Shown piece after piece: positions 1 to 64,000 of a stretch of 64,000 nucleotides of DNA. The position numbers and the translations under genes are program-made. The DNA is from Marinilabiliales bacterium (GTDB lineage Bacteria; Bacteroidota; Bacteroidia; Bacteroidales; F082). Within the stretch, counting starts at the first letter, position 1. The number at the start of each line of letters is the position of its first letter. Under the pieces are notes generated by a model. That model worked only from the letters and a program-made list of their open reading frames with translations, searched no databases and was not told the DNA's origin. The stretch spans positions 7,910 through 71,909 of the forward strand of contig PKTD01000107.1 of the NCBI GenBank assembly GCA_002869315.1, written 5' to 3'.

Positions 1-152
1 ACTTCCTTTTGAGCAGTTATGTCCCCAAAATCAGTAAAATCTTCTTCATTATGTCGTATTGTTTTTAAAAATACAGGCTCGGTATTTAAATAAACAGCAA
101 TGCGGGTTTTATGAGTTTCAGGATAAATTATCAGTATATTTTTTGCAACCAT
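1..152 (-). CDS. butyrate kinase-like (ASKHA family) protein, first 50 codons only; continues off the left edge
   Basis: ATG at 152-150 on the minus strand. The translation MVAKNILIIYPETHKTRIAVYLNTEPVFLKTIRHNEEDFTDFGDITAQKE matches by eye the N-terminal pattern of butyrate kinases (ILxINPGSTSTKIAVY...F..T.RH). The phosphate-binding NPGSTSTK motif is replaced here by YPETHKTR. Too short to appear in the ORF track. Confidence 0.35.
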   Translation of the reverse strand, partial: MVAKNILIIYPETHKTRIAVYLNTEPVFLKTIRHNEEDFTDFGDITAQKE

Positions 153-384
153 TTTTTAAAGATTTTTAAAAAAATAAAAGTAAATAAAAAGCCTCACATA
201 ATAAAGTAAAAATGTGTTTTTTGAGAGTTTAAGGAATTAAATATACAAATAATAGGAAGATGCAATATTTATAATATATAAGTTATTAAACCTTACTGAG
301 ATTCTAATAGCGTTTTGTAAATCGTAGAGTACTTTCTTGAACGCCGAATGATGAATTTGGGGTCACCGAATATTATTATATTTA

Positions 385-3300
385 TTACATATTCCTCCGG
401 TACTGTCCACCAACATCAAACAATGCTCCGGTAATCTGACCTATGGAAGCATATTTTGCTGTTTCAATAAGTGTATCAAAAATATTTTCATTTTTTCTTG
501 CTGCATCCTGAAGTTTTTTCAAGTTCTCTTCAGCTTCAGTTTTCCATGTTTTATGGAGTTGGTCCAACATATTAATTTGATACTCTTTTTCCTTCTCAGT
601 AGCTCGGATAATTTCACCCGGAATTACAGTTTTCGATCCGTCTTTTCCAAGGAAAGTATTTACACCTATAATTGGAAGTTTACCAGAATGCTTAAGGTTT
701 TCATAGTAAAGTGATTCTTCCTGTATTTTACTACGTTGGTACATGGTTTCCATTGCTCCCAAAACACCACCTCTTTCAGTAATTCTGTCGAACTCAGTTA
801 AAATTGCTTCCTCAACCAAATCGGTAAGTTCTTCAATTATAAACGAACCCTGCAAAGGATTTTGATTTTTAGCAAGTCCTAACTCATGATTGATTATCAT
901 TTGAATGGCAATAGCCCTTCTCACCGATTCTTCTGTTGGAGTTGTTATTGCTTCATCATAAGCATTGGTATGCAGCGAATTACAATTATCATAAATAGCA
1001 TAAAGCGCTTGTAATGTGGTTCTGATATCATTAAAATCTATCTCCTGTGCATGTAGTGAACGACCTGAAGTTTGAATGTGGTATTTCAGTTTTTGTGAAC
1101 GTTCATTACCTCCATATTTTAATTTCATGGCTTTTGCCCAGATGAGTCGTGCTACCCTACCAATAACAGCATATTCAGGATCTTCTCCATTGGAAAAGAA
1201 AAATGAAAGGTTAGGAGCATATTTGTCAACATCCATTCCTCTGGATTTATAGTATTCCACATAGGTAAATCCGTTGGACAGTGTAAATGCCAACTGACTT
1301 ATGGGATTTGCCCCGGCCTCAGCAATATGATAGCCTGAAATGGAAACACTGTAGAAATTTCTCACATTATTGTTTATGAAGTATTCTTGCACATCTCCCA
1401 TAAGTTTCAGGGAGAAATCAGTTGAGAAAATACAAGTGTTTTGAGCCTGGTCTTCTTTTAAAATATCTGCCTGAACAGTACCTCTTACAGCACAAAGTGT
1501 ATTGATTTTAATTTTTTCATAGATATCTTTAGGAAGAACCATATCACCGGTTACACCGAGTAAAAACAATCCGAGACCGTCGTTACCTTCAGGTAGTTTA
1601 CCCTGATATTTTGGCCTTTCAGTTCCCTTTTCTTTATAGATACCTTCGATGATGGCTTCAACTTCTTTTTCAAGTCCGTTTTCCTTTATATAAATTTCGC
1701 ACTGTTGGTCTATGGCGGCATTCAGAAAATAGCCTACTAAAGTAGGAGCAGGGCCATTAATTGTCATGGAGACAGATGTTTTTGGATCGGCAAGATTAAA
1801 GCCTGAATATAATTTTTTAGCATCATCGAGGCAAGCAATGGAAACCCCTGCATTTCCAATTTTACCATAAATATCTGGCCGTCGATCAGGGTCTTCTCCA
1901 TACAAAGTCACCGAATCGAATGCAGTTGAAAGACGTTTTGCAGGCATGCCCTTTGATACATAGTGGAAGCGGCGGTTGGTTCTTTCCGGTCCGCCTTCAC
2001 CTGCAAACATACGTGTGGGATATTCGCCTTCACTTTTAAAAGGAAATACACCAGCGGCAAATGGAAATTCACCCGGAACATTTTCCTTTAATATCCATTT
2101 TAAAATGTCGCCCTTGCTCTTATACTGTGGCAAACAAACCTTGGGTATTTTATTGTGAGAAAGCGATTCAGTATGCGTTGCTATCTTAAACTCTTTGTCT
2201 CTTACCTTAAACTTATAAAACTCTTCAGTATAATTTTTCTTCTTCTCTTCCCATCTTTCAAGTTCATATAAATTATTTGGGTCGAGCTTTCTTACTATTT
2301 CATCGTAAAGTGTTTTTAGAGAATCTGTCTTATCCTCATTACCATTTTCTTTCATCATTTCCATGGAGCCAGCCAGTTGATGAAGTTTTTCAGCAATTTC
2401 GCTTTGTTCCTCAGCCCATTGATTATAGTTTCTTACTGTTTCAGAAATCTCTGAAAGATATCTCACCCTGTTGGGTGGAATGATATAAATTTTTTCAGTA
2501 TTGGAATAGTCTTTTATCTTTTCAGATTTAAAGTTAACTCCCGTTTTTTCCTTTATAATATCAAGAAGTTTCAGATAGTATTCGTTAACTCCCGGATCGT
2601 TGAATTGTGAGGCCACAGTTCCGTAAACAGGCATATCCTCGACATTTGCTTCAAACAGCATATTATTTCTCTGATATTGCTTTTTTACATCCCGTAAGGC
2701 ATCTTTTGCTCCTCTTTTATCAAATTTGTTTAATGCTATCAAATCTGCAAAGTCGAGCATATCAATTTTTTCCAACTGCGTTGCAGCTCCATATTCCGGC
2801 GTCATAACATAAAGAGAAACATCACTATGATCAACTATGGAAGTATCTGACTGTCCGATGCCTGAGGTTTCCAGAATTATCAAATCGAAACCTGCTGCCT
2901 GTGCTATTTGCTCGGCTTCTTTTACGTATTTTGAAATGGATAGGTTTGACTGACGTGTTGCCAAAGAACGCATAAATACTCTCGGATTATCAATGGCATT
3001 CATTCTTATTCTGTCGCCAAGCAATGCTCCACCCGATTTTCTTTTGGATGGGTCAACAGAAATTATAGCAATGGTTTTATCTTCAAAATCATTTAAAAAA
3101 CGACGTACAACTTCATCCACCAGTGATGATTTTCCTGCTCCTCCAGTTCCAGTAATTCCAAGCACCGGAGCCTTCTTTGCCATGGCCTTAACCTTAACCT
3201 CATCAAGTAATTCAACCACTGATTCAGGCTTGTTTTCTGCGGCAGATATCAGACGGGAAATCTTTACATAATCTTTACTTTCAATATCCTTTAAACTAAT

Positions 3301-3756
3301 GTCGGTTTTATCGCCACTGGGAAAATCCGATTTTTCCATCAGATCATTAATCATTCCCTGCAATCCCATTTTCATTCCATCGTCGGGAGAATAAATTCTG
3401 GCTATTCCGTAATTATGCAGTTCTTCCATCTCATCGGGAAGGATAACTCCACCGCCACCACCAAATATTTTTATATGACCACAACCTTTTTCATGCAGCA
3501 TATCGTGCATATATTTAAAAAATTCCATATGACCTCCCTGATAAGAGGTAATGGCAATTGATTGTGCATCTTCCTGTATGGCAGTATTTACAATTTCATG
3601 TACCGAGCGATTATGTCCCAGGTGTATAACCTCTGCTCCACCTGATTGAATGATTCGACGCATAACATTTATTGCCGCATCGTGACCATCGAAAAGCGAG
3701 GCAGCGGTTACAATACGAACGTGATTTTTAGGCTTATATATTTTTGGAACCTGCAT
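385..3756 (-). CDS. icmF: fused isobutyryl-CoA mutase (B12-binding domain + MeaB-like GTPase + mutase catalytic domain)
   Basis: 1123-aa ORF. N-terminal cobalamin-binding domain with DxHxxG (DGHDAAIN) and GHNRSV. Central G-protein P-loop [13 protein letters not shown]-terminal methylmalonyl-CoA-mutase-type substrate barrel. This three-part fusion is the IcmF architecture. Confidence 0.9.
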
Positions 3757-4174
3757 AATTTAGTTTTTAAAACGATTGCGGCAAATATAATGAAAGTATT
3801 TGTTGGAAGATATGAGTTTTGTGGTATGAATTCATAGTTAAAATAAGATCTCTTTCAGATCATAACAATGAACTGCTGATGGGTCCTTGAAAAGATTGTT
3901 GGTTCTTAGATTATTTTTGAGCAACGAACACCGACCTGTCAGTCCAATGACTGATTAACAAAGGCCGAATGAGTAGTTGGGTTATATATTATTATCGTTT
4001 TAATAATTCGTATTCATTAGACTTGGTTTACTTCTAAAATAGTTATTCTTTGATCATTGTTCGATATTCGAAAAGCAATTTTAAAAAACCTATAATTTTA
4101 ATTGATAATGAATTACCTAATAAATGTTTACACACATTAATCTTAATGCATCCAATCCAATTTAATATTTGTCA

Positions 4175-4182
4175 TATATTTG
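4175..4182 (+). promoter_or_regulatory. candidate Bacteroidota -7 promoter box (TAnnTTTG)
   Basis: TATATTTG lies 64 nt upstream of the ATG at 4246. No clear -33 TTTG partner. Confidence 0.3.
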
Positions 4183-4245
4183 CCTCCATTTTATTGGCAC
4201 AATATCATTATTGAAACTAATTATTTAATATAAAGAATATTACAG

Positions 4246-7161
4246 ATGAAGAGAATTTTATTTTTTTATCTGCTCATAGCACTTGTGTTTATGGGTAGTA
4301 ATGCATTAAATGCACAAGAAACGAAGCAGCCTACACGAGTTTCAAAATCCGTATACATGGATGTTTCAAAAAAACTTAGTGACATAACACCCATTCAACC
4401 AGGATTACGTGAAAGAACATGGAAGAACAAAGAAGTTCCAAATGAATTGGATTATGAAGAAGTACTTGGTACTCCCGGACCTATGATTGGTGATGATCCT
4501 GTTCGCCAAAACAGTATGAAAAATACTACTGACGGAGGAATTATTAATCAGAATTTTTCAGGAGTTGGTAATCTTTCTGGGGTAGCACCTCCTGATACAC
4601 AGGGAGATGTTGGTCCAAACCATTATTTCCAAATGGTAAATAGTGCTTTCGCAATTTGGGATAAAGAAGGAAATTTACTTTACGGACCAGTTGATAATAT
4701 TACATTGTGGGATGGTTTCCCAGGACCTTGGTCAAGTACTAACGATGGTGATCCAGTTGTACTTTATGATGAGTATGCCGACAGATGGATAGCAACACAG
4801 TTTTCATTACCAAACTATCCTTCAGGACCTTTCTACGAATTAGTAGCAGTTTCGCAAACAGGTGATCCAACAGGAGAATGGAACAGATATGCTTTTGAAT
4901 TTAATGAGATGCCTGACTATCCAAAATTTGGTGTTTGGACTGACGGATATTACATGACAACACATAATTTTGCAGGAGGTGGTTTCACAGGAGCCGGATT
5001 AACTGTTTTTGACAGAGATGCAATGATAGCTGGTGAGCCTGTAGCTGATATGGTGGAGTTTAGTGTGGGATCTTCTTACTATGGAGTGTTAGCCGCCGAT
5101 GCTGATGGCCCAACACCGCCACCTGAAGGATCTCCTTCTTACCTTTTAGATATTATTGGTAATAGCGCAATGCGCATTTGGGAGGCTGAATTAGATTGGA
5201 ATATTCCTGATAATTCTGAATTAAGCCTTACCGCTACTTTATCAGTTGAATCTTTTTCAACCAATGGTTTGAATATTAGTCAGCCTGGTACAGGAACATC
5301 ACTTGATGCTCTTACAGGAATGACAATGTACCGTTTGCAATATCGGAATTTTGGGGATTATCAAACACTGGTAACTAACCATACTGTTAATGCAGGTGGC
5401 GGACAAGCCGGAGTGCGTTGGTATGAGTTGAGAAAAACAGATGCTAACTGGGAAATTTATCAACAGGGAACATATGCACCGGATGATGGCGATAACAGAT
5501 GGATGGCCAGTGCTGCAATGAATGGTAATGGTGATATTGCCATTGGATATTCTGTGTCCAGTTCATCAACTTATCCTTATATAAGGTTTGCCGGACAAAC
5601 TGCCGGAGCTCCAATGGGTCTAGGTGTTTTAGATATCGAAGAAACAAGTATATATGAAGGTAATAAATCTCAAACCGGTGTTAGCCGTTGGGGAGATTAT
5701 TCATGTATGACTGTGGATCCAACCAATGATGAGTCATTTTGGTTTACTACTGAATATTCAAACGGTGGATGGAGCTGGAAAACTCAGATCGCTTCATTTG
5801 GTTTTGTTCAGCCTCCTGTAGCCGATTTTAGTGCAGATGAAATATTAATACCTGTGGGAGAAAGTGTTGACTTTTTTGATGAAACTTCAGGTCTTCCTTC
5901 AGAATGGGAATGGACATTTGAGGGTGGTACCCCATCTTCCTCAACAGAGAGAGATCCTAGTGGAATTGTTTTCGACACTGAAGGCTCATTTACAGTTACA
6001 TTAACTGCTACTAATGTTCTGGGAACAGATACTAAAATAAAAGAAGGGTTTATAACTACTTCTTCATCTGTGCTTCCTGAAGTTGATTTTACAGCTGACA
6101 GATCAGAGATTTGTGTTGGCGATACAGTATATTTTACTGACCAAAGTAATTATAGCCCTAATCAATGGGCATGGTCATTTACTCCTGATGATGTTACATT
6201 TATAGAGGGTACTGATGCAAATAGTCAGAATCCGATAGTCGTATTTAATACTTCAGGCTCATTCGATGCTCATCTTCAGGTTTGGAATCTCAATGGTTCT
6301 TCAGAACTTGAGAAAACTGATATTCTTAATGCAGGAGGTCGCTTACCTTATTATAAAGAGACTTTTGAAAATGAAACCTATGCAAGTATTGGCTGGACAG
6401 TAAGTAATCCGGATGATGACGTTACATGGCAACTTTATGAAGTTGGTGGAACAACTCCGGGAATGACTGCAGCCGGTATCGACTTCTCAGATTATTTCGC
6501 GATAGGAGAAAGAGACAGATTAATTTCACCTGCTTTTAACCTTGAGGGTATGAGTAGTGCTGCAATGGGTTTCCAACACGCCTATGCACAGCGTATGGCT
6601 GATGCGGCTGACTCATTGGTAGTTTTAGTTTCTGACGATTGTGGACTTTCATGGACAAGAGTTTTTGCAGATGCCTAAAATGGTACAGGAAACTTTGCCA
6701 CTCATGAAATGACAAGTGAATTTTGGCCAGAAGTTGCTGAAGACTGGTGTATTGCCGGTTGGGGAGCAGGATGTATTGACCTTGATCTAACACCATGGGC
6801 AGGTAGTCCTAATGTTAAGGTTGCTTTTGAATCATATAGTTTCTATGGAAACCCACTTATGATTGATAACTTTACTGTAAGTCAGTATTTGAATACAGAA
6901 GAATCGGAAATTAATAAAGATCTGTTTAAGATTTTCCCAAATCCGGCTTCTACACAGTTTACTGTTCTTCTACCTGATAACTATACTTATTCAGAAGTAA
7001 TACTTATGAATCAGTTGGGTCAGGTTGTTAAAAGAGCCGATGTAGATGGAGTTTCAAATGTTGTAAACATTAGTATTGATCAAAAACTTGAAACAGGATT
7101 GTATTTTGTAAGAGTTATTGGTGCTGGAAAAGAAACTATTCAGAAACTAGTCATAAACTAG
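4246..7161 (+). pseudogene. secreted T9SS cargo protein (N-terminal propeller-like domain, two PKD domains, C-terminal Por sorting domain) interrupted by one in-frame TAA at 6676-6678
   Basis: ORFs 4246-6678 and 6709-7161 are in the same frame, and the 30 nt between them is open. Signal peptide MKRILFFYLLIALVFMGSNALNA|Q. PKD-like repeats (PVADFSADE...TVTLTATN and PEVDFTADR...). The last ~80 aa (FKIFPNPASTQFTVLL...GLYFVRVIGAGKETIQKLVIN) are a typical T9SS C-terminal domain. Confidence 0.75.
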
Positions 7162-7182
7162 TAGAAAGAAAGCGATAAAAAA

Positions 7183-7216
7183 CCCTGACAAACACTAGTT
7201 TTGTCAGGGTTTTTTG
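7183..7216. terminator. bidirectional rho-independent terminator between convergent genes
   Basis: 10-bp perfect stem CCCTGACAAA (7183-7192) / TTTGTCAGGG (7200-7209). Flanked by an A-run upstream and a T-run downstream. Confidence 0.75.
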
Positions 7217-7241
7217 TGTTTAAAATTTTAATAATAAACTC

Positions 7242-8972
7242 TTATTTTACTCTGCTTGCAGTTTTAATTATTTTTTGGTAATCCCTCTTTCCTCCGGCAT
7301 TTATCCTGCAATAATATATACCGGGATTAAGTTCTTTTGCGTTGAATACGATATTGTGTAAACCGCTATTTTGTATTTCATCTTTTAATACGAAAATCAA
7401 TTTACCATAAGTATCAAAAATTGAAATATTAACTTTTTCGGTTTTTTCTAATTCATACCTGATTGTTGTTTCTTCTTTAAATGGATTAGGATAATTTATT
7501 AGATGAAAATCATCTTTAGATGTGATATTTTCTTCTATACCCACATACCATGGAGTTATATGTCCATAATATACATCCTGTTCACCGTTTAGAGTATTAG
7601 CCCAGGCCAGATGTGCTCCATCATTATCGGAAACCATGTCGAAATAGTCGCCCATTTTATCCTGATTTGGATAGCCTTCATTGGGATTGAATAATTCAGA
7701 AAGCTTTTCATTATCTGACCAGGAAACCCCATTGTCAATTGAATATGAATAATATAATGCCGATAGATAAGGATAGGAAACAGCATCTCTTGTATCCAGC
7801 CATACAACATCTATTCTACCGTTTGGTGCCACCGACATAGTTCCAAACCAGGAGTAATTATCGAAACCTTCATCAGTGTTTATCCTCCATGGTTCATCCC
7901 AACTAACTCCTCCATCTGTACTTCTTGTAAACATAACATCAGCAGGATCGTTGAATAGATCTCTGTAAACAGAGGCGCATACATAAACATTAGCTCTTCC
8001 GCTTCCTTCTGAACGGTCAACATCAAACCAAACCTGTCCTACTAAACCCGCCGGATTTACAGCTGCTTGTGAATATACACTACCATCAAGATCTACATCT
8101 GTGTTTAGCATATCCCACATTATAAAACCACCATCTTTAGCATTATCACTTCTGCTAACAACTATGCCACCATTTCCATTGGTTCCGGCCACATATAATT
8201 CTCCATCTGGTCCTGTATTTAAAGTTCCCCAGTATGGGTTTCCCGGTATGTCTACACAGTTTTCATAATTGTCGCCATCATCGGTTGAACGTGTGAAATA
8301 ATTAGGGTAACAATATGAGTAGAATGAAGTCCAGTTTGAATAAATATTGCCGTTTCCAACACTTTCAGTTTTGTCAACTACCATCCATTGCTTATCTCCT
8401 CCCTGGGCAAAAACACCTTGGTCCCATTGCCATCCACTATTATAGCTTCTGTATACATTGCACCAATAATCAAAGTTATCTGTGGTTAAACTATTGTAAT
8501 AAAACACACCTTCATTATTTACACCCAACACAGGATCTGAACGAAATACACCAGGTTCTATCACACCATCAAATACCCAGGTCTCTCCACCATCATTGGT
8601 ATAGGCAACGCCAGCCTGCCTGAAATTACTTGAAACATTATCAAATTGTCTCCATCCTATTATTATATTGTCAGGATTTGATGGATCTACTGCAATGCTT
8701 GGCTCGTTTGCCGCATCGCCTAAAATGTTATTGCCATCCTCATCAACATTCACTTGTGCAGTAAAAAACAAACTGGATCTGCTTTTATAAGCAGGCGATT
8801 TTTTTGGGTTTAGCAATGGCATATATTCATCATCTATCTGCTCATGATGACTATCCCTTTGGTTAATAAATTTATTTTGAGCAAGTAAGGCCGATATGTT
8901 TAGGCTAATGAATAAAAATATTAAGAATGTGCATTTAATAAATGCAAAGAATAATTTTTGACTTAATTCCAT
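7242..8972 (-). CDS. secreted BNR/Asp-box repeat (sialidase-fold) protein with T9SS C-terminal sorting domain
   Basis: Asp-box motifs TNDGGETW, STDGGVSW and SIDNGVSW. Signal peptide ...ISALLA|QNKF. C-terminal LINYPNPFKEETTIRYEL...GIYYCRINAGGKRDYQKIIK is T9SS CTD-like. The ORF track starts at a GTG (8996); I prefer the ATG at 8972. Confidence 0.75.
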   Translation of the reverse strand: MELSQKLFFAFIKCTFLIFLFISLNISALLAQNKFINQRDSHHEQIDDEYMPLLNPKKSPAYKSRSSLFFTAQVNVDEDGNNILGDAANEPSIAVDPSNPDNIIIGWRQFDNVSSNFRQAGVAYTNDGGETWVFDGVIEPGVFRSDPVLGVNNEGVFYYNSLTTDNFDYWCNVYRSYNSGWQWDQGVFAQGGDKQWMVVDKTESVGNGNIYSNWTSFYSYCYPNYFTRSTDDGDNYENCVDIPGNPYWGTLNTGPDGELYVAGTNGNGGIVVSRSDNAKDGGFIMWDMLNTDVDLDGSVYSQAAVNPAGLVGQVWFDVDRSEGSGRANVYVCASVYRDLFNDPADVMFTRSTDGGVSWDEPWRINTDEGFDNYSWFGTMSVAPNGRIDVVWLDTRDAVSYPYLSALYYSYSIDNGVSWSDNEKLSELFNPNEGYPNQDKMGDYFDMVSDNDGAHLAWANTLNGEQDVYYGHITPWYVGIEENITSKDDFHLINYPNPFKEETTIRYELEKTEKVNISIFDTYGKLIFVLKDEIQNSGLHNIVFNAKELNPGIYYCRINAGGKRDYQKIIKTASRVK

Positions 8973-9207
8973 GATTGTTAGTTTTATTGAAGACACAAAA
9001 CTAATTTAAAAAGTTGTCCTAAAATTTATAATTCTAATTTCATATAAATAGAATGATAAATTATTTCCATTTTATACACCTAAATTATTCTTTTGATAAT
9101 AATGCTAATACTGCTGTAATGTGCTCAAATTCATATGAGTAATAATAATGGAATTTTTTATTGTGAAAAAATCACTAAAACACTTGACAAAGTGGGTGGT
9201 TTTTGTA

Positions 9208-9215
9208 TATATTTG
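9208..9215 (+). promoter_or_regulatory. candidate -7 promoter box (TATATTTG) of the marR-fad operon, followed by a 10-bp palindrome ATGCATGCAT (9218-9227)
   Basis: Matches TAnnTTTG. It is the only such box in the 340-nt divergent intergenic region upstream of 9337. Confidence 0.3.
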
Positions 9216-9336
9216 CAATGCATGCATAGTAAATAATTGCTCATTTTGCATAAAGTAAAGAAAAACAAATAGATACAATAGTTTTATTTTACACAAGAAT
9301 TTACACAAGAGTGATAAAAATTAATACCATTCATTA

Positions 9337-9780
9337 ATGAATATACAGGATACAGTAGATTTTCACCTTCGTTCAACCTTATTTGCCACCAAACGTATGT
9401 ACAATGTATTGGCAGCAGAAAATGGAATTACCCAAGGAATTGGATATGTACTTATAAACATAGGTAAGGAAGGAATTCCTGCAACAAAAATTGCACCTAT
9501 AATGGGAATGACCAGCTCAAGTTTAAGTCGACTTCTTAAAAATATGGAAGAGGATGGATTTATTTATCGTAAAAACGACCTTAAGGATAAAAGAGTAGTT
9601 AAGGTTTTTGTAACTGAAAAGGGACTCAAACTAAGAGAGCAGGTAAAAAAGGTTGTGGTGGATTTCAACAAAAGAGTAATGTCGAAAATTACTCCCGAAG
9701 AAATGGAAACCTTTGAGAAAGTAAATGCCTTGATTAGAGAACAGGTGCAGATTGATTTGGATGAGTTTCTTGAAAGATAG
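9337..9780 (+). CDS. MarR family transcriptional regulator
   Basis: 147 aa. Winged-helix segment SSLSRLLKNMEEDGFIYRKNDLKDKRVVKVFVTEKG is typical of MarR. It is the first gene of the beta-oxidation operon. Confidence 0.8.
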   Translation: MNIQDTVDFHLRSTLFATKRMYNVLAAENGITQGIGYVLINIGKEGIPATKIAPIMGMTSSSLSRLLKNMEEDGFIYRKNDLKDKRVVKVFVTEKGLKLREQVKKVVVDFNKRVMSKITPEEMETFEKVNALIREQVQIDLDEFLER

Positions 9781-9806
9781 TTAAAAGGAAATTAAAAACA
9801 TATATA

Positions 9807-12209
9807 ATGAACCGTAAAATTAAAAAAGTTGCAGTTTTGGGATCTGGAGTTATGGGATCTGGAATTGCATGTCATTTTGCAAATATCGGTACAGAGGTAT
9901 TATTAATCGATATTGTTCCACGTGAACTAAACGATAAAGAAAAAAAAGCAGGTTTAACGCTAGAAGACAAGCCAGTTAGAAATCGTATCGTAAATGATTC
10001 TCTTACAGCCGCTTTGAAGTCGAAACCATCACCGATTTACAAAAAAGAATTTGCAAAGCGTATTAAAACAGGAAATTTTGATGATGACCTTCATCTCATA
10101 AAAGACTATGATTGGGTTATCGAAGTAGTAATCGAAAGGCTGGATATTAAAAAATCAGTATTCGAAAAGGTGGATAAGTACAGAAAAAAGTGTTCACTCA
10201 TAACTTCAAATACTTCTGGTATATCTGTTGAAGCAATGATAGAAGGCAGAAGCGAAGATTTTCAGAAGCATTTTTGTGGAACTCACTTTTTTAACCCTCC
10301 ACGTTATCTTCAATTATTTGAAATTATCCCAACATCAAAGACTTCCGATGAGGTGTTAGCATTTTTAGATGATTATGCTGCCAGATATCTTGGTAAAACT
10401 CCGGTGCTTGCCAAAGACACACCGGCTTTTATTGCAAATCGTATAGGGACCTTCAGTATAATGGATTTGTTCAATAATGTAAAAGGATTTGATCTAACTA
10501 TTCCTGAAATTGATAAACTTACAGGTACCATTATAGGTAGAGCAAAATCCGCTACTTTTCGCACTGCAGATATAGTGGGACTCGATACTTTGGTTCATGT
10601 TGCAAATAATATAAAAGAAACTACAAACGATGAAGCAAACGCCTTATTTGCAATTCCTGATTATCTGCAAAAAATGCTGGATAATAAATGGTTAGGCTCA
10701 AAAACCAAGCAGGGTTTCTTTAAAAAAGTTGAGGAATATGGAAAGAAAAAATTCCTTTCCATAAACTTTGATACTCTTGAATATGAAGAAGCCCCACGTC
10801 CTAAATTTGGTGTTTTTGAAAAAACAAAGTCCATTGATAAGGTGAAAGACAGGATTCCAATTCTGTTTAAGGATAAGGGAAAAGCAGGCGACTTTTATAG
10901 AGCAACATTTTACGCTCTATTCCAGTTTAGTTCAAATCGTATTCCTGAAATATCTAATGATATTTATAAAGTGGATGATGCTCTTAATGCTGGCTTCGGA
11001 TGGAAATTAGGTCCTTTTCAAACATGGGATGCCATTGGAGTAGAAGATACAGTTAGAGCAATGGAGGGAGCAGGAAAAAAACCTGCTAAATGGGTTTACG
11101 AGATGATGGACATTGGCATTAAGAGTTTTTACAAGCTTGAAAATGGACTTAAGTATGTTTACGATATTGCTTCAAAAGATTATAAAGTAATTCCGGGTCA
11201 GGAAGATCGTATCTCGCTGGAAGTATTGCGCCAATCCAATGTTCTATGGGAAAATAATGATCTTACAATAATTGACCTTGGCGATGGAGTAATAAATGCT
11301 GAAATTCATACAAAAATGAATACCATAGGTGCCGGAGTTCTGGAAGGCCTAAACAAAGCAGTTGATATGGCTGAGGCCGATTATAAAGCTCTTGTAGTTT
11401 CCAATGAAGGAGACCATTTTTCCGCAGGAGCCAATGTGGGTATGATTTATATGCTTGCCATCGAGCAGGAATGGGAAGAACTGGATCTTGCTGTCCAGTG
11501 GTTCCAGAAAACTACCATGCGTATGCGTTATTCATCAATTCCTGTAATTGCAGCTCCTCACGGAATGGCTCTGGGCGGTGGATGCGAACTCTGTATGCAT
11601 AGCGATAAGGTTATTGCTCATGCAGAAACCTATATGGGTTTAGTAGAATTTGGAGTAGGACTTATCCCCGGTGGAGGTGGAACAAAAGAATTTGCCGTGC
11701 GCCTGTCCGATGAGTTAAAAGACGGAGATATAAGAACGAATTCTTTCCTAAACAGATATTTAAGTATAGGTCAGGCGAAGGTTTCAACTTCTGCCTATGA
11801 GGCTTTTGATCTTGGTTATCTTAGAGAGGGTATAGATGAAGTAATTGTTAGCAGGTCGCATCATCTGGCATATGCCAAAAATGTGGCTTTACAGATGGCC
11901 GAAAAAGGCTATACTCAGCCAGCGCCTAGAAACGATATTAAGATACTTGGTAAAGAAGTTATGGGTATGGTTTATGTGGGTGCCGACGGTTTTACAACAG
12001 GAAACTATATGTCGGAACACGATAAGATAATTGCTGAGAAACTTGGCGAAGTTATGGCTGGCGGAGAAATCTCACAAGCTCTAACAGAAGTTTCAGAACA
12101 ATACCTCCTGAACCTTGAAAGAAAAGCTTTTATGGAATTATGTTCCACAAGAAAGACCCTGGAAAGGATACAGAGTTTAATTACCAAAGGAAAAATTTTA
12201 AGAAATTAA
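9807..12209 (+). CDS. bifunctional 3-hydroxyacyl-CoA dehydrogenase / enoyl-CoA hydratase (FadB/FadJ-like, dehydrogenase domain N-terminal)
   Basis: 800 aa. N-terminal Rossmann motif VAVLGSGVMGSGIA. C-terminal crotonase-fold region (FSAGANVG...GGGCELCMH). Confidence 0.85.
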   Translation: MNRKIKKVAVLGSGVMGSGIACHFANIGTEVLLIDIVPRELNDKEKKAGLTLEDKPVRNRIVNDSLTAALKSKPSPIYKKEFAKRIKTGNFDDDLHLIKDYDWVIEVVIERLDIKKSVFEKVDKYRKKCSLITSNTSGISVEAMIEGRSEDFQKHFCGTHFFNPPRYLQLFEIIPTSKTSDEVLAFLDDYAARYLGKTPVLAKDTPAFIANRIGTFSIMDLFNNVKGFDLTIPEIDKLTGTIIGRAKSATFRTADIVGLDTLVHVANNIKETTNDEANALFAIPDYLQKMLDNKWLGSKTKQGFFKKVEEYGKKKFLSINFDTLEYEEAPRPKFGVFEKTKSIDKVKDRIPILFKDKGKAGDFYRATFYALFQFSSNRIPEISNDIYKVDDALNAGFGWKLGPFQTWDAIGVEDTVRAMEGAGKKPAKWVYEMMDIGIKSFYKLENGLKYVYDIASKDYKVIPGQEDRISLEVLRQSNVLWENNDLTIIDLGDGVINAEIHTKMNTIGAGVLEGLNKAVDMAEADYKALVVSNEGDHFSAGANVGMIYMLAIEQEWEELDLAVQWFQKTTMRMRYSSIPVIAAPHGMALGGGCELCMHSDKVIAHAETYMGLVEFGVGLIPGGGGTKEFAVRLSDELKDGDIRTNSFLNRYLSIGQAKVSTSAYEAFDLGYLREGIDEVIVSRSHHLAYAKNVALQMAEKGYTQPAPRNDIKILGKEVMGMVYVGADGFTTGNYMSEHDKIIAEKLGEVMAGGEISQALTEVSEQYLLNLERKAFMELCSTRKTLERIQSLITKGKILRN

Positions 12210-12228
12210 TAAGGAAAATACTAAAATC

Positions 12229-13401
12229 ATGAACGCATATATAGTAGGAGGATATCGCTCAGCAATAGGAAAAGCACCCAGGGGTAGTCTACGATTTACC
12301 CGTCCGGATGATATTGCAGCAGAAGTCATTAAGCATTTGGTTAACGACTTCCCTCAAATAGAAAAAACCAGAATAGATGATATTGTAGTTGGTAATGCAT
12401 TTCCTGAGGCTGAATCGGGCTTTAATATGGGAAGGCTACTATCTTTAATGTCGCTCGATACTGTTGAAGTTCCCGGATCAACGGTAAATCGTTATTGTGC
12501 TTCCGGACTTGAAACAATTGCAATTGCCTCCGCAAAAATTTCCGCCGGTTTATCAGACATAATTATTGCTGGTGGTGCCGAAACCATGTCGATGATAAAT
12601 ATGGGAGGTTGGAGAATGGTTCCTAACCCTGATGTTGCAAAAACACATCCCAAGTGGTTTTTAAGTATGGGACTTACTTCAGAAATGGTTGCTAAGGAAT
12701 ATAATGTGAGTAGAGAGCAACAGGATGAGTTCGCTGTTAAATCAGTTGATAAAGCAATTTCTGCCATCGATGGCGGTAAATTTAAGGATGAAATTGTACC
12801 CATTAAGGTTAAGGAAAATTACTATGATGATGGGAAAATGAAAACCCGTGAAAGAGTTTTTGATACTGATGAAGGACCTCGCAGAGGAACAACAGTGGAA
12901 ACCCTTTCCAGGTTAAAACCTGCTTTTGCACAAGACGGAACTTCCACTGCCGGTAATTCCAGTCAGATGTCGGATGGAGCAGCATTTGTAATGGTGGTTT
13001 CTGAGAAAATTCTAAAAGAATATAATTTAACTCCAATTGCCCGCCTTGTAGATTATCAGGTGGCAGGTGTTGAGCCTTATAAAATGGGTATTGGTCCCGT
13101 GGCTGCTATTCCGAAGGTGCTCAAGCATTCAGGAATAAAACAAGATGACATAGATTTAATTGAATTGAACGAAGCTTTTGCCTCACAATCGATAGCAGTT
13201 ATCAATGAATTAGGACTTGATACCGCTAAAGTAAACGTAAATGGTGGAGCAATAGCATTAGGACATCCATTGGGAGCCACTGGTGGTAAACTAAGTGTTC
13301 AGATATTAAATGAATTAAAACGCCGCAAAGGAAAATATGGTATGGTCACCATGTGTATTGGCACAGGCCAGGGTGGTGCCGGAATTTTTGAAATGTTATA
13401 G
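12229..13401 (+). CDS. fadA: acetyl-CoA C-acyltransferase (3-ketoacyl-CoA thiolase)
   Basis: 390 aa. Thiolase motifs NRYCASGLE (active-site Cys), GNSSQMSDGAA, NEAFA, GGAIALGHPLGATG and CIGTGQG. Confidence 0.9.
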   Translation: MNAYIVGGYRSAIGKAPRGSLRFTRPDDIAAEVIKHLVNDFPQIEKTRIDDIVVGNAFPEAESGFNMGRLLSLMSLDTVEVPGSTVNRYCASGLETIAIASAKISAGLSDIIIAGGAETMSMINMGGWRMVPNPDVAKTHPKWFLSMGLTSEMVAKEYNVSREQQDEFAVKSVDKAISAIDGGKFKDEIVPIKVKENYYDDGKMKTRERVFDTDEGPRRGTTVETLSRLKPAFAQDGTSTAGNSSQMSDGAAFVMVVSEKILKEYNLTPIARLVDYQVAGVEPYKMGIGPVAAIPKVLKHSGIKQDDIDLIELNEAFASQSIAVINELGLDTAKVNVNGGAIALGHPLGATGGKLSVQILNELKRRKGKYGMVTMCIGTGQGGAGIFEML

Positions 13402-13524
13402 GAAGGATTTATGAGTATATAGTTTCGGATTGCTAGCTGGCCTCCAATTACAAGTAACTAATTAATAATGACCATCACTATTTAAAACAAATTAATTGAT
13501 AAAAAACGATAAAATATAATTGAC

Positions 13525-15309
13525 ATGGACAATAAAAAAGCATTAAAAGGAGGGGAATTCCTTATTCGTGAAACCGAAGCAAAGGATGTATTTATTCCCG
13601 AAGAATTCAACGAAGAACAGCGCATGATGGCGCAAACCTGTAAGGAGTTTACTGAAACTCAGGTGATACCTAATATGGATCAACTTGAAAAGCACGACAG
13701 AGAATTATTATCAAAAATGATGAAAGATGCCGGTGAACTTGGTCTTTTGGGAATTTCCATTCCTGAAGAATATGAAGGTTTTGGACAGAATTTTGTTACC
13801 AGTATGCTTACCACTGAAGAGATGGGTAAAGGTTACAGTTTTGCAGTAGCTTATGCAGCTCATGTTGGAATTGGTACATTACCAATACTTTATTATGGTA
13901 CTGAAGAGCAAAAGCAAAAGTATATTCCTAAACTTGCTACGGGCGAGTATCTGGGAGCATATTGTCTCACTGAAGCTGATGCCGGATCCGACCCTAATTC
14001 AGGTAAAGCAGAAGCTGTTCTCACTGATGATGGCAAACATTATATAGTTAATGGAGTAAAAATATGGATCACCAATGGCGGTGTTGCCGATATATTTATT
14101 GTCTTTGCCAAAATTAAAGGCGATAAAAACCTTAGTGCCTTTATAGTTGAAAAAGGATGGGAAGGTGTTGGTATAGGTGCCGATGAAGAAAAAATGGGTA
14201 TCAAAGGCTCAACAACCATTCAACTGTATCTTGACGATGTAAAGGTTCCTGTAGAAAATCTACTTGGTGAGCAGGATGGAGGATTTAAAATAGCCCTAAA
14301 TATTCTTAACCTTGGTAGAATTAAACTTTCTGCCGCAACTGTAGGAGCAGCAAAAGCTACAATTACGAATTCCTTAAATTATGCCAATGAAAGAAAACAA
14401 TTTGCAAAAAAACTTTCTGATTTTGGTGCAATAAAACATAAACTGTCAGAAATGGCAATTCAGACTTTTGTTTCCGAATCGCTCACATATCGGGCAAGTC
14501 AGAATATTGAAGATGCAATTGCAGGTTATGTAGCAGATGGCATGGAAAAAGGAAAAGCAAGTCTGGAAGGTATTCGCCAGTATGCCATTGAGGCTTCGAT
14601 TGCCAAAGTATTTGGATCAGAAGCCCTCGACTTTGTTGTTTATGAAGGCGTACAAATTTATGGTGGAATGGGATATTCAGCTGAAACTCCGGTTGAAAGA
14701 GCCTATCGCGACAGCAGGATTAACCGGATATTCGAAGGGACTAATGAAATAAACAGAATGCTTTCTGTGGGTGAACTTGTTAAACGCGGACTAAAAGGTG
14801 AACTTGACCTTTTAACTCCTGCTAAAGATGTTGCCAAAGAATTGATGGCAATTCCTGATTTTGGTGCTCCAAGCCCTGAATATTTTGAAGCTAAGCATAA
14901 AATGATAGTCAACTTTAAGAAGTCGATACTAATGGTTGCCGGTGCTGCTCTGCAAAAATATATGCAGGAATTTGCTGATGAACAGGAAATTATAATGAGT
15001 CTAGCCGATATGCTTATGATGACTTATGCTGCCGAATCATTATTGTTGAGAATTGAAAAACTGGATAGTATTTATGATGATGATAAAATGGCGCTCTATA
15101 AAGATATTCTGGATGTATATTTTTACGATACAGCACCAAAAATTCATAAACACGGTTTGGATGCTATTTTCTCATTTGCAGAAGGTGATGAATTAATGGG
15201 AATGCAAATGGGGATGAAACGTTTTACCAAGGTTGCAGGTGTTAATGTAGTTGCAGCAAGAAGAAACATTGCTGACCACCTTGTAGAAGCTAATAAGTAC
15301 AATTTATAG
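13525..15309 (+). CDS. long (594 aa) acyl-CoA dehydrogenase
   Basis: ACAD motifs (YCLTEADAGSD, IFEGTNEINR) plus a C-terminal extension typical of the ~600-aa FadE-type enzymes. Confidence 0.85.
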   Translation: MDNKKALKGGEFLIRETEAKDVFIPEEFNEEQRMMAQTCKEFTETQVIPNMDQLEKHDRELLSKMMKDAGELGLLGISIPEEYEGFGQNFVTSMLTTEEMGKGYSFAVAYAAHVGIGTLPILYYGTEEQKQKYIPKLATGEYLGAYCLTEADAGSDPNSGKAEAVLTDDGKHYIVNGVKIWITNGGVADIFIVFAKIKGDKNLSAFIVEKGWEGVGIGADEEKMGIKGSTTIQLYLDDVKVPVENLLGEQDGGFKIALNILNLGRIKLSAATVGAAKATITNSLNYANERKQFAKKLSDFGAIKHKLSEMAIQTFVSESLTYRASQNIEDAIAGYVADGMEKGKASLEGIRQYAIEASIAKVFGSEALDFVVYEGVQIYGGMGYSAETPVERAYRDSRINRIFEGTNEINRMLSVGELVKRGLKGELDLLTPAKDVAKELMAIPDFGAPSPEYFEAKHKMIVNFKKSILMVAGAALQKYMQEFADEQEIIMSLADMLMMTYAAESLLLRIEKLDSIYDDDKMALYKDILDVYFYDTAPKIHKHGLDAIFSFAEGDELMGMQMGMKRFTKVAGVNVVAARRNIADHLVEANKYNL

Positions 15310-15357
15310 ATAATTATTGTAGAGAAAAACTGTCTTCATAACCATTATTTTTATCTT

Positions 15358-15834
15358 ATGGCCAAAAATATTAAAGCACTCGCTTTGAGTCCGTTAAAAA
15401 TGAAAATTTATATGCTACTTAATCTTCCCATGGGTTTAATAGCAGGATTAAGAGTTAGTAAGATTGATGATAATGGTTCTGAAGTTACAGTTCCTTTCAA
15501 ATACATAAATAAAAATCCCTTTAAATCGATGTATTTTGCTGTTATGTCCATGGCAGCAGAATTATCATCTGGGATTCTGGCTCTTTCAGAGGTAAGTCAG
15601 GCCTCCATGCCGGTATCTATGTTGGTATTAAATATGGAAGCATCTTTTACAAAAAAAGCAAGGACGAAGATTTCCTTTAAATGTGATGATGCATCCGGAA
15701 TAAGGCAAACAATTAATAAGAGTATTGAAAGCGGAGAGGGACAGACTATCGATGTTCATTCCAAAGGTTACGATAAAGAAGGCGATATAGTTGCTGAATT
15801 TAAGTTTACCTGGACTTTTAAACCTAAGAGTTGA
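15358..15834 (+). CDS. small hotdog-fold (DUF4442-like) protein, putative acyl-CoA thioesterase
   Basis: 158 aa, embedded in the fad operon. The family assignment is by recollection of DUF4442-type sequences only. The gene ends at TGA (15832-15834). Confidence 0.45.
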   Translation: MAKNIKALALSPLKMKIYMLLNLPMGLIAGLRVSKIDDNGSEVTVPFKYINKNPFKSMYFAVMSMAAELSSGILALSEVSQASMPVSMLVLNMEASFTKKARTKISFKCDDASGIRQTINKSIESGEGQTIDVHSKGYDKEGDIVAEFKFTWTFKPKS

Positions 15835-15932
15835 AATACAATAATTGACTGATATGATGTTTTTTGTATATTTAAAACCAAAAAATTAAAACTTGCTTTG
15901 GGAGTATTATTTATTAATTAAAAATTATAGAG

Positions 15933-17738
15933 ATGGAAATTAAACGCACCTTTGATATAATAGATAATAATCTTATTAATCATCAGAGAAATGATGCACT
16001 GGTTGTAAAACGCAATGGTAAATGGGAGAAATTCGATACCGCTACCTATAAAAATTTTATAGATCATTTTAGTTACGGATTACTCGCCATGGGTTTTAAA
16101 AAAGGCGACAAAATAGTTACGGTATCCAATAACCGTCCAGAATGGAATTTCATTGATAATGGCATGTCACAAATTGGAGTTGTTCATGTTCCTATATATG
16201 CTAATCAGGGTTTTGATGAATATGTTCATATACTCACCCATTCTGATGCCAGAATAATTATTATTTCATCTGAAGAATTTTATGATAAAATAAAAGAACC
16301 ATCTAAAAAGGCCTCTAATATTGAGGGAATATATTCCTTCGAAGAAATAAAAGGAGTTAAATCATGGATGGAAATTATTGAACTCGGAAGAAAAGAGAAG
16401 TCAAAATTTGAAAATAAATTAAAAGAAATAAAGGCCTCTGTTGATGAAAACGATCTGATGTCGATTATTTATACTTCGGGAACAACTGGCTTGTCGAAAG
16501 GAGTGATGCTTAGCCACAAGAATTTTGTCCAGAATGTATTGGCATGTATCGACATACTGCCAGTTGGACCAGATGGCAAATTCTTAAGTTTCTTGCCTTT
16601 ATGCCATGTTTTCGAGCGAATGATAAATTATTTGCTTCAATACAGAGGATGTGGTATTTATTATGCTGAAAGTGTTGACACCATTGGGGATAATATCAGG
16701 GAAGTAAATCCAAATGGTTTTGCTGCTGTTCCAAGGGTTATCGAGAAATTATACGATAAACTTATCCTAAAAGGTAAAGAACTTAAAGGAATTAAGAAGA
16801 ATATTTTCTTTTGGGCAGTTGAAATAGGATTGAAATTCGAACTAAATAAGGCAAATGGTTTCTTTTATGAACTCCAACGAAAGATAGTTGATAAACTTAT
16901 TTACAGCAAATGGCGTGAAGCTCTTGGGGGAAATATTGAGGTAATAGTTTCAGGAGGTGCTGCTCTTCAGCCTCGTTTGGCAAGGGTATTTAATGCTGCC
17001 GGTTTGCCTATTTTGGAAGGCTACGGACTAACAGAAACTTCTCCGGTAATTGCTGTTAATCATTTAAACTATCCGCATATGAAGTTTGGAACCGTAGGGC
17101 CTGTTTTGGATAATGTGGAGGTTAAAATTGCTGAGGATGGAGAAATATTGATGAAAGGTCCAAGTTTGATGCTGGGATATTATAAGGATGAAGAAAAAAC
17201 AAAAGAGGTAATTGATGAAGACGGTTGGTTTCATACAGGTGATATTGGAGAACTGGAAGAGCATAACATTCTTAGAATAACAGATAGAAAAAAGGAAATT
17301 TTTAAACTTTCAACTGGGAAGTATATTGCTCCGCAAGTGGTAGAAAACCGTTTCAAGGAATCTTCTTTTATCGAACAGATTATGGTAGTTGGTGCAGGAG
17401 AGAAATATGCTGCTGCCATTATTTGTCCTTCTTTCCATTTTCTTCACGGATGGTGTAGCCTGCATGGTATTAAGTTTAGAGATAATAAAGATCTTATTCA
17501 AAACCCAAAGGTGATTGCTCGTTATCAAAAGGAAGTTGATACGATTAATCAAGAGTTGGGCCGTTATCGACAACTTAAAAAGTTTGAACTTACTTGCTCC
17601 GACTGGACTCCTGAAACCGGTGAATTATCACCAACACTAAAACTGAAAAGAAAAGTATTAAAAGAAAAATATAAAATTAAGTTCGACAGATTATATGGTT
17701 ATACGGATGAGGATGGCCATGTGGGAATACCGGATTAG
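15933..17738 (+). CDS. fadD: long-chain-fatty-acid--CoA ligase (AMP-binding enzyme)
   Basis: 601 aa. AMP-binding motifs YTSGTTGLSKGVMLSH, GYGLTETSP and TGDIG. Confidence 0.85.
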   Translation: MEIKRTFDIIDNNLINHQRNDALVVKRNGKWEKFDTATYKNFIDHFSYGLLAMGFKKGDKIVTVSNNRPEWNFIDNGMSQIGVVHVPIYANQGFDEYVHILTHSDARIIIISSEEFYDKIKEPSKKASNIEGIYSFEEIKGVKSWMEIIELGRKEKSKFENKLKEIKASVDENDLMSIIYTSGTTGLSKGVMLSHKNFVQNVLACIDILPVGPDGKFLSFLPLCHVFERMINYLLQYRGCGIYYAESVDTIGDNIREVNPNGFAAVPRVIEKLYDKLILKGKELKGIKKNIFFWAVEIGLKFELNKANGFFYELQRKIVDKLIYSKWREALGGNIEVIVSGGAALQPRLARVFNAAGLPILEGYGLTETSPVIAVNHLNYPHMKFGTVGPVLDNVEVKIAEDGEILMKGPSLMLGYYKDEEKTKEVIDEDGWFHTGDIGELEEHNILRITDRKKEIFKLSTGKYIAPQVVENRFKESSFIEQIMVVGAGEKYAAAIICPSFHFLHGWCSLHGIKFRDNKDLIQNPKVIARYQKEVDTINQELGRYRQLKKFELTCSDWTPETGELSPTLKLKRKVLKEKYKIKFDRLYGYTDEDGHVGIPD

Positions 17739-17862
17739 TATAAATTTCTTAGTTTTTGTATTGATATCTATCAATATTATGTAGGGCTTATTGGGTGAAA
17801 TATAGAGCCATTCTAAATTCAGAAATTATTATTCTTGTAAACTGAACCAACAATTAATAGTC

Positions 17863-19944
17863 ATGATTAAACAGATAGTGTTTTTAATAGTTCTGCTAAT
17901 AACAATAGGCGTTTTTGCATGGACAATGCAGCGCATTTTCAAATATTTTAAACTTACAAAAAAGAAACCCATAGGAGATTGGGGAAAACGCATCAATACT
18001 ACCATAAAAGTTGCTTTTCTTCAGGAAAAAATTCTTCGAAAACCAATAATTGGTTTTATGCATGCTCTGGTATGGTGGGGATTTATAGTGATTTTGTTTG
18101 GAAGTATCGAAATGGTTATTGATGGTTTGTTCGGAACTGAGAGAGTTTTTCAGTTCATGGGACCTGTTTACAATTTTCTAATGGCTTCCGGGGATATCTT
18201 TGCACTTATTATTGCTCTGGCAGTTATAGCTTTTCTGTTCCGTAGGCTTTTCATGCATATTAAAAGATTTTACGGCCCTGAAATGAAACCTGTTTCCAAA
18301 GCAGACGCTAATCTGGCCCTTACAATTATTCTTGTATTAATGCTTTCCCTTTTGGGGATGAATACTGGATATATTATGTGGGCAAATGCTGCTAATGAGC
18401 ATATTGCAGGCTATTATCCGGTAAGTGATTGGCTGGCAAATATGTTATCAGGAGCTGATGTTTCAACTGCTCATATATTTTTCCAAATAAATTGGTGGTT
18501 ACATATAGTTTTGATTTTCGTATTTGCAAACATCCTACCTTACTCAAAACACTTTCATGTTTTTATGTCGGTACCTAATGTGTTTGTTAGTCGTATTGCA
18601 CCATTGGGTCATGCTGATAATATGCCCAACATAACCCAGGAAGTAAAACTTATGATGGATCCAAATGCCGCATTTGATGATGTGCCTGAAGAAGAAGGCG
18701 AGCCTGAGCGCTTTGGAGTAAAAGACGTTGAAGATGTTAACTGGGTTAACTATATGAATTCATTGGCATGTACTGAATGTGGAAGGTGTACTTCAGTATG
18801 TCCGGCTAATATAACAGGAAAACTCTTGTCACCAAGAAAGATAATGATGGATACAAGAGCAAGGATGAAAGAGAAAGGTCCTGGATTACTTGCAGAAGGA
18901 AATTCATTTGATGATGGAAATTCATTGATATCAACATCCTATATTACTGAAGAAGAATTATGGGCTTGTACCCAATGCAATGCCTGTGCTCAGGAGTGTC
19001 CTGTTAATATTGATCAGCCTGGTTTGATTTTGGATATGCGCCGTTATCTGGTTATGGAGGAATCCAAAGCACCAGCCGGATTGAATACAGCTTTTTCGAA
19101 TATTGAGAATAATGGGGCACCATGGCAATTTTCACCTGAAGATAGAATGCTATGGGCCGAAGGGCTGGAAGTGCCATTGATGGCAGATAAAATGGCTGCA
19201 GCTGAAAAAGTTGATTATCTTTTCTGGGTGGGATCAGCAGGTGCATTTGATGATAGATACAAAAAGGTTAGCCGTGAGTTTGTTAAAACTCTTAATCATT
19301 TGAAAATAAATTATGCTGTCCTAGGAACAGAGGAAACCGACAGTGGTGATATAGCCCGTAGAGCAGGAAATGAAATGCTTTACCAGATGCAGGCAATGAT
19401 GAACATAGAAATTTTAAATGGCTATGAAGTAAAGAATATCATTACCTGTGATCCTCATGATTTTAATACTTTGAAAAATGAGTATCCTGATTTTGATGGT
19501 AATTATAATGTTATACATCATTCACAATTTTTGCAAGAGCAAATTTCTGCAGGAAATCTTAAACTGGATAGCGATGAGTTTGCTTCCAAAAAAATTACTT
19601 TCCACGATCCATGTTATCTGGGAAGAGCCAATAAAGAATATGATGCTCCCCGATCTGTTTTAGATGCTATTTCTTCAACAAAAGTTGAGATGGAAAGAAA
19701 TAAAAGCTTTGCTTTGTGCTGTGGTGCCGGAGGCGGACAGATGTTTAAAGAAGCAGAAAAAGGCGATAAGGAAGTGTTTATGGAGCGTACAGAAGAGGCC
19801 CTAAAAACAGGTTGTGATATAATTGCAACTGCATGCCCTTTCTGTATGGTAATGATGACAGATGGTATAAAATATTCCAATAAGGAAGAGGAAGTTAAGA
19901 ATTATGATATTGCAGAACTCGTTAGCAAAAGTTTGAAATTATAA
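17863..19944 (+). CDS. membrane-anchored (Fe-S)-binding oxidoreductase: N-terminal polytopic domain + 2x[4Fe-4S] + two CCG domains (HdrD/GlpC-like; EtfD-like)
   Basis: 693 aa. About 5-6 predicted TM helices in the first 250 aa. Ferredoxin motifs CTECGRCTSVCP and CTQCNACAQECP. CCG-domain signatures (ALCCGAGGG, CPFCMVMM, DPCYLGR). Confidence 0.75.
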   Translation: MIKQIVFLIVLLITIGVFAWTMQRIFKYFKLTKKKPIGDWGKRINTTIKVAFLQEKILRKPIIGFMHALVWWGFIVILFGSIEMVIDGLFGTERVFQFMGPVYNFLMASGDIFALIIALAVIAFLFRRLFMHIKRFYGPEMKPVSKADANLALTIILVLMLSLLGMNTGYIMWANAANEHIAGYYPVSDWLANMLSGADVSTAHIFFQINWWLHIVLIFVFANILPYSKHFHVFMSVPNVFVSRIAPLGHADNMPNITQEVKLMMDPNAAFDDVPEEEGEPERFGVKDVEDVNWVNYMNSLACTECGRCTSVCPANITGKLLSPRKIMMDTRARMKEKGPGLLAEGNSFDDGNSLISTSYITEEELWACTQCNACAQECPVNIDQPGLILDMRRYLVMEESKAPAGLNTAFSNIENNGAPWQFSPEDRMLWAEGLEVPLMADKMAAAEKVDYLFWVGSAGAFDDRYKKVSREFVKTLNHLKINYAVLGTEETDSGDIARRAGNEMLYQMQAMMNIEILNGYEVKNIITCDPHDFNTLKNEYPDFDGNYNVIHHSQFLQEQISAGNLKLDSDEFASKKITFHDPCYLGRANKEYDAPRSVLDAISSTKVEMERNKSFALCCGAGGGQMFKEAEKGDKEVFMERTEEALKTGCDIIATACPFCMVMMTDGIKYSNKEEEVKNYDIAELVSKSLKL

Positions 19945-19962
19945 TTCATTAAACTTTAATTG

Positions 19963-19998
19963 AAAAAGCCCTTCTTGTGAATTACGAGAAGGGCTTTT
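19963..19998. terminator. bidirectional rho-independent terminator
   Basis: Stem GCCCTTCTTG (19968-19977) / CGAGAAGGGC (19985-19994) with one G-U pair. A-run before, T-run after. Lies between convergent genes. Confidence 0.7.
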
Positions 19999-20024
19999 AT
20001 TTTACTTATTATGAAAAACTATTA

Positions 20025-22784
20025 TTATCCGCATTTAGAGTGTCCGCATGATTTGCAAATCAAACAACCATCTTCGTAAATCAATGTATCTTCACCACAA
20101 TCAGGACATTTAGTATCGGTAACTGTACCATCAGGGATGAAACGTTTTAATGCCCTTACAACTCCATTTTTCCATGTATTGATATTATCTTCAGGGAAGT
20201 TTAGATTTCCAATTAAATCTATAACATAAGGTAATGGCATACCATGACGTAATACACCTGAAATAAGTTTTGCATAGTTCCAGAATGTTTCCTCAAAGGA
20301 GCGGGATAGAGCAGGCATTTTAATCTCGTAGCCTTGCTTATCCTTAAAGATAAAATCGTAGCGAGCATGATCATTTTTTGGTTTTACACGCTCTACAAAA
20401 CCAGTTTCCACATATGGAGGAATAAAGAAATCCTCAGCTTTACCGGTAAATATCTCATAAGGTTTATTATTAATCTTACCTATAACAGCTATCCATTTCT
20501 CATAGTTATTCTGAAAACGAATTACATCTGCTTCTAATATCTTAGGGCGTTTTGGGGCTCTTGATTCAACTATGTCGTTTTCGTTTTCTTCTTCTTTTTT
20601 AGTGTCATTATTAACCAATACTCCTGAACGTGATCCGTCACGATAAATAGTCATTCCTTTACAACCGCTTTTCCATGCAGTTAAATAAATATCACTAACC
20701 AATTCCTCTTTAGTATCAGCAGGAATATTAACTGTTACACTAATGGAGTGGTCAACCCATTTCTGAATATCACCCTGCATTTTTACCTTACTAACCCAGT
20801 TTATATCATTGGATGTTGCCTGATAGTAAGGTGAGTCTTTAATGATCTCATTTAATTCTTCATCAGGTTTATTCTTTACTTCTTGCACATCGTAACCATT
20901 AACCTGAAGCCATGTTTCAAATTTTGGGTGAAAAACATTATATTCTTCCCAGGAATCGCCAACTTCATCAACAAAGTTTACAACAACTTTCTTATCGTTT
21001 GGGTTTACCTTCCTTCTTCTTTTGTAGGAAACCATAAACACTGGTTCAATACCTGATGTGGTTTGAGTACAAATACTAACACTACCTGTAGGAGCAATAG
21101 TAAGCATAGAAATATTACGACGACCTACTTTGGTCATTTTTTCATATACATGAGGTGCATTTTCCTTTATTCTGTTTATGAAAGGATTTTTTAATTCTCT
21201 CTCAGCATCAAATATTGGGAAAGCACCTCTTTCTTCTGCAAGATCAACAGATCCCCTGTATACTTCTATTGCTAATAATTTATGTACCTCTGTTGAAAAT
21301 CTGATTGCTTCATCGGAGCCATATCTTAAGCCTAATGCTGCCAGCATATCGCCTTCAGCAGTAATGCCTATACCAGTTCTTCTTCCCTGAAGGGATTTTT
21401 CACGTATGTTTTCCCAGAGATTTCTCTCTGTTGCTTTTATCACTTCGGATTCAGGGTCAGCATCAATTTTCTTAAGTATACTATCAACTTTTTCTACTTC
21501 AAGATCAACTATATCGTCCATAATACGCTGAGCCATGCGGGAGTGTTTGGTAAACAAATCTCCATTAAAGTAAGCTTCACTGGTAAATGGATTCTCTACA
21601 TATGAGTATAAGTTTAATGCTAGCAAACGGCAACTGTCGTAAGGACAAAGTGGAATTTCACCACAAGGGTTAGTAGAAACAGTTTTAAAACCATAGTCAG
21701 TATAGTGGTCTGGTATCGACTCACGAATTACAGTGTCCCAGAAAAGAATTCCAGGTTCTGCTGATGACCATGCATTATGTACTATTTTGTTCCAGAGTTC
21801 TCTGGCATCAATTTCTTTTTTTACTACAGGGTTCTCTGAATTTATGGGATATTGCTGAATATAAGGAGTGCCATTTTCAACAGCCTTCATAAACTCATCA
21901 TCAAGTTTTACTGAAACATTGGCACCAGTAACTTTCCCCGATTCCATTTTTGCATCAATGAATCTTTCAGCATCCGGATGTTTAATTCCCATGCTTAGCA
22001 TTAGGGCACCACGCCTTCCATCTTGTGCTACTTCTCTTGTGGAATTGGAATACCTTTCCATGAAAGGAACTACGCCTGTAGAAGTTAGTGCTGTATTTTT
22101 TACCGGGCTTCCTCCAGGACGAATATGAGTAAGATCGTGACCTACACCACCTCTTCTCTTCATCAATTGAACCTGCTCCTGGTCGATTTTTAATATGCCG
22201 CCGTATGAATCAGAATCTCCATCGTTACCAATAACAAAACAGTTGGAAAGTGATGAAACCTGAAAATCATTTCCTATTCCCGCCATAGGGCTTCCTGATG
22301 GGATGATATATTTGAAGTTTTTAAGAGTTTGATATATCTCTTCCTCCGTCATGGGATTTTTATACTTCTGCTCTATTCTGGCAACTTCTCTTGCAATCCT
22401 GCGATGCATTTCATCGGGATTTTTTTCATAAAGATGTCCGTGGCTATCTTTTAAGGCATACTTATTTATCCAAACATTAGCTGCTAAAGTATCACCATTA
22501 AAATATTTTATTGAAGATTCCAATGCTTCCTCATGGGTAAATCTTCTTAGTTCTTTTTCTATAACTGATTGTTTTTCTTCAACCGTATTTTCGGTTGTTG
22601 GTTGTTGTGTTAATTTTAGTTTTGATACAGCAAGTGTGTCAACTTCCTCGTTCCTCATTTCCGATCTATTTCTTTCCTCTAAAACTTTATCATAAAACGA
22701 CTTCTCCTCTGTATTTTTTTCTTCTTCTTTCTGTATGCCTGTAGTGCCCTTGTTTTCTAGGCTGAAAAATAAATTTTCTTCCAT
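20025..22784 (-). CDS. nrdJ: class II (adenosylcobalamin-dependent) ribonucleotide reductase
   Basis: 919 aa. Motifs NPCGEIPL, SNCF and TIAPTGS, and a C-terminal Cys cluster CPDCGEDTLIYEDGCLICKSCGHSKCG. About 90 aa of charged low-complexity N-terminal extension. Confidence 0.85.
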   Translation of the reverse strand: MEENLFFSLENKGTTGIQKEEEKNTEEKSFYDKVLEERNRSEMRNEEVDTLAVSKLKLTQQPTTENTVEEKQSVIEKELRRFTHEEALESSIKYFNGDTLAANVWINKYALKDSHGHLYEKNPDEMHRRIAREVARIEQKYKNPMTEEEIYQTLKNFKYIIPSGSPMAGIGNDFQVSSLSNCFVIGNDGDSDSYGGILKIDQEQVQLMKRRGGVGHDLTHIRPGGSPVKNTALTSTGVVPFMERYSNSTREVAQDGRRGALMLSMGIKHPDAERFIDAKMESGKVTGANVSVKLDDEFMKAVENGTPYIQQYPINSENPVVKKEIDARELWNKIVHNAWSSAEPGILFWDTVIRESIPDHYTDYGFKTVSTNPCGEIPLCPYDSCRLLALNLYSYVENPFTSEAYFNGDLFTKHSRMAQRIMDDIVDLEVEKVDSILKKIDADPESEVIKATERNLWENIREKSLQGRRTGIGITAEGDMLAALGLRYGSDEAIRFSTEVHKLLAIEVYRGSVDLAEERGAFPIFDAERELKNPFINRIKENAPHVYEKMTKVGRRNISMLTIAPTGSVSICTQTTSGIEPVFMVSYKRRRKVNPNDKKVVVNFVDEVGDSWEEYNVFHPKFETWLQVNGYDVQEVKNKPDEELNEIIKDSPYYQATSNDINWVSKVKMQGDIQKWVDHSISVTVNIPADTKEELVSDIYLTAWKSGCKGMTIYRDGSRSGVLVNNDTKKEEENENDIVESRAPKRPKILEADVIRFQNNYEKWIAVIGKINNKPYEIFTGKAEDFFIPPYVETGFVERVKPKNDHARYDFIFKDKQGYEIKMPALSRSFEETFWNYAKLISGVLRHGMPLPYVIDLIGNLNFPEDNINTWKNGVVRALKRFIPDGTVTDTKCPDCGEDTLIYEDGCLICKSCGHSKCG

Positions 22785-23207
22785 GGAGTTCTTTAATTTG
22801 CTAATGGTTTATAATGATATAATGCTACTAATCAAGAAGATAAAAAATTATCTGATGCTGATTTTTCAGATTGCAATATACAAAGTAAATTACCTAACTC
22901 TCTCTAAATTTATTAACATTATACATGTGAAAAAGTTTAAATTGCGGATAATAAAGCTGTTAGATTATTAAAATAAAATCTTTCCTACAATTTTCATTTT
23001 TTGGCACAATTTTAATAGGGAATTTTTTCATTTTTTTTCATCCTAAACTTATATTTCTGTATGGCCTATAAACACTAGGTAAATGGAATAAGTCTAAATA
23101 ATATATGACTATATTTCAAATAATTACTGTTAATTAAATAACATTATTTATGCATAATATTTTACTTAATTTTGAATAAGAAAACGCTAATTTTAGAAAA
23201 AATGAAA

Positions 23208-26200
23208 TTAAAAATCTAAACTTAGTGAAAGGTAGTAAACAGGCTCGCTTATTCTGTAATCTTCAACTCCCCATGAAACATCTCCTCTGATAAAATATCC
23301 CAACAAATGTATACGTGCTCCTAATCCAAAACCTCCAACAATGGGTTCTTTTTGTCGTTGAACAGATATATTAAAAGTACCACTGGATATATATTTAGTG
23401 AACAATGCATTTTCTGTACTATAGGGATTCCAGCCAGTCCATGCAGTTCCCAAATCTCCGAATCCTACTAGCTGAAAGTTTCTTAAGAAACTGGAACTTA
23501 GAGGTGTTTTTGAAAAATACTGGAAAAGAGGAAATCTTAACTCTGTATTAATAACAGCAAAACTATTTCCATTTCTTACATTCTGATAAAATCCCCTCAT
23601 ATTAGTAGCTAAAGTTTGATAAGCATAGCCCTGGTCATAGTCAACAGGAGTGTCGCTATTAAATTTTGGTATAAGCCAGTTATCTACTCCACCCATATAA
23701 TAAATTAATGGACTTGCTCCAAAAGAGGTGCTGACAGCAATTCTGTTTGCCCAAATAAAGGATCTGCTTATACGTGTATAATGTCTGAAATCTGCTCCTA
23801 GAACAAATAAATCATACATTTTACCGGGATCAATAGTTCCATTACCATTAAGGTACCAGAACATTTTGCTGTATTCTGCAAATATTTTATAACGTGTACC
23901 CAGTAAGAGGTTCATGCCCAGAGTTCGGGTGTTATCATAAACTAATTCAGCCTTTAGTCCTGCCCAATTAGCATATCTATTTTGGAATTCTAAAGTAGGC
24001 TGGTCAGTTGAGAGTGTTACGAACATTTCATTTTTATATTGCGCAGTACCTCTCACGCTTAAAGCTTCATTAAAAGGCCATTTAAGCATATAAAATAATT
24101 CATGTGTATGTATTCTTTCCAAGGAAAAACCGGTAAAGTATTCTATTGAATTTCTATGGAAAGTAATTTCTTTATCCAACCTCTTCTTTAAGTTGGAGTA
24201 ACTGGCAACATATTCATTATTTACAAAATTAAAGTTAAACCTAACACCTCCGATTATTCGGTGATCTTCCATCAAATCAGTAATAGCAACTTTTAAAAAC
24301 ACATTAAAACCTGGGTTAAGGTAGATAGGCGACTGGCCACCGCTGAATTGCTGATAACTATAGTTTATATAATTGAAATCAACCTGAGAAACTAAATTGT
24401 TTATGTAATATGAAGTATAGTAATTTCTCCTTTTGGGTATAATAAAATTAGAATCACCAAAACTGCTTACGGAGTTTGAAATGCTTATTGAAATTCCATC
24501 ATCTGTTTTAATAGTTCCCCTTCTGGCTACTCTTCCCACCACTTCTTTTCCCTCAGGATCTTTATAGACCATGAAGAATTTTTTTGTTTCTATTTTCTTT
24601 TCAGCCTGAGATTCTGACTTATTTTCATCAGGTTTTTCTTTCTTAGTTTGCTTACTTATAATTGGTTTGTTTACTTTTTTAGATTTTTCATTATTAATGA
24701 TTAAAGCTTGCATAAATCTGGTTTTTCTATCCAGTATAATATCTGCATTATTGTAATTACTTAAATCTTCAGTATATATTTTGTATTTGCTGTCATTGTA
24801 TATCAAATAAGCAGTTTTTCCGGCTTTAGCCGAAGTGTTTTTGTATAAAATGTTAACACCCAGATTAGTAAGAGGTTTAGTGTTAACGAAATATCTATAA
24901 TGCACACTTGTGTCAACTGAAACTACGCTACTATCAATGGTAGCCATATAGTTATTTATAATTCCTGATTCATCACTTAAATAAGTAAGCTTGTTAAAAC
25001 TAATTTCTTCAGCATTTAGTTCATTCGCAATGGGTGTATTAGTAATTCTCTTAAGCAAGGGATCACGAAGTTTATAGTCGTATATAAATAGGTCGAAAGT
25101 ATTTGAAAAACCGTAAAAGTCATTTTTCTGAACGCCAATAGTATCATTTAACCTATTGGATGAAAAGACTATACGTGATGAATTATTAATAAATCTTGGA
25201 TTTAGATCAGTTGACAAATCATCGGTAATTTTATCGAAAGAACTGGCGGCTATATTAAAAACAAATATATCAGATTGACCATTTTGAACCGCCGACATTA
25301 CCATATAATTGCCATTGGAAGAATATGAAAAGTCTATTATTTTCTGTACCTGATAAAATACCTGAGTATTAAATGACTTCTCCTCAACATCATACATCAA
25401 TAATTTAGGTATTCCTTTTTTCTCAATTATTATGGCTAAAATTCTACCCCCCGGATGCCAACTAATTAATGGGTAACTATAGTCTGTTTTTGTGTCAATA
25501 AGAACACCACCTTGTAGTATTTTTTTTCTTTTTCCAGTTAATGTATTATAAATATACACCTTGTATTTGCCCATTTCATTGGTAGTATATGCAATGAATT
25601 GTCCATCGGGGCTAATGTTTGGCTGCCCATTTACAATATTATCTTTATATTTTATTGGTAATAAATTCTTTGGCAGATTATCATCAATGTTAAATCCCTT
25701 ATACTCATTTTCATAATAATCGTGCCATTCCCGCATTAATACTTTAAATGGCATTCCTATAACATACATAAACCCTTTTTCAATACTATTGGTAGCTGAG
25801 GTCATATGTATAATGTTGCTAACGCTGGATTTTCCATATTTTTCAGCTACAAACTTCCAAAGTGAGTGACCAGCATAAATGGCATCTCTTCCATCTAGGT
25901 TATTTACCTTTTTATAGCGACCCGATAAAATACCATCTCTTACTTTGTTGTCAAACTCAACACTCCAATCTTCACTTAAGTAAGAAATAAGTCCTACTTT
26001 ATACCAGTTAGGAAGTGAAAAGAAAGTAGATGTTTTTACTTGCTGCCCCATTGTACCACCAAACATCATTTGATTGAATAAGACCTCGGCTATACCAGAA
26101 TTTATTTGTTTTTGCAGATTAAGATGATTACCATCGAAGTAAATCATAATTCTGGATCCGATAATATGTGTAATTCCACCGGTATTATATTCCAACTCTG

Positions 26201-26483
26201 AGGCAAGGCCAATATTACTTTGTTTTAAATCACCAAGTTTATTAAAAATTATAAACTGCATTCTTTTGTCGAGGCCGCTACCAACTTTTTCTTCCATTAC
26301 AGGAATTTGCTGTTGTGCGTATCTTCCAGTATACTGAGCAAGTTCTTTTCCGTTTAAATAAAAGTAAGTGTCGAAATCATCAAATTTGTAATATGTCCAT
26401 AGAAACTCCTGATATTGAACACGATTCTTTCCAAAAGACATATTCGACCCATTATAAAATTGGGCAATGGAATTTAAAGGCAT
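23208..26483 (-). CDS. large outer-membrane protein: TolB/PD40-like beta-propeller repeats, Lys/Glu-rich linker, C-terminal Omp85-like beta-barrel
   Basis: 1091 aa from the first ATG. PD40-like repeat (PDGQFIAYTTNEMGKYKVYIYNTLTGK). C-terminal half rich in alternating aromatic beta-strands and ends in ...YYLSLSLDF. The reading frame stays open upstream to 26567 and encodes the missing part of a signal peptide (see findings). Confidence 0.6.
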   Translation of the reverse strand: MPLNSIAQFYNGSNMSFGKNRVQYQEFLWTYYKFDDFDTYFYLNGKELAQYTGRYAQQQIPVMEEKVGSGLDKRMQFIIFNKLGDLKQSNIGLASELEYNTGGITHIIGSRIMIYFDGNHLNLQKQINSGIAEVLFNQMMFGGTMGQQVKTSTFFSLPNWYKVGLISYLSEDWSVEFDNKVRDGILSGRYKKVNNLDGRDAIYAGHSLWKFVAEKYGKSSVSNIIHMTSATNSIEKGFMYVIGMPFKVLMREWHDYYENEYKGFNIDDNLPKNLLPIKYKDNIVNGQPNISPDGQFIAYTTNEMGKYKVYIYNTLTGKRKKILQGGVLIDTKTDYSYPLISWHPGGRILAIIIEKKGIPKLLMYDVEEKSFNTQVFYQVQKIIDFSYSSNGNYMVMSAVQNGQSDIFVFNIAASSFDKITDDLSTDLNPRFINNSSRIVFSSNRLNDTIGVQKNDFYGFSNTFDLFIYDYKLRDPLLKRITNTPIANELNAEEISFNKLTYLSDESGIINNYMATIDSSVVSVDTSVHYRYFVNTKPLTNLGVNILYKNTSAKAGKTAYLIYNDSKYKIYTEDLSNYNNADIILDRKTRFMQALIINNEKSKKVNKPIISKQTKKEKPDENKSESQAEKKIETKKFFMVYKDPEGKEVVGRVARRGTIKTDDGISISISNSVSSFGDSNFIIPKRRNYYTSYYINNLVSQVDFNYINYSYQQFSGGQSPIYLNPGFNVFLKVAITDLMEDHRIIGGVRFNFNFVNNEYVASYSNLKKRLDKEITFHRNSIEYFTGFSLERIHTHELFYMLKWPFNEALSVRGTAQYKNEMFVTLSTDQPTLEFQNRYANWAGLKAELVYDNTRTLGMNLLLGTRYKIFAEYSKMFWYLNGNGTIDPGKMYDLFVLGADFRHYTRISRSFIWANRIAVSTSFGASPLIYYMGGVDNWLIPKFNSDTPVDYDQGYAYQTLATNMRGFYQNVRNGNSFAVINTELRFPLFQYFSKTPLSSSFLRNFQLVGFGDLGTAWTGWNPYSTENALFTKYISSGTFNISVQRQKEPIVGGFGLGARIHLLGYFIRGDVSWGVEDYRISEPVYYLSLSLDF

Positions 26484-26683
26484 TAAAAAAATGCATAATA
26501 GGAAAATTCCATTAAAAAATGGAAGTTTCCAGAACCCCTTATTTTTATGGTAATTGTTAATAATTTGCTATATTTATGTTGCTAAATTAACACAAAATTT
26601 AAACCAATATTGTCTGTATAAGCGCTTATTGTTAAATAATTCAAAAAAAGCATTATTCAGAATACTTATTAAATTTGTAGGTT

Positions 26684-26691
26684 TAAATTTG
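26684..26691 (+). promoter_or_regulatory. candidate -7 promoter box (TAAATTTG)
   Basis: TAnnTTTG match 17 nt upstream of the ATG at 26709. A second copy lies at 26670-26677. Confidence 0.3.
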
Positions 26692-26708
26692 TACACAAAT
26701 CAATCTAT

Positions 26709-27365
26709 ATGATAAGCGTAAAGAGATTTCCATTTAACCCCTATCAGGTTAACACCTATGTTTTGCATGATGAAACAGGAAAGTGCATAATCATTGATCC
26801 GGGCATGGATGGTGCGGAGGAGATAGCAGAGTTTGAAAACTATCTGGAAACTAATAATCTAAGCCCTGTAATGTTGGTAAATACTCATGCTCATATTGAT
26901 CATATAATAGCTAATCATTATGTGAGTGAAAAATATGGAATTTCCCTTGCAGCGCATTCCGATAGTACTGGATTTATTGAAAATGCAGTAGTTTATGCTT
27001 CATCATTCGGATTAGAAATGGCAGATGTAAAAAGCATTGACGAGTTTTTGGTTGACAATCAGCATATGGAATTTGGTAATTCCAAACTTAAGATCCTGGA
27101 AACACCTGGTCATGCTGATGGTAGCATTTGTCTTTATAGTGAAGAAGATAATTTTGTAATTACTGGAGATGTTCTTTTTAGAGAAAGTATTGGAAGAACA
27201 GATCTTAAAACAGGAGATTACGATCTATTGCAAAAAAGTATCTGGGAAAAGTTATTTGTACTTCCAGATAATACTAATGTTTATCCTGGTCATGGACCCT
27301 CAACTAATATTGGGTTTGAGAAAGTTCATAATCCATTTGTAGCTATTGGTAAAGAATTAGACTAA
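26709..27365 (+). CDS. MBL-fold metallo-hydrolase (glyoxalase II-like)
   Basis: 218 aa. HxHxDH motif (THAHIDH), a downstream PGHADG, and a terminal YPGHG. Confidence 0.8.
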   Translation: MISVKRFPFNPYQVNTYVLHDETGKCIIIDPGMDGAEEIAEFENYLETNNLSPVMLVNTHAHIDHIIANHYVSEKYGISLAAHSDSTGFIENAVVYASSFGLEMADVKSIDEFLVDNQHMEFGNSKLKILETPGHADGSICLYSEEDNFVITGDVLFRESIGRTDLKTGDYDLLQKSIWEKLFVLPDNTNVYPGHGPSTNIGFEKVHNPFVAIGKELD

Positions 27366-27390
27366 ATACCTAAGTTAAAATACTAAAACT

Positions 27391-28386
27391 CTATTTGCTA
27401 AACATTAACTGTGTTACGCTCTTTATAATCATTTCCTCATTTTGATTGTACATACATTTAAAATGTACTTTTGGACATTTATTATGGCCTAATTTACTAC
27501 ACGGTCTGCATTTTAAACCCCCAACTTCTGCTATCGTGAATTTTTCTTTATTGGCTGGCATATATGGGTACATCACAAATTCTGGTATTGTATTCCCCCA
27601 AATACTAATAATAGGTTTTTGAAAAGCAGCAGCAATATGCATCAATCCGGTGTCGTTGGACAATACCAGTGATGATTGTTTTATTAGCGAAGCAGATCCA
27701 TTTAATGAAAATTGACCACAGGCATTAATTACCAAATTACTTTTACTTAACATAACTACCTCATCGCCCCTCTTCTTGTCCTCAGGTCCGCCTAAAAGCA
27801 CAACAGCTTTGCTTAAACGAGAAGCAATTGAGGCTACTTTTTCAGACGGTAGAACTTTTGTAACATGTTGTCCTCCAATTACAAATGCTATAAAACCATC
27901 ATTTAATTTTTCATGCAAAACTGATGGTTTAACAGTATATTTATCTGGCATATAATATTCCAGCCCTTTGTCATCAATTTTAACGTTTAAAGAATTTACA
28001 GCCTCAAAATATCTTTCAACTATATGCTTATGTGGAAGTTTGTTTATTTTGAAGTTCACAAGCAACCACTTTTCAATATTTAGTTTTGGAAATGAAGCAT
28101 GGGGGATTTTTAATTTTCTTGTTAGTTTAATGGATCTTAAATTCTTTTGTAAATCAACTATAAAGTCGTATTTCTCATTTTTCAGATCTTCAATTACTTC
28201 ATTTGTGCTCTTGTTAAATGCAAAAACTCTGCTAATTCTTGGGTTGTCTTTATAGATATCAAAATACCTTTTTTTAGTTAATGCATGTATTTCGCATTTC
28301 AGTTGTTCTTTTAAGGCTCTTATAATGGGAGTAGTAAGAACAATATCTCCAATTGAGCTAAATCGTATAACTAGTATTTTTTTCAA
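27391..28386 (-). CDS. glycosyltransferase family 9 (LPS heptosyltransferase-like)
   Basis: 331 aa. N-terminal KILVIRFSSIGDIVLTTPIIRALK and C-terminal NDTGLMHIAAA are typical GT9 signatures. Confidence 0.8.
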   Translation of the reverse strand: MKKILVIRFSSIGDIVLTTPIIRALKEQLKCEIHALTKKRYFDIYKDNPRISRVFAFNKSTNEVIEDLKNEKYDFIVDLQKNLRSIKLTRKLKIPHASFPKLNIEKWLLVNFKINKLPHKHIVERYFEAVNSLNVKIDDKGLEYYMPDKYTVKPSVLHEKLNDGFIAFVIGGQHVTKVLPSEKVASIASRLSKAVVLLGGPEDKKRGDEVVMLSKSNLVINACGQFSLNGSASLIKQSSLVLSNDTGLMHIAAAFQKPIISIWGNTIPEFVMYPYMPANKEKFTIAEVGGLKCRPCSKLGHNKCPKVHFKCMYNQNEEMIIKSVTQLMFSK

Positions 28387-28464
28387 TTCGTTAAGATTTT
28401 TTACAAAAGTAATTAATAATACATATTTACCAAATTTGACAACAAAAGACTATTGCATTTTTCC

Positions 28465-28472
28465 TATTTTTG
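28465..28472 (+). promoter_or_regulatory. candidate -7 promoter box (TATTTTTG)
   Basis: TAnnTTTG match 29 nt upstream of the trpS ATG. Confidence 0.3.
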
Positions 28473-28500
28473 CCGATTAATTGATTTATAATATTTAACG

Positions 28501-29508
28501 ATGGAAAAGAAGCCAATTGTATTGAGTGGTATCAGACCAACAGGAAATTTACATTTAGGAAATTATTTTGGTGCAGTAAAGAATTTTGTAAAAATGCAGG
28601 AAGAAAATGAATGTTATTTTTTTATTGCAGATTATCATTCACTTACTACGCATCCAAAACCAAAGGATTTACAAGCCAATGTTCGTCAGGTTTTGGTAGA
28701 GTATTTAGCTGCAGGTCTGGATCCAGAGAAATCTACTTTATATCTTCAAAGTGATATACCTGAAACTGCCGAACTTTATCTTTTTCTTAATATGAATGCT
28801 TATTTGGGGGAACTTCAAAAAGTAACCACTTTTAAAGATAAAGCACGTAAACAGCCTGAAAATGTTAATGCAGGTTTACTTACTTATCCTACCCTAATGG
28901 CATCTGATATACTTATCCATCGTTCACATATGGTCCCTGTAGGGAAAGATCAGGAACAGCATTTGGAAATGACACGTACATATGCAAAACGATTCAACCG
29001 TATGTATAAAACTGATTTTTTCCCTATTCCAAGAGCATTTAATTTTGGAGAACAATTGGTGAAAATACCGGGGCTGGATGGTTCTGGTAAAATGGGTAAA
29101 TCTGAAGGAGAAGGTAATGCAGTATTTTTAAATGATGATCCAAAAGTACTCCGAAAAAAAGTAATGCGCGCTGTTAGTGATAGTGGTCCTACTGAAATGA
29201 ATCAGGAAAAACCTGAACCTATTCAAAATCTTTTTTCATTGTTAAGAGCAGTTTCTAAACCTGATGTACTCGATTATTTTGAAGATCAGTACAATAATTG
29301 CAATATACGTTATGGTGATTTAAAAAAGCAATTGGCTGAAGATATGATTGCTTTTACAGAACCTTTCAGAGAAAGAATTGCTGAGATTTCAGCAGACCAG
29401 GAGTATATTACCAAGGTAATGGATATGGGTGCAGAAAAGGCAAGAATTAGTGCTCAAAATACTGTTAGAGGTGTTAGAGAAATTATAGGGTTCAGAAAGA
29501 TTTATTAA
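28501..29508 (+). CDS. trpS: tryptophan--tRNA ligase
   Basis: 335 aa. Class I HIGH motif (GNLHLGNY) and KMSKS motif (KMGKS). Confidence 0.9.
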   Translation: MEKKPIVLSGIRPTGNLHLGNYFGAVKNFVKMQEENECYFFIADYHSLTTHPKPKDLQANVRQVLVEYLAAGLDPEKSTLYLQSDIPETAELYLFLNMNAYLGELQKVTTFKDKARKQPENVNAGLLTYPTLMASDILIHRSHMVPVGKDQEQHLEMTRTYAKRFNRMYKTDFFPIPRAFNFGEQLVKIPGLDGSGKMGKSEGEGNAVFLNDDPKVLRKKVMRAVSDSGPTEMNQEKPEPIQNLFSLLRAVSKPDVLDYFEDQYNNCNIRYGDLKKQLAEDMIAFTEPFRERIAEISADQEYITKVMDMGAEKARISAQNTVRGVREIIGFRKIY

Positions 29509-29547
29509 ATTGCTCATTATTAAAAACTAAAACAAGGGAAATATATT

Positions 29548-30747
29548 TTGCTTGAGAAAAAAGAAACACAATTAAAAAAAGCTAAAGAAACAGCTGTTCT
29601 GGTTGGGATATCATCTAAATCAGAGGGAAGTGAGAAAATACACGAATATCTTGATGAACTGGAGTTTTTAGTAAAAACTGCAGGAGGTAAAACTATGGAG
29701 CGTTTTATACAGTCCTTGGATTTTCCTAATCCTAAAACATATGTGGGCAGTGGTAAACTTCAGGAAATAAAGGAATACATAAAAATTCAAGAAATTGAAC
29801 TTGTAGTTTTTGATGATGAATTAAGCCCTTCTCAGTTAAGAAATGTTGAGAAAGAATTGGAATGTAAAATTTTAGATCGCACAAATTTAATATTAGACAT
29901 ATTTGCTAAAAGGGCTCAAACATCACATGCTAAAGTGCAGGTAGAATTAGCGCAATATCAATACTTATTACCTCGCCTAACCAGAATGTGGACTCACCTC
30001 GAGCGTCAAAAAGGAGGAATAGGATTACGCGGTCCGGGAGAAACGGAAATTGAAACTGACCGCCGTATAATCCGCGATAAAATCAGCCTTCTTAAAAAGC
30101 GACTTACTCAAATAGACAAGCAAATGTCTACCCAGCGTAAAAATCGTGGGGAACTAATTAGAGTTGCATTAGTTTGATATACAAATGTTGGAAAATCTAC
30201 AATTATGAACCTTCTTAGTAAATCGGAAGTGTTTGCAGAAAATAAGTTATTTGCAACACTCGATACTACTGTACGAAAGGTAGTAATTGATAACTTACCT
30301 TTTCTGCTTTCTGATACTGTTGGGTTTATACGGAAACTTCCTCACGGACTTGTAGAGTCATTCAAGTCGACACTTGACGAAGTAAGAGAATCAGATATTT
30401 TAGTTCACGTTGTGGATATTTCTCATCCTGAATTTGAAGATCATATTGCTACTGTTACACAAACTCTTTCTGAAATTGGAGCTGCCGATAAAAAAGTAAT
30501 AATGGTCTTCAACAAAGTAGATGCATATACCTGGGAGGAAAAAGAGGATGACGACTTAACTCCTACAACTAAAGATAACATTAGTTTAGAAGAACTAAAA
30601 AATACATGGATGGCAAAGGAAAATAATCCTTGCATCTTTATCTCTGCTATTACAAAAGAAAATTATCATGAGTTTCGTAAACTATTATATGATAATATAA
30701 AAGAAATTCATGCCATTAGATATCCATATAATAATTTTCTCTATTAA
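29548..30747 (+). pseudogene. hflX: GTPase HflX interrupted by one in-frame TGA at 30175-30177
   Basis: ORFs 29548-30177 and 30205-30747 share a frame. Across the stop the translation reads RVALV*YTNVGKST, against the conserved HflX sequence VALVGYTNAGKST. The N-terminal part has GPGETEIETDRR. The C-terminal part has G3 DTVGF and G4 NKVD. TTG start. Confidence 0.85.
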
Positions 30748-30784
30748 TGATTTTTGAACTGCTTTAAGCAAAAAGTAAATTTTT

Positions 30785-31411
30785 ATGAGTTTACTATTGA
30801 TTTTTATTATTATTTCCGGGTTGATATATATTGTTTCAGAATATGTAAGAGCCCCAAAAATTAAATACTTTTTTAAACCCTTAACAACTGTTTTAGTTAT
30901 TATTCTTGCTTTTCAGCAAGTAAATGACTGGAATAATACTTATGCTTATTTAGTAATTATTGGTTTGCTATTTTCGCTGATTGGCGATGTTTTTCTAATG
31001 CTTCCAAAAGATAAATTCCTTCATGGTTTAACTACTTTTTTAATTGCACATTTATTTTTTATTGTTGCAATATTTACAGGACTGAACTCTGTTAATGAGC
31101 TTGTTGCATTAATTCCTATAGGATTATACACCTTATTGTTTTTGTGGAAAGTGCTTCCAAAAGCAAAAGAAAATAAACTTGCTGTTATTATCTATTCATT
31201 GATTTTGATGGTTTTCTTTTGGCAGGCATCACTATACTTTTATTATTTCGCCACTTTAGCTGCTTTGAATGTGTTTTTAGGAGCCTTGTTTTTTGTTATA
31301 TCAGATTCGCTTTTGGCCTATTCAAGGTTTGTTAAACAATCTGTTTATTCAGTTGCTTTAATTCACATAAGTTATTGGGCAGCATTAACATATATAGCCC
31401 TTTCAATTTAA
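30785..31411 (+). CDS. YhhN-family membrane protein (lysoplasmalogenase-like)
   Basis: 208 aa, about 7 TM helices, LIGDVFLM-type motif. Confidence 0.6.
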   Translation: MSLLLIFIIISGLIYIVSEYVRAPKIKYFFKPLTTVLVIILAFQQVNDWNNTYAYLVIIGLLFSLIGDVFLMLPKDKFLHGLTTFLIAHLFFIVAIFTGLNSVNELVALIPIGLYTLLFLWKVLPKAKENKLAVIIYSLILMVFFWQASLYFYYFATLAALNVFLGALFFVISDSLLAYSRFVKQSVYSVALIHISYWAALTYIALSI

Positions 31412-31420
31412 AAATAAATA

Positions 31421-32269
31421 ATGACCTTTTTTTATATCATTTTAACTGTACTTGCAATTATTATAATTTTATTTTTTGTAGCAGTTAACAATTTTAAAAA
31501 TCCACATGTTTCAAATGAAAAAAATCCACTTTCGGTTGGTATAGAATTTGAGATCAATAAAATCCCAAGTTTAAATTCTAAGAAACTAAATTCATGGTGG
31601 ATTTCCAATGAAAATTCAAATACTTCAATAATATTGATGCATGGATGGGGAAAAAATGCTGCGCGTCTCCTTCCATACATTAAGAATCTGAATTTTTATA
31701 AGTACAATATTTTAGCCTTCGATTCGAGGAATCATGGTGATAGTGATAAAGATAAGTATTCATCAATGATAAAGTTTTCGGAGGATATAAGTTCATGTAT
31801 AGATTTTCTGAAGAAAGAAAAAAAAGAATCTGCAGAAAATATTTATTTAATAGGTCTTTCCATAGGAGGGGCTGCTTCAATATATGCTGCTGCTAATGAT
31901 GACAGGATAAATAAAATTGTAACTGTAGGTGCCCCTTCAAACCCTGCGGATGTTATGAAATTACATCTTCTAAAGAAGAAGATCCCCAACTTTATCATAA
32001 GCATGGTTTTTAAATATCTGGAAATAAAAGTAGGTAAGAAATTTGATGAGATATGTGCCGCAAATAACATTAACAGAACCAGAGCAAAAACATTATTGGT
32101 ACATGGTACTTTAGATAGGGTTGTGCCGGTTGAACAAGGTGAATTAATATACAGTAAAGCCGATAAGCATAATGTTGATTTATGGAACATTGATGGAAAG
32201 GGCCATAGTAATTGTCATTATGAGAAAGGATACTGGAAAAAACTCCTTGATTTTTTCAATGAACAATAA
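31421..32269 (+). CDS. alpha/beta-fold hydrolase with N-terminal membrane anchor
   Basis: 282 aa. Nucleophile elbow GLSIGG. HG at the oxyanion position (ILMHGWG). C-terminal GKGHSN. Confidence 0.7.
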   Translation: MTFFYIILTVLAIIIILFFVAVNNFKNPHVSNEKNPLSVGIEFEINKIPSLNSKKLNSWWISNENSNTSIILMHGWGKNAARLLPYIKNLNFYKYNILAFDSRNHGDSDKDKYSSMIKFSEDISSCIDFLKKEKKESAENIYLIGLSIGGAASIYAAANDDRINKIVTVGAPSNPADVMKLHLLKKKIPNFIISMVFKYLEIKVGKKFDEICAANNINRTRAKTLLVHGTLDRVVPVEQGELIYSKADKHNVDLWNIDGKGHSNCHYEKGYWKKLLDFFNEQ

Positions 32270-32352
32270 GTTTATTTAAACATTAGTTTATTATAGTATT
32301 CAATGTTTTGCGACTAAAATATTAATACTATTTTTACATCAAAATATATAAA

Positions 32353-33951
32353 ATGAAGACCATATATCTTATTTTACTTTCTGTTCTGAGTGGATTATTA
32401 TTATCCATTTCCTGGCCGGTAAATGGATTTACACCTCTTATTTTTGTGGCTTTAGTTCCTTTGTTGTATGTACAACAAATAATGGGAGATACTAATAGGA
32501 AAGGAATATTTTGGCTATCGTGGTTGACATTTTTAATCTGGAATGTATTAACAACCTGGTGGATATGGTATAGTACTGCCATAGGTTCAATAGCAGCTTT
32601 TGTTTTGAATGCCTTATTTACAGCAATAGTATTTTACTTATATCATCTTTCGAAAAAGTGGTTTTATAAAAATAAGAAGGGGAGTTGGATTCTGATTTTT
32701 TATTGGGTTAGTTGGGAATATTTTCACCTAAACTGGGATTTAAGTTGGTCGTGGTTAAACCTGGGAAATGTTTTTTCATCTAACCCTAAGATTATACAAT
32801 GGTATGAGTATACTGGTACGTTTGGAGGCGCAGTTTGGGTTTTACTTATTAATATTTTGATTTTTAATATTATTAAAAAAGTTATTGAAAAAAGGGAAGT
32901 TAAATCATCAATAGTAAATATTGCAATTTTGATTTTGGTAGTTATCATACCTATTTTTTATTCAGTAAGTATTTATAATTCATATGAAGAAAAGGGTAAA
33001 GACTTAGATGTAATTGTTGTGCAGCCAAATATTGATCCTTATGAAGAGCAATATTCACTCAGTCCTGATTCAATTTTAAGTAGAAATTTATCATTGGCAT
33101 TACCTCTTGTGGATGAGAATACGAGATATATTGTTATGCCTGAATCAGCATTGCAGGAAGATATTTGGGAGGGTGCGTTTAATAATTCCTTCACTATTCA
33201 GCGTTTGTACAATAAGGTTAGAGAGTACAACAACTTAAATATTATAACTGGAGCAACAACATATAAAATGATAGGGCGAGGCGAAAAAATGAATAATGCT
33301 GCCCGCAAATTCAGCAAAGTTGATAAGTATTATTACGCTTATAATACTGCCTTGTTTATAGATAAATCTGGGATGTTACAAACACACCACAAATCAAAGT
33401 TAACACCTGGTGTAGAAATTATGCCATCTTGGGGAATCCTAAAACCCATAGAATCATTGGCCATTGACCTTGGAGGTACAACTGGTACTCTTGGACGAGA
33501 TAAGGAAGCAGTGGTTTTTTACGATAAGGATTCCATCGGAAGTTCTCCAATTATTTGTTATGAATCTATTTATGGTGAGTTTGTTACAAACACTATTAAG
33601 AGAGGCGGAGAATTAATATTTGTTATTACAAATGATGGTTGGTGGGGAAATACTCCTGGTCATAAGCAGCATTTGTCTTATTCTTCTTTGAGAGCTATTG
33701 AAACCCGACGATGGGTAGCAAGGTCAGCAAACACAGGAATTTCGGCTTTTATAAATGAGAGAGGTGACATTCTTCAACAAACAAAGTATTGGGAAGCTGA
33801 TGTTTTAAGGCATACTGTTAAGGCTAATAGCGAACTGACCTATTATGTGAAAAATGGAGATTATATAGCAAGCACCTCAGCATATATTAGCATTCTGGTT
33901 TTTCTAATTGCCTTTACACAGGGATTTTTAAGAAAGAAAAGAGGGTATTAA
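32353..33951 (+). CDS. lnt: apolipoprotein N-acyltransferase
   Basis: 532 aa. N-terminal polytopic domain followed by a CN-hydrolase domain with the catalytic ICYESIYGEF. Confidence 0.85.
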   Translation: MKTIYLILLSVLSGLLLSISWPVNGFTPLIFVALVPLLYVQQIMGDTNRKGIFWLSWLTFLIWNVLTTWWIWYSTAIGSIAAFVLNALFTAIVFYLYHLSKKWFYKNKKGSWILIFYWVSWEYFHLNWDLSWSWLNLGNVFSSNPKIIQWYEYTGTFGGAVWVLLINILIFNIIKKVIEKREVKSSIVNIAILILVVIIPIFYSVSIYNSYEEKGKDLDVIVVQPNIDPYEEQYSLSPDSILSRNLSLALPLVDENTRYIVMPESALQEDIWEGAFNNSFTIQRLYNKVREYNNLNIITGATTYKMIGRGEKMNNAARKFSKVDKYYYAYNTALFIDKSGMLQTHHKSKLTPGVEIMPSWGILKPIESLAIDLGGTTGTLGRDKEAVVFYDKDSIGSSPIICYESIYGEFVTNTIKRGGELIFVITNDGWWGNTPGHKQHLSYSSLRAIETRRWVARSANTGISAFINERGDILQQTKYWEADVLRHTVKANSELTYYVKNGDYIASTSAYISILVFLIAFTQGFLRKKRGY

Positions 33952-33961
33952 ATAATTAGGA

Positions 33962-34870
33962 CTACATCCACCCATTTTTTTTGAATAGAGTGATCATACC
34001 TCCACCTATTCCTAGCATAACTACCATAATTATCCAGAAAGCACTCTGTTCACTTTCCAGTGGTAATAATACATTCATACCATATATGCCCGTTAATAAA
34101 GTAAGTGGTAAAACAATAGATGAAATAAGAGTGAGTATCTTCATTATTTCATTTGTTTTGTTGGTCTGCATCGAATCGAAAGTTGTTGAAAGACCCTCTA
34201 TAAGTTCTCCAAAGTCCTCAGTCATATACCACATCTGGTTATAGTAGTCGAGGATATTACCCCAGTAATCTTCCATATTGTCAGCAAAACCCTGAACTTT
34301 ACCAGATTCGAATTTATTGAAAACCCTTAGTTGAGGCTTTAGCATTGTATTTAGAACAATGATATTTTTTCTGGTTACCGAAAGTCTCTCAATAATTCTG
34401 GCCGGAGATTTTCCAAATAACTGCCTGTTTATTAACTCTAATTCGAGGCCTACCTTACGCAATAAATAAGTAGATTCATTCATAAGTTTTTCCAAAATAG
34501 CATATAGAATAGCATCTGAGGTACCTACTTCAAAATCTTCTCCTTTTTGGTATTGTTCCATTGCATCGTCAAAAACACTATCCACCACCCAATGAGATCT
34601 TCCTATAGTTATCAGATAGTCTTCTCCCCAGAAAATTTTAACCTCCTTCGGTTTTATAAACTTATTTTGCCTGTCGAAATTTGGAAAATGAAGAACTAAA
34701 AAATAGTAATCATCATAGATATCAATTTTTGATCGTTGATTGGATTCGCGACAGTCTTCAATGTCAAGAGGGTGAAAATGATAAGTATTTGCAATCTCAT
34801 CCAGATCTTCATTTGTAGGATTCTTGATGTTTACCCACAACAATCTTCCTATTTTAATAGTTTCAACCAT
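33962..34870 (-). CDS. corA: CorA-family magnesium/cobalt transporter
   Basis: 302 aa. Two C-terminal TM helices with the YGMNV signature. Confidence 0.85.
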   Translation of the reverse strand: MVETIKIGRLLWVNIKNPTNEDLDEIANTYHFHPLDIEDCRESNQRSKIDIYDDYYFLVLHFPNFDRQNKFIKPKEVKIFWGEDYLITIGRSHWVVDSVFDDAMEQYQKGEDFEVGTSDAILYAILEKLMNESTYLLRKVGLELELINRQLFGKSPARIIERLSVTRKNIIVLNTMLKPQLRVFNKFESGKVQGFADNMEDYWGNILDYYNQMWYMTEDFGELIEGLSTTFDSMQTNKTNEIMKILTLISSIVLPLTLLTGIYGMNVLLPLESEQSAFWIIMVVMLGIGGGMITLFKKNGWM

Positions 34871-34956
34871 TGGTTTACCCTCCTATTTTTTAATTATACA
34901 ATGTTAATACTTTTCTCCGCAATGAGACTGCAAAAATCTATAAAAATTACAATAAT

Positions 34957-36495
34957 TTAAAGCGGAATATTACCATGTTTTTTTGGTGGATTGCTATCCG
35001 ATTTATTATCAGTCATTTCCAATGCCTGATTTAATTTCTTTCTGGTATTATGAGGGAATATAATTTCATCAATATAGCCTAGTTCAGCAGCTTTATAAGG
35101 ACTGGCAAAGTTATTCCTGTAATCAGAAACGGCTTTTGCCCTTTCCTCTTCATTATTTAGTTTATTTCTGTAAATAATATTAACTGCTCCTTCAGGTCCC
35201 ATAACTGCAATTTAAGCAGTGGGATAAGCAAAGTTGTAGTCTGCACCAATATGCTTGCTCGACATTACATCGTATGCACCACAATAGGCTTTACGGGTAA
35301 TTACAGTAATTTTTGGAACTGTGGCTTCAGCGAATGCGTATAATAATTTTGCACCATGTTTGATTATTCCGCCAAATTCCTGCGCAGTACCAGGTAAAAA
35401 TCCTGGAACATCCTCAAAAGTTATTAATGGGATATTGAAGGCATCACAGAATCTCACAAAACGAGCTGCTTTTGTGGAACTGTCGATATCTAATACTCCT
35501 GCTAATACTGCCGGCTGATTAGCAACTATACCAACTGGTTTTCCTCCAATGCGTGCAAAACCAACTATAATATTTTTAGCGTAATGTGGTTGAACCTCCA
35601 GAAAGTGCTTATTATCCACAACAGGAAGTATAATTTCCATCATGTCGTATGGTTTGTTTGGATCCGTAGGTATAATATTATCCAAGGCAGGTTCTTCTCT
35701 CGACATATCGTCGATACATTCTTTTCTTGGTGGATCTTCCAGATTATTGGAAGGAAGGAAACTCATTAATTCCCTTATCATCATCATTGCCTGTTCGTCA
35801 TCATCAGCTGTAAAATGTGCAACACCTGACTTTTGATTATGAGTCATTGCACCTCCCAGGTCTTCCATGGTTACTTCTTCATTTGTAACAGTTTTAATAA
35901 CATCAGGTCCTGTTACAAACATATAAGATGTATCTTTTACCATCATAATGAAATCAGTAATTGCAGGAGAATAAACAGCTCCACCTGCACATGGACCTAA
36001 AATGGCCGATATTTGAGGGATAACTCCTGAACTTCTTACGTTACGGTAAAATATATCAGCATATCCTGCGAGACTTTCTACGCCCTCCTGAATTCTGGCA
36101 CCACCCGAATCATTAAGTCCTATTACAGGTGCTCCCATTTTCATTGCAAGATCCATTATTTTTACAATCTTATCTGCATTTGATCTGCTTAGTGAACCAC
36201 CTAGTACGGTAAAATCCTGAGCAAACGCATACATAAGTCTGCCATCGATTTTTCCATATCCGGTAACAACACCATCTCCTAGGACTTTGTTTTTGTCCAT
36301 ACCAAAATTAGTATTACGATGTGTAACAAACTTATCGATTTCTACAAATGTATCCTTATCGAATAAATGTTTAATACGCTCTCTGGCAGTTTTTCTTCCT
36401 GCTTTATGCTGTTTATCGATTCGCTCCTGGCCACCGCCAAGTTCTGCTAGTTTATGCTTTTCTTCGAGTTCCTGTATTTTTGGTCTTAATGACAT
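34957..36495 (-). pseudogene. acyl-CoA carboxylase carboxyltransferase subunit (propionyl-CoA carboxylase beta / methylmalonyl-CoA decarboxylase alpha type) interrupted by one in-frame TAA at 35212-35214
   Basis: ORFs 35212-36495 and 34957-35202 share a frame. The junction reads AYPTA*IAVMGPEGAV, against the conserved PTAEIAVMG. It ends with the canonical KHGNIPL. It also carries KAYCGAY where the family has KAYGGAY (TGT at 35281-35283). Confidence 0.85.
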
Positions 36496-36524
36496 TTTTT
36501 TCTTATTTAATGTTATATAATTCT

Positions 36525-37040
36525 TTATTCCTCAATATCTTCAAGTAAAATTAAATGTTGATGACCATCAATATTGTCACCTTCTTTAACCATTATTTGT
36601 TTTATACGTTTATCGTTTACAAGTTTGTATTCACTCTCCATTTTCATGGCAGATACAATAATGGCGGTTTCTCCTTTTTTTGCTATTTCACCTTCTTTTA
36701 CAAGTATTTTAACGACTTTGCCTGGCATAGGAGTTGAAATGAAATTCGCATCATCATCTTCGCTACCCTTTCGGCTGTTCATATACTTAGTTTCAGGGTC
36801 TATCACTTCTATATCGAAAGAGTTATACAAAGTATTTACTTCATATTTTTTTAAACCGCTCTCACTCAATTCTATATTAAAGGATGTTCCATCAATAATA
36901 ATTGAATAAACTCCTTTTTCCACTTCAACAATATCGGCTTTATATACCCTGTCGTCTACAGCTATTTCTACAAAATTTCCATCCCGCTTAAGGATTTTAA
37001 TTTCTGATACTTCATCGTTTACTTTTATTTCGTATGACAT
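36525..37040 (-). CDS. biotin carboxyl carrier protein (biotin/lipoyl attachment domain)
   Basis: 171 aa. Biotinylation motif SAMKME near the C-terminus. Confidence 0.8.
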
Positions 37041-37051
37041 TTTTCCAGAGT

Positions 37052-38563
37052 TTAAAAATGATTAACACTATTTTTGCGACCAAACTGTTTCCATGGAGAT
37101 GCCTTTTTACAAGTTTTTCCATTATTTGCTGCTGCAGAATCATATTTTGATATGAAATCTACAAAGGCCGCAATGGATGCCACATCTTTAACTTTTTGCT
37201 TAGCATCTTTTTTTGCGTCAAGGAATTCAGAATTATCCTGAATGAAATGCGTATTATACCTGCCTTCTTTAAAATCAGGCACATCCATAATTCTGTGAAG
37301 GAAAGGTATTGATGTTTTTACACCAGTAATTTTATAGGCATGTAATGCTCTTTTCATTCTGTCGATGGCCTCATCTCTGGTAGGTGCCCAGCAAATTAAT
37401 TTAGAAATCATTGGGTCGTAATACATTGGTATTTCATAACCCTCATAAACATAACCATCGTGGCGAACGCCCAATCCTAGAGGTTCGGTTATATGTTTTA
37501 TTTTACCAGGATTTGGCATAAAATTATTGTCAGGATCTTCAGCATAAATTCTTACCTCTATGGCATGGCCATTTTGAGATAAATCTTCCTGTTTTAACTC
37601 TAATTCAAGATCATTAGCAATTTTTATCTGTTCTTTTACAAGATCAACGCCAACCACTCTTTCAGTAATAGGATGCTCCACCTGAAGACGGGTATTCATT
37701 TCGAGGAAATAATAATTTAAATCATCATCCACAATGAATTCAATGGTCCCTGCTCCTGAATAGTTTACTGCTTTTGCTGCAGCAACAGCATGTTCACCCA
37801 TTTCCATTCTAACCTTATCATTCATAATTGGAGAAGGGGTTTCTTCAACAACTTTTTGATGACGTCTTTGAACAGAACATTCTCTTTCAAAAAGATGAAC
37901 AGCATTTCCATGATTATCGCAAAGCACTTGAAATTCAATATGATGTGGCGAATTGATATACTTTTCAATGTAAACAGCATCATCTCCAAAAGCAGCCATA
38001 GCCTCTGATTTGGCAGCACTTACCGAGGATATAATATCTTCTTCCTTACTTACAAGTCTCATTCCTTTACCTCCACCACCTGAACTGGCTTTCACCATTA
38101 CTGGTAATCCAATTTCTTTGATAGTTTTAACTGCTGCGTCAAGATCTGTTATAGGCTCTATAGTACCAGGAACAACCGGAACTGATGCTTTTTGCATTTT
38201 CTTCCGGGCCGTAATTTTATCTCCCATAGTATTTATAGCATAAGATGAAGGTCCTATAAAAATAATACCTTCGGCTTTACACCTATCAGAGAACTCAGCA
38301 TTTTCTGATAAAAATCCATATCCAGGATGTATGGCATCTGCACCACTTTTCTTAGCAGCATCGATAATTTTGTCAATTACCAGATAACTCTCATTGGAAG
38401 GTGATGGTCCAATAAAATATGCTTCGTCGGCAAACCTAACATGCATAGATGTACGATCTGCTTCCGAAAATACGGCAACCGATTTAATTCCCATCTCACG
38501 ACAAGAACGCATAACACGGATGGCAATTTCACCTCTGTTGGCTACCAAAATTTTTTTAATCAT
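37052..38563 (-). CDS. accC: biotin carboxylase subunit of an acyl-CoA carboxylase
   Basis: 503 aa. ATP-grasp motifs KASSGGGGKGMR and ERECSVQRRHQK, with the N-terminal KILVANRGEIAIR. Confidence 0.9.
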   Translation of the reverse strand: MIKKILVANRGEIAIRVMRSCREMGIKSVAVFSEADRTSMHVRFADEAYFIGPSPSNESYLVIDKIIDAAKKSGADAIHPGYGFLSENAEFSDRCKAEGIIFIGPSSYAINTMGDKITARKKMQKASVPVVPGTIEPITDLDAAVKTIKEIGLPVMVKASSGGGGKGMRLVSKEEDIISSVSAAKSEAMAAFGDDAVYIEKYINSPHHIEFQVLCDNHGNAVHLFERECSVQRRHQKVVEETPSPIMNDKVRMEMGEHAVAAAKAVNYSGAGTIEFIVDDDLNYYFLEMNTRLQVEHPITERVVGVDLVKEQIKIANDLELELKQEDLSQNGHAIEVRIYAEDPDNNFMPNPGKIKHITEPLGLGVRHDGYVYEGYEIPMYYDPMISKLICWAPTRDEAIDRMKRALHAYKITGVKTSIPFLHRIMDVPDFKEGRYNTHFIQDNSEFLDAKKDAKQKVKDVASIAAFVDFISKYDSAAANNGKTCKKASPWKQFGRKNSVNHF

Positions 38564-38752
38564 ATGTAAATTTGCTTTTAATTATCACGTTTTCAGTACT
38601 ATTACCAAAATAGAACTCATAATTTTGGGGTGTAAAGATAAAAAATAACAAATATACAATGCCAAAATGTTAATATTATCATATTATCAATATTGAAGAA
38701 ATTTTAACTTTCATTAGTCTAGATTGTTGAAATATTCTCTACATTTGAACTT

Positions 38753-40552
38753 ATGAATATGACAATCAATAATAAACATATAAGAATTCCACGTATTGTT
38801 TTTTTATTAACAGTTGCATTAGTTGTTTTTACTGGCAATTCATCAAATTTGTATGCACAACATTCTAATTCTGAAATAAACAAACTTGAGAAAAAACTTA
38901 ATTCATCAACATTAAGTGAAAAAGTTAATATTTTAAAAGAACTTGTTTATGAATGTAATAAAGCTAATGATCCAAAGTTTGTAGATTATGCTCAAGAATA
39001 TGTAAAGTTAAATGATAGTTTGGTTCATCCTGATGAAAAAAGTAAAGTATATGAGTTGCTTTCTGAATATTATCAAAATAAGGATATTTCACCAAAAACT
39101 GCTTTTAATATTTCTTTTCTTTTAAAATACATTCTTCTGCTCATAGTAATCATTATAATTTTGATTCTATTTGTTTGGTATCTTCGATTAAAAAAGGGTT
39201 ATAATCAAAAAATTAATGAATTATCAGCTAAAGCTGAAGAAGTTTACCAGAAAAAATATACTCTAAAGGGTGAAATAGAGAAAAAATTAACTGAGAAGAT
39301 TATACCTTACAAAAAAGAGCATGATGAGATCGTAAAGAAAGAGATAGAGTTAAAGAAAAATTTAAAAACTCTGGAAGAAGCAAATTATTTAAAGAATGCT
39401 TTTTTGTCGAATATGAGTCATCAAATACGTTCATCCCTAAATGGCATAAGCGGATTTGCTAATTTGTTGGAAACGGAATTGGCAATAATAGGAGATGAAA
39501 ATTTGTATTCTTACGCTCAAAAAATTCAACAAAGCGGAAATAAATTAGAGAATTTGTTAACCAACATCATTGATATTTCCTCGATAGAAGCCAATGTTAC
39601 CGAGAAGAATATTCAGCAATGTGATATTTTAGATATTATAAATGATGTAGAATCTATAAATACATTTAAAGCTAATGAAAAGGGCTTGATTTTTAAAACA
39701 AAAGTTGAAGAGTCTATCCCTGCTGTGATTGCTGATCAGAGTAAATTAAGAAAAGTTTTAAATGTTCTGATAGATAATTCAATTAAGTATACTCATAAGG
39801 GATTTGTTACTTTAATGACCACCTATGATGAGGATACGTCTACAATTAAAATAGAACTGAAGGATACTGGTGTTGGAATTAATTCAGAATATGCAGAATT
39901 GATTAACACAGCATTTAGTTCTAAGAATATTGTAGAAAATGAAAAATCATATCAGGGAATAGGAATAGGTTTAAAACTTTGTAAACGTTTTATCGATCTT
40001 ATGGACGGTAAAATAGAACTTATTACTAAAGAAAATGAGGGGACATCATTTAATATCACTTTACCAACTGCTATTGAAAAAAGTGAGGAGATAGTTAGTT
40101 CAGTGGTTGAAGAAGCTCCGGTTACTCTTTTAAATGCACCTGAATTGGGTTCACTGGATATTTTTATTGTTGAAGATGACCGAATGAATAGAATGGTCCT
40201 GGAAAAGATGTTAAAAAAATCCGGTAGTATAACAACAACCATCGATGGTGAGGATGCTATGAATGTTATAAAGAAGAACCATAGTAAAAAGAAGTACTTT
40301 CATGTTATGCTTTTCGATATTAATTTGCCTGCCCCATGGGATGGTACAAGATTAATGCAGGAAGTAAGGAGGTTATATCCAGAATACAAAAACATACCAT
40401 TTATGGCTCAAACAGCTTATGCCATGGCTGGCGACAAAGATAGTTTTCTGGAGGCCGGCTTCGACGATTATATTGCCAAACCTATTATGAAAAACGAACT
40501 GCTAACAAAAATTGAAAGGCAGATAGCAAAGTATGCATCTAATAAATCTTGA
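38753..40552 (+). CDS. hybrid sensor histidine kinase / response regulator
   Basis: 599 aa. Two TM segments. HisKA H-box SHQIRSSLNG. HATPase N/G boxes (DNSIKYT, DTGVGI, GIGIGLKLC). C-terminal receiver domain (IVEDD...MLFDINLP). Ends at TGA. Confidence 0.8.
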   Translation: MNMTINNKHIRIPRIVFLLTVALVVFTGNSSNLYAQHSNSEINKLEKKLNSSTLSEKVNILKELVYECNKANDPKFVDYAQEYVKLNDSLVHPDEKSKVYELLSEYYQNKDISPKTAFNISFLLKYILLLIVIIIILILFVWYLRLKKGYNQKINELSAKAEEVYQKKYTLKGEIEKKLTEKIIPYKKEHDEIVKKEIELKKNLKTLEEANYLKNAFLSNMSHQIRSSLNGISGFANLLETELAIIGDENLYSYAQKIQQSGNKLENLLTNIIDISSIEANVTEKNIQQCDILDIINDVESINTFKANEKGLIFKTKVEESIPAVIADQSKLRKVLNVLIDNSIKYTHKGFVTLMTTYDEDTSTIKIELKDTGVGINSEYAELINTAFSSKNIVENEKSYQGIGIGLKLCKRFIDLMDGKIELITKENEGTSFNITLPTAIEKSEEIVSSVVEEAPVTLLNAPELGSLDIFIVEDDRMNRMVLEKMLKKSGSITTTIDGEDAMNVIKKNHSKKKYFHVMLFDINLPAPWDGTRLMQEVRRLYPEYKNIPFMAQTAYAMAGDKDSFLEAGFDDYIAKPIMKNELLTKIERQIAKYASNKS

Positions 40553-40659
40553 AATCGTTTGCATTAGTGCTATCAGTTAACAGTAATATAATTCTGCATT
40601 TGTAATTCATTTAATGTTTTTTATGAGCTTGGTTTCTTTAAATAAATAGTTGATAGCAT

Positions 40660-40667
40660 TATATTTG
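40660..40667 (+). promoter_or_regulatory. candidate -7 promoter box (TATATTTG)
   Basis: TAnnTTTG match 19 nt upstream of the ATG at 40686. It lies inside the TTG-extended ORF of the track, which argues for the ATG start. Confidence 0.35.
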
Positions 40668-40685
40668 CAAAAAAATAATAAAACT

Positions 40686-41762
40686 ATGAGTAAGTTATTT
40701 GATAAAATAAAACCCGGAGTTGCTACCGGCGATGATGTACAATATATTTTTAGGCATGCCAAAGAAAATGGCTATGCTATACCAGCAGTAAATGTTGTTG
40801 GTAGTAATTCAGTAAATGCTGTTCTTGAAGCAGCAGCAAAAGTGAATTCTCCTGTTATTATTCAATTTTCCAATGGAGGAGGTGCTTTTTATGCCGGTAA
40901 AGGTTTGAAAGCAGAAGGACAGGAAGCAGCTATAGCTGGAAGTATTTCCGGTGCAGTTCACGTTCATCAAATGGCAGAACTTTATGGTGTTGCGGTTATT
41001 TTGCATACCGATCATGCTGCAAAAAAACTATTACCCTGGATAGACGGTTTACTTGATGCCGGTGAAGAATTCTTTGAACAAAATGGAAAACCACTTTTCT
41101 CTTCACATATGCTGGATCTATCAGAAGAACCATTAGAGGAAAATATAGCTATTTGTAGGGAGTATCTTACAAGAATGGATAAAATGGGCATGACATTGGA
41201 AATTGAACTTGGTATAACAGGTGGTGAAGAAGATGGTGTGGATAATACTGATATTGATAGTTCTAAACTTTATACTCAACCATCAGAAGTTGGGCTTGCT
41301 TATAAAGAATTATCACAAGTGAGTCAACGTTTTACTATAGCCGCCGCCTTTGGAAATGTGCATGGTGTTTATAAACCAGGAAATGTAAAACTGGAACCTG
41401 CAATATTAAAGAATTCACAGAAATATATTAAAGAAGAGTTTAACACTATTGATAATCCTGTTGATTTTGTGTTTCATGGAGGCTCAGGTTCTGAACCTGA
41501 AAAAATTAAAGAAGCAATTTCTTATGGAGTTATCAAAATGAATATAGATACTGACACTCAGTGGGCTACATGGAATGGAGTGAGAGAATATGAAAGTGCA
41601 CATCACGATTACTTACAAGGGCAGATTGGTAACCCTGAGGGAGAAGATGTTCCAAATAAGAAATTCTATGATCCTCGTAAATGGTTAAGAGCAGCTGAAG
41701 AATCAATGGTTAAGCGATTGGAAGTAGCCTTTAACGATCTTAATTGTTTAGATAGATCTTAA
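40686..41762 (+). CDS. fba: class II fructose-bisphosphate aldolase
   Basis: MSKLFDKIKPGVATGDDV...AIPAVNVVGSNSVNAVLEAAAKVNSPVIIQFSNGG is a canonical class IIa FBA N-terminus. HTDH and FHGGSG motifs are present. The ORF-track start at 40650 is a TTG extension. Confidence 0.9.
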   Translation: MSKLFDKIKPGVATGDDVQYIFRHAKENGYAIPAVNVVGSNSVNAVLEAAAKVNSPVIIQFSNGGGAFYAGKGLKAEGQEAAIAGSISGAVHVHQMAELYGVAVILHTDHAAKKLLPWIDGLLDAGEEFFEQNGKPLFSSHMLDLSEEPLEENIAICREYLTRMDKMGMTLEIELGITGGEEDGVDNTDIDSSKLYTQPSEVGLAYKELSQVSQRFTIAAAFGNVHGVYKPGNVKLEPAILKNSQKYIKEEFNTIDNPVDFVFHGGSGSEPEKIKEAISYGVIKMNIDTDTQWATWNGVREYESAHHDYLQGQIGNPEGEDVPNKKFYDPRKWLRAAEESMVKRLEVAFNDLNCLDRS

Positions 41763-41783
41763 TTTGATATTTATAACATAAAA

Positions 41784-41816
41784 AGCTCCTACTGTTTAAA
41801 AAGTGGGAGCTTTTTT
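41784..41816 (+). terminator. rho-independent terminator after fba
   Basis: Stem AGCTCCTACT (41784-41793) / AGTGGGAGCT (41802-41811) with one mismatch, then a T-run (41811-41816). Confidence 0.65.
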
Positions 41817-41924
41817 CATTATTATACCAATAAACTTAGGTTTATTTGCGTTAACAGTTACATAAATATTAATTAACAAATATCATAAAAATTGTAAATT
41901 AGCTGTAAATACAATTACAAATTC

Positions 41925-42326
41925 ATGCTCGATTACGATCCTAAAGTTTTAATGGCATTTGGAGAAACCTTCACTGAAGAAAAAGGAGAATTTCTGAACT
42001 GGCTTCTGGAAAATGGTTACCCTGAACTAGCTGCACTTTCAAGTGGTATCAGAGGGAGTAATGAGGCTGTAGCATGGCTGTTTAAAAACAGATATCCTCA
42101 CTTTGCAGCATTCGACAATGCTGTGGGAGGAAGTGTTGAAGCTTATAGATGGCTTATCGACAATGAACATAATTTGCTAGCTGCCTTGGTAGAAGCCATT
42201 AATAATGATACTGCTGCCTTGGCATGGTTTAAAAATAATGATCTGGAAATATTTATTCATCTTTCACGAAAAATAAGAAATTTCCGCGAAGGACAAACTT
42301 TTGACTACCATAAGCTACATTTTTAG
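41925..42326 (+). CDS. hypothetical protein built from four ~25-aa helical repeats
   Basis: 133 aa. Repeats: GEFLNWLLENGYPELAALSSGIRGS / NEAVAWLFKNRYPHFAAFDNAVGGS / VEAYRWLIDNEHNLLAALVEAINND / TAALAWFKNNDLEIFIHLSRKIRNF. I do not recognise the family. Confidence 0.5.
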   Translation: MLDYDPKVLMAFGETFTEEKGEFLNWLLENGYPELAALSSGIRGSNEAVAWLFKNRYPHFAAFDNAVGGSVEAYRWLIDNEHNLLAALVEAINNDTAALAWFKNNDLEIFIHLSRKIRNFREGQTFDYHKLHF

Positions 42327-42335
42327 ACCTGTTTT

Positions 42336-42710
42336 CTAGTGAGGGTCATTACCCTTTTTACAGCATTCAGGTAAAGCATTATATGCTTTCTGGTCTGCTG
42401 GCAAATCATCAGCATCATAACCAACTTTGGTAATTGCTTTTTTAAGGTTTTCCTTATTGTTTTTACCCTTCTTAAATTTTATTTTAAGAATTTTGGTTTC
42501 ATCATCTAGTTCAACCGATTTTACACCCTTTTCAAAAGCAATATCATGTTCCAGCCTGTCCTTACATTGGCCACAGATAGCGGAAGTTTGAATTTCAACT
42601 ACCTCATACTTTTTATCCTTTTTATCATTCTTTTTAACTTCCTGGGCTGAAATAGAATTAATGATAAGAAAAGAAAGAATCATTGTTAGAAATGTTATTT
42701 TAGTTTTCAT
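42336..42710 (-). CDS. secreted heavy-metal-associated (HMA) domain protein
   Basis: 124 aa. Signal peptide ...INSISA|QEV. HMA fold with CGQC in place of the canonical MxCxxC. Cys-rich tail PECCKKGNDPH. Confidence 0.7.
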   Translation of the reverse strand: MKTKITFLTMILSFLIINSISAQEVKKNDKKDKKYEVVEIQTSAICGQCKDRLEHDIAFEKGVKSVELDDETKILKIKFKKGKNNKENLKKAITKVGYDADDLPADQKAYNALPECCKKGNDPH

Positions 42711-42743
42711 GATATTAAATATTTAATTATTTATTATTTTATT

Positions 42744-44966
42744 TCAATTTTTGTGTTCAATATTAAACCTAAAGCCAGCATATACCTGAATTCCTGATAC
42801 TGGTCCCCAAATTATTGAAGAATCAAAATATTCCCCAAAAGGATCATCAGAGGCAATTATTGGATTTTCCTGGCGGTAGTTTGTTAGATTTTCAGCCCCT
42901 AAATAGATTTCCCATTTATCTAAAAATCTGGTAATTTGAGCATTCATTATAAAATATGCAGGCGACATTTTTTCTAGCTGATACTCTTCAGGATTAAAAT
43001 CAGTATTAGGTAAACGCTGGTCCCCATTAAACTGAGTATTTAAATCAATTTGCCATTGCCTATGAGGAGTTTGGTACGACATAGATATCAGGCCTTTGTA
43101 TTTGTTTACCATAGGCTTCTCCATAAAATTATTATTTATGGTGGTTTTTACATCATTATATCTGAAGGCTAAACTTAGTTGAAAATTCTTTAGTAGTTCA
43201 TAAGAGGCTTCTACTTGGAAACTATTTGAACGGGATTTTCCATCTAAGTTATATACATAAACAGTGTTTGAATTTTGCTCTCTATCAATAATTACCTGAT
43301 TTTGAAACTGAGTATGGAAAAAGTCGGCAGTTAAAACCAACTCTCTTGCACTAATATCAATATACTTGGTATAACTAAATCCAAAATTCCATGATGACTC
43401 AATTTTTAAATCTTCAAGAAAAACGAATTTTCTGGAACTAGCCAATATTGAGGTGTTTTCAGCAATTACAATTGCCGATCTATAGCCTCTTCCACCACTA
43501 GCACGAATAATATTATGTTCGTTTATATTGTATTTGGCATGTAGTCTGGGAGTAAATAATAATCCATATAAATTATTATAATCCAGCCGCAATCCTGCAA
43601 TTAGATTAAAACTTCTGTTTTTTGAATAATTATATTGTACAAATGCTCCGGAAATTGTTTCATGTCTATTAAATATACTATCATTTAAATCCTCATAATA
43701 ATTATCCAGATTATAACTAATGCCACTTGTAAATTGGTGTTTAGAATTTATGAGCCACGACTGTATCATAAGATTGCTGTAGAAGGAGTATTGCTTAGCG
43801 TCGTAATTATTTAGACCAAAATAAGATGTTTGATCATGTATGATAAACTGGTTTTGAAAGCCCCAACTGCTATTAACTCTGTTTTTGAATATATAACCTA
43901 TTTTGGCAAAGGCTTCAAGTCGGTTCGTTTTTACCCCAATACCATAGGGGTTGTCATCAGTTCTATCCATAGTCTTTTGGAAATCAATCTGACCACCTAA
44001 CCTTTCTTCAGAGAGATATTTTATGCCAAATTGTGATCTAAGGTTTTTCCCTTTATATTTCCATCTGTTAAATACATTTACCTGACTGATCAATGGCATA
44101 TCAAGAAACTTATCACCATTGAAATCGTGTCTGGAACCTATATATTCAGCATGAAGCAAAACCGCTGTACTCCATTTATCATTTAATTCGAAACGAGTAT
44201 TTAAATTAGTCTCAACTTTTCCATCCTTATTTCCATAGGCATTAATAAATAGTTTATCACCCTCATCGGGTTTTTTGTATTCTATATTAATTTGCCCTGC
44301 CATCGATTCATAGCCATTTATTACTGAGGATGTTCCTTTTGCTACTTGTATGGATTCCATCCAACTTCCGGGAACATACCCCAGTCCATAAGGAGTTGCC
44401 AATCCTCTAAAATTTGGAATATTTTCAGTGAGAAATTGAGTGTAAATTCCTGCTAAACCAAGTAGTTGTATTTGTTTTGCCCCGGTAACAGCATCACTAT
44501 AACTAACATCAACAGTTGCACTATTTTCAAAACTTTCCGACAAATTACAGCAGGCCGCTTTTTGTAATTCGCCCTCATTTATATTAATAATACCAAGTGT
44601 TTCAGTTCTGGAAACTACATTTCCACGCTGACGTGCATTAATTTGAACCTCATCAAGGCTTTGCAAGCCTTGTAAAGTAATATGCAAGTGGTCTGCGTGG
44701 TCTTGGTTTATAAAAACGGTATCATTCTGATAACTAATGAAACTCACAATAATATATTGAGGTTTATTTGGAATTAATTTCAATTTAAAATGCCCTGATT
44801 CATCAGAGATTGTTCCGTTTTGAGTATTTAATTGTATAATATTTGCACCTGTTAGAGGAAGCTTTTTACCATCTATATTTTCAAAAACACCTCCGGAAAC
44901 AGTTTGTGCTAATATTATTTGAATTTGCATAAAAATTATGCAAATAATAAAAATGTACTTTTTCAT
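42744..44966 (-). CDS. TonB-dependent receptor with N-terminal carboxypeptidase-regulatory-like domain
   Basis: 740 aa. Signal peptide ...QIILA|QTV. CarbopepD_reg-like segment (GANIIQLNTQNGTISDESGHFKLKL), plug and beta-barrel. Ends at TGA. Confidence 0.85.
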   Translation of the reverse strand: MKKYIFIICIIFMQIQIILAQTVSGGVFENIDGKKLPLTGANIIQLNTQNGTISDESGHFKLKLIPNKPQYIIVSFISYQNDTVFINQDHADHLHITLQGLQSLDEVQINARQRGNVVSRTETLGIININEGELQKAACCNLSESFENSATVDVSYSDAVTGAKQIQLLGLAGIYTQFLTENIPNFRGLATPYGLGYVPGSWMESIQVAKGTSSVINGYESMAGQINIEYKKPDEGDKLFINAYGNKDGKVETNLNTRFELNDKWSTAVLLHAEYIGSRHDFNGDKFLDMPLISQVNVFNRWKYKGKNLRSQFGIKYLSEERLGGQIDFQKTMDRTDDNPYGIGVKTNRLEAFAKIGYIFKNRVNSSWGFQNQFIIHDQTSYFGLNNYDAKQYSFYSNLMIQSWLINSKHQFTSGISYNLDNYYEDLNDSIFNRHETISGAFVQYNYSKNRSFNLIAGLRLDYNNLYGLLFTPRLHAKYNINEHNIIRASGGRGYRSAIVIAENTSILASSRKFVFLEDLKIESSWNFGFSYTKYIDISARELVLTADFFHTQFQNQVIIDREQNSNTVYVYNLDGKSRSNSFQVEASYELLKNFQLSLAFRYNDVKTTINNNFMEKPMVNKYKGLISMSYQTPHRQWQIDLNTQFNGDQRLPNTDFNPEEYQLEKMSPAYFIMNAQITRFLDKWEIYLGAENLTNYRQENPIIASDDPFGEYFDSSIIWGPVSGIQVYAGFRFNIEHKN

Positions 44967-45166
44967 AAATTCTTATTTATTAATTATGGAAAATAATTTT
45001 ACTGTATAAAAACAGTTGCTAACTAAGAATTATGTAAAGGATTGGGTTCGGTTTTTAAGTTACTTATAATCAAGAGTAAAGATTTACCCCATTTGAAATT
45101 TGTTTCTTCGGGTTTGTGTATAGTTATATAATCAAATAAGAATAATTTATAAATATTAAAATCAAA

Positions 45167-45499
45167 TTATTCAAAAAAAAAATCATAAACAGGCTTTACC
45201 TTAGTAATTTGCTTGTTTAGGTCAAATATAACCGAAAGTTTAAAATTTTGTTCTGTGGTATTGCAACAGTCAGTGTCTTCACAATGTGTAACTCCTGGAT
45301 TTGTTTGCATAGCACAACATGCATTTTTATTAGGCATTTCATCGCCCTTATGACAATTGTCGGCCATTTCCTGGAAAATGCTACTGTCATTTAAACCCGA
45401 TTTTTTGCAGAAATGTGAATACACTTTAAATCCGCTCATCGACAATATCATTATGAAAATGAGAAAAAAAGACGTTATATTTCGTATTAAAACCCGCAT
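45167..45499 (-). CDS. small membrane-anchored Cys/His-rich protein (resembles the Bacteroidota HYC_CC_PP-type proteins found next to TonB receptors)
   Basis: About 110 aa from the ATG at 45499. One TM helix, then SHFCKK, NCHKGDE, ACCAMQ and HCEDTDCCNT. Confidence 0.5.
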   Translation of the reverse strand: MRVLIRNITSFFLIFIMILSMSGFKVYSHFCKKSGLNDSSIFQEMADNCHKGDEMPNKNACCAMQTNPGVTHCEDTDCCNTTEQNFKLSVIFDLNKQITKVKPVYDFFFE

Positions 45500-45653
45500 A
45501 ATTATCAAAGTGTAAAATTACATAACTGTTGTATTGATAATGTTAATTAATTGTTAAAATCATAATTAATAGTTGTATTTATAAATTAAGCTAAATTCAG
45601 AACATACTATGTTATTTTAAGTTTAAGTCAATAAATTGTACCATTAATTTTAT

Positions 45654-45661
45654 TAAATTTG
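45654..45661 (+). promoter_or_regulatory. candidate -7 promoter box (TAAATTTG)
   Basis: TAnnTTTG match 24 nt upstream of the ATG at 45686. Confidence 0.3.
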
Positions 45662-45685
45662 GTACCCTAAAATTTAAATGAGAAA

Positions 45686-46459
45686 ATGGATTATAGTATA
45701 CTAAAAAAAGAGTTAATTGATAATATTGCAATTATCACAATTAGCAGGCCTAAAGCTCTTAACGCCCTAAATACTTTGTTTTTTAATGAAATGGATTCCA
45801 TGGTAGCAGAATTGTCGAAAGACAAGAATGTTAAAGTAATAATTATTACTGGTGATGGCAAAGCATTTGTTGCTGGGGCAGATATTGCTGAAATGGTAGA
45901 CAAAAATTCACAGCAAGGTTCTGAATTTTCGCGATTAGGTCAAAATACTTTTCGCAGTTTTGGGGAGTTAGATATTCCGGTGATAGCGGCTATAAATGGA
46001 TTTGCCCTAGGTGGAGGACTTGAGTTAGCGATGGGATGTGATTTTCGTATCGCAAGTACCAAGGCTAAATTCGGACAGCCTGAAGTTAATTTAGGCCTTA
46101 TTCCAGGTTATGCAGGAACCCAAAGATTAAGTCGCCTTGTGGGAATGGGTGATGCATTATATTTACTAATGACTGCTGATATGATAAATGCCGACGATGC
46201 ATTAAGGATAGGCCTGGTACAAAAAGTGTTTGAACCTGAAGAACTCATGGAAGAATGTATGAAAATTGCAAAAAATATAGCATCCAAAGGCCCTTTGGCT
46301 ATTAAAAAAGTAAAATCAGTTGTCAGGAATGGCCTTGAAATGGGACAAATTATAGCAGAGGAACTAGAAGCTAAAGAGTTTGGAACATTATTCGGCGATA
46401 ATAGTGAAGGAAAAGAGGGTATGAAAGCCTTTTTGGAAAAGAGAAAACCACAATGGTAA
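45686..46459 (+). CDS. enoyl-CoA hydratase (crotonase family)
   Basis: 257 aa. FVAGADIAEM and INGFALGGGLELAMGCDFRIA motifs. Confidence 0.85.
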   Translation: MDYSILKKELIDNIAIITISRPKALNALNTLFFNEMDSMVAELSKDKNVKVIIITGDGKAFVAGADIAEMVDKNSQQGSEFSRLGQNTFRSFGELDIPVIAAINGFALGGGLELAMGCDFRIASTKAKFGQPEVNLGLIPGYAGTQRLSRLVGMGDALYLLMTADMINADDALRIGLVQKVFEPEELMEECMKIAKNIASKGPLAIKKVKSVVRNGLEMGQIIAEELEAKEFGTLFGDNSEGKEGMKAFLEKRKPQW

Positions 46460-46495
46460 AATTTTGAAAATTTACAATCAATAAAATAATATAAA

Positions 46496-47839
46496 ATGAC
46501 ATACGAAGACAGATTACAAAATGTATCGGTTTTAGGCGCTGCCGGAAAAATGGGTAGCGGTATACTACTGCTTACGGCTGTTGAAATGGCAGATATTAGC
46601 CTTAAACCGGAAAATAAAGGAAAATCTTTTGTTCTCAATGCAATTGATGTTTCTCCTGAAGGACTCTCAGGTTTGATGAAATACTTGAGGGCTCAAATAA
46701 GAAAAGTTGCAGAAAAGAAAACTGTGTTATTACGTAAACTCTACGCTGATCGTGATGATTTAATTGAAAACTACGACATTATTGATGAGTATATTTTCGA
46801 TGTAATGAATATTGTAAGACCGGTAACTACTATGGCTGCTGCCTACCAGTCTACTTTAGTATTTGAAGCAGTAAGCGAAAACAGAGATCTTAAAGTTAAA
46901 TTACTGAGCGACATTGATAATAACAATGAAAAAGGAGCATGGTACTTTACCAATACTTCCTCTGTTCCAATAAATTTAATAGAGAAAGAAGCAAAACTGG
47001 AGGGGCGGATATTAGGCTTTCACTTTTATAATCCACCTGCTGTTCAACGCCTTGTGGAACTTATTGTAACTGAAAAAACAATGGATGAGGTTGAAAATTT
47101 TGCTAAAGATTATGCTAAAAATCTAAAGAAGATAATAGTTCCATCAAACGATTTTGCAGGTTTTATTGGTAATGGTCATTTTATGCGTGATGCTCTTCAT
47201 GGCATAAGTGAAGCAAAAGCCCTTGCAGAAGAGAAGAATATTCCTCTATACAAAGCAATTTATATTATTAATAAAATTACTCAGGATTACCTTGTACGTC
47301 CAATGGGTATTTTTCAATTAATCGACTATGTTGGAATTGACGTGGTGCAATTTATTCTTAATGTAATGAATCCATTTGTTAGCGATGAAGACTTGCATAG
47401 TGATGTGCTTGATAAACTGATGCTTCAAGGTGTTAAAGGTGGACAATTGTCCAGTGGCGCTCAAAAAGATGGATTTATGAAATATAAAAGCGGAAGAATA
47501 GTTGCCGTTTGGGATATGCATAAACAAACTTATGTGGAAACTGAAAAGTTTCAGGATGAGTGTAACGAAATGATGGGAGAACTACCTTCATCTGCTGTTG
47601 CCTGGAAATCTATTCTAAGAAATAAGAAGAAAGACGATTTACTTGCTGCTTTTTTCAATGATTTGAAGAGTTCATCTGATTTAGGATCTTCAATTGCTGT
47701 AAAATACGGTCGCCGTTCAAAAGCGATAGGTGAAAAACTGGTAACTGACAATGTGGCTAACGAAACCGATCATGTTAATACTGTTATGCTAACAGGATTT
47801 TTCCATGCTTATGGCCCGGTAAATAACTTTTTTGATTAA
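46496..47839 (+). CDS. 3-hydroxyacyl-CoA dehydrogenase family protein (atypically long, 447 aa)
   Basis: N-terminal NAD-binding motif VSVLGAAGKMGSG. Central FHFYNPPAVQRLVEL is typical of 3HCDH enzymes. Extra C-terminal ~130 aa. Confidence 0.7.
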   Translation: MTYEDRLQNVSVLGAAGKMGSGILLLTAVEMADISLKPENKGKSFVLNAIDVSPEGLSGLMKYLRAQIRKVAEKKTVLLRKLYADRDDLIENYDIIDEYIFDVMNIVRPVTTMAAAYQSTLVFEAVSENRDLKVKLLSDIDNNNEKGAWYFTNTSSVPINLIEKEAKLEGRILGFHFYNPPAVQRLVELIVTEKTMDEVENFAKDYAKNLKKIIVPSNDFAGFIGNGHFMRDALHGISEAKALAEEKNIPLYKAIYIINKITQDYLVRPMGIFQLIDYVGIDVVQFILNVMNPFVSDEDLHSDVLDKLMLQGVKGGQLSSGAQKDGFMKYKSGRIVAVWDMHKQTYVETEKFQDECNEMMGELPSSAVAWKSILRNKKKDDLLAAFFNDLKSSSDLGSSIAVKYGRRSKAIGEKLVTDNVANETDHVNTVMLTGFFHAYGPVNNFFD

Positions 47840-47857
47840 TCTTTAAAAATTAAAACA

Positions 47858-49093
47858 ATGAGAAAAAAAATATATATGGCAGCCGGTTTTAATACTGTTT
47901 CTATGGGTACAGGACGTAAGGAATTCAATCCTAAGAAAGCACGTCCTGGTTTGGAATATTATTTTAAAGAAGCCGGTCAGGGCACTATCAAACAAATAGG
48001 GGATGCCGACAAAATTGATGAGATTTCCATTGGTAATTTTATGGCAGCACGTTTTAATAAACAGGCTAACTTACCAGGATTTGCAGCTTATATAGATGAT
48101 AAACTACAATGGAAACCTTCAATTAGTGTTGAGGGTGCCTGCGGTTCCGGAGGATTGTCATTAATGTATGGAATCAGGTCGGTACTTGCCGAAACCGCTG
48201 ATGTTGTATTATCTATGGGTATAGAAGTACAAAACACAGTAAAAGCAATTTATGGTGCCGATATTTTGGCTGGTGCCGGATGGTATCAAAAAAGAAAGAA
48301 TGGTCATGCTTACTTTTTCCCCGGACAGTTTAGTGACAGGGCGGGAGCATACTATGAAAAAGTGGGAATGGACAAAGCCAGAGCAGGAATGAAACAATGG
48401 TTTATTAATGCAATGGAAAATGCACGTTTGGACCCTACTGCACAGGAATTCCATAATAAAGTGCCTGACCTGTCTGCACTTTATGATAAGTTCAGACCAA
48501 ATGGTGCTGCTTTTGTGGATAATTTAACTGTTCTCGATTGCTCGAAAGTATCTGACGGTGCATCATCTATCTTAATATGCTCCGAGGAAGGACTTGAAAA
48601 ATTAGGAATAGATAAGAAAGATGCTGTAGAAGTAGTTGGTTTTGGGCATGTAGTTAGAAATATTACAAATGATCCGGAGGATCTTACAGAACTTAAAACT
48701 ATTAAAAAAGCCGCACATAAAGCAATGGAAAATGCAGGAGTAAGCATTAATGATATAGGTACAATAGAAACTCACGACTGTTTTTCAATTGCTGGAATAC
48801 TGGCAACAGAAGCCCTTGGCCTTGCCCCTGATGGCGGTGGTGCAGATTACGTTGCTGCAGGAAATACAGCAAGAGATGGTGCTATGCCAATGAATACTAC
48901 TGGCGGACTAATTGGTTGGGGACATCCAACTGGAGGAACAGGTGTACATCAGGCTGTTACTATTTGGCAACAGTTAACCGGGAAAGCCGGTGATGCACAG
49001 ATAAATATTTCAGATGATCGGCCTTACGGAATGACCATCAATATGGGTGGTGATGATGTAACTGTAGTTTCAATAGTATATAAAAAGCCTTAG
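47858..49093 (+). CDS. thiolase-fold protein (SCP-x / archaeal-type acetyl-CoA acetyltransferase-like)
   Basis: 411 aa. Active-site region VEGACGSGG. C-terminal HDCF and GGLIGWGHPTGGTG motifs. Confidence 0.7.
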   Translation: MRKKIYMAAGFNTVSMGTGRKEFNPKKARPGLEYYFKEAGQGTIKQIGDADKIDEISIGNFMAARFNKQANLPGFAAYIDDKLQWKPSISVEGACGSGGLSLMYGIRSVLAETADVVLSMGIEVQNTVKAIYGADILAGAGWYQKRKNGHAYFFPGQFSDRAGAYYEKVGMDKARAGMKQWFINAMENARLDPTAQEFHNKVPDLSALYDKFRPNGAAFVDNLTVLDCSKVSDGASSILICSEEGLEKLGIDKKDAVEVVGFGHVVRNITNDPEDLTELKTIKKAAHKAMENAGVSINDIGTIETHDCFSIAGILATEALGLAPDGGGADYVAAGNTARDGAMPMNTTGGLIGWGHPTGGTGVHQAVTIWQQLTGKAGDAQINISDDRPYGMTINMGGDDVTVVSIVYKKP

Positions 49094-49115
49094 GCTTTAA
49101 TAGATAATAATGTTG

Positions 49116-49160
49116 AACCCCTTCTCGTTTAAAACCTGAAGGGGTTTTTTTGTTTTTTTT
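49116..49160 (+). terminator. rho-independent terminator
   Basis: Stem AACCCCTTC (49116-49124) / GAAGGGGTT (49138-49146), followed by a long interrupted T-run. Confidence 0.7.
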
Positions 49161-49162
49161 AT

Positions 49163-49570
49163 CTAATCATTACTAATTATACTTACTGCAATACTCCTGC
49201 TTTGTCGAGGACCATCGAATTCACAAAAGAAAATATTCTGCCAGGTTGATAAGCCAAGTTTGCCATCTATTATTGGGATAGTCTCTGATGGGCCTATAAT
49301 TCCTGCTTTTAGATGTGAATCTCCATTACCATCCTGTTTGTCGTGCAGCCATACTCCTTCGGGAATTAATTTTCTTAATAGCTTAACTACATCTGTCTGC
49401 ACAGATTCATCACAGTTTTCCTGTATCATTATAGCTGCTGTTGCACCCTGGGCATAAATATTTAAAAGCCCATTTCTTATTTTGCTACTACTTAATATTC
49501 TTTCAACATCAGTAGTAATATCGAACAGGCCTTCTCTGCAATTTGTTGATATAGTTATAATTTGATGCAT
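49163..49570 (-). CDS. yjbQ: YjbQ/UPF0047 family protein (secondary thiamine-phosphate synthase enzyme)
   Basis: 135 aa from the ATG at 49570 (the track start is a TTG extension). Motifs SHLKAGIIGPSETIPIIDGKLGLSTWQNIFFCEFDGPR. Confidence 0.75.
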   Translation of the reverse strand: MHQIITISTNCREGLFDITTDVERILSSSKIRNGLLNIYAQGATAAIMIQENCDESVQTDVVKLLRKLIPEGVWLHDKQDGNGDSHLKAGIIGPSETIPIIDGKLGLSTWQNIFFCEFDGPRQSRSIAVSIISND

Positions 49571-49743
49571 ATTATTGTTTTTTTGTAAAGATATAAAAAC
49601 CAATAAAATTTAATATTGACGCATAAAATCCACAAACTTATAAATTAGGTTTCTGAAGTTACAGTTACATATTTTTAAAAATATTTTCCTGATTGCGACC
49701 CTTTAGTATTTGTATTGTCATTATATTGCATGAAAGCTTAAAA

Positions 49744-50298
49744 GTGGCAGTAAAGCAATACGACATACATAAGAATTTAATTGTAGAAAGTGTAAAGGGA
49801 AATCGTAAATCCCAATACAAGCTTTATGAACTCTATTCAGGAGCAATGTTTAATATCTGCTACCGAATGATGAATAGCAGGGAAGAGGCAGAAGATTTAC
49901 TACAAGAAGCTTTTACTGAGGCCTTTTTGAAGATGCATACATTTCGTTTCGAATCCAGTTTTGGAGCCTGGATAAAAAGAATAGTTGTAAACAAATGTAT
50001 TAATGAAATTAAAAGAAGAAAAGCCGATTTGGAATTTTGTGAAGATATAGGAAAGTTTGGTGAAAAAGAAGATATCGATGATAAAATACCGGGATTAAGT
50101 GTTGAGAATATAAAGAATGCAATGAAGGAATTACCCAATGGTAGCAAAGTTATTTTCCAACTTTATTTACTTGAAGGTTATGATCACAAAGAAATATCAC
50201 AAATACTCGGTGTAAGTGAGTCGAACTCAAAATCTCAATATATGAGAGCGAAAAGAAGAATTAGAGAAATTTTAAAAGATAAAGTATATGAAATCTGA
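49744..50298 (+). CDS. ECF-type RNA polymerase sigma-70 factor
   Basis: Region 2 (EDLLQEAFTEAF...WIKRIVVNKCIN) and region 4 (GYDHKEISQILGVSESNSKSQYMRAKRRI). No in-frame ATG near the 5' end. The start is GTG 49744 or TTG 49726, and this remains uncertain. The TGA stop overlaps the next ATG (ATGAAATCTGA). Confidence 0.75.
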   Translation: MAVKQYDIHKNLIVESVKGNRKSQYKLYELYSGAMFNICYRMMNSREEAEDLLQEAFTEAFLKMHTFRFESSFGAWIKRIVVNKCINEIKRRKADLEFCEDIGKFGEKEDIDDKIPGLSVENIKNAMKELPNGSKVIFQLYLLEGYDHKEISQILGVSESNSKSQYMRAKRRIREILKDKVYEI

Positions 50299-50851
50299 TA
50301 AGCTTGAGCAATTTGTACTTGATAACCGTGATGGTTTTGATGATTTAAAACCATCCGAAAATCTATGGGCTAAGATAGAGCAGGATTTACCAGCAGTTAA
50401 GGAGAAAAAATTATCCATAACAACAGTGTTGATGCGTGTTGCTGCAGTAGTTGTAATATTTATTTCATCATATTTTTTCCATGATTTTATGAATAATAAT
50501 GGTGAGAATAAACAACAGGCCAATATTCCTCAAAGTGAATCATTTAAAACCCTGGTTGAAGCAAAAATGTATTACTCATCGGAGATACAATTTAAAAAGC
50601 AGGAATTATTTCAACTTACTATTAATACCCCTGAAATTCAAAAAAGTATAAACGCTGAACTCGAAGAACTCGACAATTTATTTGTTCAGTTGAAAGAGGA
50701 TTTGGGTGATCAGGCAAACAATGATGAGGTTATAGAAGCAATGATACAGAATTACAGAATTAAACTTGAAATTCTAAATCAAATGCTTCAACAAATAAAG
50801 ACTAAAAACAGAAAAAATAATAATCATGAAGAAATTCATCATACATTATAA
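50288..50851 (+). CDS. putative anti-sigma factor (single-pass membrane protein)
   Basis: 187 aa, translationally coupled to the sigma gene. TM helix ITTVLMRVAAVVVIFISSYFF and a coiled-coil-like C-terminal region. Confidence 0.55.
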   Translation: MKSDKLEQFVLDNRDGFDDLKPSENLWAKIEQDLPAVKEKKLSITTVLMRVAAVVVIFISSYFFHDFMNNNGENKQQANIPQSESFKTLVEAKMYYSSEIQFKKQELFQLTINTPEIQKSINAELEELDNLFVQLKEDLGDQANNDEVIEAMIQNYRIKLEILNQMLQQIKTKNRKNNNHEEIHHTL

Positions 50852-51932
50852 GGTCATTTGTTTTGTGTTGCTGCTCCTGCAGCTTGATATAAACGCACAA
50901 ACTTTTGAAAAGAGCAGAAGTGTGAGTAAAACATTCTTTGCTGGTCCTGATACTGAATTACAAGTGACCAACAAATATGGTGATATTCAACTTGTTGAAT
51001 GGGATAATGATTCCGTAAAGTTTGATATTAGTTTGAAGGTAATGTCAACTAAAGAATCAAAATTGAATAATACTTTCGATTTTATCGATTTTGAATTTAA
51101 TGCTACTCCTCATTATATAATAGTTAAAACTACTTTTGAGGGCGGCGGATCTTTCTGGTCTGATATTAAGGACTTAGCCAGCACTGTTTTTACCAGTGGT
51201 ACCAAGTCGCAAATAGATTATAAAATCTATCTGCCAAAAGATATGAAAGTAAATTTGGAGAATAAATTTGGGAATATTTTTATTTCCGACCATAGTGGCG
51301 ATCTTAATATAAACCTTTCAAATGGAGATTTAAACACTCACAATCTGGATGGAGAAAACACAGTTAATTTAAGTTTTGCCAATGCAAATATTAATAAATA
51401 TGAAAGTGGTCTTATTGCAATAGGGTATTTTTCAGAAGTTCATATTACAGAATGTAATACTTTAAAAGTTGATAGCAAATCCTCAAAAGTTTATATTAAA
51501 AAGTTTGAAACGCTGGATATTCAATCCAATAGAGATCATATGTACCTGGGTGAAGGAAATAATATTGATGGTAAATTGATGTTTACATTTGTTAATATTG
51601 AAAAAATAAATAAAAAATTAAGTATAGAAACTAATTATGGAGATTTTGAACTTGACAATTTAGGTAAGATGGAAAATGGAATTTCCATATCTTCAGAAAG
51701 TACCGACTTTACTATAACAAAAACCAAATCCCAAAGTTTTAATCTGGATATAACATATAATGAAAATGCTGGTTTATTTTATGACCAAGAGTTAAAGAAT
51801 AAAGTAAGTAAAGCAGTGGAGAACGATAATAAACTGGTTCAAACAACTGGTTTATTGGGCGATACAAATGCATACCCTATAAACTTTAAAGCAAAGTTAT
51901 TATCCGGAAGTTTAAAAATTAATAATAAATAA
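50826..51932 (+). CDS. secreted DUF4097-like repeat protein (putative adhesin fold)
   Basis: 368 aa. Signal peptide ...LQLDINA|QTF. Beta-helix-like repeats (FGNIFISDHSGDLNINLSNGDLN). Overlaps the anti-sigma gene by 26 nt. Confidence 0.5.
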   Translation: MKKFIIHYKVICFVLLLLQLDINAQTFEKSRSVSKTFFAGPDTELQVTNKYGDIQLVEWDNDSVKFDISLKVMSTKESKLNNTFDFIDFEFNATPHYIIVKTTFEGGGSFWSDIKDLASTVFTSGTKSQIDYKIYLPKDMKVNLENKFGNIFISDHSGDLNINLSNGDLNTHNLDGENTVNLSFANANINKYESGLIAIGYFSEVHITECNTLKVDSKSSKVYIKKFETLDIQSNRDHMYLGEGNNIDGKLMFTFVNIEKINKKLSIETNYGDFELDNLGKMENGISISSESTDFTITKTKSQSFNLDITYNENAGLFYDQELKNKVSKAVENDNKLVQTTGLLGDTNAYPINFKAKLLSGSLKINNK

Positions 51933-52053
51933 GTAGGATTAATTGTAACTATTAGTGAATTAATCTGTCAATATAAATAGTTAAATAAAATGCTGTAATA
52001 AATAAGCGCGCAACCATTAATAGCAAAATTTAAATCACATAATAATAGAGAAA

Positions 52054-52824
52054 ATGAAAATAAAAAATATAGTTATAATAGGATTCATCCTTATGCTGTC
52101 CACCACATATTATTCGTGCAGCAAATTGAATTCAGTAAATGGAAATGGCCATGTTCTTACTGAAGAAAGAAGGCTTGTAAACTTTGATCAGGTAAAAAAT
52201 GAAGGAGAGTTTAATGTATTCATTTCTTACGATACAGTTTATCAGGCGATAGTAGAGGCCGAAACAAATCTGATTCCTTATATCAGGACTATTGTTAACG
52301 GAAATACTTTAATTATCGATAGTAGAGAAAATTTGCGTCCTGGAATGTCAATAAATATTTATGTAAAAACCCCAAATGTAAAATATATAGAATTGAGCGG
52401 CTCGGGTACAATTTTTTGTGATTCGGTAAGTGGAGATAATGTTGGCTCAGTAATTAGTGGCTCAGGTAGTATAGAAGCCAATTTATACGGCGCTGTATCC
52501 GAACTTGATATAAGTTGATCAGGAAATATGTTGCTAAATATAGAATCATTAATGACCTATTGCGATATCAGTGGTTCTGGAGATATTTATGTATCTGGTT
52601 CTTCTACTGAAGGCGATTTTAAAATCAGCGGATCAGGTAATATTAATTCATACGATTTATATCAGGAAAAACTGGATGCTAAAATTAGTGGATCAGGAAA
52701 TATGTACGTTAATGTTTCAGATATTTTAAATGCAAAAATTAGTGGCAGTGGATCTGTTTATTATATTGGAAATCCACTTTTAGATGTTAATATAACAGGT
52801 TCTGGTTCAGTAATTAAACATTAA
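52054..52824 (+). pseudogene. lipoprotein with DUF2807/GIN (autotransporter-head-like) repeats, interrupted by one in-frame TGA at 52516-52518
   Basis: ORFs 52054-52518 and 52528-52824 share a frame. The junction reads ELDIS*SGNM, whereas the protein repeats ISGSGD, ISGSGN (twice) and ISGSGS (twice). Lipobox-like TTYYSC. Confidence 0.7.
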
Positions 52825-52830
52825 ATAATC

Positions 52831-53352
52831 ATGCGTAAAACTACTATAACACTACTGATGATTTTGCTCTCACTAAGCATGTTCGGGCAAATGTATGAAC
52901 AGCGTCTTGGAATAAGAATGGGCTATACTTCCGGAATTACAGGAAAAATAATAAAAGATAGAAGAGTTGCGCTGGAAGGTATGCTTGGTTTTAGAAAAGG
53001 TGGAATGCAAATATATGGACTGATAGAAAGACAGAAACCTCTTATTGTTGATGGTATTCACGATTTTCAAATATATTTTGGGGGTGGAGCACATTTAGGT
53101 TATGTAAATGGAATAGACAGATATAGGTCTTATAACAGTCCCAATGGCGTTGTTTATTATGAAGAAAGAGTAGTTGGTCCAGTAATTGGTTTGGATGGCA
53201 TATTTGGAGTGGAATATACATTGCTAAAAGTCCCCATAACATTTACAGCCAGTTTTAAACCTTTTTTCGAACTTCAATCATTTTACAAATTCAAAGCAAA
53301 TTTCTACGATTTTGCTTTCGTCATAAAATATACATTCAGAAAACTTAAATAA
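52831..53352 (+). CDS. small outer-membrane beta-barrel-like protein
   Basis: 173 aa. Signal peptide ...SLSMFG|QMY and alternating aromatic beta-strand pattern. Confidence 0.5.
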   Translation: MRKTTITLLMILLSLSMFGQMYEQRLGIRMGYTSGITGKIIKDRRVALEGMLGFRKGGMQIYGLIERQKPLIVDGIHDFQIYFGGGAHLGYVNGIDRYRSYNSPNGVVYYEERVVGPVIGLDGIFGVEYTLLKVPITFTASFKPFFELQSFYKFKANFYDFAFVIKYTFRKLK

Positions 53353-53360
53353 TTAATATT

Positions 53361-54029
53361 ATGAAAATTAAATTTTTAATACCCACATTAACTTTAGTGC
53401 TGGCAATCGTAAGTGTTTCTTATGGCCAGGAAAATAAAAATGAATTCAAAACTATTTTTAGTAAAGATAAAAGTCATAAGATTTCTCATGGTGGCTATGG
53501 AGCTATCACAATGGGTTATTCTCAAATCGACGGTAAGGATGCTCTTGAAATAGGTGGTCGAGCAGCTTGGGTTGTAAATCATCATCTTGCAATTGGTATA
53601 GCAGGGAAAAGTTTTTTCAATAATCTTGAAAAAACTGTTGATGCTGATAATTATTATCTGGCATGTGGTTATGGTGGATTATTCTTAGAGCCCATTATTG
53701 CTCCGAAATCTCCTGTTCATGTTACTTTCCCAATAATTTTTGGAGTTGGAGGTTTAGCTGCTAAGCACGGAAATGTTTGGGATAATAATTATTATAATGA
53801 TAATTATTACGATACAGATGTAATTCTAGTGTTTGAACCAGGTGCCGAAATAGAGTTTAATGTTGTTAAATTCATGAGAATTTCCTTAGGTGGTTCATAT
53901 CGCTTAACAAATGGAGTTTTACTACAATATAAGTATTACGACAATAACGACTTAATGATAAAAGACGTTCCTACCAATGCTTTGGATGCATTTAATTTTA
54001 ATTTGAATTTCAAGTTTGGTTGGTTTTAA
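53361..54029 (+). CDS. outer-membrane beta-barrel-like protein
   Basis: 222 aa. Signal peptide ...SVSYG|QEN. C-terminal NFNLNFKFGWF ends in the aromatic residue typical of OMPs. Confidence 0.5.
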   Translation: MKIKFLIPTLTLVLAIVSVSYGQENKNEFKTIFSKDKSHKISHGGYGAITMGYSQIDGKDALEIGGRAAWVVNHHLAIGIAGKSFFNNLEKTVDADNYYLACGYGGLFLEPIIAPKSPVHVTFPIIFGVGGLAAKHGNVWDNNYYNDNYYDTDVILVFEPGAEIEFNVVKFMRISLGGSYRLTNGVLLQYKYYDNNDLMIKDVPTNALDAFNFNLNFKFGWF

Positions 54030-54055
54030 AAAATAGTGGTAAGTTTACGCAAATA

Positions 54056-54095
54056 ATGGGGCTAGTCAGATTATTCTGGCTGCCCCATTTTTTTT
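54056..54095 (+). terminator. rho-independent terminator
   Basis: Imperfect stem (with bulges/mismatches) between AATGGGGCTAGTCAGA (54055-54070) and TCTGGCTGCCCCATT (54075-54089); the helical core is ATGGGGC / GCCCCAT plus CAGA / TCTG, followed by a T8 run. Confidence 0.75.
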
Positions 54096-54172
54096 GCTAA
54101 TGCTCGCCAATTAAAAATTAATTAATTCTTAGAATTTTGTAAATTGTGGTCAAAATTTAAAAAGTATTAATT

Positions 54173-54823
54173 ATGAAGAAATTTGCAGTAGTGCTTTCAG
54201 GATGTGGAGTTTACGATGGCGCAGAAATTCATGAGGCAACATTGAGTATGCTGGCAATACAAAGGCAGGGTGGCGAGTATCAGTGTTTTGCTCCAAACAT
54301 TAATCAACATCATGTGATTAACCATCTCAATGGAGAGGAAATGAACGAAAGCAGGAACATCCTTATTGAATCGGCACGAATAGCTAGAGGGGATATCAAA
54401 GATTTGAATGAATTTAACGCAAATGATTTCGACGCTCTTCTATTTCCTGGTGGATTTGGAGTTGCCAAAAACCTCTCAACGGTAGCTTTTGAAGGTTCTC
54501 AGGCAACAGTAAATGAGGATATTGTGAAAGTTGTAAAAGATATCCATCAGCAAAAAAAACCCATAGGTGCACTTTGTATTTCTCCTGCTATAATTGCCAA
54601 AATTCTTGGAGATGTAAATGTTACTATAGGCAATGAAAAAGCCACTGCAGATGTTATAGAATCATTTGGTGCCACTCACATTGAAACCACTCATGGAGAT
54701 GTAGTTTTTGATGAAGATAATATCGTTTTCACAACCCCTTGCTATATGCTTGATGCCAACATTACAGATATTGATGATGGGGCAAATAATATAGTGGATG
54801 CTATGCTAAAATGGATGGACTAA
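54173..54823 (+). CDS. elbB: DJ-1/PfpI-family protein ElbB (isoprenoid biosynthesis glyoxalase-like)
   Basis: 216 aa. MKKFAVVLSGCGVYDGAEIHEA is the canonical ElbB N-terminus, and ALCISP is present. Confidence 0.8.
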   Translation: MKKFAVVLSGCGVYDGAEIHEATLSMLAIQRQGGEYQCFAPNINQHHVINHLNGEEMNESRNILIESARIARGDIKDLNEFNANDFDALLFPGGFGVAKNLSTVAFEGSQATVNEDIVKVVKDIHQQKKPIGALCISPAIIAKILGDVNVTIGNEKATADVIESFGATHIETTHGDVVFDEDNIVFTTPCYMLDANITDIDDGANNIVDAMLKWMD

Positions 54824-54852
54824 TCATTATGATAAATCGTAAATAAATTATC

Positions 54853-55809
54853 ATGAAGAATAGTATCTGTGAATTGTTTCAAATAAAATACCCAATTGTA
54901 CAGGGAGGTATGATTTGGTGTAGCGGATGGGAACTGGCATCAGCGGTCAGTAATGCTGGGGGTTTGGGGCTTATTGGCAGTGGTAGTATGTATCCCGAAA
55001 TTTTTGAAGAACACGTCTTAAAATGCAAAAAAGCAACTGATAAACCTTTCGGTGTTAATGTCCCTTTGCTATATCCACAAACTGATGAAATTGTTGAGAT
55101 AATAGTAAAACACGGGATAAAAATTGTTTTCACTTCTGCAGGAAATCCTGCAAAATATACTTCTTATCTCAAGGATAAAGGCATAACTGTAGTGCATGTT
55201 GTAGCCAATAAAAAGTTTGCATCAAAAGCTCAGGCAGCGGGCGTTGATGCTATTGTTGCTGAGGGTTTTGAAGCCGGAGGACATAATGGTATTGAAGAAA
55301 CAACTACCATGGTACTGATACCTATGCTAAAACAAGAAATAGATATTCCAATTATTGCTGCAGGAGGGATTGCCTCAGGGAGTTCGATATTTGCCGCTTT
55401 GGCATTAGGAGCAGAAGGAGTCCAAATAGGTAGTTTGTTTGCTTCATCAGTGGAATCTTCAGCCCATGAAAATTTTAAAAATAAAATTATTTCTGCTGGC
55501 GATGGAAGTACAAAACTTACATTAAAAAGTGTTGTTCCTGTTCGTTTGATTAAGAATGATTTTTTTAATGAAGTAGCACAAGCTGAGAGTAAAGGTGCTT
55601 CTAGAGAAGAACTTATTAGCCTGCTTGGCAAGGGTCGTTCAAAACTTTGAATGTATGAAGGCGATACTTCTAAAGGGGAATTGGAAATTGGACAGGTTTC
55701 ATCAATGATAAAGGATGTACTGCCTGTTAGTGAAATCTTTACTAATCTTATTGAAGAGTATAAACAAACAAAAAATAAAATGCAGATAAACTTGGATTTA
55801 TTTGGATAA
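54853..55809 (+). pseudogene. NAD(P)H-dependent flavin oxidoreductase (nitronate monooxygenase / FabK-like enoyl-ACP reductase II) interrupted by one in-frame TGA at 55648-55650
   Basis: ORF 54853-55650 continues in frame as MYEGDTSKGELEIGQVSSMIKDVLPVSEIFTNLIEEYK... to the TAA at 55807-55809. This 52-aa tail is below the ORF-track cutoff. The junction GKGRSKL*MYEGD corresponds to the family pattern GRxKKGMFEGD. Motifs PIVQGGM and AGGGIASG. Confidence 0.8.
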
Positions 55810-55848
55810 GTATATTGTTATTTATAAACTGATAAAAGGAATATATTT

Positions 55849-55856
55849 TAAATTTG
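55849..55856 (+). promoter_or_regulatory. candidate -7 promoter box (TAAATTTG)
   Basis: TAnnTTTG match 27 nt upstream of the ATG at 55884. Confidence 0.3.
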
Positions 55857-55883
55857 TAATTCTTATAATTAAACAGAATAGAG

Positions 55884-57026
55884 ATGAATTTTGAAATAAC
55901 CGAAGAACAATTAATGATACAGCAGGCAGCTCGCGATTACGCTCAAAGAGAGTTAATACAAGATGTGCTTGAAAGGGATGAAAAAGGAATTTTTCCTGAA
56001 CAACATATAAAAAATCTTAGTGAACTGGGATTTATGGGTATGATGGTGGACCCTGAATATGGAGGTAGCGGAATGGATTCTATTTCCTATGTTCTGGCTA
56101 TGGAAGAAATTTCAAAAGTTGATGCGGCAACAGCTGTAATACTGTCAATTAATAATTCTTTGGTTTGCTATGGATTAAACAAATTCGCCAGTGAAGAGCA
56201 AAAGCAAAAATATTTAGTTCCCGTTGCAAGTGGCGAAAAGATTGGAGCTTTCCTTTTATCGGAACCTGAAGCTGGTAGCGATGCCAGCCACCAACATACC
56301 ACTGCTGAAGACAAAGGAGATCACTATCTGATAAATGGAACAAAAAACTGGATTTCCAATGCTAGAACTGCTTCAACTTATTTGGTTATTGCACAAACAA
56401 ATCCAGAGAAAAAGCACAGAGGAATAAATGCCTTTATAGTTGAAAAAGATAGTCCGGGTATTTCTTTGGGCCCACATGAAGATAAAATGGGAATGCGCTC
56501 ATCCGATACTCATTCGGTAATGTTCAGCGATGTAAAAGTACCTAAGGAAAATCGAATTGGCGAAGATGGCTTCGGTTTTAAATTTGCTATGATGGTTTTG
56601 GAGGCTGGCAGAATTGGAATTGCTTCTCAGGCACTGGGAATAGCTCAGGGTGCTATGGAAAGAGCAGTGGCTTATGCCAAAGAGCGTAAAGCCTTCGGTA
56701 AACCTTTGGCTGAACACCAGTCGGTGGCATTTAAAATTTCTGATATGGCTGTGAAAATTGAAAATGCCCGTAACTTATGTCTTAAGGCAGCATGGTTAAA
56801 AGATAATCATAAACCTATTACAGTTGCCAGTGCAATGGCTAAGCAATATGCTGCTGATATGGCCATGGAAGTTACCACTGAAGCAGTTCAGATTCATGGT
56901 GGATATGGCTATGTTAAAGAATATCATGTAGAACGTCTGATGAGGGAAGCTAAACTTACTCAGATTTATGAGGGGACATCAGAAGTCCAAAAAATAGTTA
57001 TTTCCAGAGATTTGCTAAAGGATTAA
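55884..57026 (+). CDS. short-chain (butyryl-CoA type) acyl-CoA dehydrogenase
   Basis: 380 aa. LSEPEAGSDA, YEGTSEVQ and QIHGGYGY motifs. Confidence 0.9.
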   Translation: MNFEITEEQLMIQQAARDYAQRELIQDVLERDEKGIFPEQHIKNLSELGFMGMMVDPEYGGSGMDSISYVLAMEEISKVDAATAVILSINNSLVCYGLNKFASEEQKQKYLVPVASGEKIGAFLLSEPEAGSDASHQHTTAEDKGDHYLINGTKNWISNARTASTYLVIAQTNPEKKHRGINAFIVEKDSPGISLGPHEDKMGMRSSDTHSVMFSDVKVPKENRIGEDGFGFKFAMMVLEAGRIGIASQALGIAQGAMERAVAYAKERKAFGKPLAEHQSVAFKISDMAVKIENARNLCLKAAWLKDNHKPITVASAMAKQYAADMAMEVTTEAVQIHGGYGYVKEYHVERLMREAKLTQIYEGTSEVQKIVISRDLLKD

Positions 57027-57196
57027 TATTTTCAAGTTTCTGATTATTATTATAGTTTATATATTATTGATTGTTAATTAAAGGACGTAACTAATGGAGT
57101 TTAGGAATTTTAAGAATTCATAAACTTTTATATCTGTTTTTTTACGAAATTTGTTCTTTCACCAAAATTGATTCAAAAAAATAAATAAATAAACAT

Positions 57197-57934
57197 ATGA
57201 AAATACTTGTATTAATTAGTAATGTGCCCGATACAACTACAAAAATCAGGTTTACGGGTGATAATACTGCTTTTGATGCTGCGGGTGTTCAGTGGATAAT
57301 CAACCCATGGGATGAACTAGCATTAACCAGAGCTATGGAACTTAAAGAAGCAGGTGGCGTAGATAAGATAACTGTTGCCAATGTTGGCGAGAAGATAACT
57401 GAAGCAACTTTAAGAAAAGCCCTTGCTGTTGGTGCTGACGATGCTATCAGAATTGATGCTCCTGCAAAAGATGCATTTTTTGTGGCTAGTCAACTTTCAA
57501 AAATTGCCGGTGATTATGATTTAATTCTTGCCGGTATTGAAGCATCCGATTATAATGGAAACGCAGTAGGAGGTATGCTTGCAGAACTATTGGATTATAA
57601 TTCTGTTTCTGCTGTTTCTGGGATTAATATCGATGGTGATAAATTTGTTGTAAACCGTGAAATAGATGGCGGTTCCCAAGTATTATCGGTAACTGGTCCA
57701 TTGGTGGCAATTGTACAAAAAGGAATTGCCAAAGAGCCAAGAATTCCTGCCATGCGTGGTATTATGATGGCACGTAAAAAACCTTTAAATGTGGTTCCTG
57801 CTGAAGAAGCCCATGAGAAGACATCTTTTGTAAATTTTGAACTTCCTCCACCTAAGGCAGCTTGCAAAATGGTAGATGAAGAAAATGCCAAAGAGTTGAT
57901 TACTTTACTTCATGAAGAAGCGAAAGTATTATAG
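57197..57934 (+). CDS. etfB: electron transfer flavoprotein beta subunit
   Basis: 245 aa. MKILVLISNVPDTTTKIRF and INPWDELALTRAMELKE are typical EtfB sequences. Confidence 0.9.
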   Translation: MKILVLISNVPDTTTKIRFTGDNTAFDAAGVQWIINPWDELALTRAMELKEAGGVDKITVANVGEKITEATLRKALAVGADDAIRIDAPAKDAFFVASQLSKIAGDYDLILAGIEASDYNGNAVGGMLAELLDYNSVSAVSGINIDGDKFVVNREIDGGSQVLSVTGPLVAIVQKGIAKEPRIPAMRGIMMARKKPLNVVPAEEAHEKTSFVNFELPPPKAACKMVDEENAKELITLLHEEAKVL

Positions 57935-57967
57935 TTTCAAATATTTTAAAATTTAAAAAAGATAATC

Positions 57968-58930
57968 ATGTCGATATTAGTATATACAGAAAACTGGGAT
58001 GGCAAATTCAAGAAACTAAGCTTTGAACTGGTTTCGTATGCTGCTGCCATAGCTAAAGAAATGGGACAGGAATTAACTGCCCTGTCAATTGGTAATGTTG
58101 CCGATGACGAATTAAATAAATTAGGAAATTACGGTGCTTCTAAAGTTTTAAAAGTAGAAGATGACAGGTTTAACAGCCTCGATAATAAAGCCTTGTCAAA
58201 AGCAGTTGTAGCTGCCGCTGAAAGTGTCGGGGCCAAATTAGTGGTGTTTGCACATAATAATCTTGGAAAAGCATTAGCACCAAGAGTTTCAGTAAAACTA
58301 AACGCAGGTTTGGTATCTGGAGTAACTGCTCTGCCTTCTTCCACAACTCCTTTTGTGGTGAAGAAAAAAGTATTTACAGGTAAGGCTTTTGCGAATGTTC
58401 AGGTTGATGCTGAGAATGTAGTATTAACATTTGCTCAAAACTCATACGAACTCGTGGAAACCGGTGGAAATGCAACTGTAGAGGCTTTTGACCCTCAGGT
58501 TGCTGATGGTGATTTTAGCACTACAGTTAATGAAACCAATAAAATTACTGGAAAGGTACTTCTCAACGATGCTGAAATTGTTGTTTCAGGTGGTAGAGGT
58601 ATGAAGAGTGGTGATAATTGGGGCGGACTTGAAGAGTTGGCTGACCTTCTAAATGCTGGTATGGCTTGTTCACGCCCGGTATCCGACGAAGGTTGGAGAT
58701 CACATGATGAGCATGTAGGCCAAACAGGTAAGATAATTGCTCCTAACTTATACTTTGCATTTGGTATTTCAGGTGCCATACAACATTTAGGTGGTGTTAG
58801 TTCCTCAAAAGTAATTGTTGCTATCAACAAAGATCCTGAGGCTCCAATTTTTGAAGCTGCCGATTATGGTGTGGTAGGCGATGTATTTAAAGTGATTCCT
58901 CAATTAATAGAAGGAGTGAAGGAAATGTAA
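57968..58930 (+). CDS. etfA: electron transfer flavoprotein alpha subunit
   Basis: 320 aa. FAD-binding C-terminal motif FGISGAIQHLGGVSSSKVIVAINKDPEAPIF. Confidence 0.9.
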   Translation: MSILVYTENWDGKFKKLSFELVSYAAAIAKEMGQELTALSIGNVADDELNKLGNYGASKVLKVEDDRFNSLDNKALSKAVVAAAESVGAKLVVFAHNNLGKALAPRVSVKLNAGLVSGVTALPSSTTPFVVKKKVFTGKAFANVQVDAENVVLTFAQNSYELVETGGNATVEAFDPQVADGDFSTTVNETNKITGKVLLNDAEIVVSGGRGMKSGDNWGGLEELADLLNAGMACSRPVSDEGWRSHDEHVGQTGKIIAPNLYFAFGISGAIQHLGGVSSSKVIVAINKDPEAPIFEAADYGVVGDVFKVIPQLIEGVKEM

Positions 58931-58965
58931 AAAGTACATTTTCACAAAAAAATTAACGAATAAAT

Positions 58966-58999
58966 AATCCCGTTTGGATTCTCCGAGCGGGATTTTTTT
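58966..58999 (+). terminator. rho-independent terminator after etfA
   Basis: Stem ATCCCG (58967-58972) / CGGGAT (58988-58993), then a T7 run. Confidence 0.6.
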
Positions 59000-59041
59000 A
59001 ATTGACAATTGACAATGTATAATTTTTAATTGTTAACTATA

Positions 59042-59196
59042 CGTTCGACAGTCATTTCAATCGAGGAGGAACGACGAGAGTGAAATCTCCTTAAAATACA
59101 TCATTTACTTCATCACTATAGGAGATTTCTCCTCATGTCTTTCATTTCATTGCAGACAATAATCGATATGACAGTAATATGCTGATAAACAGTCAT
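59042..59196. repeat. pair of inverted ~50-55-nt intergenic elements with shared termini (GGAGATTTC ... TCGAT..ATGACwGT), plus a third ATGACTGT terminus abutting the helicase stop codon
   Basis: Copy A lies on the minus strand at 59042-59090 and copy B on the plus strand at 59121-59175. The 9-bp inverted termini are GAAATCTCC (59082-59090) and GGAGATTTC (59121-59129). ATGACwGT occurs at 59048-59055 (reverse complement), 59168-59175 and 59189-59196 (reverse complement). Confidence 0.5.
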
Positions 59197-61655
59197 TACT
59201 CACCATTATCCTTCATTAAGTAAGCATAGTGTTTAACAAGCCTCAGGTCGTCATAAGTAATATCATCTCCAACTATTTTAAGGGCATCTCCCAATGGGAT
59301 ATCAATATCTTTTTTAAAAACCTCCATTATGGTTTTTACTTTGGTTTCGTCTACTAGTTCTGTGATTTCAATTCCCTTTCCAATATAGTTAGCAAGATGA
59401 CCGAGGATGGTAGAATAAACATAGCCTCTCTCATGGGCTATCTTTTCCACATCTTTGTATTCCTTCCATAAATTAAAACTTATTTCATGGGAGGGTATTT
59501 TAGGTTCCTTCTTTTTTTCTGGAATTGCCTCAGGTTTTTCAATTTTTAATTCATGATCTTCCGCAAAATCCTTAATTAACTGTAATAATTCATCTCCATA
59601 ATTGTCAATTTTTTTTCTTCCCAAGCCATGAATCATTTTAAGATCATCTGTGGTTTTGGGAACAAAATTACTTAAGGCTCGCATAGATTTTAAAGGAAGT
59701 ACCATATAATGACTCAAATTATTCTGTTTTGCTTTCTCGTCGCGCCACCTTTTTATAACTGCATAGAGATCAGGGTTATGGACTTCTTTTCCAGGACTTA
59801 TTTTTTTGCTTTTCTTCTTCTTACTTAGTTTTTCATCCATGGCGGCTATGGCTCTGCTTTTCAAATATTCTCTTACTATAAAACCATCAACACAGGATTC
59901 AAGGCATTTTGTTTTATAGTCTAGTTCTTCCTTAAAACTATTTTCAGCTTTGTTAATTTTTCCGGCAATTTCTTTATTGTCGGTTTCAACTGATATATTC
60001 TCAAACTCATTAACTATTGAGTTATTTATATGTTCCAAAAACCATTTTACCCCCTTTTTTATTCTTTGTTGAAAATCAGCATCACTTTCAATATTCTTAA
60101 CCTTAGCCATTAAATTATTTAACTGACGCTGAAATCTTTCCCCCACATCGTATATGTCTTTATTTAATCTGGTCTGGATTTTATCCAGAGTATCTGTTAA
60201 ACCAGGATTTAAGGATTTCTCATTTTCATATGTAAGTTTCCTAAACCATTGTAGGTGATTTCTTAGTTTTTTGAAATCGAATAAATCAATCAGCAGTTTA
60301 TTGGTGTAAGCAATTTTATATTTTTCCAGGCTCTCTTCATCGGGCTGATTTGCATTCGCCGTATCAGTAAAACTATCTATAGTATAATTCGATTTCAATG
60401 AATTTTCAGAAAAGGGAGTGCTCAGTACCAAACCTTCCAGTGAACGACATCGGCTTAAAGCCACATAAACCTGTCCGTGGGCAAAGGCCATTTCCGAATC
60501 TATAATTGCCTTGTCGAATGTGAGCCCCTGGCTTTTATGTATTGTAATAGCCCAGGCCAGTTTTAAGGGGATTTGCCTGAAAGTACCCTCTATATTTTCT
60601 TTAATTTCTTTGGTAGTTTCGTCGATAGTATATTTAATATTATCCCATAATAAACTACTAACTCCTATTTCAAAGTCATCATCCGGACATTTAACTGTTA
60701 TTTCATCATTGGAAATATGATTAATCACTCCAATTTTACCATTGAAAAACTTCTTGTCGGGTTCCGGATCATTTTTTACAAACATCACCTGCGAACCTTT
60801 TTTTAGTTTTAGTATTTCATCTGTGGGGTAATTATATTCTGAAAAGTTACCCGTTACTTCTGCCTTAAATGAAAAAGATTTTTCTTTGATTTCAGAAATT
60901 TTCTCATTATTAATTGATTGAGCACGAGCATTATGTGTTGTTAAAATAATATAGTTGTCCTCTTGCGATTTAAAGTCAGGTTTATATCTTTTATTAAGAA
61001 CTTCAAGAGTATTAAGATCTACTTGTTTATCGCGGATTTTGTTAAGTATATCCAAAAAATCCTCGTCTTTCTGACGGTAAACATGCTTTAGATTTATTGT
61101 TACGAAACTGGTTTTTTTCAGTGCCATACTGCTAAAGAAAAATGCAGTATCATAAAATTTCTGGAGTAAACTCCACTCATTATCTTTCACCACCGGAGGT
61201 AATTGCTGCATATCGCCAATCATTAGCATTTGAACGCCACCAAAAGGTTCATTACTTCTTCTGAACCGTCTCAATACTTCATCTATTCCATCCAGTAAGT
61301 CGGCTCTAACCATGCTAATTTCATCAATAATAAGAAGGTCGAGGCTTTTTATGATATTTCTTTTCTGAGCACTAAACTTCATAATTTTCTGTGCTTCAGA
61401 CTCTTTATGTCCGGGTATGATTGGTCCAAAAGGTAGTTGAAAGAATGAATGTATAGTTACCCCTCCTGCATTTATTGCTGCCACTCCGGTCGGGGCTACA
61501 ACTATCATTCTTTTGGGAAGCTTGTTTTTCAGGTTTTGCAGAAATGTGGTTTTACCGGTTCCAGCCTTTCCCGTAAGGAAAATATGCTTATCGGTAAATT
61601 GTACAAAATTATTTGCCAGTGTGAGTTCAGGGTTATTAATAGTATCTTTTTCCAA
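59196..61655 (-). CDS. PIF1/RecD-like superfamily 1 DNA helicase with C-terminal HRDC-like and helix-turn-helix regions
   Basis: 819 aa. Walker A GKAGTGKTT, Walker B LLIIDEISM, and the helicase C-terminal motif TIHKSQGLTFD...VALSRC. HRDC-like segment (LYAVIKRWRDEKAKQNNLSHYMVLPLKSMRALS...IHGLGRKKIDNYGDELLQLI). Confidence 0.8.
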   Translation of the reverse strand: MEKDTINNPELTLANNFVQFTDKHIFLTGKAGTGKTTFLQNLKNKLPKRMIVVAPTGVAAINAGGVTIHSFFQLPFGPIIPGHKESEAQKIMKFSAQKRNIIKSLDLLIIDEISMVRADLLDGIDEVLRRFRRSNEPFGGVQMLMIGDMQQLPPVVKDNEWSLLQKFYDTAFFFSSMALKKTSFVTINLKHVYRQKDEDFLDILNKIRDKQVDLNTLEVLNKRYKPDFKSQEDNYIILTTHNARAQSINNEKISEIKEKSFSFKAEVTGNFSEYNYPTDEILKLKKGSQVMFVKNDPEPDKKFFNGKIGVINHISNDEITVKCPDDDFEIGVSSLLWDNIKYTIDETTKEIKENIEGTFRQIPLKLAWAITIHKSQGLTFDKAIIDSEMAFAHGQVYVALSRCRSLEGLVLSTPFSENSLKSNYTIDSFTDTANANQPDEESLEKYKIAYTNKLLIDLFDFKKLRNHLQWFRKLTYENEKSLNPGLTDTLDKIQTRLNKDIYDVGERFQRQLNNLMAKVKNIESDADFQQRIKKGVKWFLEHINNSIVNEFENISVETDNKEIAGKINKAENSFKEELDYKTKCLESCVDGFIVREYLKSRAIAAMDEKLSKKKKSKKISPGKEVHNPDLYAVIKRWRDEKAKQNNLSHYMVLPLKSMRALSNFVPKTTDDLKMIHGLGRKKIDNYGDELLQLIKDFAEDHELKIEKPEAIPEKKKEPKIPSHEISFNLWKEYKDVEKIAHERGYVYSTILGHLANYIGKGIEITELVDETKVKTIMEVFKKDIDIPLGDALKIVGDDITYDDLRLVKHYAYLMKDNGE

Positions 61656-61727
61656 AATAAGAAGTTTTTAGTTTTGGTCAAAGATAATAAATCCTGAGGT
61701 GTTTTAGGAATTAAGAATTATAAAGAC

Positions 61728-62717
61728 TTACTCATTGTAGACCACAGTACTTACTACATGTCCTACCATTTTTAAAGTGTTTTTGTCAATTTTATCCATG
61801 GTATCACCACTGGTATGCCAATGTTCAAAAAAGGAACCATTCCCGGATTTTTTGTCTACATGAATGATATCAATAGAAGGTATATTTGCATATTTATTTA
61901 CCCATACATGATCATCAGTGAGAGGGTAACCCTGTCGATTTAAAAAGTAAGCCCCATAACCCAATTCTCCTGCATAACTCCATACCATATCCATCACAAA
62001 GCCGGCATACATTTCTGAAAACTGCTCTCTCAGGAATTGTGGATCTTTTGCTCCAACCATATCCAATAAAATTCCATATCTTGCTGTATAACCCATTTTA
62101 TGTGGATTTTTACTCCAATATTGTGAACCCAGACCCCAGTTTTCATCCTCATATATTTGCTTGTCGGATGGTGGACCCCAATCTTCAAGATCAAACAAAA
62201 CGATGTCTATTCCAATATCCGGCTTTTGATTTTGGAACATTCTTGCCATTTCCAGTAAAATGCCAACACCACTGGCACCATCATTGGCACCGTCTATGGG
62301 CTGATTATGCTTAGTTTCATCTTCATCATGATCGGCAAATGGCCTTGAATCCCAATGTGCCATTAATAAAACTCTGTTGGTGTAGGAAGGATTAAAGGAG
62401 GCAATAATATTTTTTCCATTACGGGTTACCTTATCATATGTTCTTGCTTTAAAAGCTTGTACAATAACAGTATCGGAATATTGATTTAACTTTTCAACCA
62501 GCCAATTAGCACATTCTTTATGTTCTTGTGTTCCAGGAACACGCGGACCAAAATCAACTTGTTTTTTTACAAAAAAATATGCTGAATCAGCATTGAATTC
62601 TGGAATGTTAACCAATTTTCTTTCCTTTTCCTTATTGTTTTTTGTGCTTTTGTTACCACCTCCGCATGATACTAGTATCATTGGGATAATTACAAAAAAT
62701 GCAAATATTTTTTTCAT
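61728..62717 (-). CDS. M28-family lipoprotein, glutaminyl-peptide cyclotransferase-like
   Basis: 329 aa. Lipobox ILVSCGG. Metal and active-site region MAHWDSRPFAD and GANDGASGVGILLEMAR...DLEDWG resemble animal-type glutaminyl cyclases, as in Porphyromonas. Confidence 0.7.
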   Translation of the reverse strand: MKKIFAFFVIIPMILVSCGGGNKSTKNNKEKERKLVNIPEFNADSAYFFVKKQVDFGPRVPGTQEHKECANWLVEKLNQYSDTVIVQAFKARTYDKVTRNGKNIIASFNPSYTNRVLLMAHWDSRPFADHDEDETKHNQPIDGANDGASGVGILLEMARMFQNQKPDIGIDIVLFDLEDWGPPSDKQIYEDENWGLGSQYWSKNPHKMGYTARYGILLDMVGAKDPQFLREQFSEMYAGFVMDMVWSYAGELGYGAYFLNRQGYPLTDDHVWVNKYANIPSIDIIHVDKKSGNGSFFEHWHTSGDTMDKIDKNTLKMVGHVVSTVVYNE

Positions 62718-62742
62718 CAGAATTTGTATTAAACTTTTGAAT

Positions 62743-63309
62743 TTAATTCAGCAATAGGCTGTCAATATTCTTTCTAATACGTTCTGCCTTTTCAGAATCA
62801 AGCATATCTTCAGGTAGTTCTTCAGGATTACCATAATAACCTATGGCAATAACTGAAACTACCGTATACTCATCGCTAATATTAAAAATTTCTGCTGCTT
62901 TTTTTGCATCAAAACCGGTCATCTGATGTCCGTACAAACCCTGATTAACAGTTTCTAAACTCATAAATGCTACAGCCTGCCCCAAATCATATTCATTGGT
63001 AGCATTTGGTTTATTATTGCGACTGAAATTATTTTTAGTAATATTTAGTATCAATACTCCTGCATTGCCCGCCCATTTCTGATTCCACTCAACTAATGTT
63101 GAAAGTATTTTATCATAGTTGCTATCACCTTTTTTACCTACAATAAATCTCCATGGTTGTTCATTAAAAGCAGAAGGAGCCCATCTTGCGGCCTCTAAAA
63201 TGCTATTTAATTTCTCATCTTCTACTTCCTTCGGACTATATGCTCTGTTACTCCACCTTTGCTCTATTAGTTTATTGACAGGGGAATTGTTTTTAGCCTT
63301 TTTAATCAT
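62743..63309 (-). CDS. nitroreductase family protein
   Basis: About 188 aa from the ATG at 63309 (the track start at 63345 is an extension). RWSNRAY and EQPWRFIV motifs. Confidence 0.8.
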   Translation of the reverse strand: MIKKAKNNSPVNKLIEQRWSNRAYSPKEVEDEKLNSILEAARWAPSAFNEQPWRFIVGKKGDSNYDKILSTLVEWNQKWAGNAGVLILNITKNNFSRNNKPNATNEYDLGQAVAFMSLETVNQGLYGHQMTGFDAKKAAEIFNISDEYTVVSVIAIGYYGNPEELPEDMLDSEKAERIRKNIDSLLLN

Positions 63310-63400
63310 ACAAACATTTTTTGCAAAATTAATCATAAATGGCAAAAGAGAATTCTTTAAGGCCGTGATAATCAGAAATTATGAAAATTTAACCAATAAT

Positions 63401-64000
63401 CTAAAAAATCATAGTGAAAGCAGCACCTTCGTCTTGCTTGGATCTGACACTTATGCTACCTTTATGCATCTGCATAATCTGTCGAGACAAACTCAACCCT
63501 ATGCCCGAACCAGTTTGTTTGGAAGTAAAAAATGGCATAAATATTTTATCCATTATATCGGGTTTTATGCCTTTTCAATTATCACTAATTTCTATGGTCA
63601 CCCTATTATTGAGGTTTACTGAAGCGGTAATGCTTATTTCAGGATTTTCAGAACCTTTAACGGCATCAATGGCATTTAGAAGCAGATTGATAATCACCTG
63701 ATCTATCAAATCGGGGTCGGCAAGTATTTTTAATTCGGAAGGTAATATTTTAGATTTTACTTTTACATTACACTCTTTTACATTTTTTGACAATAGTTCC
63801 AAGGCTCTGTCTATCATTTCTTTAACCTCAAAATATCTAAAGGTTGGTTTTGGAATTCGAGTAAGGTTTCTGTAAATCTCCACGAAATTCAGCAGACCTT
63901 TACTTCTCTTTTCGATGGTGTTTATGGCATGAGCTACATCATCCAGACTTTCTATATCTTCTTTTTTGCGTGGCGGATTGTTCTCACGAGTGTCCTGAAT
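63401..64000 (-). pseudogene. sensor histidine kinase (C-terminal catalytic part; 5' end off the right edge) interrupted by one in-frame TGA at 63575-63577
   Basis: The frame is open from 64000 down to the TAG at 63401-63403, apart from the TGA. The junction reads VTIEISDN*KGIKPD, against the invariant G1 box DNGxGI. Downstream are an F box (IFMPFFTSK) and a G2 box (GSGIGLSLSRQI). Confidence 0.8.

Follow-up and report, generated by a model that had tools for sequence, protein, structure and literature searches.

Otherwise intact genes in this 64,000-nucleotide stretch of DNA (the whole of which we call the window) are interrupted by in-frame stop codons. Those that can be traced arose very recently, by G:C→T:A substitution at guanines that oxidise readily, each being the 5' base of GG or GA. 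The substitutions are derived, bear no mark of selective filtering and vary among assemblies of a single population from a single enrichment project. The host uses the standard genetic code and the genes as written are simply broken, with nothing reading through the stops. As to where the changes arose, a guanine-oxidation damage artefact of the MAG and its sister assemblies is slightly favoured over an in-cell origin, and we would give it close to an even chance.

The window is part of a 98,177-bp contig of a public MAG of a Marinilabiliales bacterium (locus tags C0598_), which probably originated from perchlorate-reducing marine enrichments. It was compared with contigs of about 99.8% identity (JGI L001, L166, L167 and L168, ENA L085, and L002) and with one next species that served as the outgroup. 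The near-identical comparison spans 34.9 kb and contains 74 differences. All three sources (MAG, JGI and ENA) appear to belong to a single project: in JGI sample 3300007102 there is a contig of 58,801 bp, equal in size to that recorded with the protein of a sibling MAG, and ERZ794999 contains both species.

In-frame stops and the codons they replaced

Translation through each site recovered the six interrupted genes reported in the earlier note, with a single stop per gene and the frame continuing beyond it. All six are real, but a seventh in-frame TAA, in a small hypothetical gene, had been missed, which brings the broken genes to 7 of the 48 in the window (about 15%), each with one stop:

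T9SS cargo gene, 4246-7161, plus strand: TAA at 6676-6678, splitting the gene into products of 810 aa and 150 aa
hflX, 29548-30747, plus strand: TGA at 30175-30177, at the G1/Walker-A glycine
Carboxyltransferase gene, 34957-36495, minus strand: TAA at 35212-35214, the single in-frame stop
Small hypothetical gene, 45023-45508, minus strand: TAA at 45167-45169, the seventh in-frame stop
DUF2807/GIN lipoprotein gene, 52054-52824, plus strand: TGA at 52516-52518, inside an ISGSG repeat
NMO/FabK-like oxidoreductase gene, 54853-55806, plus strand: TGA at 55648-55650, the single in-frame stop
Histidine kinase gene, 63404 to past the window end, minus strand: TGA at 63575-63577, at the G1-box glycine (DNGxGI)

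The conserved motifs downstream of the stops had been described as kept, and profile searches bear this out: the downstream pieces still match Por_Secre_tail, Carboxyl_trans, DUF2807 and HATPase_c, and the repaired HflX matches all three HflX domains. The absence of frameshifts is likewise borne out, with no indels against the near-identical contigs in 34.9 kb.

The proposal that GGA had become TGA and GAA had become TAA is supported at six sites, either directly by the near-identical contigs or by the close outgroup. At three of them the closest genomes, the contigs of about 99.8% identity, carry the sense codon. The hflX site is GGA in ENA contig L085 and in the outgroup and is Gly in 120 of 120 homologues; the histidine kinase site is GGA in JGI contig L167; and the carboxyltransferase site is GAA both in JGI L001, where the gene is intact (512 aa), and in the outgroup, in agreement with the Glu predicted for it. 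At the remaining three the outgroup has GAA in the T9SS cargo gene (Glu in 9/9 orthologues of 86-91% identity), GGA in the FabK-like gene (Gly in 119/119 homologues) and GGT, also Gly, in the DUF2807/GIN gene (Gly in 119/119 homologues), for which a search for a near-identical copy found none. The next species thus covers five sites and has a sense codon at all five, and homologues with Gly are found at all four TGA sites, as had been claimed. A few paralogues have Lys at the carboxyltransferase site; every other homologue scored across the sites has Gly or Glu.

The statement that the stops always replace a G-initial Gly or Glu codon holds for six of the seven. At 45167-45169 the ancestral codon is not inferable, the position being non-conserved (Thr, Tyr or Leu in relatives); after this stop there are 47 more in-frame codons that can still be aligned with the C-terminus of the outgroup protein.

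Two of the stops recur in a second assembly. The TAA of the T9SS cargo gene is also present in JGI contig L168, which otherwise differs from the window at 19 positions, and the TGA of the FabK-like gene is also present in JGI contig L166, which otherwise differs at 8. Since the sources appear to be of one project and may share reads, stops common to two assemblies can reflect shared reads. Private stops occur elsewhere as well, among them C→A changes at Ser codons (TCG/TCA): in JGI contigs the mutase gene has TCG→TAG and the kinase gene has a TAA where Ser is expected, and in the ENA contigs there is a GAA→TAA change.

Recoding and read-through

In genetic code 25, used by Gracilibacteria/SR1, UGA is read as Gly, and the window resembles it in having in-frame TGA at conserved Gly positions. 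Sparse recoding or suppression, with UGA read as Gly, UAA read as Glu and the genes functional, would account for the fact that all four TGAs lie at invariant Gly positions and for the share of GGA→TGA, which makes up 4/6 of the stops against about 30% expected (our own binomial, p about 0.07). This reading is nevertheless highly improbable. Plain GGA or GAA stands at three of the sites in the near-identical contigs, the outgroup has sense codons at all covered sites, and the stops involve TGA, TAA and TAG at Gly, Glu and Ser positions, a set that no single code fits. The main terminator is TAA (30 of 46 genes), while TGA ends four genes, the same count as the earlier note gave; one of these TGA terminators is kept by the next species and has a second stop directly behind it. 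No tRNA gene was found within the window. The rejection of recoding already argued in the earlier note is therefore upheld, by the sense codons in the near-identical contigs and the outgroup and by the involvement of all three stop codons. The window differs from code 25 in that its TGA also terminates genes, its in-frame TGAs are not conserved at 99.8% identity, TAA and TAG are affected too and the host belongs to the Bacteroidota.

Two related candidates were considered. Stop-codon reassignment is effectively excluded because TGA is still a terminator and the in-frame stops are not conserved in close relatives, and selenocysteine or programmed read-through was rejected because homologues have Gly, not Cys or Sec, at all four TGA sites.

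Spectrum, context and clustering of the substitutions

The stops belong to a wider set of changes. Of the 74 differences in the near-identical comparison, 30 are G↔T/C↔A, and this class contains 16 non-synonymous and 9 synonymous changes, whereas transitions contain 8 and 24 (Fisher p = 0.006). The non-synonymous G→T changes are radical ones that strike conserved positions, as judged from the outgroup (D→Y three times, G→C, R→S and stops). Among changes polarised at the base level as derived in the window there are 9 G:C→T:A against 2 T:A→G:C, and all 9 of the polarisable stops in the three assemblies are G:C→T:A. The window-derived changes of the same class other than the stops, which include the GGT→TGT change reported before and found again at 35283, are the following:

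MeaB-fused mutase gene, 2022, minus strand: GAT→TAT (D→Y); G in L168 and outgroup
MeaB-fused mutase gene, 2032, minus strand: AGG→AGT (R→S); G in L168 and outgroup, 10 bp from 2022
Acyl-CoA dehydrogenase gene (13525-15309), 14641, plus strand: GAT→TAT (Asp→Tyr); GAT in L002 and outgroup
Intergenic, upstream of trpS, 28417 and 28428, plus strand: two G→T changes 11 bp apart; G in L085 and outgroup
CorA gene, 34228, minus strand: GAT→TAT (Asp215Tyr); GAT in L001 and outgroup
Carboxyltransferase gene, 35283, minus strand: GGT→TGT (Gly405Cys); GGT in L001 and GGC in outgroup, 69 bp from the TAA on the same strand

The mutated G is followed on its 3' side by a purine in 13/13 window-derived events, compared with a background of 53.8% (p = 3e-4), and in 7/7 when only the events that are not stops are counted (p = 0.013); such a 3' purine fits guanine-oxidation chemistry. 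The CGG context occurs in 0/13, a weak test at these numbers given that it makes up 3% of the G sites of the background. The events are also clustered in same-strand pairs, at 2022/2032 (10 bp), 28417/28428 (11 bp) and 35214/35283 (69 bp), and the two pairs within 11 bp compare with about 0.05 expected (a hand calculation for 13 events in 35 kb).

The view that the stops did not come from arbitrary base changes is supported by the codon usage of the window, under which coding-strand G>T makes up 22% of the stop-creating changes in a uniform single-base model, giving P(6/6) = 1.2e-4, or 6e-5 with transitions weighted 2x. Once a G:C→T:A process is given, 74% of the nonsense paths are coding-strand G>T and P(6/6) becomes 0.16, so that the restriction to G-initial Gly and Glu codons follows from codon usage under this process and is not a separate regularity. 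The strand count over all assemblies is 13 sense and 5 antisense, with about 64-70% sense expected (our own count), and no transcription-strand asymmetry is found in them after allowing for context and ascertainment.

These figures bear on the reading that the stops are ordinary independent pseudogenes, produced one by one through natural decay, with the dominance of G→T coming only from an AT-biased genome. The stops common to both assemblies (T9SS cargo and FabK-like) could be older genuine inactivations, and at NCBI both hflX and the carboxyltransferase gene evidently count as pseudogenes. We consider it improbable as a general account, given a single lesion per gene with intact downstream domains and neither frameshifts nor indels, three stops missing from contigs of 99.8% identity, the low P(6/6) under both the unbiased and the transition-weighted models, and invariant residues that were also struck by missense changes of the same class.

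The load differs between assemblies. For the MAG we estimate some 11 private G→T changes in every 35 kb, or about 3e-4 per bp; the ENA single-run contigs (k-mer coverage 2.5-2.6) have 4 private C→A changes in 4.3 kb; and the JGI combined assembly has 4-7 private events in about 31 kb. The density of events thus falls with read pooling across ENA, MAG and JGI, a rough trend based on small numbers and our own counts.

Damaged template or mutated cells

The two explanations that the earlier note had kept in play, an 8-oxoG-type artefact and a real G:C→T:A mutator, are also the two that remain live here. In the first and slightly favoured explanation, most of the changes would not come from the ordinary evolution of a viable lineage. 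Lesions of 8-oxoG on a few template DNA molecules would be read as T, and would reach the consensus through a low effective template depth (as from thin coverage, or from a library that was amplified or made from little input), a bottleneck that is assumed. In its favour, all nine polarisable stops are of one class, that class shows no sign of selection, the density of 7/48 broken genes is too high for a viable clone, the close same-strand pairs have a single-molecule flavour, the event density roughly tracks read pooling, and the 3'-purine context suits guanine oxidation.

Other observations count against the artefact and for the second explanation, in which 8-oxoG-type mutagenesis in the perchlorate-reducing enrichment population would have given rise to genuine G→T alleles. 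A contig of 98 kb would normally be covered too deeply for random read errors to prevail in the consensus. The T9SS and FabK-like stops stand in two assemblies that otherwise differ at 8-19 sites, and shared and private stop alleles are nested across the assemblies. JGI contig L001 starts exactly one base past a C/A variant at 30294, which resembles a graph bubble left unresolved, each allele being well supported. In context (5' G of GG/GA) and in spectrum (E→stop, D→Y, L→I) the changes follow the in-vivo MUTYH/8-oxoG signature (PMC10904009) and not the CCG>CAG pattern of the artefact (PMC3616734), and the source is itself a set of perchlorate-reducing enrichments. The cause would be loss of MutY/MutM-type repair, making a mutator, or reactive chlorine or oxygen species from neighbouring perchlorate reducers; no mutY, mutM or mutT gene lies within the window. 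One or another sub-clone would dominate each enrichment, with the older hits shared (T9SS, FabK) and the newer ones private (in the MAG hflX, kinase and carboxyltransferase; in JGI the kinase and mutase). We regard this explanation as plausible while placing it somewhat below even chances.

The load weighs against the in-cell explanation. Breakage of about 15% of the window genes at about 3e-4 private G→T changes per bp is extreme; by our extrapolation each genome would carry >1,000 mutations together with 100-300 nonsense alleles, which would be hard to reach in the lifetime of an enrichment or to survive. In hypermutator lineages of laboratory-propagated populations (for example mutT or mutY mutators in long-term E. 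coli lines) one transversion class dominates and many unselected coding changes accumulate; thousands of generations are needed for a comparable load, and unlike the window these lineages are not known to carry nonsense alleles in about 15% of their genes. The haplotypes also differ by transitions, mostly synonymous, at about 0.1%, a divergence that places their split long before the enrichment and is hard to square with nonsense alleles that are both recent and shared. Independent mutations over generations would not be expected to give pairs on the same strand 10-11 bp apart, and the strand count shows no transcription-strand asymmetry.

In KBrO3-treated Mutyh-/- mice, which provide the in-vivo 8-oxoguanine signature of MutY/MUTYH deficiency (COSMIC SBS18/SBS36), there are, as in the window, only G:C→T:A changes, with a preference for the 5' G of GG and of GAA, a high nonsense and non-synonymous share, and E→stop as the leading change, D→Y and L→I coming next (PMC10904009). 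The window differs from the MUTYH clonal tumours in being a bacterial MAG consensus with close same-strand pairs and a density far above that of a viable lineage. The OxoG artefact arises when guanine is oxidised in acoustic shearing and 8-oxoG pairs with A during amplification, and is recognised by low allelic fraction, CCG>CAG context and read-orientation bias (Costello et al. 2013, PMC3616734). It is like the window in comprising only C>A/G>T changes unrelated to gene function or selection, and unlike it in that the window changes are at the consensus level with 0/13 in CGG.

Marinilabiliales MAGs of perchlorate-reducing enrichments have been described as having no perchlorate, chlorate or oxygen reductases (PMC6797604). 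A slightly less probable form of the in-cell explanation is that a fermentative Marinilabiliales bystander undergoes massive guanine-oxidation mutagenesis, through reactive chlorine or oxygen species or the lack of 8-oxoG repair, with a MUTYH-like signature and with sub-clones that carry nonsense alleles in about one gene in seven, yet are abundant enough to assemble. If the alleles were biological, this would be a striking oxidative hypermutation in a member of chlorine-oxyanion-reducing cultures and a natural-community example of environment-driven hypermutation, bearing directly on how pseudogene-rich MAGs are read.

The consensus of this MAG contains G→T changes that disrupt about 15% of the genes here and replace invariant residues, and other MAGs from the same libraries probably carry such changes too. 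When in-frame stops all come from G-initial Glu or Gly codons, a 3' purine follows the changed base and conserved sites show D→Y and G→C, the combination is a cheap diagnostic of oxidised guanine as opposed to an alternative code. Left uncorrected, such sites lead to wrong inferences of gene content and metabolism, for example that the organism 'lacks HflX, propionyl-CoA carboxyltransferase or FabK-like reductase'. Two of these genes, hflX and the carboxyltransferase gene, have no NCBI protein record, and the numbering of the protein accessions jumps over both; evidently they were handled as pseudogenes.

In-frame stops and their ancestral codons

Exact protein look-ups place the window on a 98,177-bp contig of an NCBI metagenome-assembled genome (MAG), "Marinilabiliales bacterium" (locus tags C0598_; proteins PLX12799-PLX12842). 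PMC6797604 assigns Marinilabiliales MAGs with PLW and PLX accessions to marine perchlorate-reducing enrichments (Barnum et al. 2018). The earlier note had described six genes with an in-frame stop and a continuing frame, and translation through the sites showed all six, one stop per gene with the frame running on. A systematic comparison with the open reading frames of the next species (GCA_041554435.1, contig JBFFLX010000005.1; the outgroup) recovered the same six and one extra, so that seven of the 48 window genes on our own list are broken by a stop.

In-frame stops in the window
6676: TAA in the T9SS cargo gene, context FADA*NGTG
30175: TGA in hflX, context VALV*YTNVGKS
35212-35214, minus strand: TAA in the carboxyltransferase gene, context YPTA*IAVMG
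52516: TGA in the DUF2807/GIN gene, context LDIS*SGN
55648: TGA in the NMO/FabK-like gene, context RSKL*MYEGD
63575-63577, minus strand: TGA in the histidine kinase gene, context ISDN*KGI
45167-45169, minus strand: TAA in a small hypothetical gene (45023-45508), the extra stop

The fragments 3' of the stops retain their Pfam family matches; with its stop repaired, HflX gives matches to all three HflX domains. In the seventh gene, the 47 codons past the TAA still align with the C-terminus of the outgroup orthologue (WGKSLLLIISNLKTEPNPL vs WGKKLLVIINNLKTDPNPL). Its stop position is not conserved, being Thr, Tyr or Leu in relatives, and so points to no one ancestral codon; the earlier claim that the stops always fall at G-initial Gly or Glu codons stands for the six sites and had missed this one. 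Each T9SS fragment, and likewise the N-terminal GIN fragment, has a database protein entry of its own. Exact look-ups, fragments included, returned no protein record for hflX or the carboxyltransferase of this MAG, and no exact match to the repaired GIN, FabK or HflX proteins.

For comparison we used contigs sharing about 99.8% identity with the window, retrieved by exact-protein look-up: L001, L002, L166, L167 and L168 from JGI sample 3300007102, L003 and L085 from ENA assembly ERZ794999, and one short contig, L004, from a third ENA assembly, ERZ23491051. They jointly cover 34.9 kb of the window and show no indels relative to it. A 58,801-bp contig in the JGI sample has the same size as that recorded for a sibling MAG's protein, and both species are present in ERZ794999; the assemblies therefore may share reads, and they are non-independent environments. 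A genome scan showed that the source of the window is not itself among the GTDB species representatives. Of these the outgroup stands closest, and it runs collinear with the window at approximately 78-85% DNA identity; the corresponding genes it covers, which include five of the stop sites and leave the kinase site outside, are all intact there.

Codon states at the six sites
T9SS cargo: same TAA as the window in L168, despite 19 other differences; GAA in the outgroup; Glu in 9/9 homologues
hflX: GGA in L085; GGA in the outgroup; Gly in 120/120 homologues
Carboxyltransferase: GAA in L001; GAA in the outgroup
GIN: GGT in the outgroup; Gly in 119/119 homologues
FabK-like: same TGA as the window in L166, despite 8 other differences; GGA in the outgroup; Gly in 119/119 homologues
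Histidine kinase: GGA in L167

Outgroup codons, homologue residues and, at three sites, the near-identical contigs show that all six stops are derived and arose by G->T at the first codon position, as had been proposed from the window itself. The collections yielded no near-identical copy of the GIN gene, and no intact near-identical copy of the T9SS or FabK gene, for which identity to the best intact relative is 91% and 81%, respectively. A metagenome scan with the protein encoded between the GIN and FabK genes gave only relatives of <=77% identity, of use for conservation alone, and an HflX homologue search listed only full-length relatives of <=91% identity and so supplied no JGI codon for position 30175. 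Two further candidates were rejected: what looked like an in-frame TAG in lnt of the outgroup was an alignment artefact, and apparent truncations in the sibling species, of FabK (298 aa) and the sigma factor (142 aa), came from the choice of start codon and involved no stop.

The substitution class behind the stops

The window and the near-identical contigs differ at 74 positions.

Differences by class
Transitions: 36 in total, 8 non-synonymous, 24 synonymous
G<->T / C<->A: 30 in total, 16 non-synonymous, 9 synonymous
Other transversions: 8 in total, 2 non-synonymous, 5 synonymous

The G<->T/C<->A class has a non-synonymous excess over transitions (Fisher p = 0.006). By our count the transitions are split roughly evenly in polarity, 12 being derived in the window and 16 in the contigs, and they look like ordinary strain variation. 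The stops are only the conspicuous part of the wider G<->T/C<->A class, which also includes other changes derived in the window, as polarised by the outgroup, and changes private to the other assemblies.

Other G->T changes derived in the window
2022, 14641 and 34228: Asp->Tyr
2032: Arg->Ser
35283: Gly->Cys
28417 and 28428: intergenic

Changes private to other assemblies
JGI, L168 5419-5421 (window 925-927), minus strand: Ser TCG->TAG in the mutase gene, TPTEE*VRRA; the gene is intact in the window
JGI, L167 2974-2976, outside the window, about 28 codons past its end: TAA in the kinase H-box, EIE*WQKLIRVLTHEI; Ser TCG in a related MAG
JGI, 31736: GGT->TGT
ENA, 8969, low-coverage contig L003 (ERZ794999): GAA->TAA at codon 10 of the Por_Secre_tail gene 7242-8996
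ENA, missense: Asp->Glu, Leu->Ile and Asn->Lys

In the ENA contigs L003 and L085, private transversions of this class number four, each of them a plus-strand C->A change. A whole-window symmetry test against the outgroup (69 non-synonymous G>T vs 57 T>G, p = 0.33) is uninformative because it is swamped by ordinary divergence.

At the codon usage of the window, coding-strand G>T makes up 22% of the single-base changes that create a stop, giving P(6/6) = 1.2e-4, or 6e-5 when transitions are weighted twofold. If only G:C->T:A changes are considered, nonsense accounts for 12.5% of coding changes, 74% of the nonsense paths are G>T (GAA 40%, GGA 22%, GAG 12%) and P(6/6) = 0.16; a restriction of stops to Glu and Gly codons thus matches the expectation for a G:C->T:A process at this codon usage, and the JGI Ser->stop events are its expected minority path. 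The ratio of stops to missense changes is about 1:1 because the G-purine preference at codon position 1 makes about half of the events predicted stops, by our estimate.

A purine lies 3' of the mutated G in 13 of the 13 window-derived events (GA 7, GG 6) against a background of 53.8% (p = 3e-4), and in all seven non-stop events taken separately (p = 0.013); a CGG context occurs at 0 of 13. Same-strand G->T pairs occur at 2022/2032 (10 bp), 28417/28428 (11 bp) and 35214/35283 (69 bp), a spacing far tighter than random, with about 0.05 pairs within 11 bp expected by our calculation for 13 events in 35 kb. We rejected a transcription-strand asymmetry: the 11 coding events derived in the window all read as G>T in the sense direction, yet context leads one to expect most of this, the coding strand holding 64% of GR contexts and approximately 81% of stop paths under the GR context, and by our count the other assemblies tend the opposite way.

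Recoding, and possible template damage or mutagenesis

The stop observation is real and non-random. Recoding of the stop codons, which the earlier note had argued against, is excluded for practical purposes: 99.8%-identical DNA carries sense codons at three of the stop sites, Gly, Glu and Ser positions are hit by three different stop codons, and TAA is the main terminator (TAA 30, TAG 12, TGA 4), the count confirming that four genes end at TGA. The terminal TGA of the sigma-factor gene is kept in the next species and a second stop directly follows it. No tRNA genes were found within the window.

We give nearly an even chance to the G->T stops being an artefact of guanine-oxidation (8-oxoG) damage on few library templates. 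The load is implausible for a living genome, with 7 of 48 genes broken, invariant residues altered and no selection seen. The artefact reading also draws on a private set that differs in every assembly, on tight same-strand pairs that resemble single-molecule lesions, and on a private G->T density that falls, roughly inversely, as pooled reads rise (ENA single run > MAG > JGI combined assembly). If a library step of low input or amplification is assumed, few effective template molecules would bring damage-level density to the consensus level. Ordinary pseudogenes are an improbable explanation.

In-vivo mutagenesis or a mutator, with the stops as real alleles, is quite possible, at clearly less than an even chance. 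It is favoured by the 98-kb length of the MAG contig, by the two stops common to otherwise differing assemblies, and by a context and amino-acid spectrum matching the in-vivo 8-oxoG pattern of MUTYH-deficient mice, in which the 5' G of GG and GAA is affected and E->stop is commonest, followed by D->Y and L->I (PMC10904009). The oxidative shearing artefact as described differs from this, having a low allelic fraction, a CCG>CAG context and an orientation bias (PMC3616734). Real alleles are also favoured by L001 starting one base after the C/A variant at 30294, as from an unresolved assembly bubble; such a break would be expected of a co-assembly graph broken at a well-supported bubble. This start (30295) adjoins what is an Asn/Lys difference in hflX between the window and L085.

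A G:C->T:A signature of oxidised guanine is an already-known kind of phenomenon, seen here in a public MAG, and its main value is a warning on the MAG record together with a diagnostic pattern. The only reading of wider interest, if true, is a possible one in which a bystander organism in chlorine-oxyanion-reducing cultures undergoes oxidative hypermutation.

Other features of the region

The gene at 385-3756 (minus strand) encodes a 1123-aa "methylmalonyl-CoA mutase" with B12-binding, MeaB and MM_CoA_mutase domains in a single protein, an IcmF-like fusion, and adjoins acyl-CoA metabolism genes. There is overlap between an ECF-type sigma factor gene and the two genes after it (49693-50298, 50288-50851 and 50826-51932), and the DUF2807/GIN gene comes after this cluster, the whole region spanning 49693-52824. 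Positions 1-64 of L002, where window 8842-8905 would be expected, resemble neither the window nor any other locus retrieved, and may reflect a structural variant or a misassembly at the contig end, within the 5' end of the gene 7242-8996.

What the first reader, a model, noticed from the sequence alone, without database searches (positions are those of the whole stretch)
30175..30177. hflX: TGA replaces the glycine immediately before the P-loop
Translation across the stop is LIRVALV*YTNVGKSTIMNLL. HflX proteins have VALVGYTNAGKST at this point. Truncation here would remove the entire GTPase domain, yet G1 (GKST), G3 (DTVGF) and G4 (NKVD) remain intact and in frame downstream.
Basis: partly seen in the sequence, partly recalled or inferred. 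Interest (0 to 1): 0.6.

Follow-up and report, generated by a model that had tools for sequence, protein, structure and literature searches.

The report
One of many G-to-T stop errors
The stop codon inside the hflX GTPase gene is really in this sequence, but it is one of roughly 150-300 single G-to-T changes private to this draft genome that also cut indispensable genes, so it is most likely a DNA-damage or consensus error and not a special way of reading the genetic code.

Summary
TGA at 30175-30177 interrupts a full-length hflX (29548-30747, 399 codons). It falls on a column that is Gly in all 29 aligned relatives, and the G1, G3 and G4 motifs remain in frame downstream. That Gly is the first residue of the Walker A motif GxxxxGK[ST], not a residue before it.

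It is not specific to hflX. A genome-wide test against a congener found 59 genes cut by one in-frame stop. In well-conserved context, 19 are TAA at Glu, 11 TGA at Gly and 7 TAG at Glu. All are the same first-position G>T change (first batch 29 of 38, 21.5% expected, P=9e-13). No frameshifts were seen.

Single-copy asnS, glnS, obgE, dnaE, secA and mreB are among the genes hit, so the stops cannot all be real in a living cell. All three stop codons are involved, RF2 is present and TGA ends genes at conserved positions. That excludes TGA=Gly recoding.

The window holds five more such stops and one G>T missense.

No same-species sequence was found elsewhere.

Earlier notes of this scan describe the same signature in other assemblies.

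Verdict: not a real feature, low interest.

The parts
29548..30747 (+). hflX, full length if the internal TGA is read through (399 codons plus TAA stop at 30745-30747; TTG start)
   Evidence: TIGR03156 442 bits across the stop; 100% coverage of 399-aa homologues; only hflX copy in the genome
30175..30177 (+). In-frame TGA at codon 210, on the first Gly of Walker A (G-YTNVGKS)
   Evidence: Gly in 29 of 29 relatives, GGA in the two closest
30178..30198 (+). Rest of the G1/P-loop motif, YTNVGKS
30313..30327 (+). G3 motif DTVGF
30511..30522 (+). G4 motif NKVD
30205..30207 (+). First in-frame start codon after the TGA (ATG, codon 220). It lies after GKST, so a restarted product would lack the P-loop
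6676..6678 (+). Same class: in-frame TAA where congener G004 has Glu (GAG); joins ORFs 4246-6678 and 6709-7161
   Evidence: junction 61, C2 + 14584
35212..35214 (-). Same class: in-frame TAA at the Glu of PTAEIAVMG in a carboxyltransferase
   Evidence: G004 has GAA
35281..35283 (-). Same class, missense: TGT (Cys) where G004 has Gly in RKAYGGAYDV; a coding-strand G>T
52516..52518 (+). Same class: in-frame TGA at the Gly of a repeated ISGSG motif
   Evidence: junction 1; G004 has GGC
55648..55650 (+). Same class: in-frame TGA where G004 and G005 have Gly (GGC, GGA); the conserved tail continues in frame
63575..63577 (-). Same class: in-frame TGA at the Gly of the DNGxGI box of a histidine kinase
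   Evidence: GGA, GGT in relatives

Best explanation
The TGA in hflX is a single G>T substitution of a GGA glycine codon. It belongs to a genome-wide set of unselected G>T (and some C>A) substitutions found only in this draft, metagenome-type assembly (324 contigs, 87% complete). Wherever such a change hits the first base of GGA, GAA or GAG it creates TGA, TAA or TAG. hflX is one of an estimated 150-300 genes cut this way. Indispensable single-copy genes are cut too, and nothing downstream of any stop has decayed, so the changes have never been exposed to selection. The most likely source is guanine oxidation (8-oxoG pairs with A and is then read as T) that reached the consensus through very low coverage or through amplification from few template molecules. 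In the living organism hflX most likely reads GGA and makes a normal 399-aa ribosome-associated GTPase. Shown here: the substitution, its spectrum, that it is private to this assembly, the essential-gene hits, and the exclusion of recoding. Inferred: the chemical and technical origin.
For: Private to this assembly: hflX is uninterrupted in 40 of 40 relatives, and the codon is Gly in 29 of 29.

Genome-wide test: of 227 same-frame ORF junctions, 106 aligned across the junction to congener G004. In 47 the relative also has a stop, so they are true gene ends. The other 59 are interruptions.

Spectrum: 54 interruptions lie in good context. They are TAA/Glu 19, TGA/Gly 11 and TAG/Glu 7, giving 37 first-position G>T. 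In the first batch 29 of 38 were G>T against 21.5% expected (P=9e-13). A>T routes (AAA, AAG, AGA) have equal opportunity and gave at most 1.

Rates per codon type are equal: GAA 0.8%, GAG 1.0%, GGA 0.9%.

Three further G>T stops turned up in neighbouring genes that were not used for selection.

No frameshifts were seen.

The window itself holds six stops plus a G>T missense, Gly>Cys.

The interrupted genes are single copy. They include asnS, glnS, obgE, dnaE, secA, mreB, trpB, purL and sucC.

Against recoding: all three stop codons are involved, RF2 is present at 505 bits against a cut-off of 370, and TGA sits at 7 conserved orthologous gene ends.

G>T/C>A is the known 8-oxoG signature (PMC3616734).
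Against: No reads could be examined, so the base call is unverified in either direction.

The library-shearing artefacts described in PMC3616734 stay below 10% allele fraction and favour the CCG context. Here the changes are in the consensus, on contigs up to 98 kb, with no flanking-base preference (P=0.41). An extra assumption is therefore needed: very low coverage, or amplification from few templates.

Clear coding-strand C>A stops are fewer than symmetry predicts, 3-4 against about 10. About 9 ambiguous events could fill that gap.

Events are over-dispersed among contigs, for example 5 on the 23-kb contig C40.

The genus lacks MutY, which keeps a biological G>T source possible.
Confidence: 0.8

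Rival explanations
1. The G>T changes are real mutations in the DNA of the sampled cell or population: a burst of oxidative G:C>T:A mutagenesis in a lineage without the GO-repair glycosylases. The sequenced genome would then be a recently hypermutated, probably non-viable or dying, clone or single cell, and hflX is truly truncated in that DNA.
For: MutY was not found above cut-off in this genome or in any of its 5 congeners. It is present in 20 of 26 genomes of the family, often 4-5 kb from hflX. Fpg was not found in any of the 26. G:C>T:A is the spectrum expected when MutY/MutM are lost (established knowledge). There is a possible excess on the coding strand. The changes are in the consensus of long contigs, which ordinary low-fraction library artefacts would not reach.
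Against: Congener G004 also lacks MutY, yet every one of the 59 genes is intact there. Single-copy asnS, glnS, obgE, dnaE and secA are cut, which no growing population could carry at majority frequency. Nothing else has decayed: there are no frameshifts and no secondary damage downstream. The strand asymmetry is not robust.
Confidence: 0.12
2. hflX alone is a genuine, ordinary pseudogene or split gene created by a nonsense mutation, unrelated to the other stops. HflX is dispensable in laboratory conditions in several bacteria.
For: HflX is non-essential in model bacteria (established knowledge). There is only one copy, and it is interrupted.
Against: The change is of exactly the same type as at least 37 others in the assembly, and its density matches the window-wide rate of 6 stops in about 50 genes. 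Downstream motifs are perfect, with 90% identity to relatives on both sides of the stop. No in-frame start retains the P-loop, so a functional split gene is excluded.
Confidence: 0.04
3. UGA is decoded as glycine (a table-25-like reassignment or a tRNA-Gly UCA suppressor), or is efficiently read through, so that full-length HflX is made.
For: 11 in-frame TGAs fall on Gly columns. GGA is the commonest Gly codon. The tRNA set of the assembly is incomplete, so a UCA tRNA cannot be ruled out by absence.
Against: TAA and TAG interrupt genes at the same per-codon rate, at Glu. A G>T missense lies next to one of them. RF2 is present. TGA terminates genes at 7 conserved orthologous ends and ends 95 of 1,075 long ORFs. 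None of 40 relatives has TGA in hflX. No UCA or Sec tRNA was found. TGA also falls on Trp and Arg columns.
Confidence: 0.02

Closest known systems
Oxidative-damage (8-oxoguanine) G>T / C>A artefacts in sequencing data (Costello et al. 2013, PMC3616734)
   Same: The substitution type is the same. The changes are scattered, unselected and private to one data set, with no indels.
   Different: The described artefacts sit below 10% allele fraction, favour the CCG>CAG context and show read-orientation bias. Here the changes are in the consensus and show no context preference. Read orientation could not be tested.
MutY/MutM (GO system) deficient mutators with a G:C>T:A spectrum
   Same: The spectrum is the same, and MutY and Fpg were not found in this genome.
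   Different: The whole genus lacks MutY, but the congener has intact genes. Lethal hits in single-copy essential genes cannot be carried by a growing lineage.
Genetic code 25 (UGA = Gly; Gracilibacteria and Absconditabacteria)
   Same: In-frame TGA on conserved Gly columns.
   Different: RF2 is present, TGA is used as a terminator, TAA and TAG are equally affected, the stops are absent from relatives, and the organism is a Bacteroidota of the Marinilabiliales type.
HflX ribosome-splitting GTPase (TIGR03156)
   Same: The gene itself is an ordinary member: N-terminal domain, helical linker and G domain with G1, G3 and G4, at 399 aa.
   Different: Only the single-base stop at the first Walker A glycine.

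Membership tests
GTPase HflX (TIGR03156) | Full-length match above the curated cut-off | tested here: met
   442 bits against 216.75, profile positions 2-323 matched in one stretch across the stop
GTPase HflX (TIGR03156) | G1 GxxxxGK[ST], G3 DxxG and G4 NKxD motifs | tested here: met
   YTNVGKS, DTVGF and NKVD are in frame. The first G of G1 is replaced by TGA.
Genetic code 25 (UGA=Gly) | UGA not used as a terminator | tested here: not met
   TGA lies at 7 orthologous gene ends shared with G004. 95 of 1,075 long ORFs end in TGA.
Genetic code 25 (UGA=Gly) | Loss of release factor 2 | tested here: not met
   prfB at 504.8 bits against a cut-off of 370
Genetic code 25 (UGA=Gly) | tRNA-Gly with anticodon UCA | tested here: inconclusive
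   None among the 33 tRNAs found, but the set is incomplete: tRNA-Gly(UCC), Ala, Glu, Ile, Thr and Tyr are also missing
Genetic code 25 (UGA=Gly) | In-frame UGA at Gly shared with relatives, and only UGA affected | tested here: not met
   Private to this assembly. TAA and TAG interrupt genes at Glu at the same rate.
Selenoprotein (UGA=Sec) | UGA on a Cys/Sec column, with tRNA-Sec present | tested here: not met
   The column is invariant Gly. No tRNA-Sec was found. SECIS and selA/selB were not searched.
8-oxoG library artefact (PMC3616734) | G>T / C>A substitutions dominate | tested here: met
   37 of 54 interruptions are first-position G>T, plus 3-4 C>A; P=9e-13
8-oxoG library artefact (PMC3616734) | CCG>CAG sequence context | tested here: not met
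   The preceding base matches background (chi-square P=0.41). GGA and GAA/GAG are hit at equal rates.
8-oxoG library artefact (PMC3616734) | Low allele fraction and read 1/read 2 orientation bias | not testable with these tools
GO-repair-deficient mutator | Absence of MutY and MutM specific to the affected lineage | tested here: not met
   MutY is missing from all 6 genomes of the genus, and Fpg from all 26 family genomes searched. The unaffected congener G004 shares the absence.

The most novel reading that the evidence does not exclude
The G>T changes are real. This would be a natural Marinilabiliales-type lineage whose genus has lost MutY (and whose family lacks Fpg), caught in a burst of oxidative G:C>T:A hypermutation, possibly biased toward the non-transcribed strand, in a single cell or clonal bloom sampled before selection could act.
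Probability: 0.08. Interest if true: 0.5.

Novelty: not a real feature. Interest (0 to 1): 0.08.

Why it matters
As biology it matters little, because hflX here is almost certainly an ordinary intact gene.

It matters as a data-quality warning. About 5-10% of the genes in this assembly would be mis-annotated as pseudogenes or split genes. In-frame TGA at invariant Gly could also be mistaken for a UGA=Gly code.

The test used here separates such artefacts from true reassignment without needing reads. It checks whether all three stop codons interrupt genes at the codons one G>T step away, and whether indispensable single-copy genes are hit.

The genus-wide absence of MutY is a small genuine observation that could be followed up separately.

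Tried and rejected

2. Same-population sequence: exact look-ups of the two fragments and of the read-through protein found nothing. The best homologues are only 91% identical. A metagenome scan for the 28-base context found two contigs, both with GGA, but neither gave a BLASTN (megablast) alignment to the window, so they are not the same population.

3. A composition-only scan for interrupted genes was too unspecific. Blocks of +-25 aa worked.

4. A first count of stops inside alignments was polluted by off-frame shadow ORFs of the GC-richer relative. It was corrected.

5. The missense-spectrum test for G>T versus C>A at conserved sites was uninformative. This genome is about 3-fold AT-drifted relative to G004 at synonymous sites, and that hides any error signal.

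6. Motif-specific (methylation-type) miscalls were rejected: there is no shared context.

7. Contig-strand bias is not significant (Fisher P=0.35).

8. A functional split hflX was rejected: the first in-frame start after the stop lies beyond GKST.

9. Selenocysteine was rejected: the column is Gly and no tRNA-Sec was found.

Full report
**1. The observation**

The + strand reads GTT TGA TAT at 30172-30180. The TGA at 30175-30177 ends a 209-codon ORF that starts at TTG 29548. The same frame then continues for 189 more codons to TAA at 30745-30747.

Read through, the product is 399 aa. It matches NCBIfam TIGR03156 (GTPase HflX) at 442 bits against a curated cut-off of 216.75, in one stretch that crosses the stop. 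It also covers 100% of homologues that are almost all exactly 399 aa long.

YTNVGKS, DTVGF and NKVD are intact downstream. The first in-frame start after the stop is ATG 30205, beyond GKST, so a restarted C-terminal piece would have no P-loop.

The missing Gly is the first G of the Walker A consensus GxxxxGK[ST] itself.

**2. Is the column Gly, and is the stop shared?**

hflX was found in 40 of 40 related genomes without any internal stop, and this genome has only one copy.

In 29 aligned orthologues the codon is GGA, GGC, GGT or GGG, always Gly. The two closest relatives (90% aa identity) use GGA. The lesion is thus one G>T transversion, private to this assembly.

**3. The organism and its genetic code**

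The assembly has 324 contigs and 3.29 Mb, and is 87% complete. Its nearest named relatives are Marinilabiliales/Bacteroidota MAGs.

The window is densely coded under table 11, with ORFs up to 1,123 aa.

RF2 is present at 505 bits against a cut-off of 370. No tRNA with a UCA anticodon and no tRNA-Sec was found, although only 33 tRNAs are assembled.

TGA lies exactly where the orthologue of congener G004 ends in 7 genes, and in 5 of these G004 also uses TGA. TGA is a working terminator in this genome.

**4. The decisive result: hflX is not alone**

I listed every place in the genome where two ORFs of at least 70 codons share a frame across a single stop. I kept those that score as coding on both sides and have no other open frame across the region, which left 227 junctions. 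I then asked whether congener G004 (98% complete) has one continuous gene across each (compiled).

Of the 227 junctions, 106 aligned across. In 47 the relative also has a stop, so these are true gene ends. In the other 59 it has a sense codon, so these are interruptions.

Among the 54 interruptions in well-conserved context:

| Stop in this genome | Residue in G004 | Count |
|---|---|---|
| TAA | Glu | 19 |
| TGA | Gly | 11 |
| TAG | Glu | 7 |
| TAA | Asp | 3 |
| TAA or TAG | Ser | 4 |
| TAA | Ala | 2 |
| TAA | Asn | 2 |
| TAA or TAG | Tyr | 2 |
| TAA | Arg, Thr | 1 each |
| TGA | Trp, Arg | 1 each |

GGA>TGA, GAA>TAA and GAG>TAG are the same event, a G>T change at the first codon position. 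In the first batch this class made up 29 of 38 events, against 21.5% expected if all nonsense-creating changes were equally likely (P=9e-13). AAA, AAG and AGA offer the same number of opportunities through A>T and gave at most one event.

Rates per codon type are equal at 0.8-1.0% within the selected sample.

Three more G>T stops appeared in neighbouring genes that had not been used to choose the loci. From these three stops and the window count in section 5, I estimate roughly 1.5-3 changes per thousand susceptible G. That projects to about 150-300 truncated genes, and a few thousand G>T/C>A changes genome-wide. This projection is an inference.

No frameshifts were seen among the alignments.

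**5. The window itself**

Six in-frame stops lie in about 50 genes:

| Position | Strand | Stop | Residue in relatives |
|---|---|---|---|
| 6676 | + | TAA | Glu |
| 30175 | + | TGA | Gly |
| 35212 | - | TAA | Glu |
| 52516 | + | TGA | Gly |
| 55648 | + | TGA | Gly |
| 63575 | - | TGA | Gly |

All were verified against relatives.

In the carboxyltransferase, 23 codons upstream of its TAA, GGT has become TGT: RKAYGGAYDV in G004 reads [10 protein letters not shown] here. No model of stop-codon decoding can explain that missense change.

An earlier first-reader note on this window (e1-3977555) lists the same six stops, and e1-3977560 describes the missense. My genome-wide scan found four of the six independently, and I then checked the other two and the missense.

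**6. Can the stops be real?**

The interrupted genes include asparagine-tRNA ligase, glutamine-tRNA ligase, ObgE, DNA polymerase III alpha, SecA, MreB, the Na+-pyrophosphatase, TrpB, PurL and SucC. Each has a single close copy in this genome.

A growing population cannot carry majority nonsense alleles in most of these genes. No gene shows further decay downstream of its stop. The changes have therefore not been exposed to selection.

**7. What made them?**

G>T/C>A is the signature of 8-oxoguanine, known both as a library-preparation artefact (PMC3616734) and as the spectrum of MutY/MutM-deficient cells (established knowledge).

*The artefact reading.* It fits the private, unselected, indel-free pattern. 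However, the published artefact stays below 10% allele fraction and prefers the CCG context. Here the changes are in the consensus and show no context preference. Very low coverage or amplification from few damaged templates has to be assumed.

*The biological reading.* MutY was not found above cut-off in this genome or in any of its five congeners. It is present in 20 of 26 genomes of the family, often 4-5 kb from hflX. Fpg was found in none of the 26. But G004 shares these absences and has all 59 genes intact, so the loss of repair alone does not explain this assembly.

*Strand symmetry.* Clear coding-strand C>A stops (3-4) are fewer than symmetry predicts (about 10). About nine ambiguous events could fill that gap. 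The contig-strand split is not significant, and a missense-based test was swamped by natural AT drift. I treat the asymmetry as unproven.

**8. What could not be done**

No same-species sequence exists in the protein collection or in the metagenome contigs searched. The origin of the changes, technical or biological, is therefore inferred and not shown.

**9. Verdict**

The stop is one of many private, unselected G>T substitutions, and it is not a decoding feature.

| Reading | Probability |
|---|---|
| Damage or consensus artefact | about 0.8 |
| Real but unselected mutational burst | about 0.12 |
| Independent ordinary hflX pseudogene | about 0.04 |
| UGA=Gly recoding or read-through | about 0.02 |

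Earlier notes of this scan report the same signature in several other assemblies (e1-2035403, e1-4875533, e1-302281, e1-3025094). I did not test those and they carry no weight here.

Novelty: not a real feature. Interest: low.

Noticed in passing
window 6676-6678, 35212-35214 (-), 52516-52518, 55648-55650, 63575-63577 (-): Five further genes in the window are cut by one in-frame stop at a Gly (TGA) or Glu (TAA) column. They are a secreted repeat protein, a carboxyltransferase, an ISGSG-repeat protein, a FabK/NMO-like oxidoreductase and a histidine kinase.
   Followed up: yes
window 35281-35283 (-): Missense G>T (GGT>TGT, Gly>Cys) in the conserved RKAYGGAYDV motif of the carboxyltransferase, 23 codons upstream of its TAA.
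   Followed up: yes
whole genome G000 and congeners G001-G005; family genomes G006-G045: MutY (TIGR01084) was not found above cut-off in any of the 6 genomes of this genus, but it is present in 20 of 26 family genomes, often 4-5 kb from hflX. Fpg (TIGR00577) was found in none of the 26. The genus may have lost the GO-repair glycosylases.
   Followed up: partly
G000 contig C40 (23 kb): Five interruptions lie on one 23-kb contig (asnS, glnS, an RND pump and others) where 0.4 are expected by length. The events are over-dispersed among contigs, which might reflect coverage differences or how the sites were selected.
   Followed up: partly
G000:C98 about 11637 (dnaE); G000:C199 (polyprenyl synthase); G000:C23 about 485: A minority of interruptions are not G>T: TAG at a Tyr (TAT) in dnaE, TGA at an Arg (AGA), and TGA at a Trp (TGG).
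   Followed up: partly
G000:C148:24448-25467 (-), locus L040: The prfB match starts at profile position 12 in a 345-aa open frame. This may reflect the usual programmed +1 frameshift near the start of RF2. Not examined.
   Followed up: no
whole genome G000: Only 33 tRNA genes are assembled. tRNA-Ala, Glu, Ile, Thr, Tyr and Gly(UCC) are missing, as is typical when rRNA/tRNA clusters fail to assemble.
   Followed up: no

Follow-up and report, generated by a model that had tools for sequence, protein, structure and literature searches.

The acyl-CoA carboxylase carboxyltransferase (beta) gene considered here is interrupted in the deposited assembly but is very probably intact in the organism. The in-frame TAA that breaks it and a TGT codon in the same frame would both be substitution errors of a draft assembly, part of a set of G>T changes scattered over the whole genome, for which guanine oxidation or miscalls are the likely origin. 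The interruption is thus an artefact of the genome record and not a real biological feature. The stretch of DNA analysed, called the window, comprises 64,000 nucleotides and corresponds to positions 7910-71909 of contig C2 of the assembly that holds it (GCA_002869315.1, here G000), which amounts to 3.29 Mb in 324 contigs and is ~87% complete. Five further genomes (G001-G005) are relatives from the same genus, and the two closest of them, G002 and G005, show 77-78% DNA identity and full synteny.

The gene, of the PccB/MmdA type, occupies positions 34957-36495 of the minus strand (512 codons) and is the last of an operon whose order on that strand is biotin carboxylase (37052-38563, 503 aa), biotin carboxyl carrier protein (BCCP; 36525-37040, 171 aa) and carboxyltransferase. 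Both partners, which lie directly upstream, are intact. The BCCP product, identical in L095 and in the contigs L001 and L002 described below, carries a Biotin_lipoyl domain, and the biotin carboxylase homologue in L001 carries the domains Biotin_carb_N, CPSase_L_D2 and Biotin_carb_C. The Pfam domain Carboxyl_trans (PF01039) spans residues 28-510 of the 512 of the carboxyltransferase, across the stop, with 665.9 bits against a cut-off of 22.3. The nearest solved structure is 1vrg, a propionyl-CoA carboxylase beta subunit that is matched over the whole length with 728 bits. Other near structures are 3n6r (propionyl-CoA carboxylase beta) and 1xny (PccB of S. coelicolor), followed by 1x0u (methylmalonyl-CoA decarboxylase alpha subunit) and 1on3 (12S transcarboxylase). 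Because of these nearest structures, and of the operon shared with biotin carboxylase and BCCP, the product is assigned by sequence as the PccB/MmdA-type carboxyltransferase subunit of a predicted biotin-dependent acyl-CoA carboxylase.

Two codons of this frame are at issue. A TGT (Cys) stands at 35281-35283 of the minus strand in place of Gly405 of the motif RKAYGGAY, and a TAA stands at 35212-35214 of the same strand in place of Glu428 of the motif PTAEIAVMG. An earlier note on this DNA had placed both codons exactly there, 23 codons apart. Beyond the TAA the frame runs on for 84 more codons to the usual C-terminus of the family (...KKHGNIPL), where it ends in a second TAA. Searched for its motifs, the window reads RKAYCGAY and PTA*IAVMG (the asterisk being the stop) and not RKAYGGAY and P(T/S)AEIAVMG, a failure to be ascribed, as judged from sequence comparison, to the assembly instead of the organism. 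In PccB, the GGA of the first motif presumably helps to form the oxyanion hole that serves biotin.

The earlier note had held that PccB/MmdA-type enzymes carry both motifs, and it had proposed an alignment with orthologues as a check. In the best 120 database matches, whose identity is 83-100%, Gly occupies column 405 and Glu column 428 in 120/120, and the adjoining columns G406, A407, A427 and I429 are invariant as well. Close relatives have neither a natural Cys at the first of these columns nor a sense codon other than GAA at the second; they carry Gly and GAA-Glu.

Two contigs from other samples cover the gene and are nearly identical to the window. L001 is a JGI metagenome contig of 8546 bp that aligns with 99.84% identity and no gaps, and L002 is a contig of an ENA assembly (3712 bp, k-mer coverage 2.8) with 99.78% identity. 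At positions 35214 and 35283 of the + strand the window has A, while L001, L002, G002 and G005 all have C, and the stop column is GAA in both G002 and G005. The L001 product (P0002) is an intact protein of 512 aa, identical to that of the window except for G405 and E428. The two deviations are therefore single G->T changes of the coding strand (GGT>TGT and GAA>TAA) when measured against near-identical contigs, as had been claimed. A third change of this kind affects codon 215 of the CorA gene (34226-34228, minus strand), where GAT has become TAT (Asp>Tyr); at position 34228 of the + strand the window has A and L001, G002 and G005 have C.

When private changes are polarised with outgroups, the 8.5 kb common to L001 and the window contain three private G:C>T:A changes of the window, namely E428*, G405C and CorA D215Y. 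All three are radical, all are G>T on the minus coding strand, and all lie within 1.06 kb, D215Y being 986 bases from the TAA. The three other private changes of the window (A348T, K486R and G375G) are conservative or silent transitions. L001 has a private G:C>T:A change of its own, G107C in a hydrolase (window position 31736), and L002 has three in the carboxyltransferase, P160H, A371E and L299L (window positions 35384, 35599 and 36017). Therefore, this class of error occurs in more than one assembly of this population. Over the three assemblies, private changes are non-synonymous in 6/7 cases for G:C>T:A versus 2/9 for the others (Fisher p = 0.04), and the six, all of them radical, are E428*, G405C, D215Y, G107C, P160H and A371E. 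This argues that the G:C>T:A class has not been filtered by selection, whereas the rest looks like ordinary polymorphism. A look-up with the BCCP product yielded only one more contig, of 1.7 kb, which ends before the site, and an exact-product look-up with the 338-aa neighbour protein gave no match. The adjacent Lnt protein, used against metagenomes from which near-identical records are excluded, had no match above 74% identity.

The same signature is found throughout the genome. Open frames from G005 (2.0 Mb) and G002 (0.27 Mb) were compared with G000 by tblastn in both directions; the best frame per place was kept, and a stop was counted only if the 25 residues on either side of it showed >=60% identity. 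In the 404,749 codons compared, G000 has 58 in-frame stops (1.4e-4 per codon) versus 3 in 382,387 codons for G005, which is 18-fold fewer. At the stops of G000 the relative has Glu in 27 cases (TAA/TAG) and Gly in 11 (TGA), together 38/58. Among the 34 stops reachable in one step, 25 are explained by G>T and three by C>A, so that 28 belong to the G:C>T:A class, whose share of the opportunities is 28% (p = 9e-11). The nonsense rate is 1.0e-3 per stop-prone G site. The stops are distributed over the contigs as a Poisson process (dispersion p = 0.87). Candidate frameshifts in G000 number ~5 against the 58 stops; this is therefore a substitution problem and not one of long-read indels, an origin that was considered and discarded.

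Five other in-frame stops lie in the window and all fit the Glu/Gly pattern. They are a TAA in a large secreted-protein gene (6676-6678, + strand), where both G002 and G005 have GAA (Glu); a TGA in hflX (30175-30177, + strand), where relatives have GGA (Gly); a TGA at 52516-52518 (+ strand), where relatives have GGT (Gly); a TGA at 55648-55650 (+ strand), where G005 has GGA (Gly); and a TGA at 63575-63577 (minus strand, C2:71484-71486), where G005 again has GGA (Gly).

Some further observations concern the distribution of the stops. Beyond the window, an in-frame TGA occupies a Gly column (GGC in G005) at C2:93686-93688. The densest patch seen, C40:10187-21581, has five stops over 11.4 kb; the genes affected are glnS, asnS, rpoN, that of an RND efflux pump and a small lipoprotein-like one. 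Heterogeneity among contigs, considered as a proxy for coverage, was set aside, since these five stops look clustered but the genome-wide dispersion is flat (p = 0.87). An apparent excess of T preceding the G>T sites vanished after normalising for opportunity. The rate of in-frame stops is also high in G002 (5 stops over 49,118 codons, including two GAA>TAA; loci L029, L030 and L032), and this genome may suffer from the same kind of error as G000.

Missense changes agree with the nonsense changes. Isolated amino-acid differences between G005 and G000 were collected where 12 identical residues stand on each side (55,900 columns). Changes from a coding-strand G in G005 to T in G000 number 84 versus 49 in the reverse direction (p = 0.003), while C>A missense changes number 60 versus 60, and every substitution class other than coding-strand G>T is symmetric. 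The missense G>T excess amounts to 1.03e-3 +/- 0.34e-3 per non-synonymous G site and equals the nonsense rate; therefore, no purifying selection has acted on these changes. The genes affected lead to the same point. Stops are present in the orthologues of bamA, secA, obgE, glnS, asnS, rpoN and dnaE, each of which is the sole copy in G000. BamA, SecA, ObgE, GlnRS, AsnRS and DnaE score above their NCBIfam equivalog cut-offs, and the sigma-54 (rpoN) open frame, cut short, falls below its own (197 vs 277 bits). Since single-copy essential genes are broken, the sequence cannot be that of a living clone's genome, and since, in addition, the changes are absent from other samples of the same population, they are not fixed clonal mutations.

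The course of events that we propose is as follows. GAA>TAA and GGT>TGT would be substitution errors, lying 69 bases from each other on one strand, within a scatter that reaches ~1 per 1000 coding-strand guanines. Extrapolated over ~1 million codons, this rate would give ~140 false stops, and missense changes of the order of a thousand. As for the chemical cause, the most likely source would be oxidation of guanine during sample or library preparation (8-oxoG being read as T), or else G>T miscalls. C>A/G>T artefacts due to DNA oxidation during shearing in library preparation are documented (PMC3616734). Sites covered by too few reads or template molecules would have let such errors pass into the consensus, low coverage being here a supposition. 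At the genome-wide rate, two changes 69 bases apart on one strand have a chance of roughly 1.5%, and for this reason the TAA and the TGT probably derive from a single damaged fragment or read.

With respect to the material itself, contig ends of G000 overlap in seven pairs (for instance C120/C152, C73/C168 and C130/C256) over 310-380 bp with 96-99% identity, the differences being mostly transitions. This suggests strain heterogeneity breaking the assembly graph, and a metagenome bin instead of a single-cell genome. The overlaps were examined as possible evidence on the errors and put aside, since differences that are mostly transitions reflect strain variation and are uninformative in that respect.

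The scatter appears to depend on the direction of the genes. For G of the coding strand the excess of G>T is ~3 times as strong as for G of the template strand (stops and missense combined, p = 0.004). Among the stops, 38 are of the kind that coding-strand G>T would give and at most 5 of the kind that C>A would give, where codon usage leads to an expectation of 73:27 (p = 0.013); a smaller, earlier sample had given 35 vs 3 (p = 0.003), and the signal weakened as the sample grew. The missense excess is 35 +/- 11.5 for G>T and 0 +/- 11 for C>A. In a sample of 49 stops the affected genes lie on both strands of the contigs (23 on + and 12 on -), and it is therefore not a replication-strand effect. 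The immediate trinucleotide context does not account for the coding-strand bias. At fourfold sites the coding strand of G000 has 57,813 A, 22,907 C, 64,622 T and 15,585 G; this G-poor, T-rich skew would agree with a G>T bias acting on the coding strand over a long time, and also with ordinary codon preference.

Genes for the repair of oxidised guanine were also sought. No MutY (TIGR01084) scores above the cut-off in the six genomes of the genus (G000-G005), where the only match is Nth-like and reaches ~90 bits, the cut-off being 286.5. In two related families MutY is present, with 316-323 bits. Fpg (TIGR00577) was not found in the five genus genomes searched for it (G000 and G002-G005). The gap is thus common to all genus genomes searched and not confined to G000, and the genus may be without the classical oxidised-guanine repair system, of which MutY and Fpg were searched.

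These observations bear on three other explanations of the interrupted gene. One of them, which we regard as improbable, is that the changes are real lesions of the cell: oxidised guanines would persist on the non-transcribed strand and be read as T from a few environmental templates, the germ-line gene remaining intact. In a genus without MutY and Fpg, the two related families having MutY, transcription-coupled repair would be the only route left. The coding-strand excess speaks for it, since stops and missense changes, which are nearly independent sets of data, both show it, and so do genes of both contig strands. According to one report (PMC13128490) and its reference 64, transcribed strands of human cells are poorer in oxidised guanines, and in E. 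coli transcription favours G>T on the strand that is not transcribed. The asymmetry is, however, modest, and for the stops its p value rose from 0.003 to 0.013 with the larger sample; an extended context on the purine-rich coding strand could mimic it. Moreover, G005 has the same repair gap and almost no false stops. The density required, ~1 lesion per 1000 G, greatly exceeds the usual steady state and is very high for damage inside cells. A second explanation takes the changes as real mutations, fixed in a lineage that hypermutates or decays and is deficient in the repair of oxidised guanine, which would make the carboxyltransferase a real pseudogene. The repair gap, a spectrum like that expected from unrepaired 8-oxoG and a coding-strand bias that fits an origin in vivo all agree with it. 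Nevertheless, it is very unlikely: a viable clone could not have stops in single-copy secA, bamA, obgE, glnS, asnS and dnaE, the changes are missing from the near-identical contigs of two other samples, and the equality of nonsense and missense rates (1.0e-3 per site) leaves no room for purifying selection. The loss of MutY and Fpg is, besides, genus-wide in the genomes searched and not specific to this lineage, and G005, with the same gap, has 18-fold fewer stops.

The third explanation is stop-codon recoding, in which TAA and TAG would code for Glu and TGA for Gly. It draws on the 38 of 58 in-frame stops that stand at Glu or Gly columns, but this mapping is the exact product of G>T at the first codon position. 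Recoding leaves G405C and D215Y unexplained; the earlier note had already argued that the missense change lies outside its reach. TAA ends the carboxyltransferase gene itself at the usual C-terminus of the family, contigs that are 99.8% identical and the relatives use GAA at the site, and the frequency of the stops is only 1 per 7000 codons. No stop anticodon (TTA, CTA or TCA) is present among the 32 tRNAs found, an incomplete set that by itself weighs little. Taken together, these points leave recoding a negligible probability. The earlier note had seen in this gene the sign of a G->T mutational or error process, and the private changes, the genome-wide G:C>T:A excess and the continued use of TAA as terminator bear this out. 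Between the two terms of that claim, error is much likelier than mutation, because single-copy essential genes are broken as well.

The reading of the TAA and the TGT as consensus errors is mainly of value as a quality warning on this genome record. Taken at face value, the assembly would provide ~140 false pseudogenes, including the carboxylase, hflX, secA, two aminoacyl-tRNA synthetases and dnaE. The Glu/Gly pattern of its stops could also tempt to a claim of recoding, the pattern being the footprint of G>T at the first codon position. The coding-strand bias, together with the genus-wide absence of MutY and Fpg, is of possible interest to specialists and does not change the verdict on the gene. 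If the reading as lesions inside cells were true, error-laden drafts of such lineages would hold a readable in-situ record of transcription-linked DNA damage.

Compared with the PccB/MmdA family, the window gene has in common the full-length match and the operon with biotin carboxylase and BCCP, and its intact allele has both motifs. The deposited sequence departs from the family at two places: its GG pair begins with Cys instead of Gly, and a stop replaces the Glu. The errors themselves can be compared with the oxidation artefact described by Costello et al. in 2013 (PMC3616734). That artefact predicts no strand preference, and indeed a process in vitro should strike G on both strands equally, blind to the direction of genes, whereas in G000 that independence of gene direction is missing and the coding strand is ~3-fold enriched. 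It also normally affects a small fraction of reads, while here the changes reached the consensus of a deposited assembly, which needs very low coverage, as supposed here, or very few template molecules. In the remaining characters the likeness is close: the changes are nearly all G:C>T:A, private, blind to selection, randomly scattered and not accompanied by indels.
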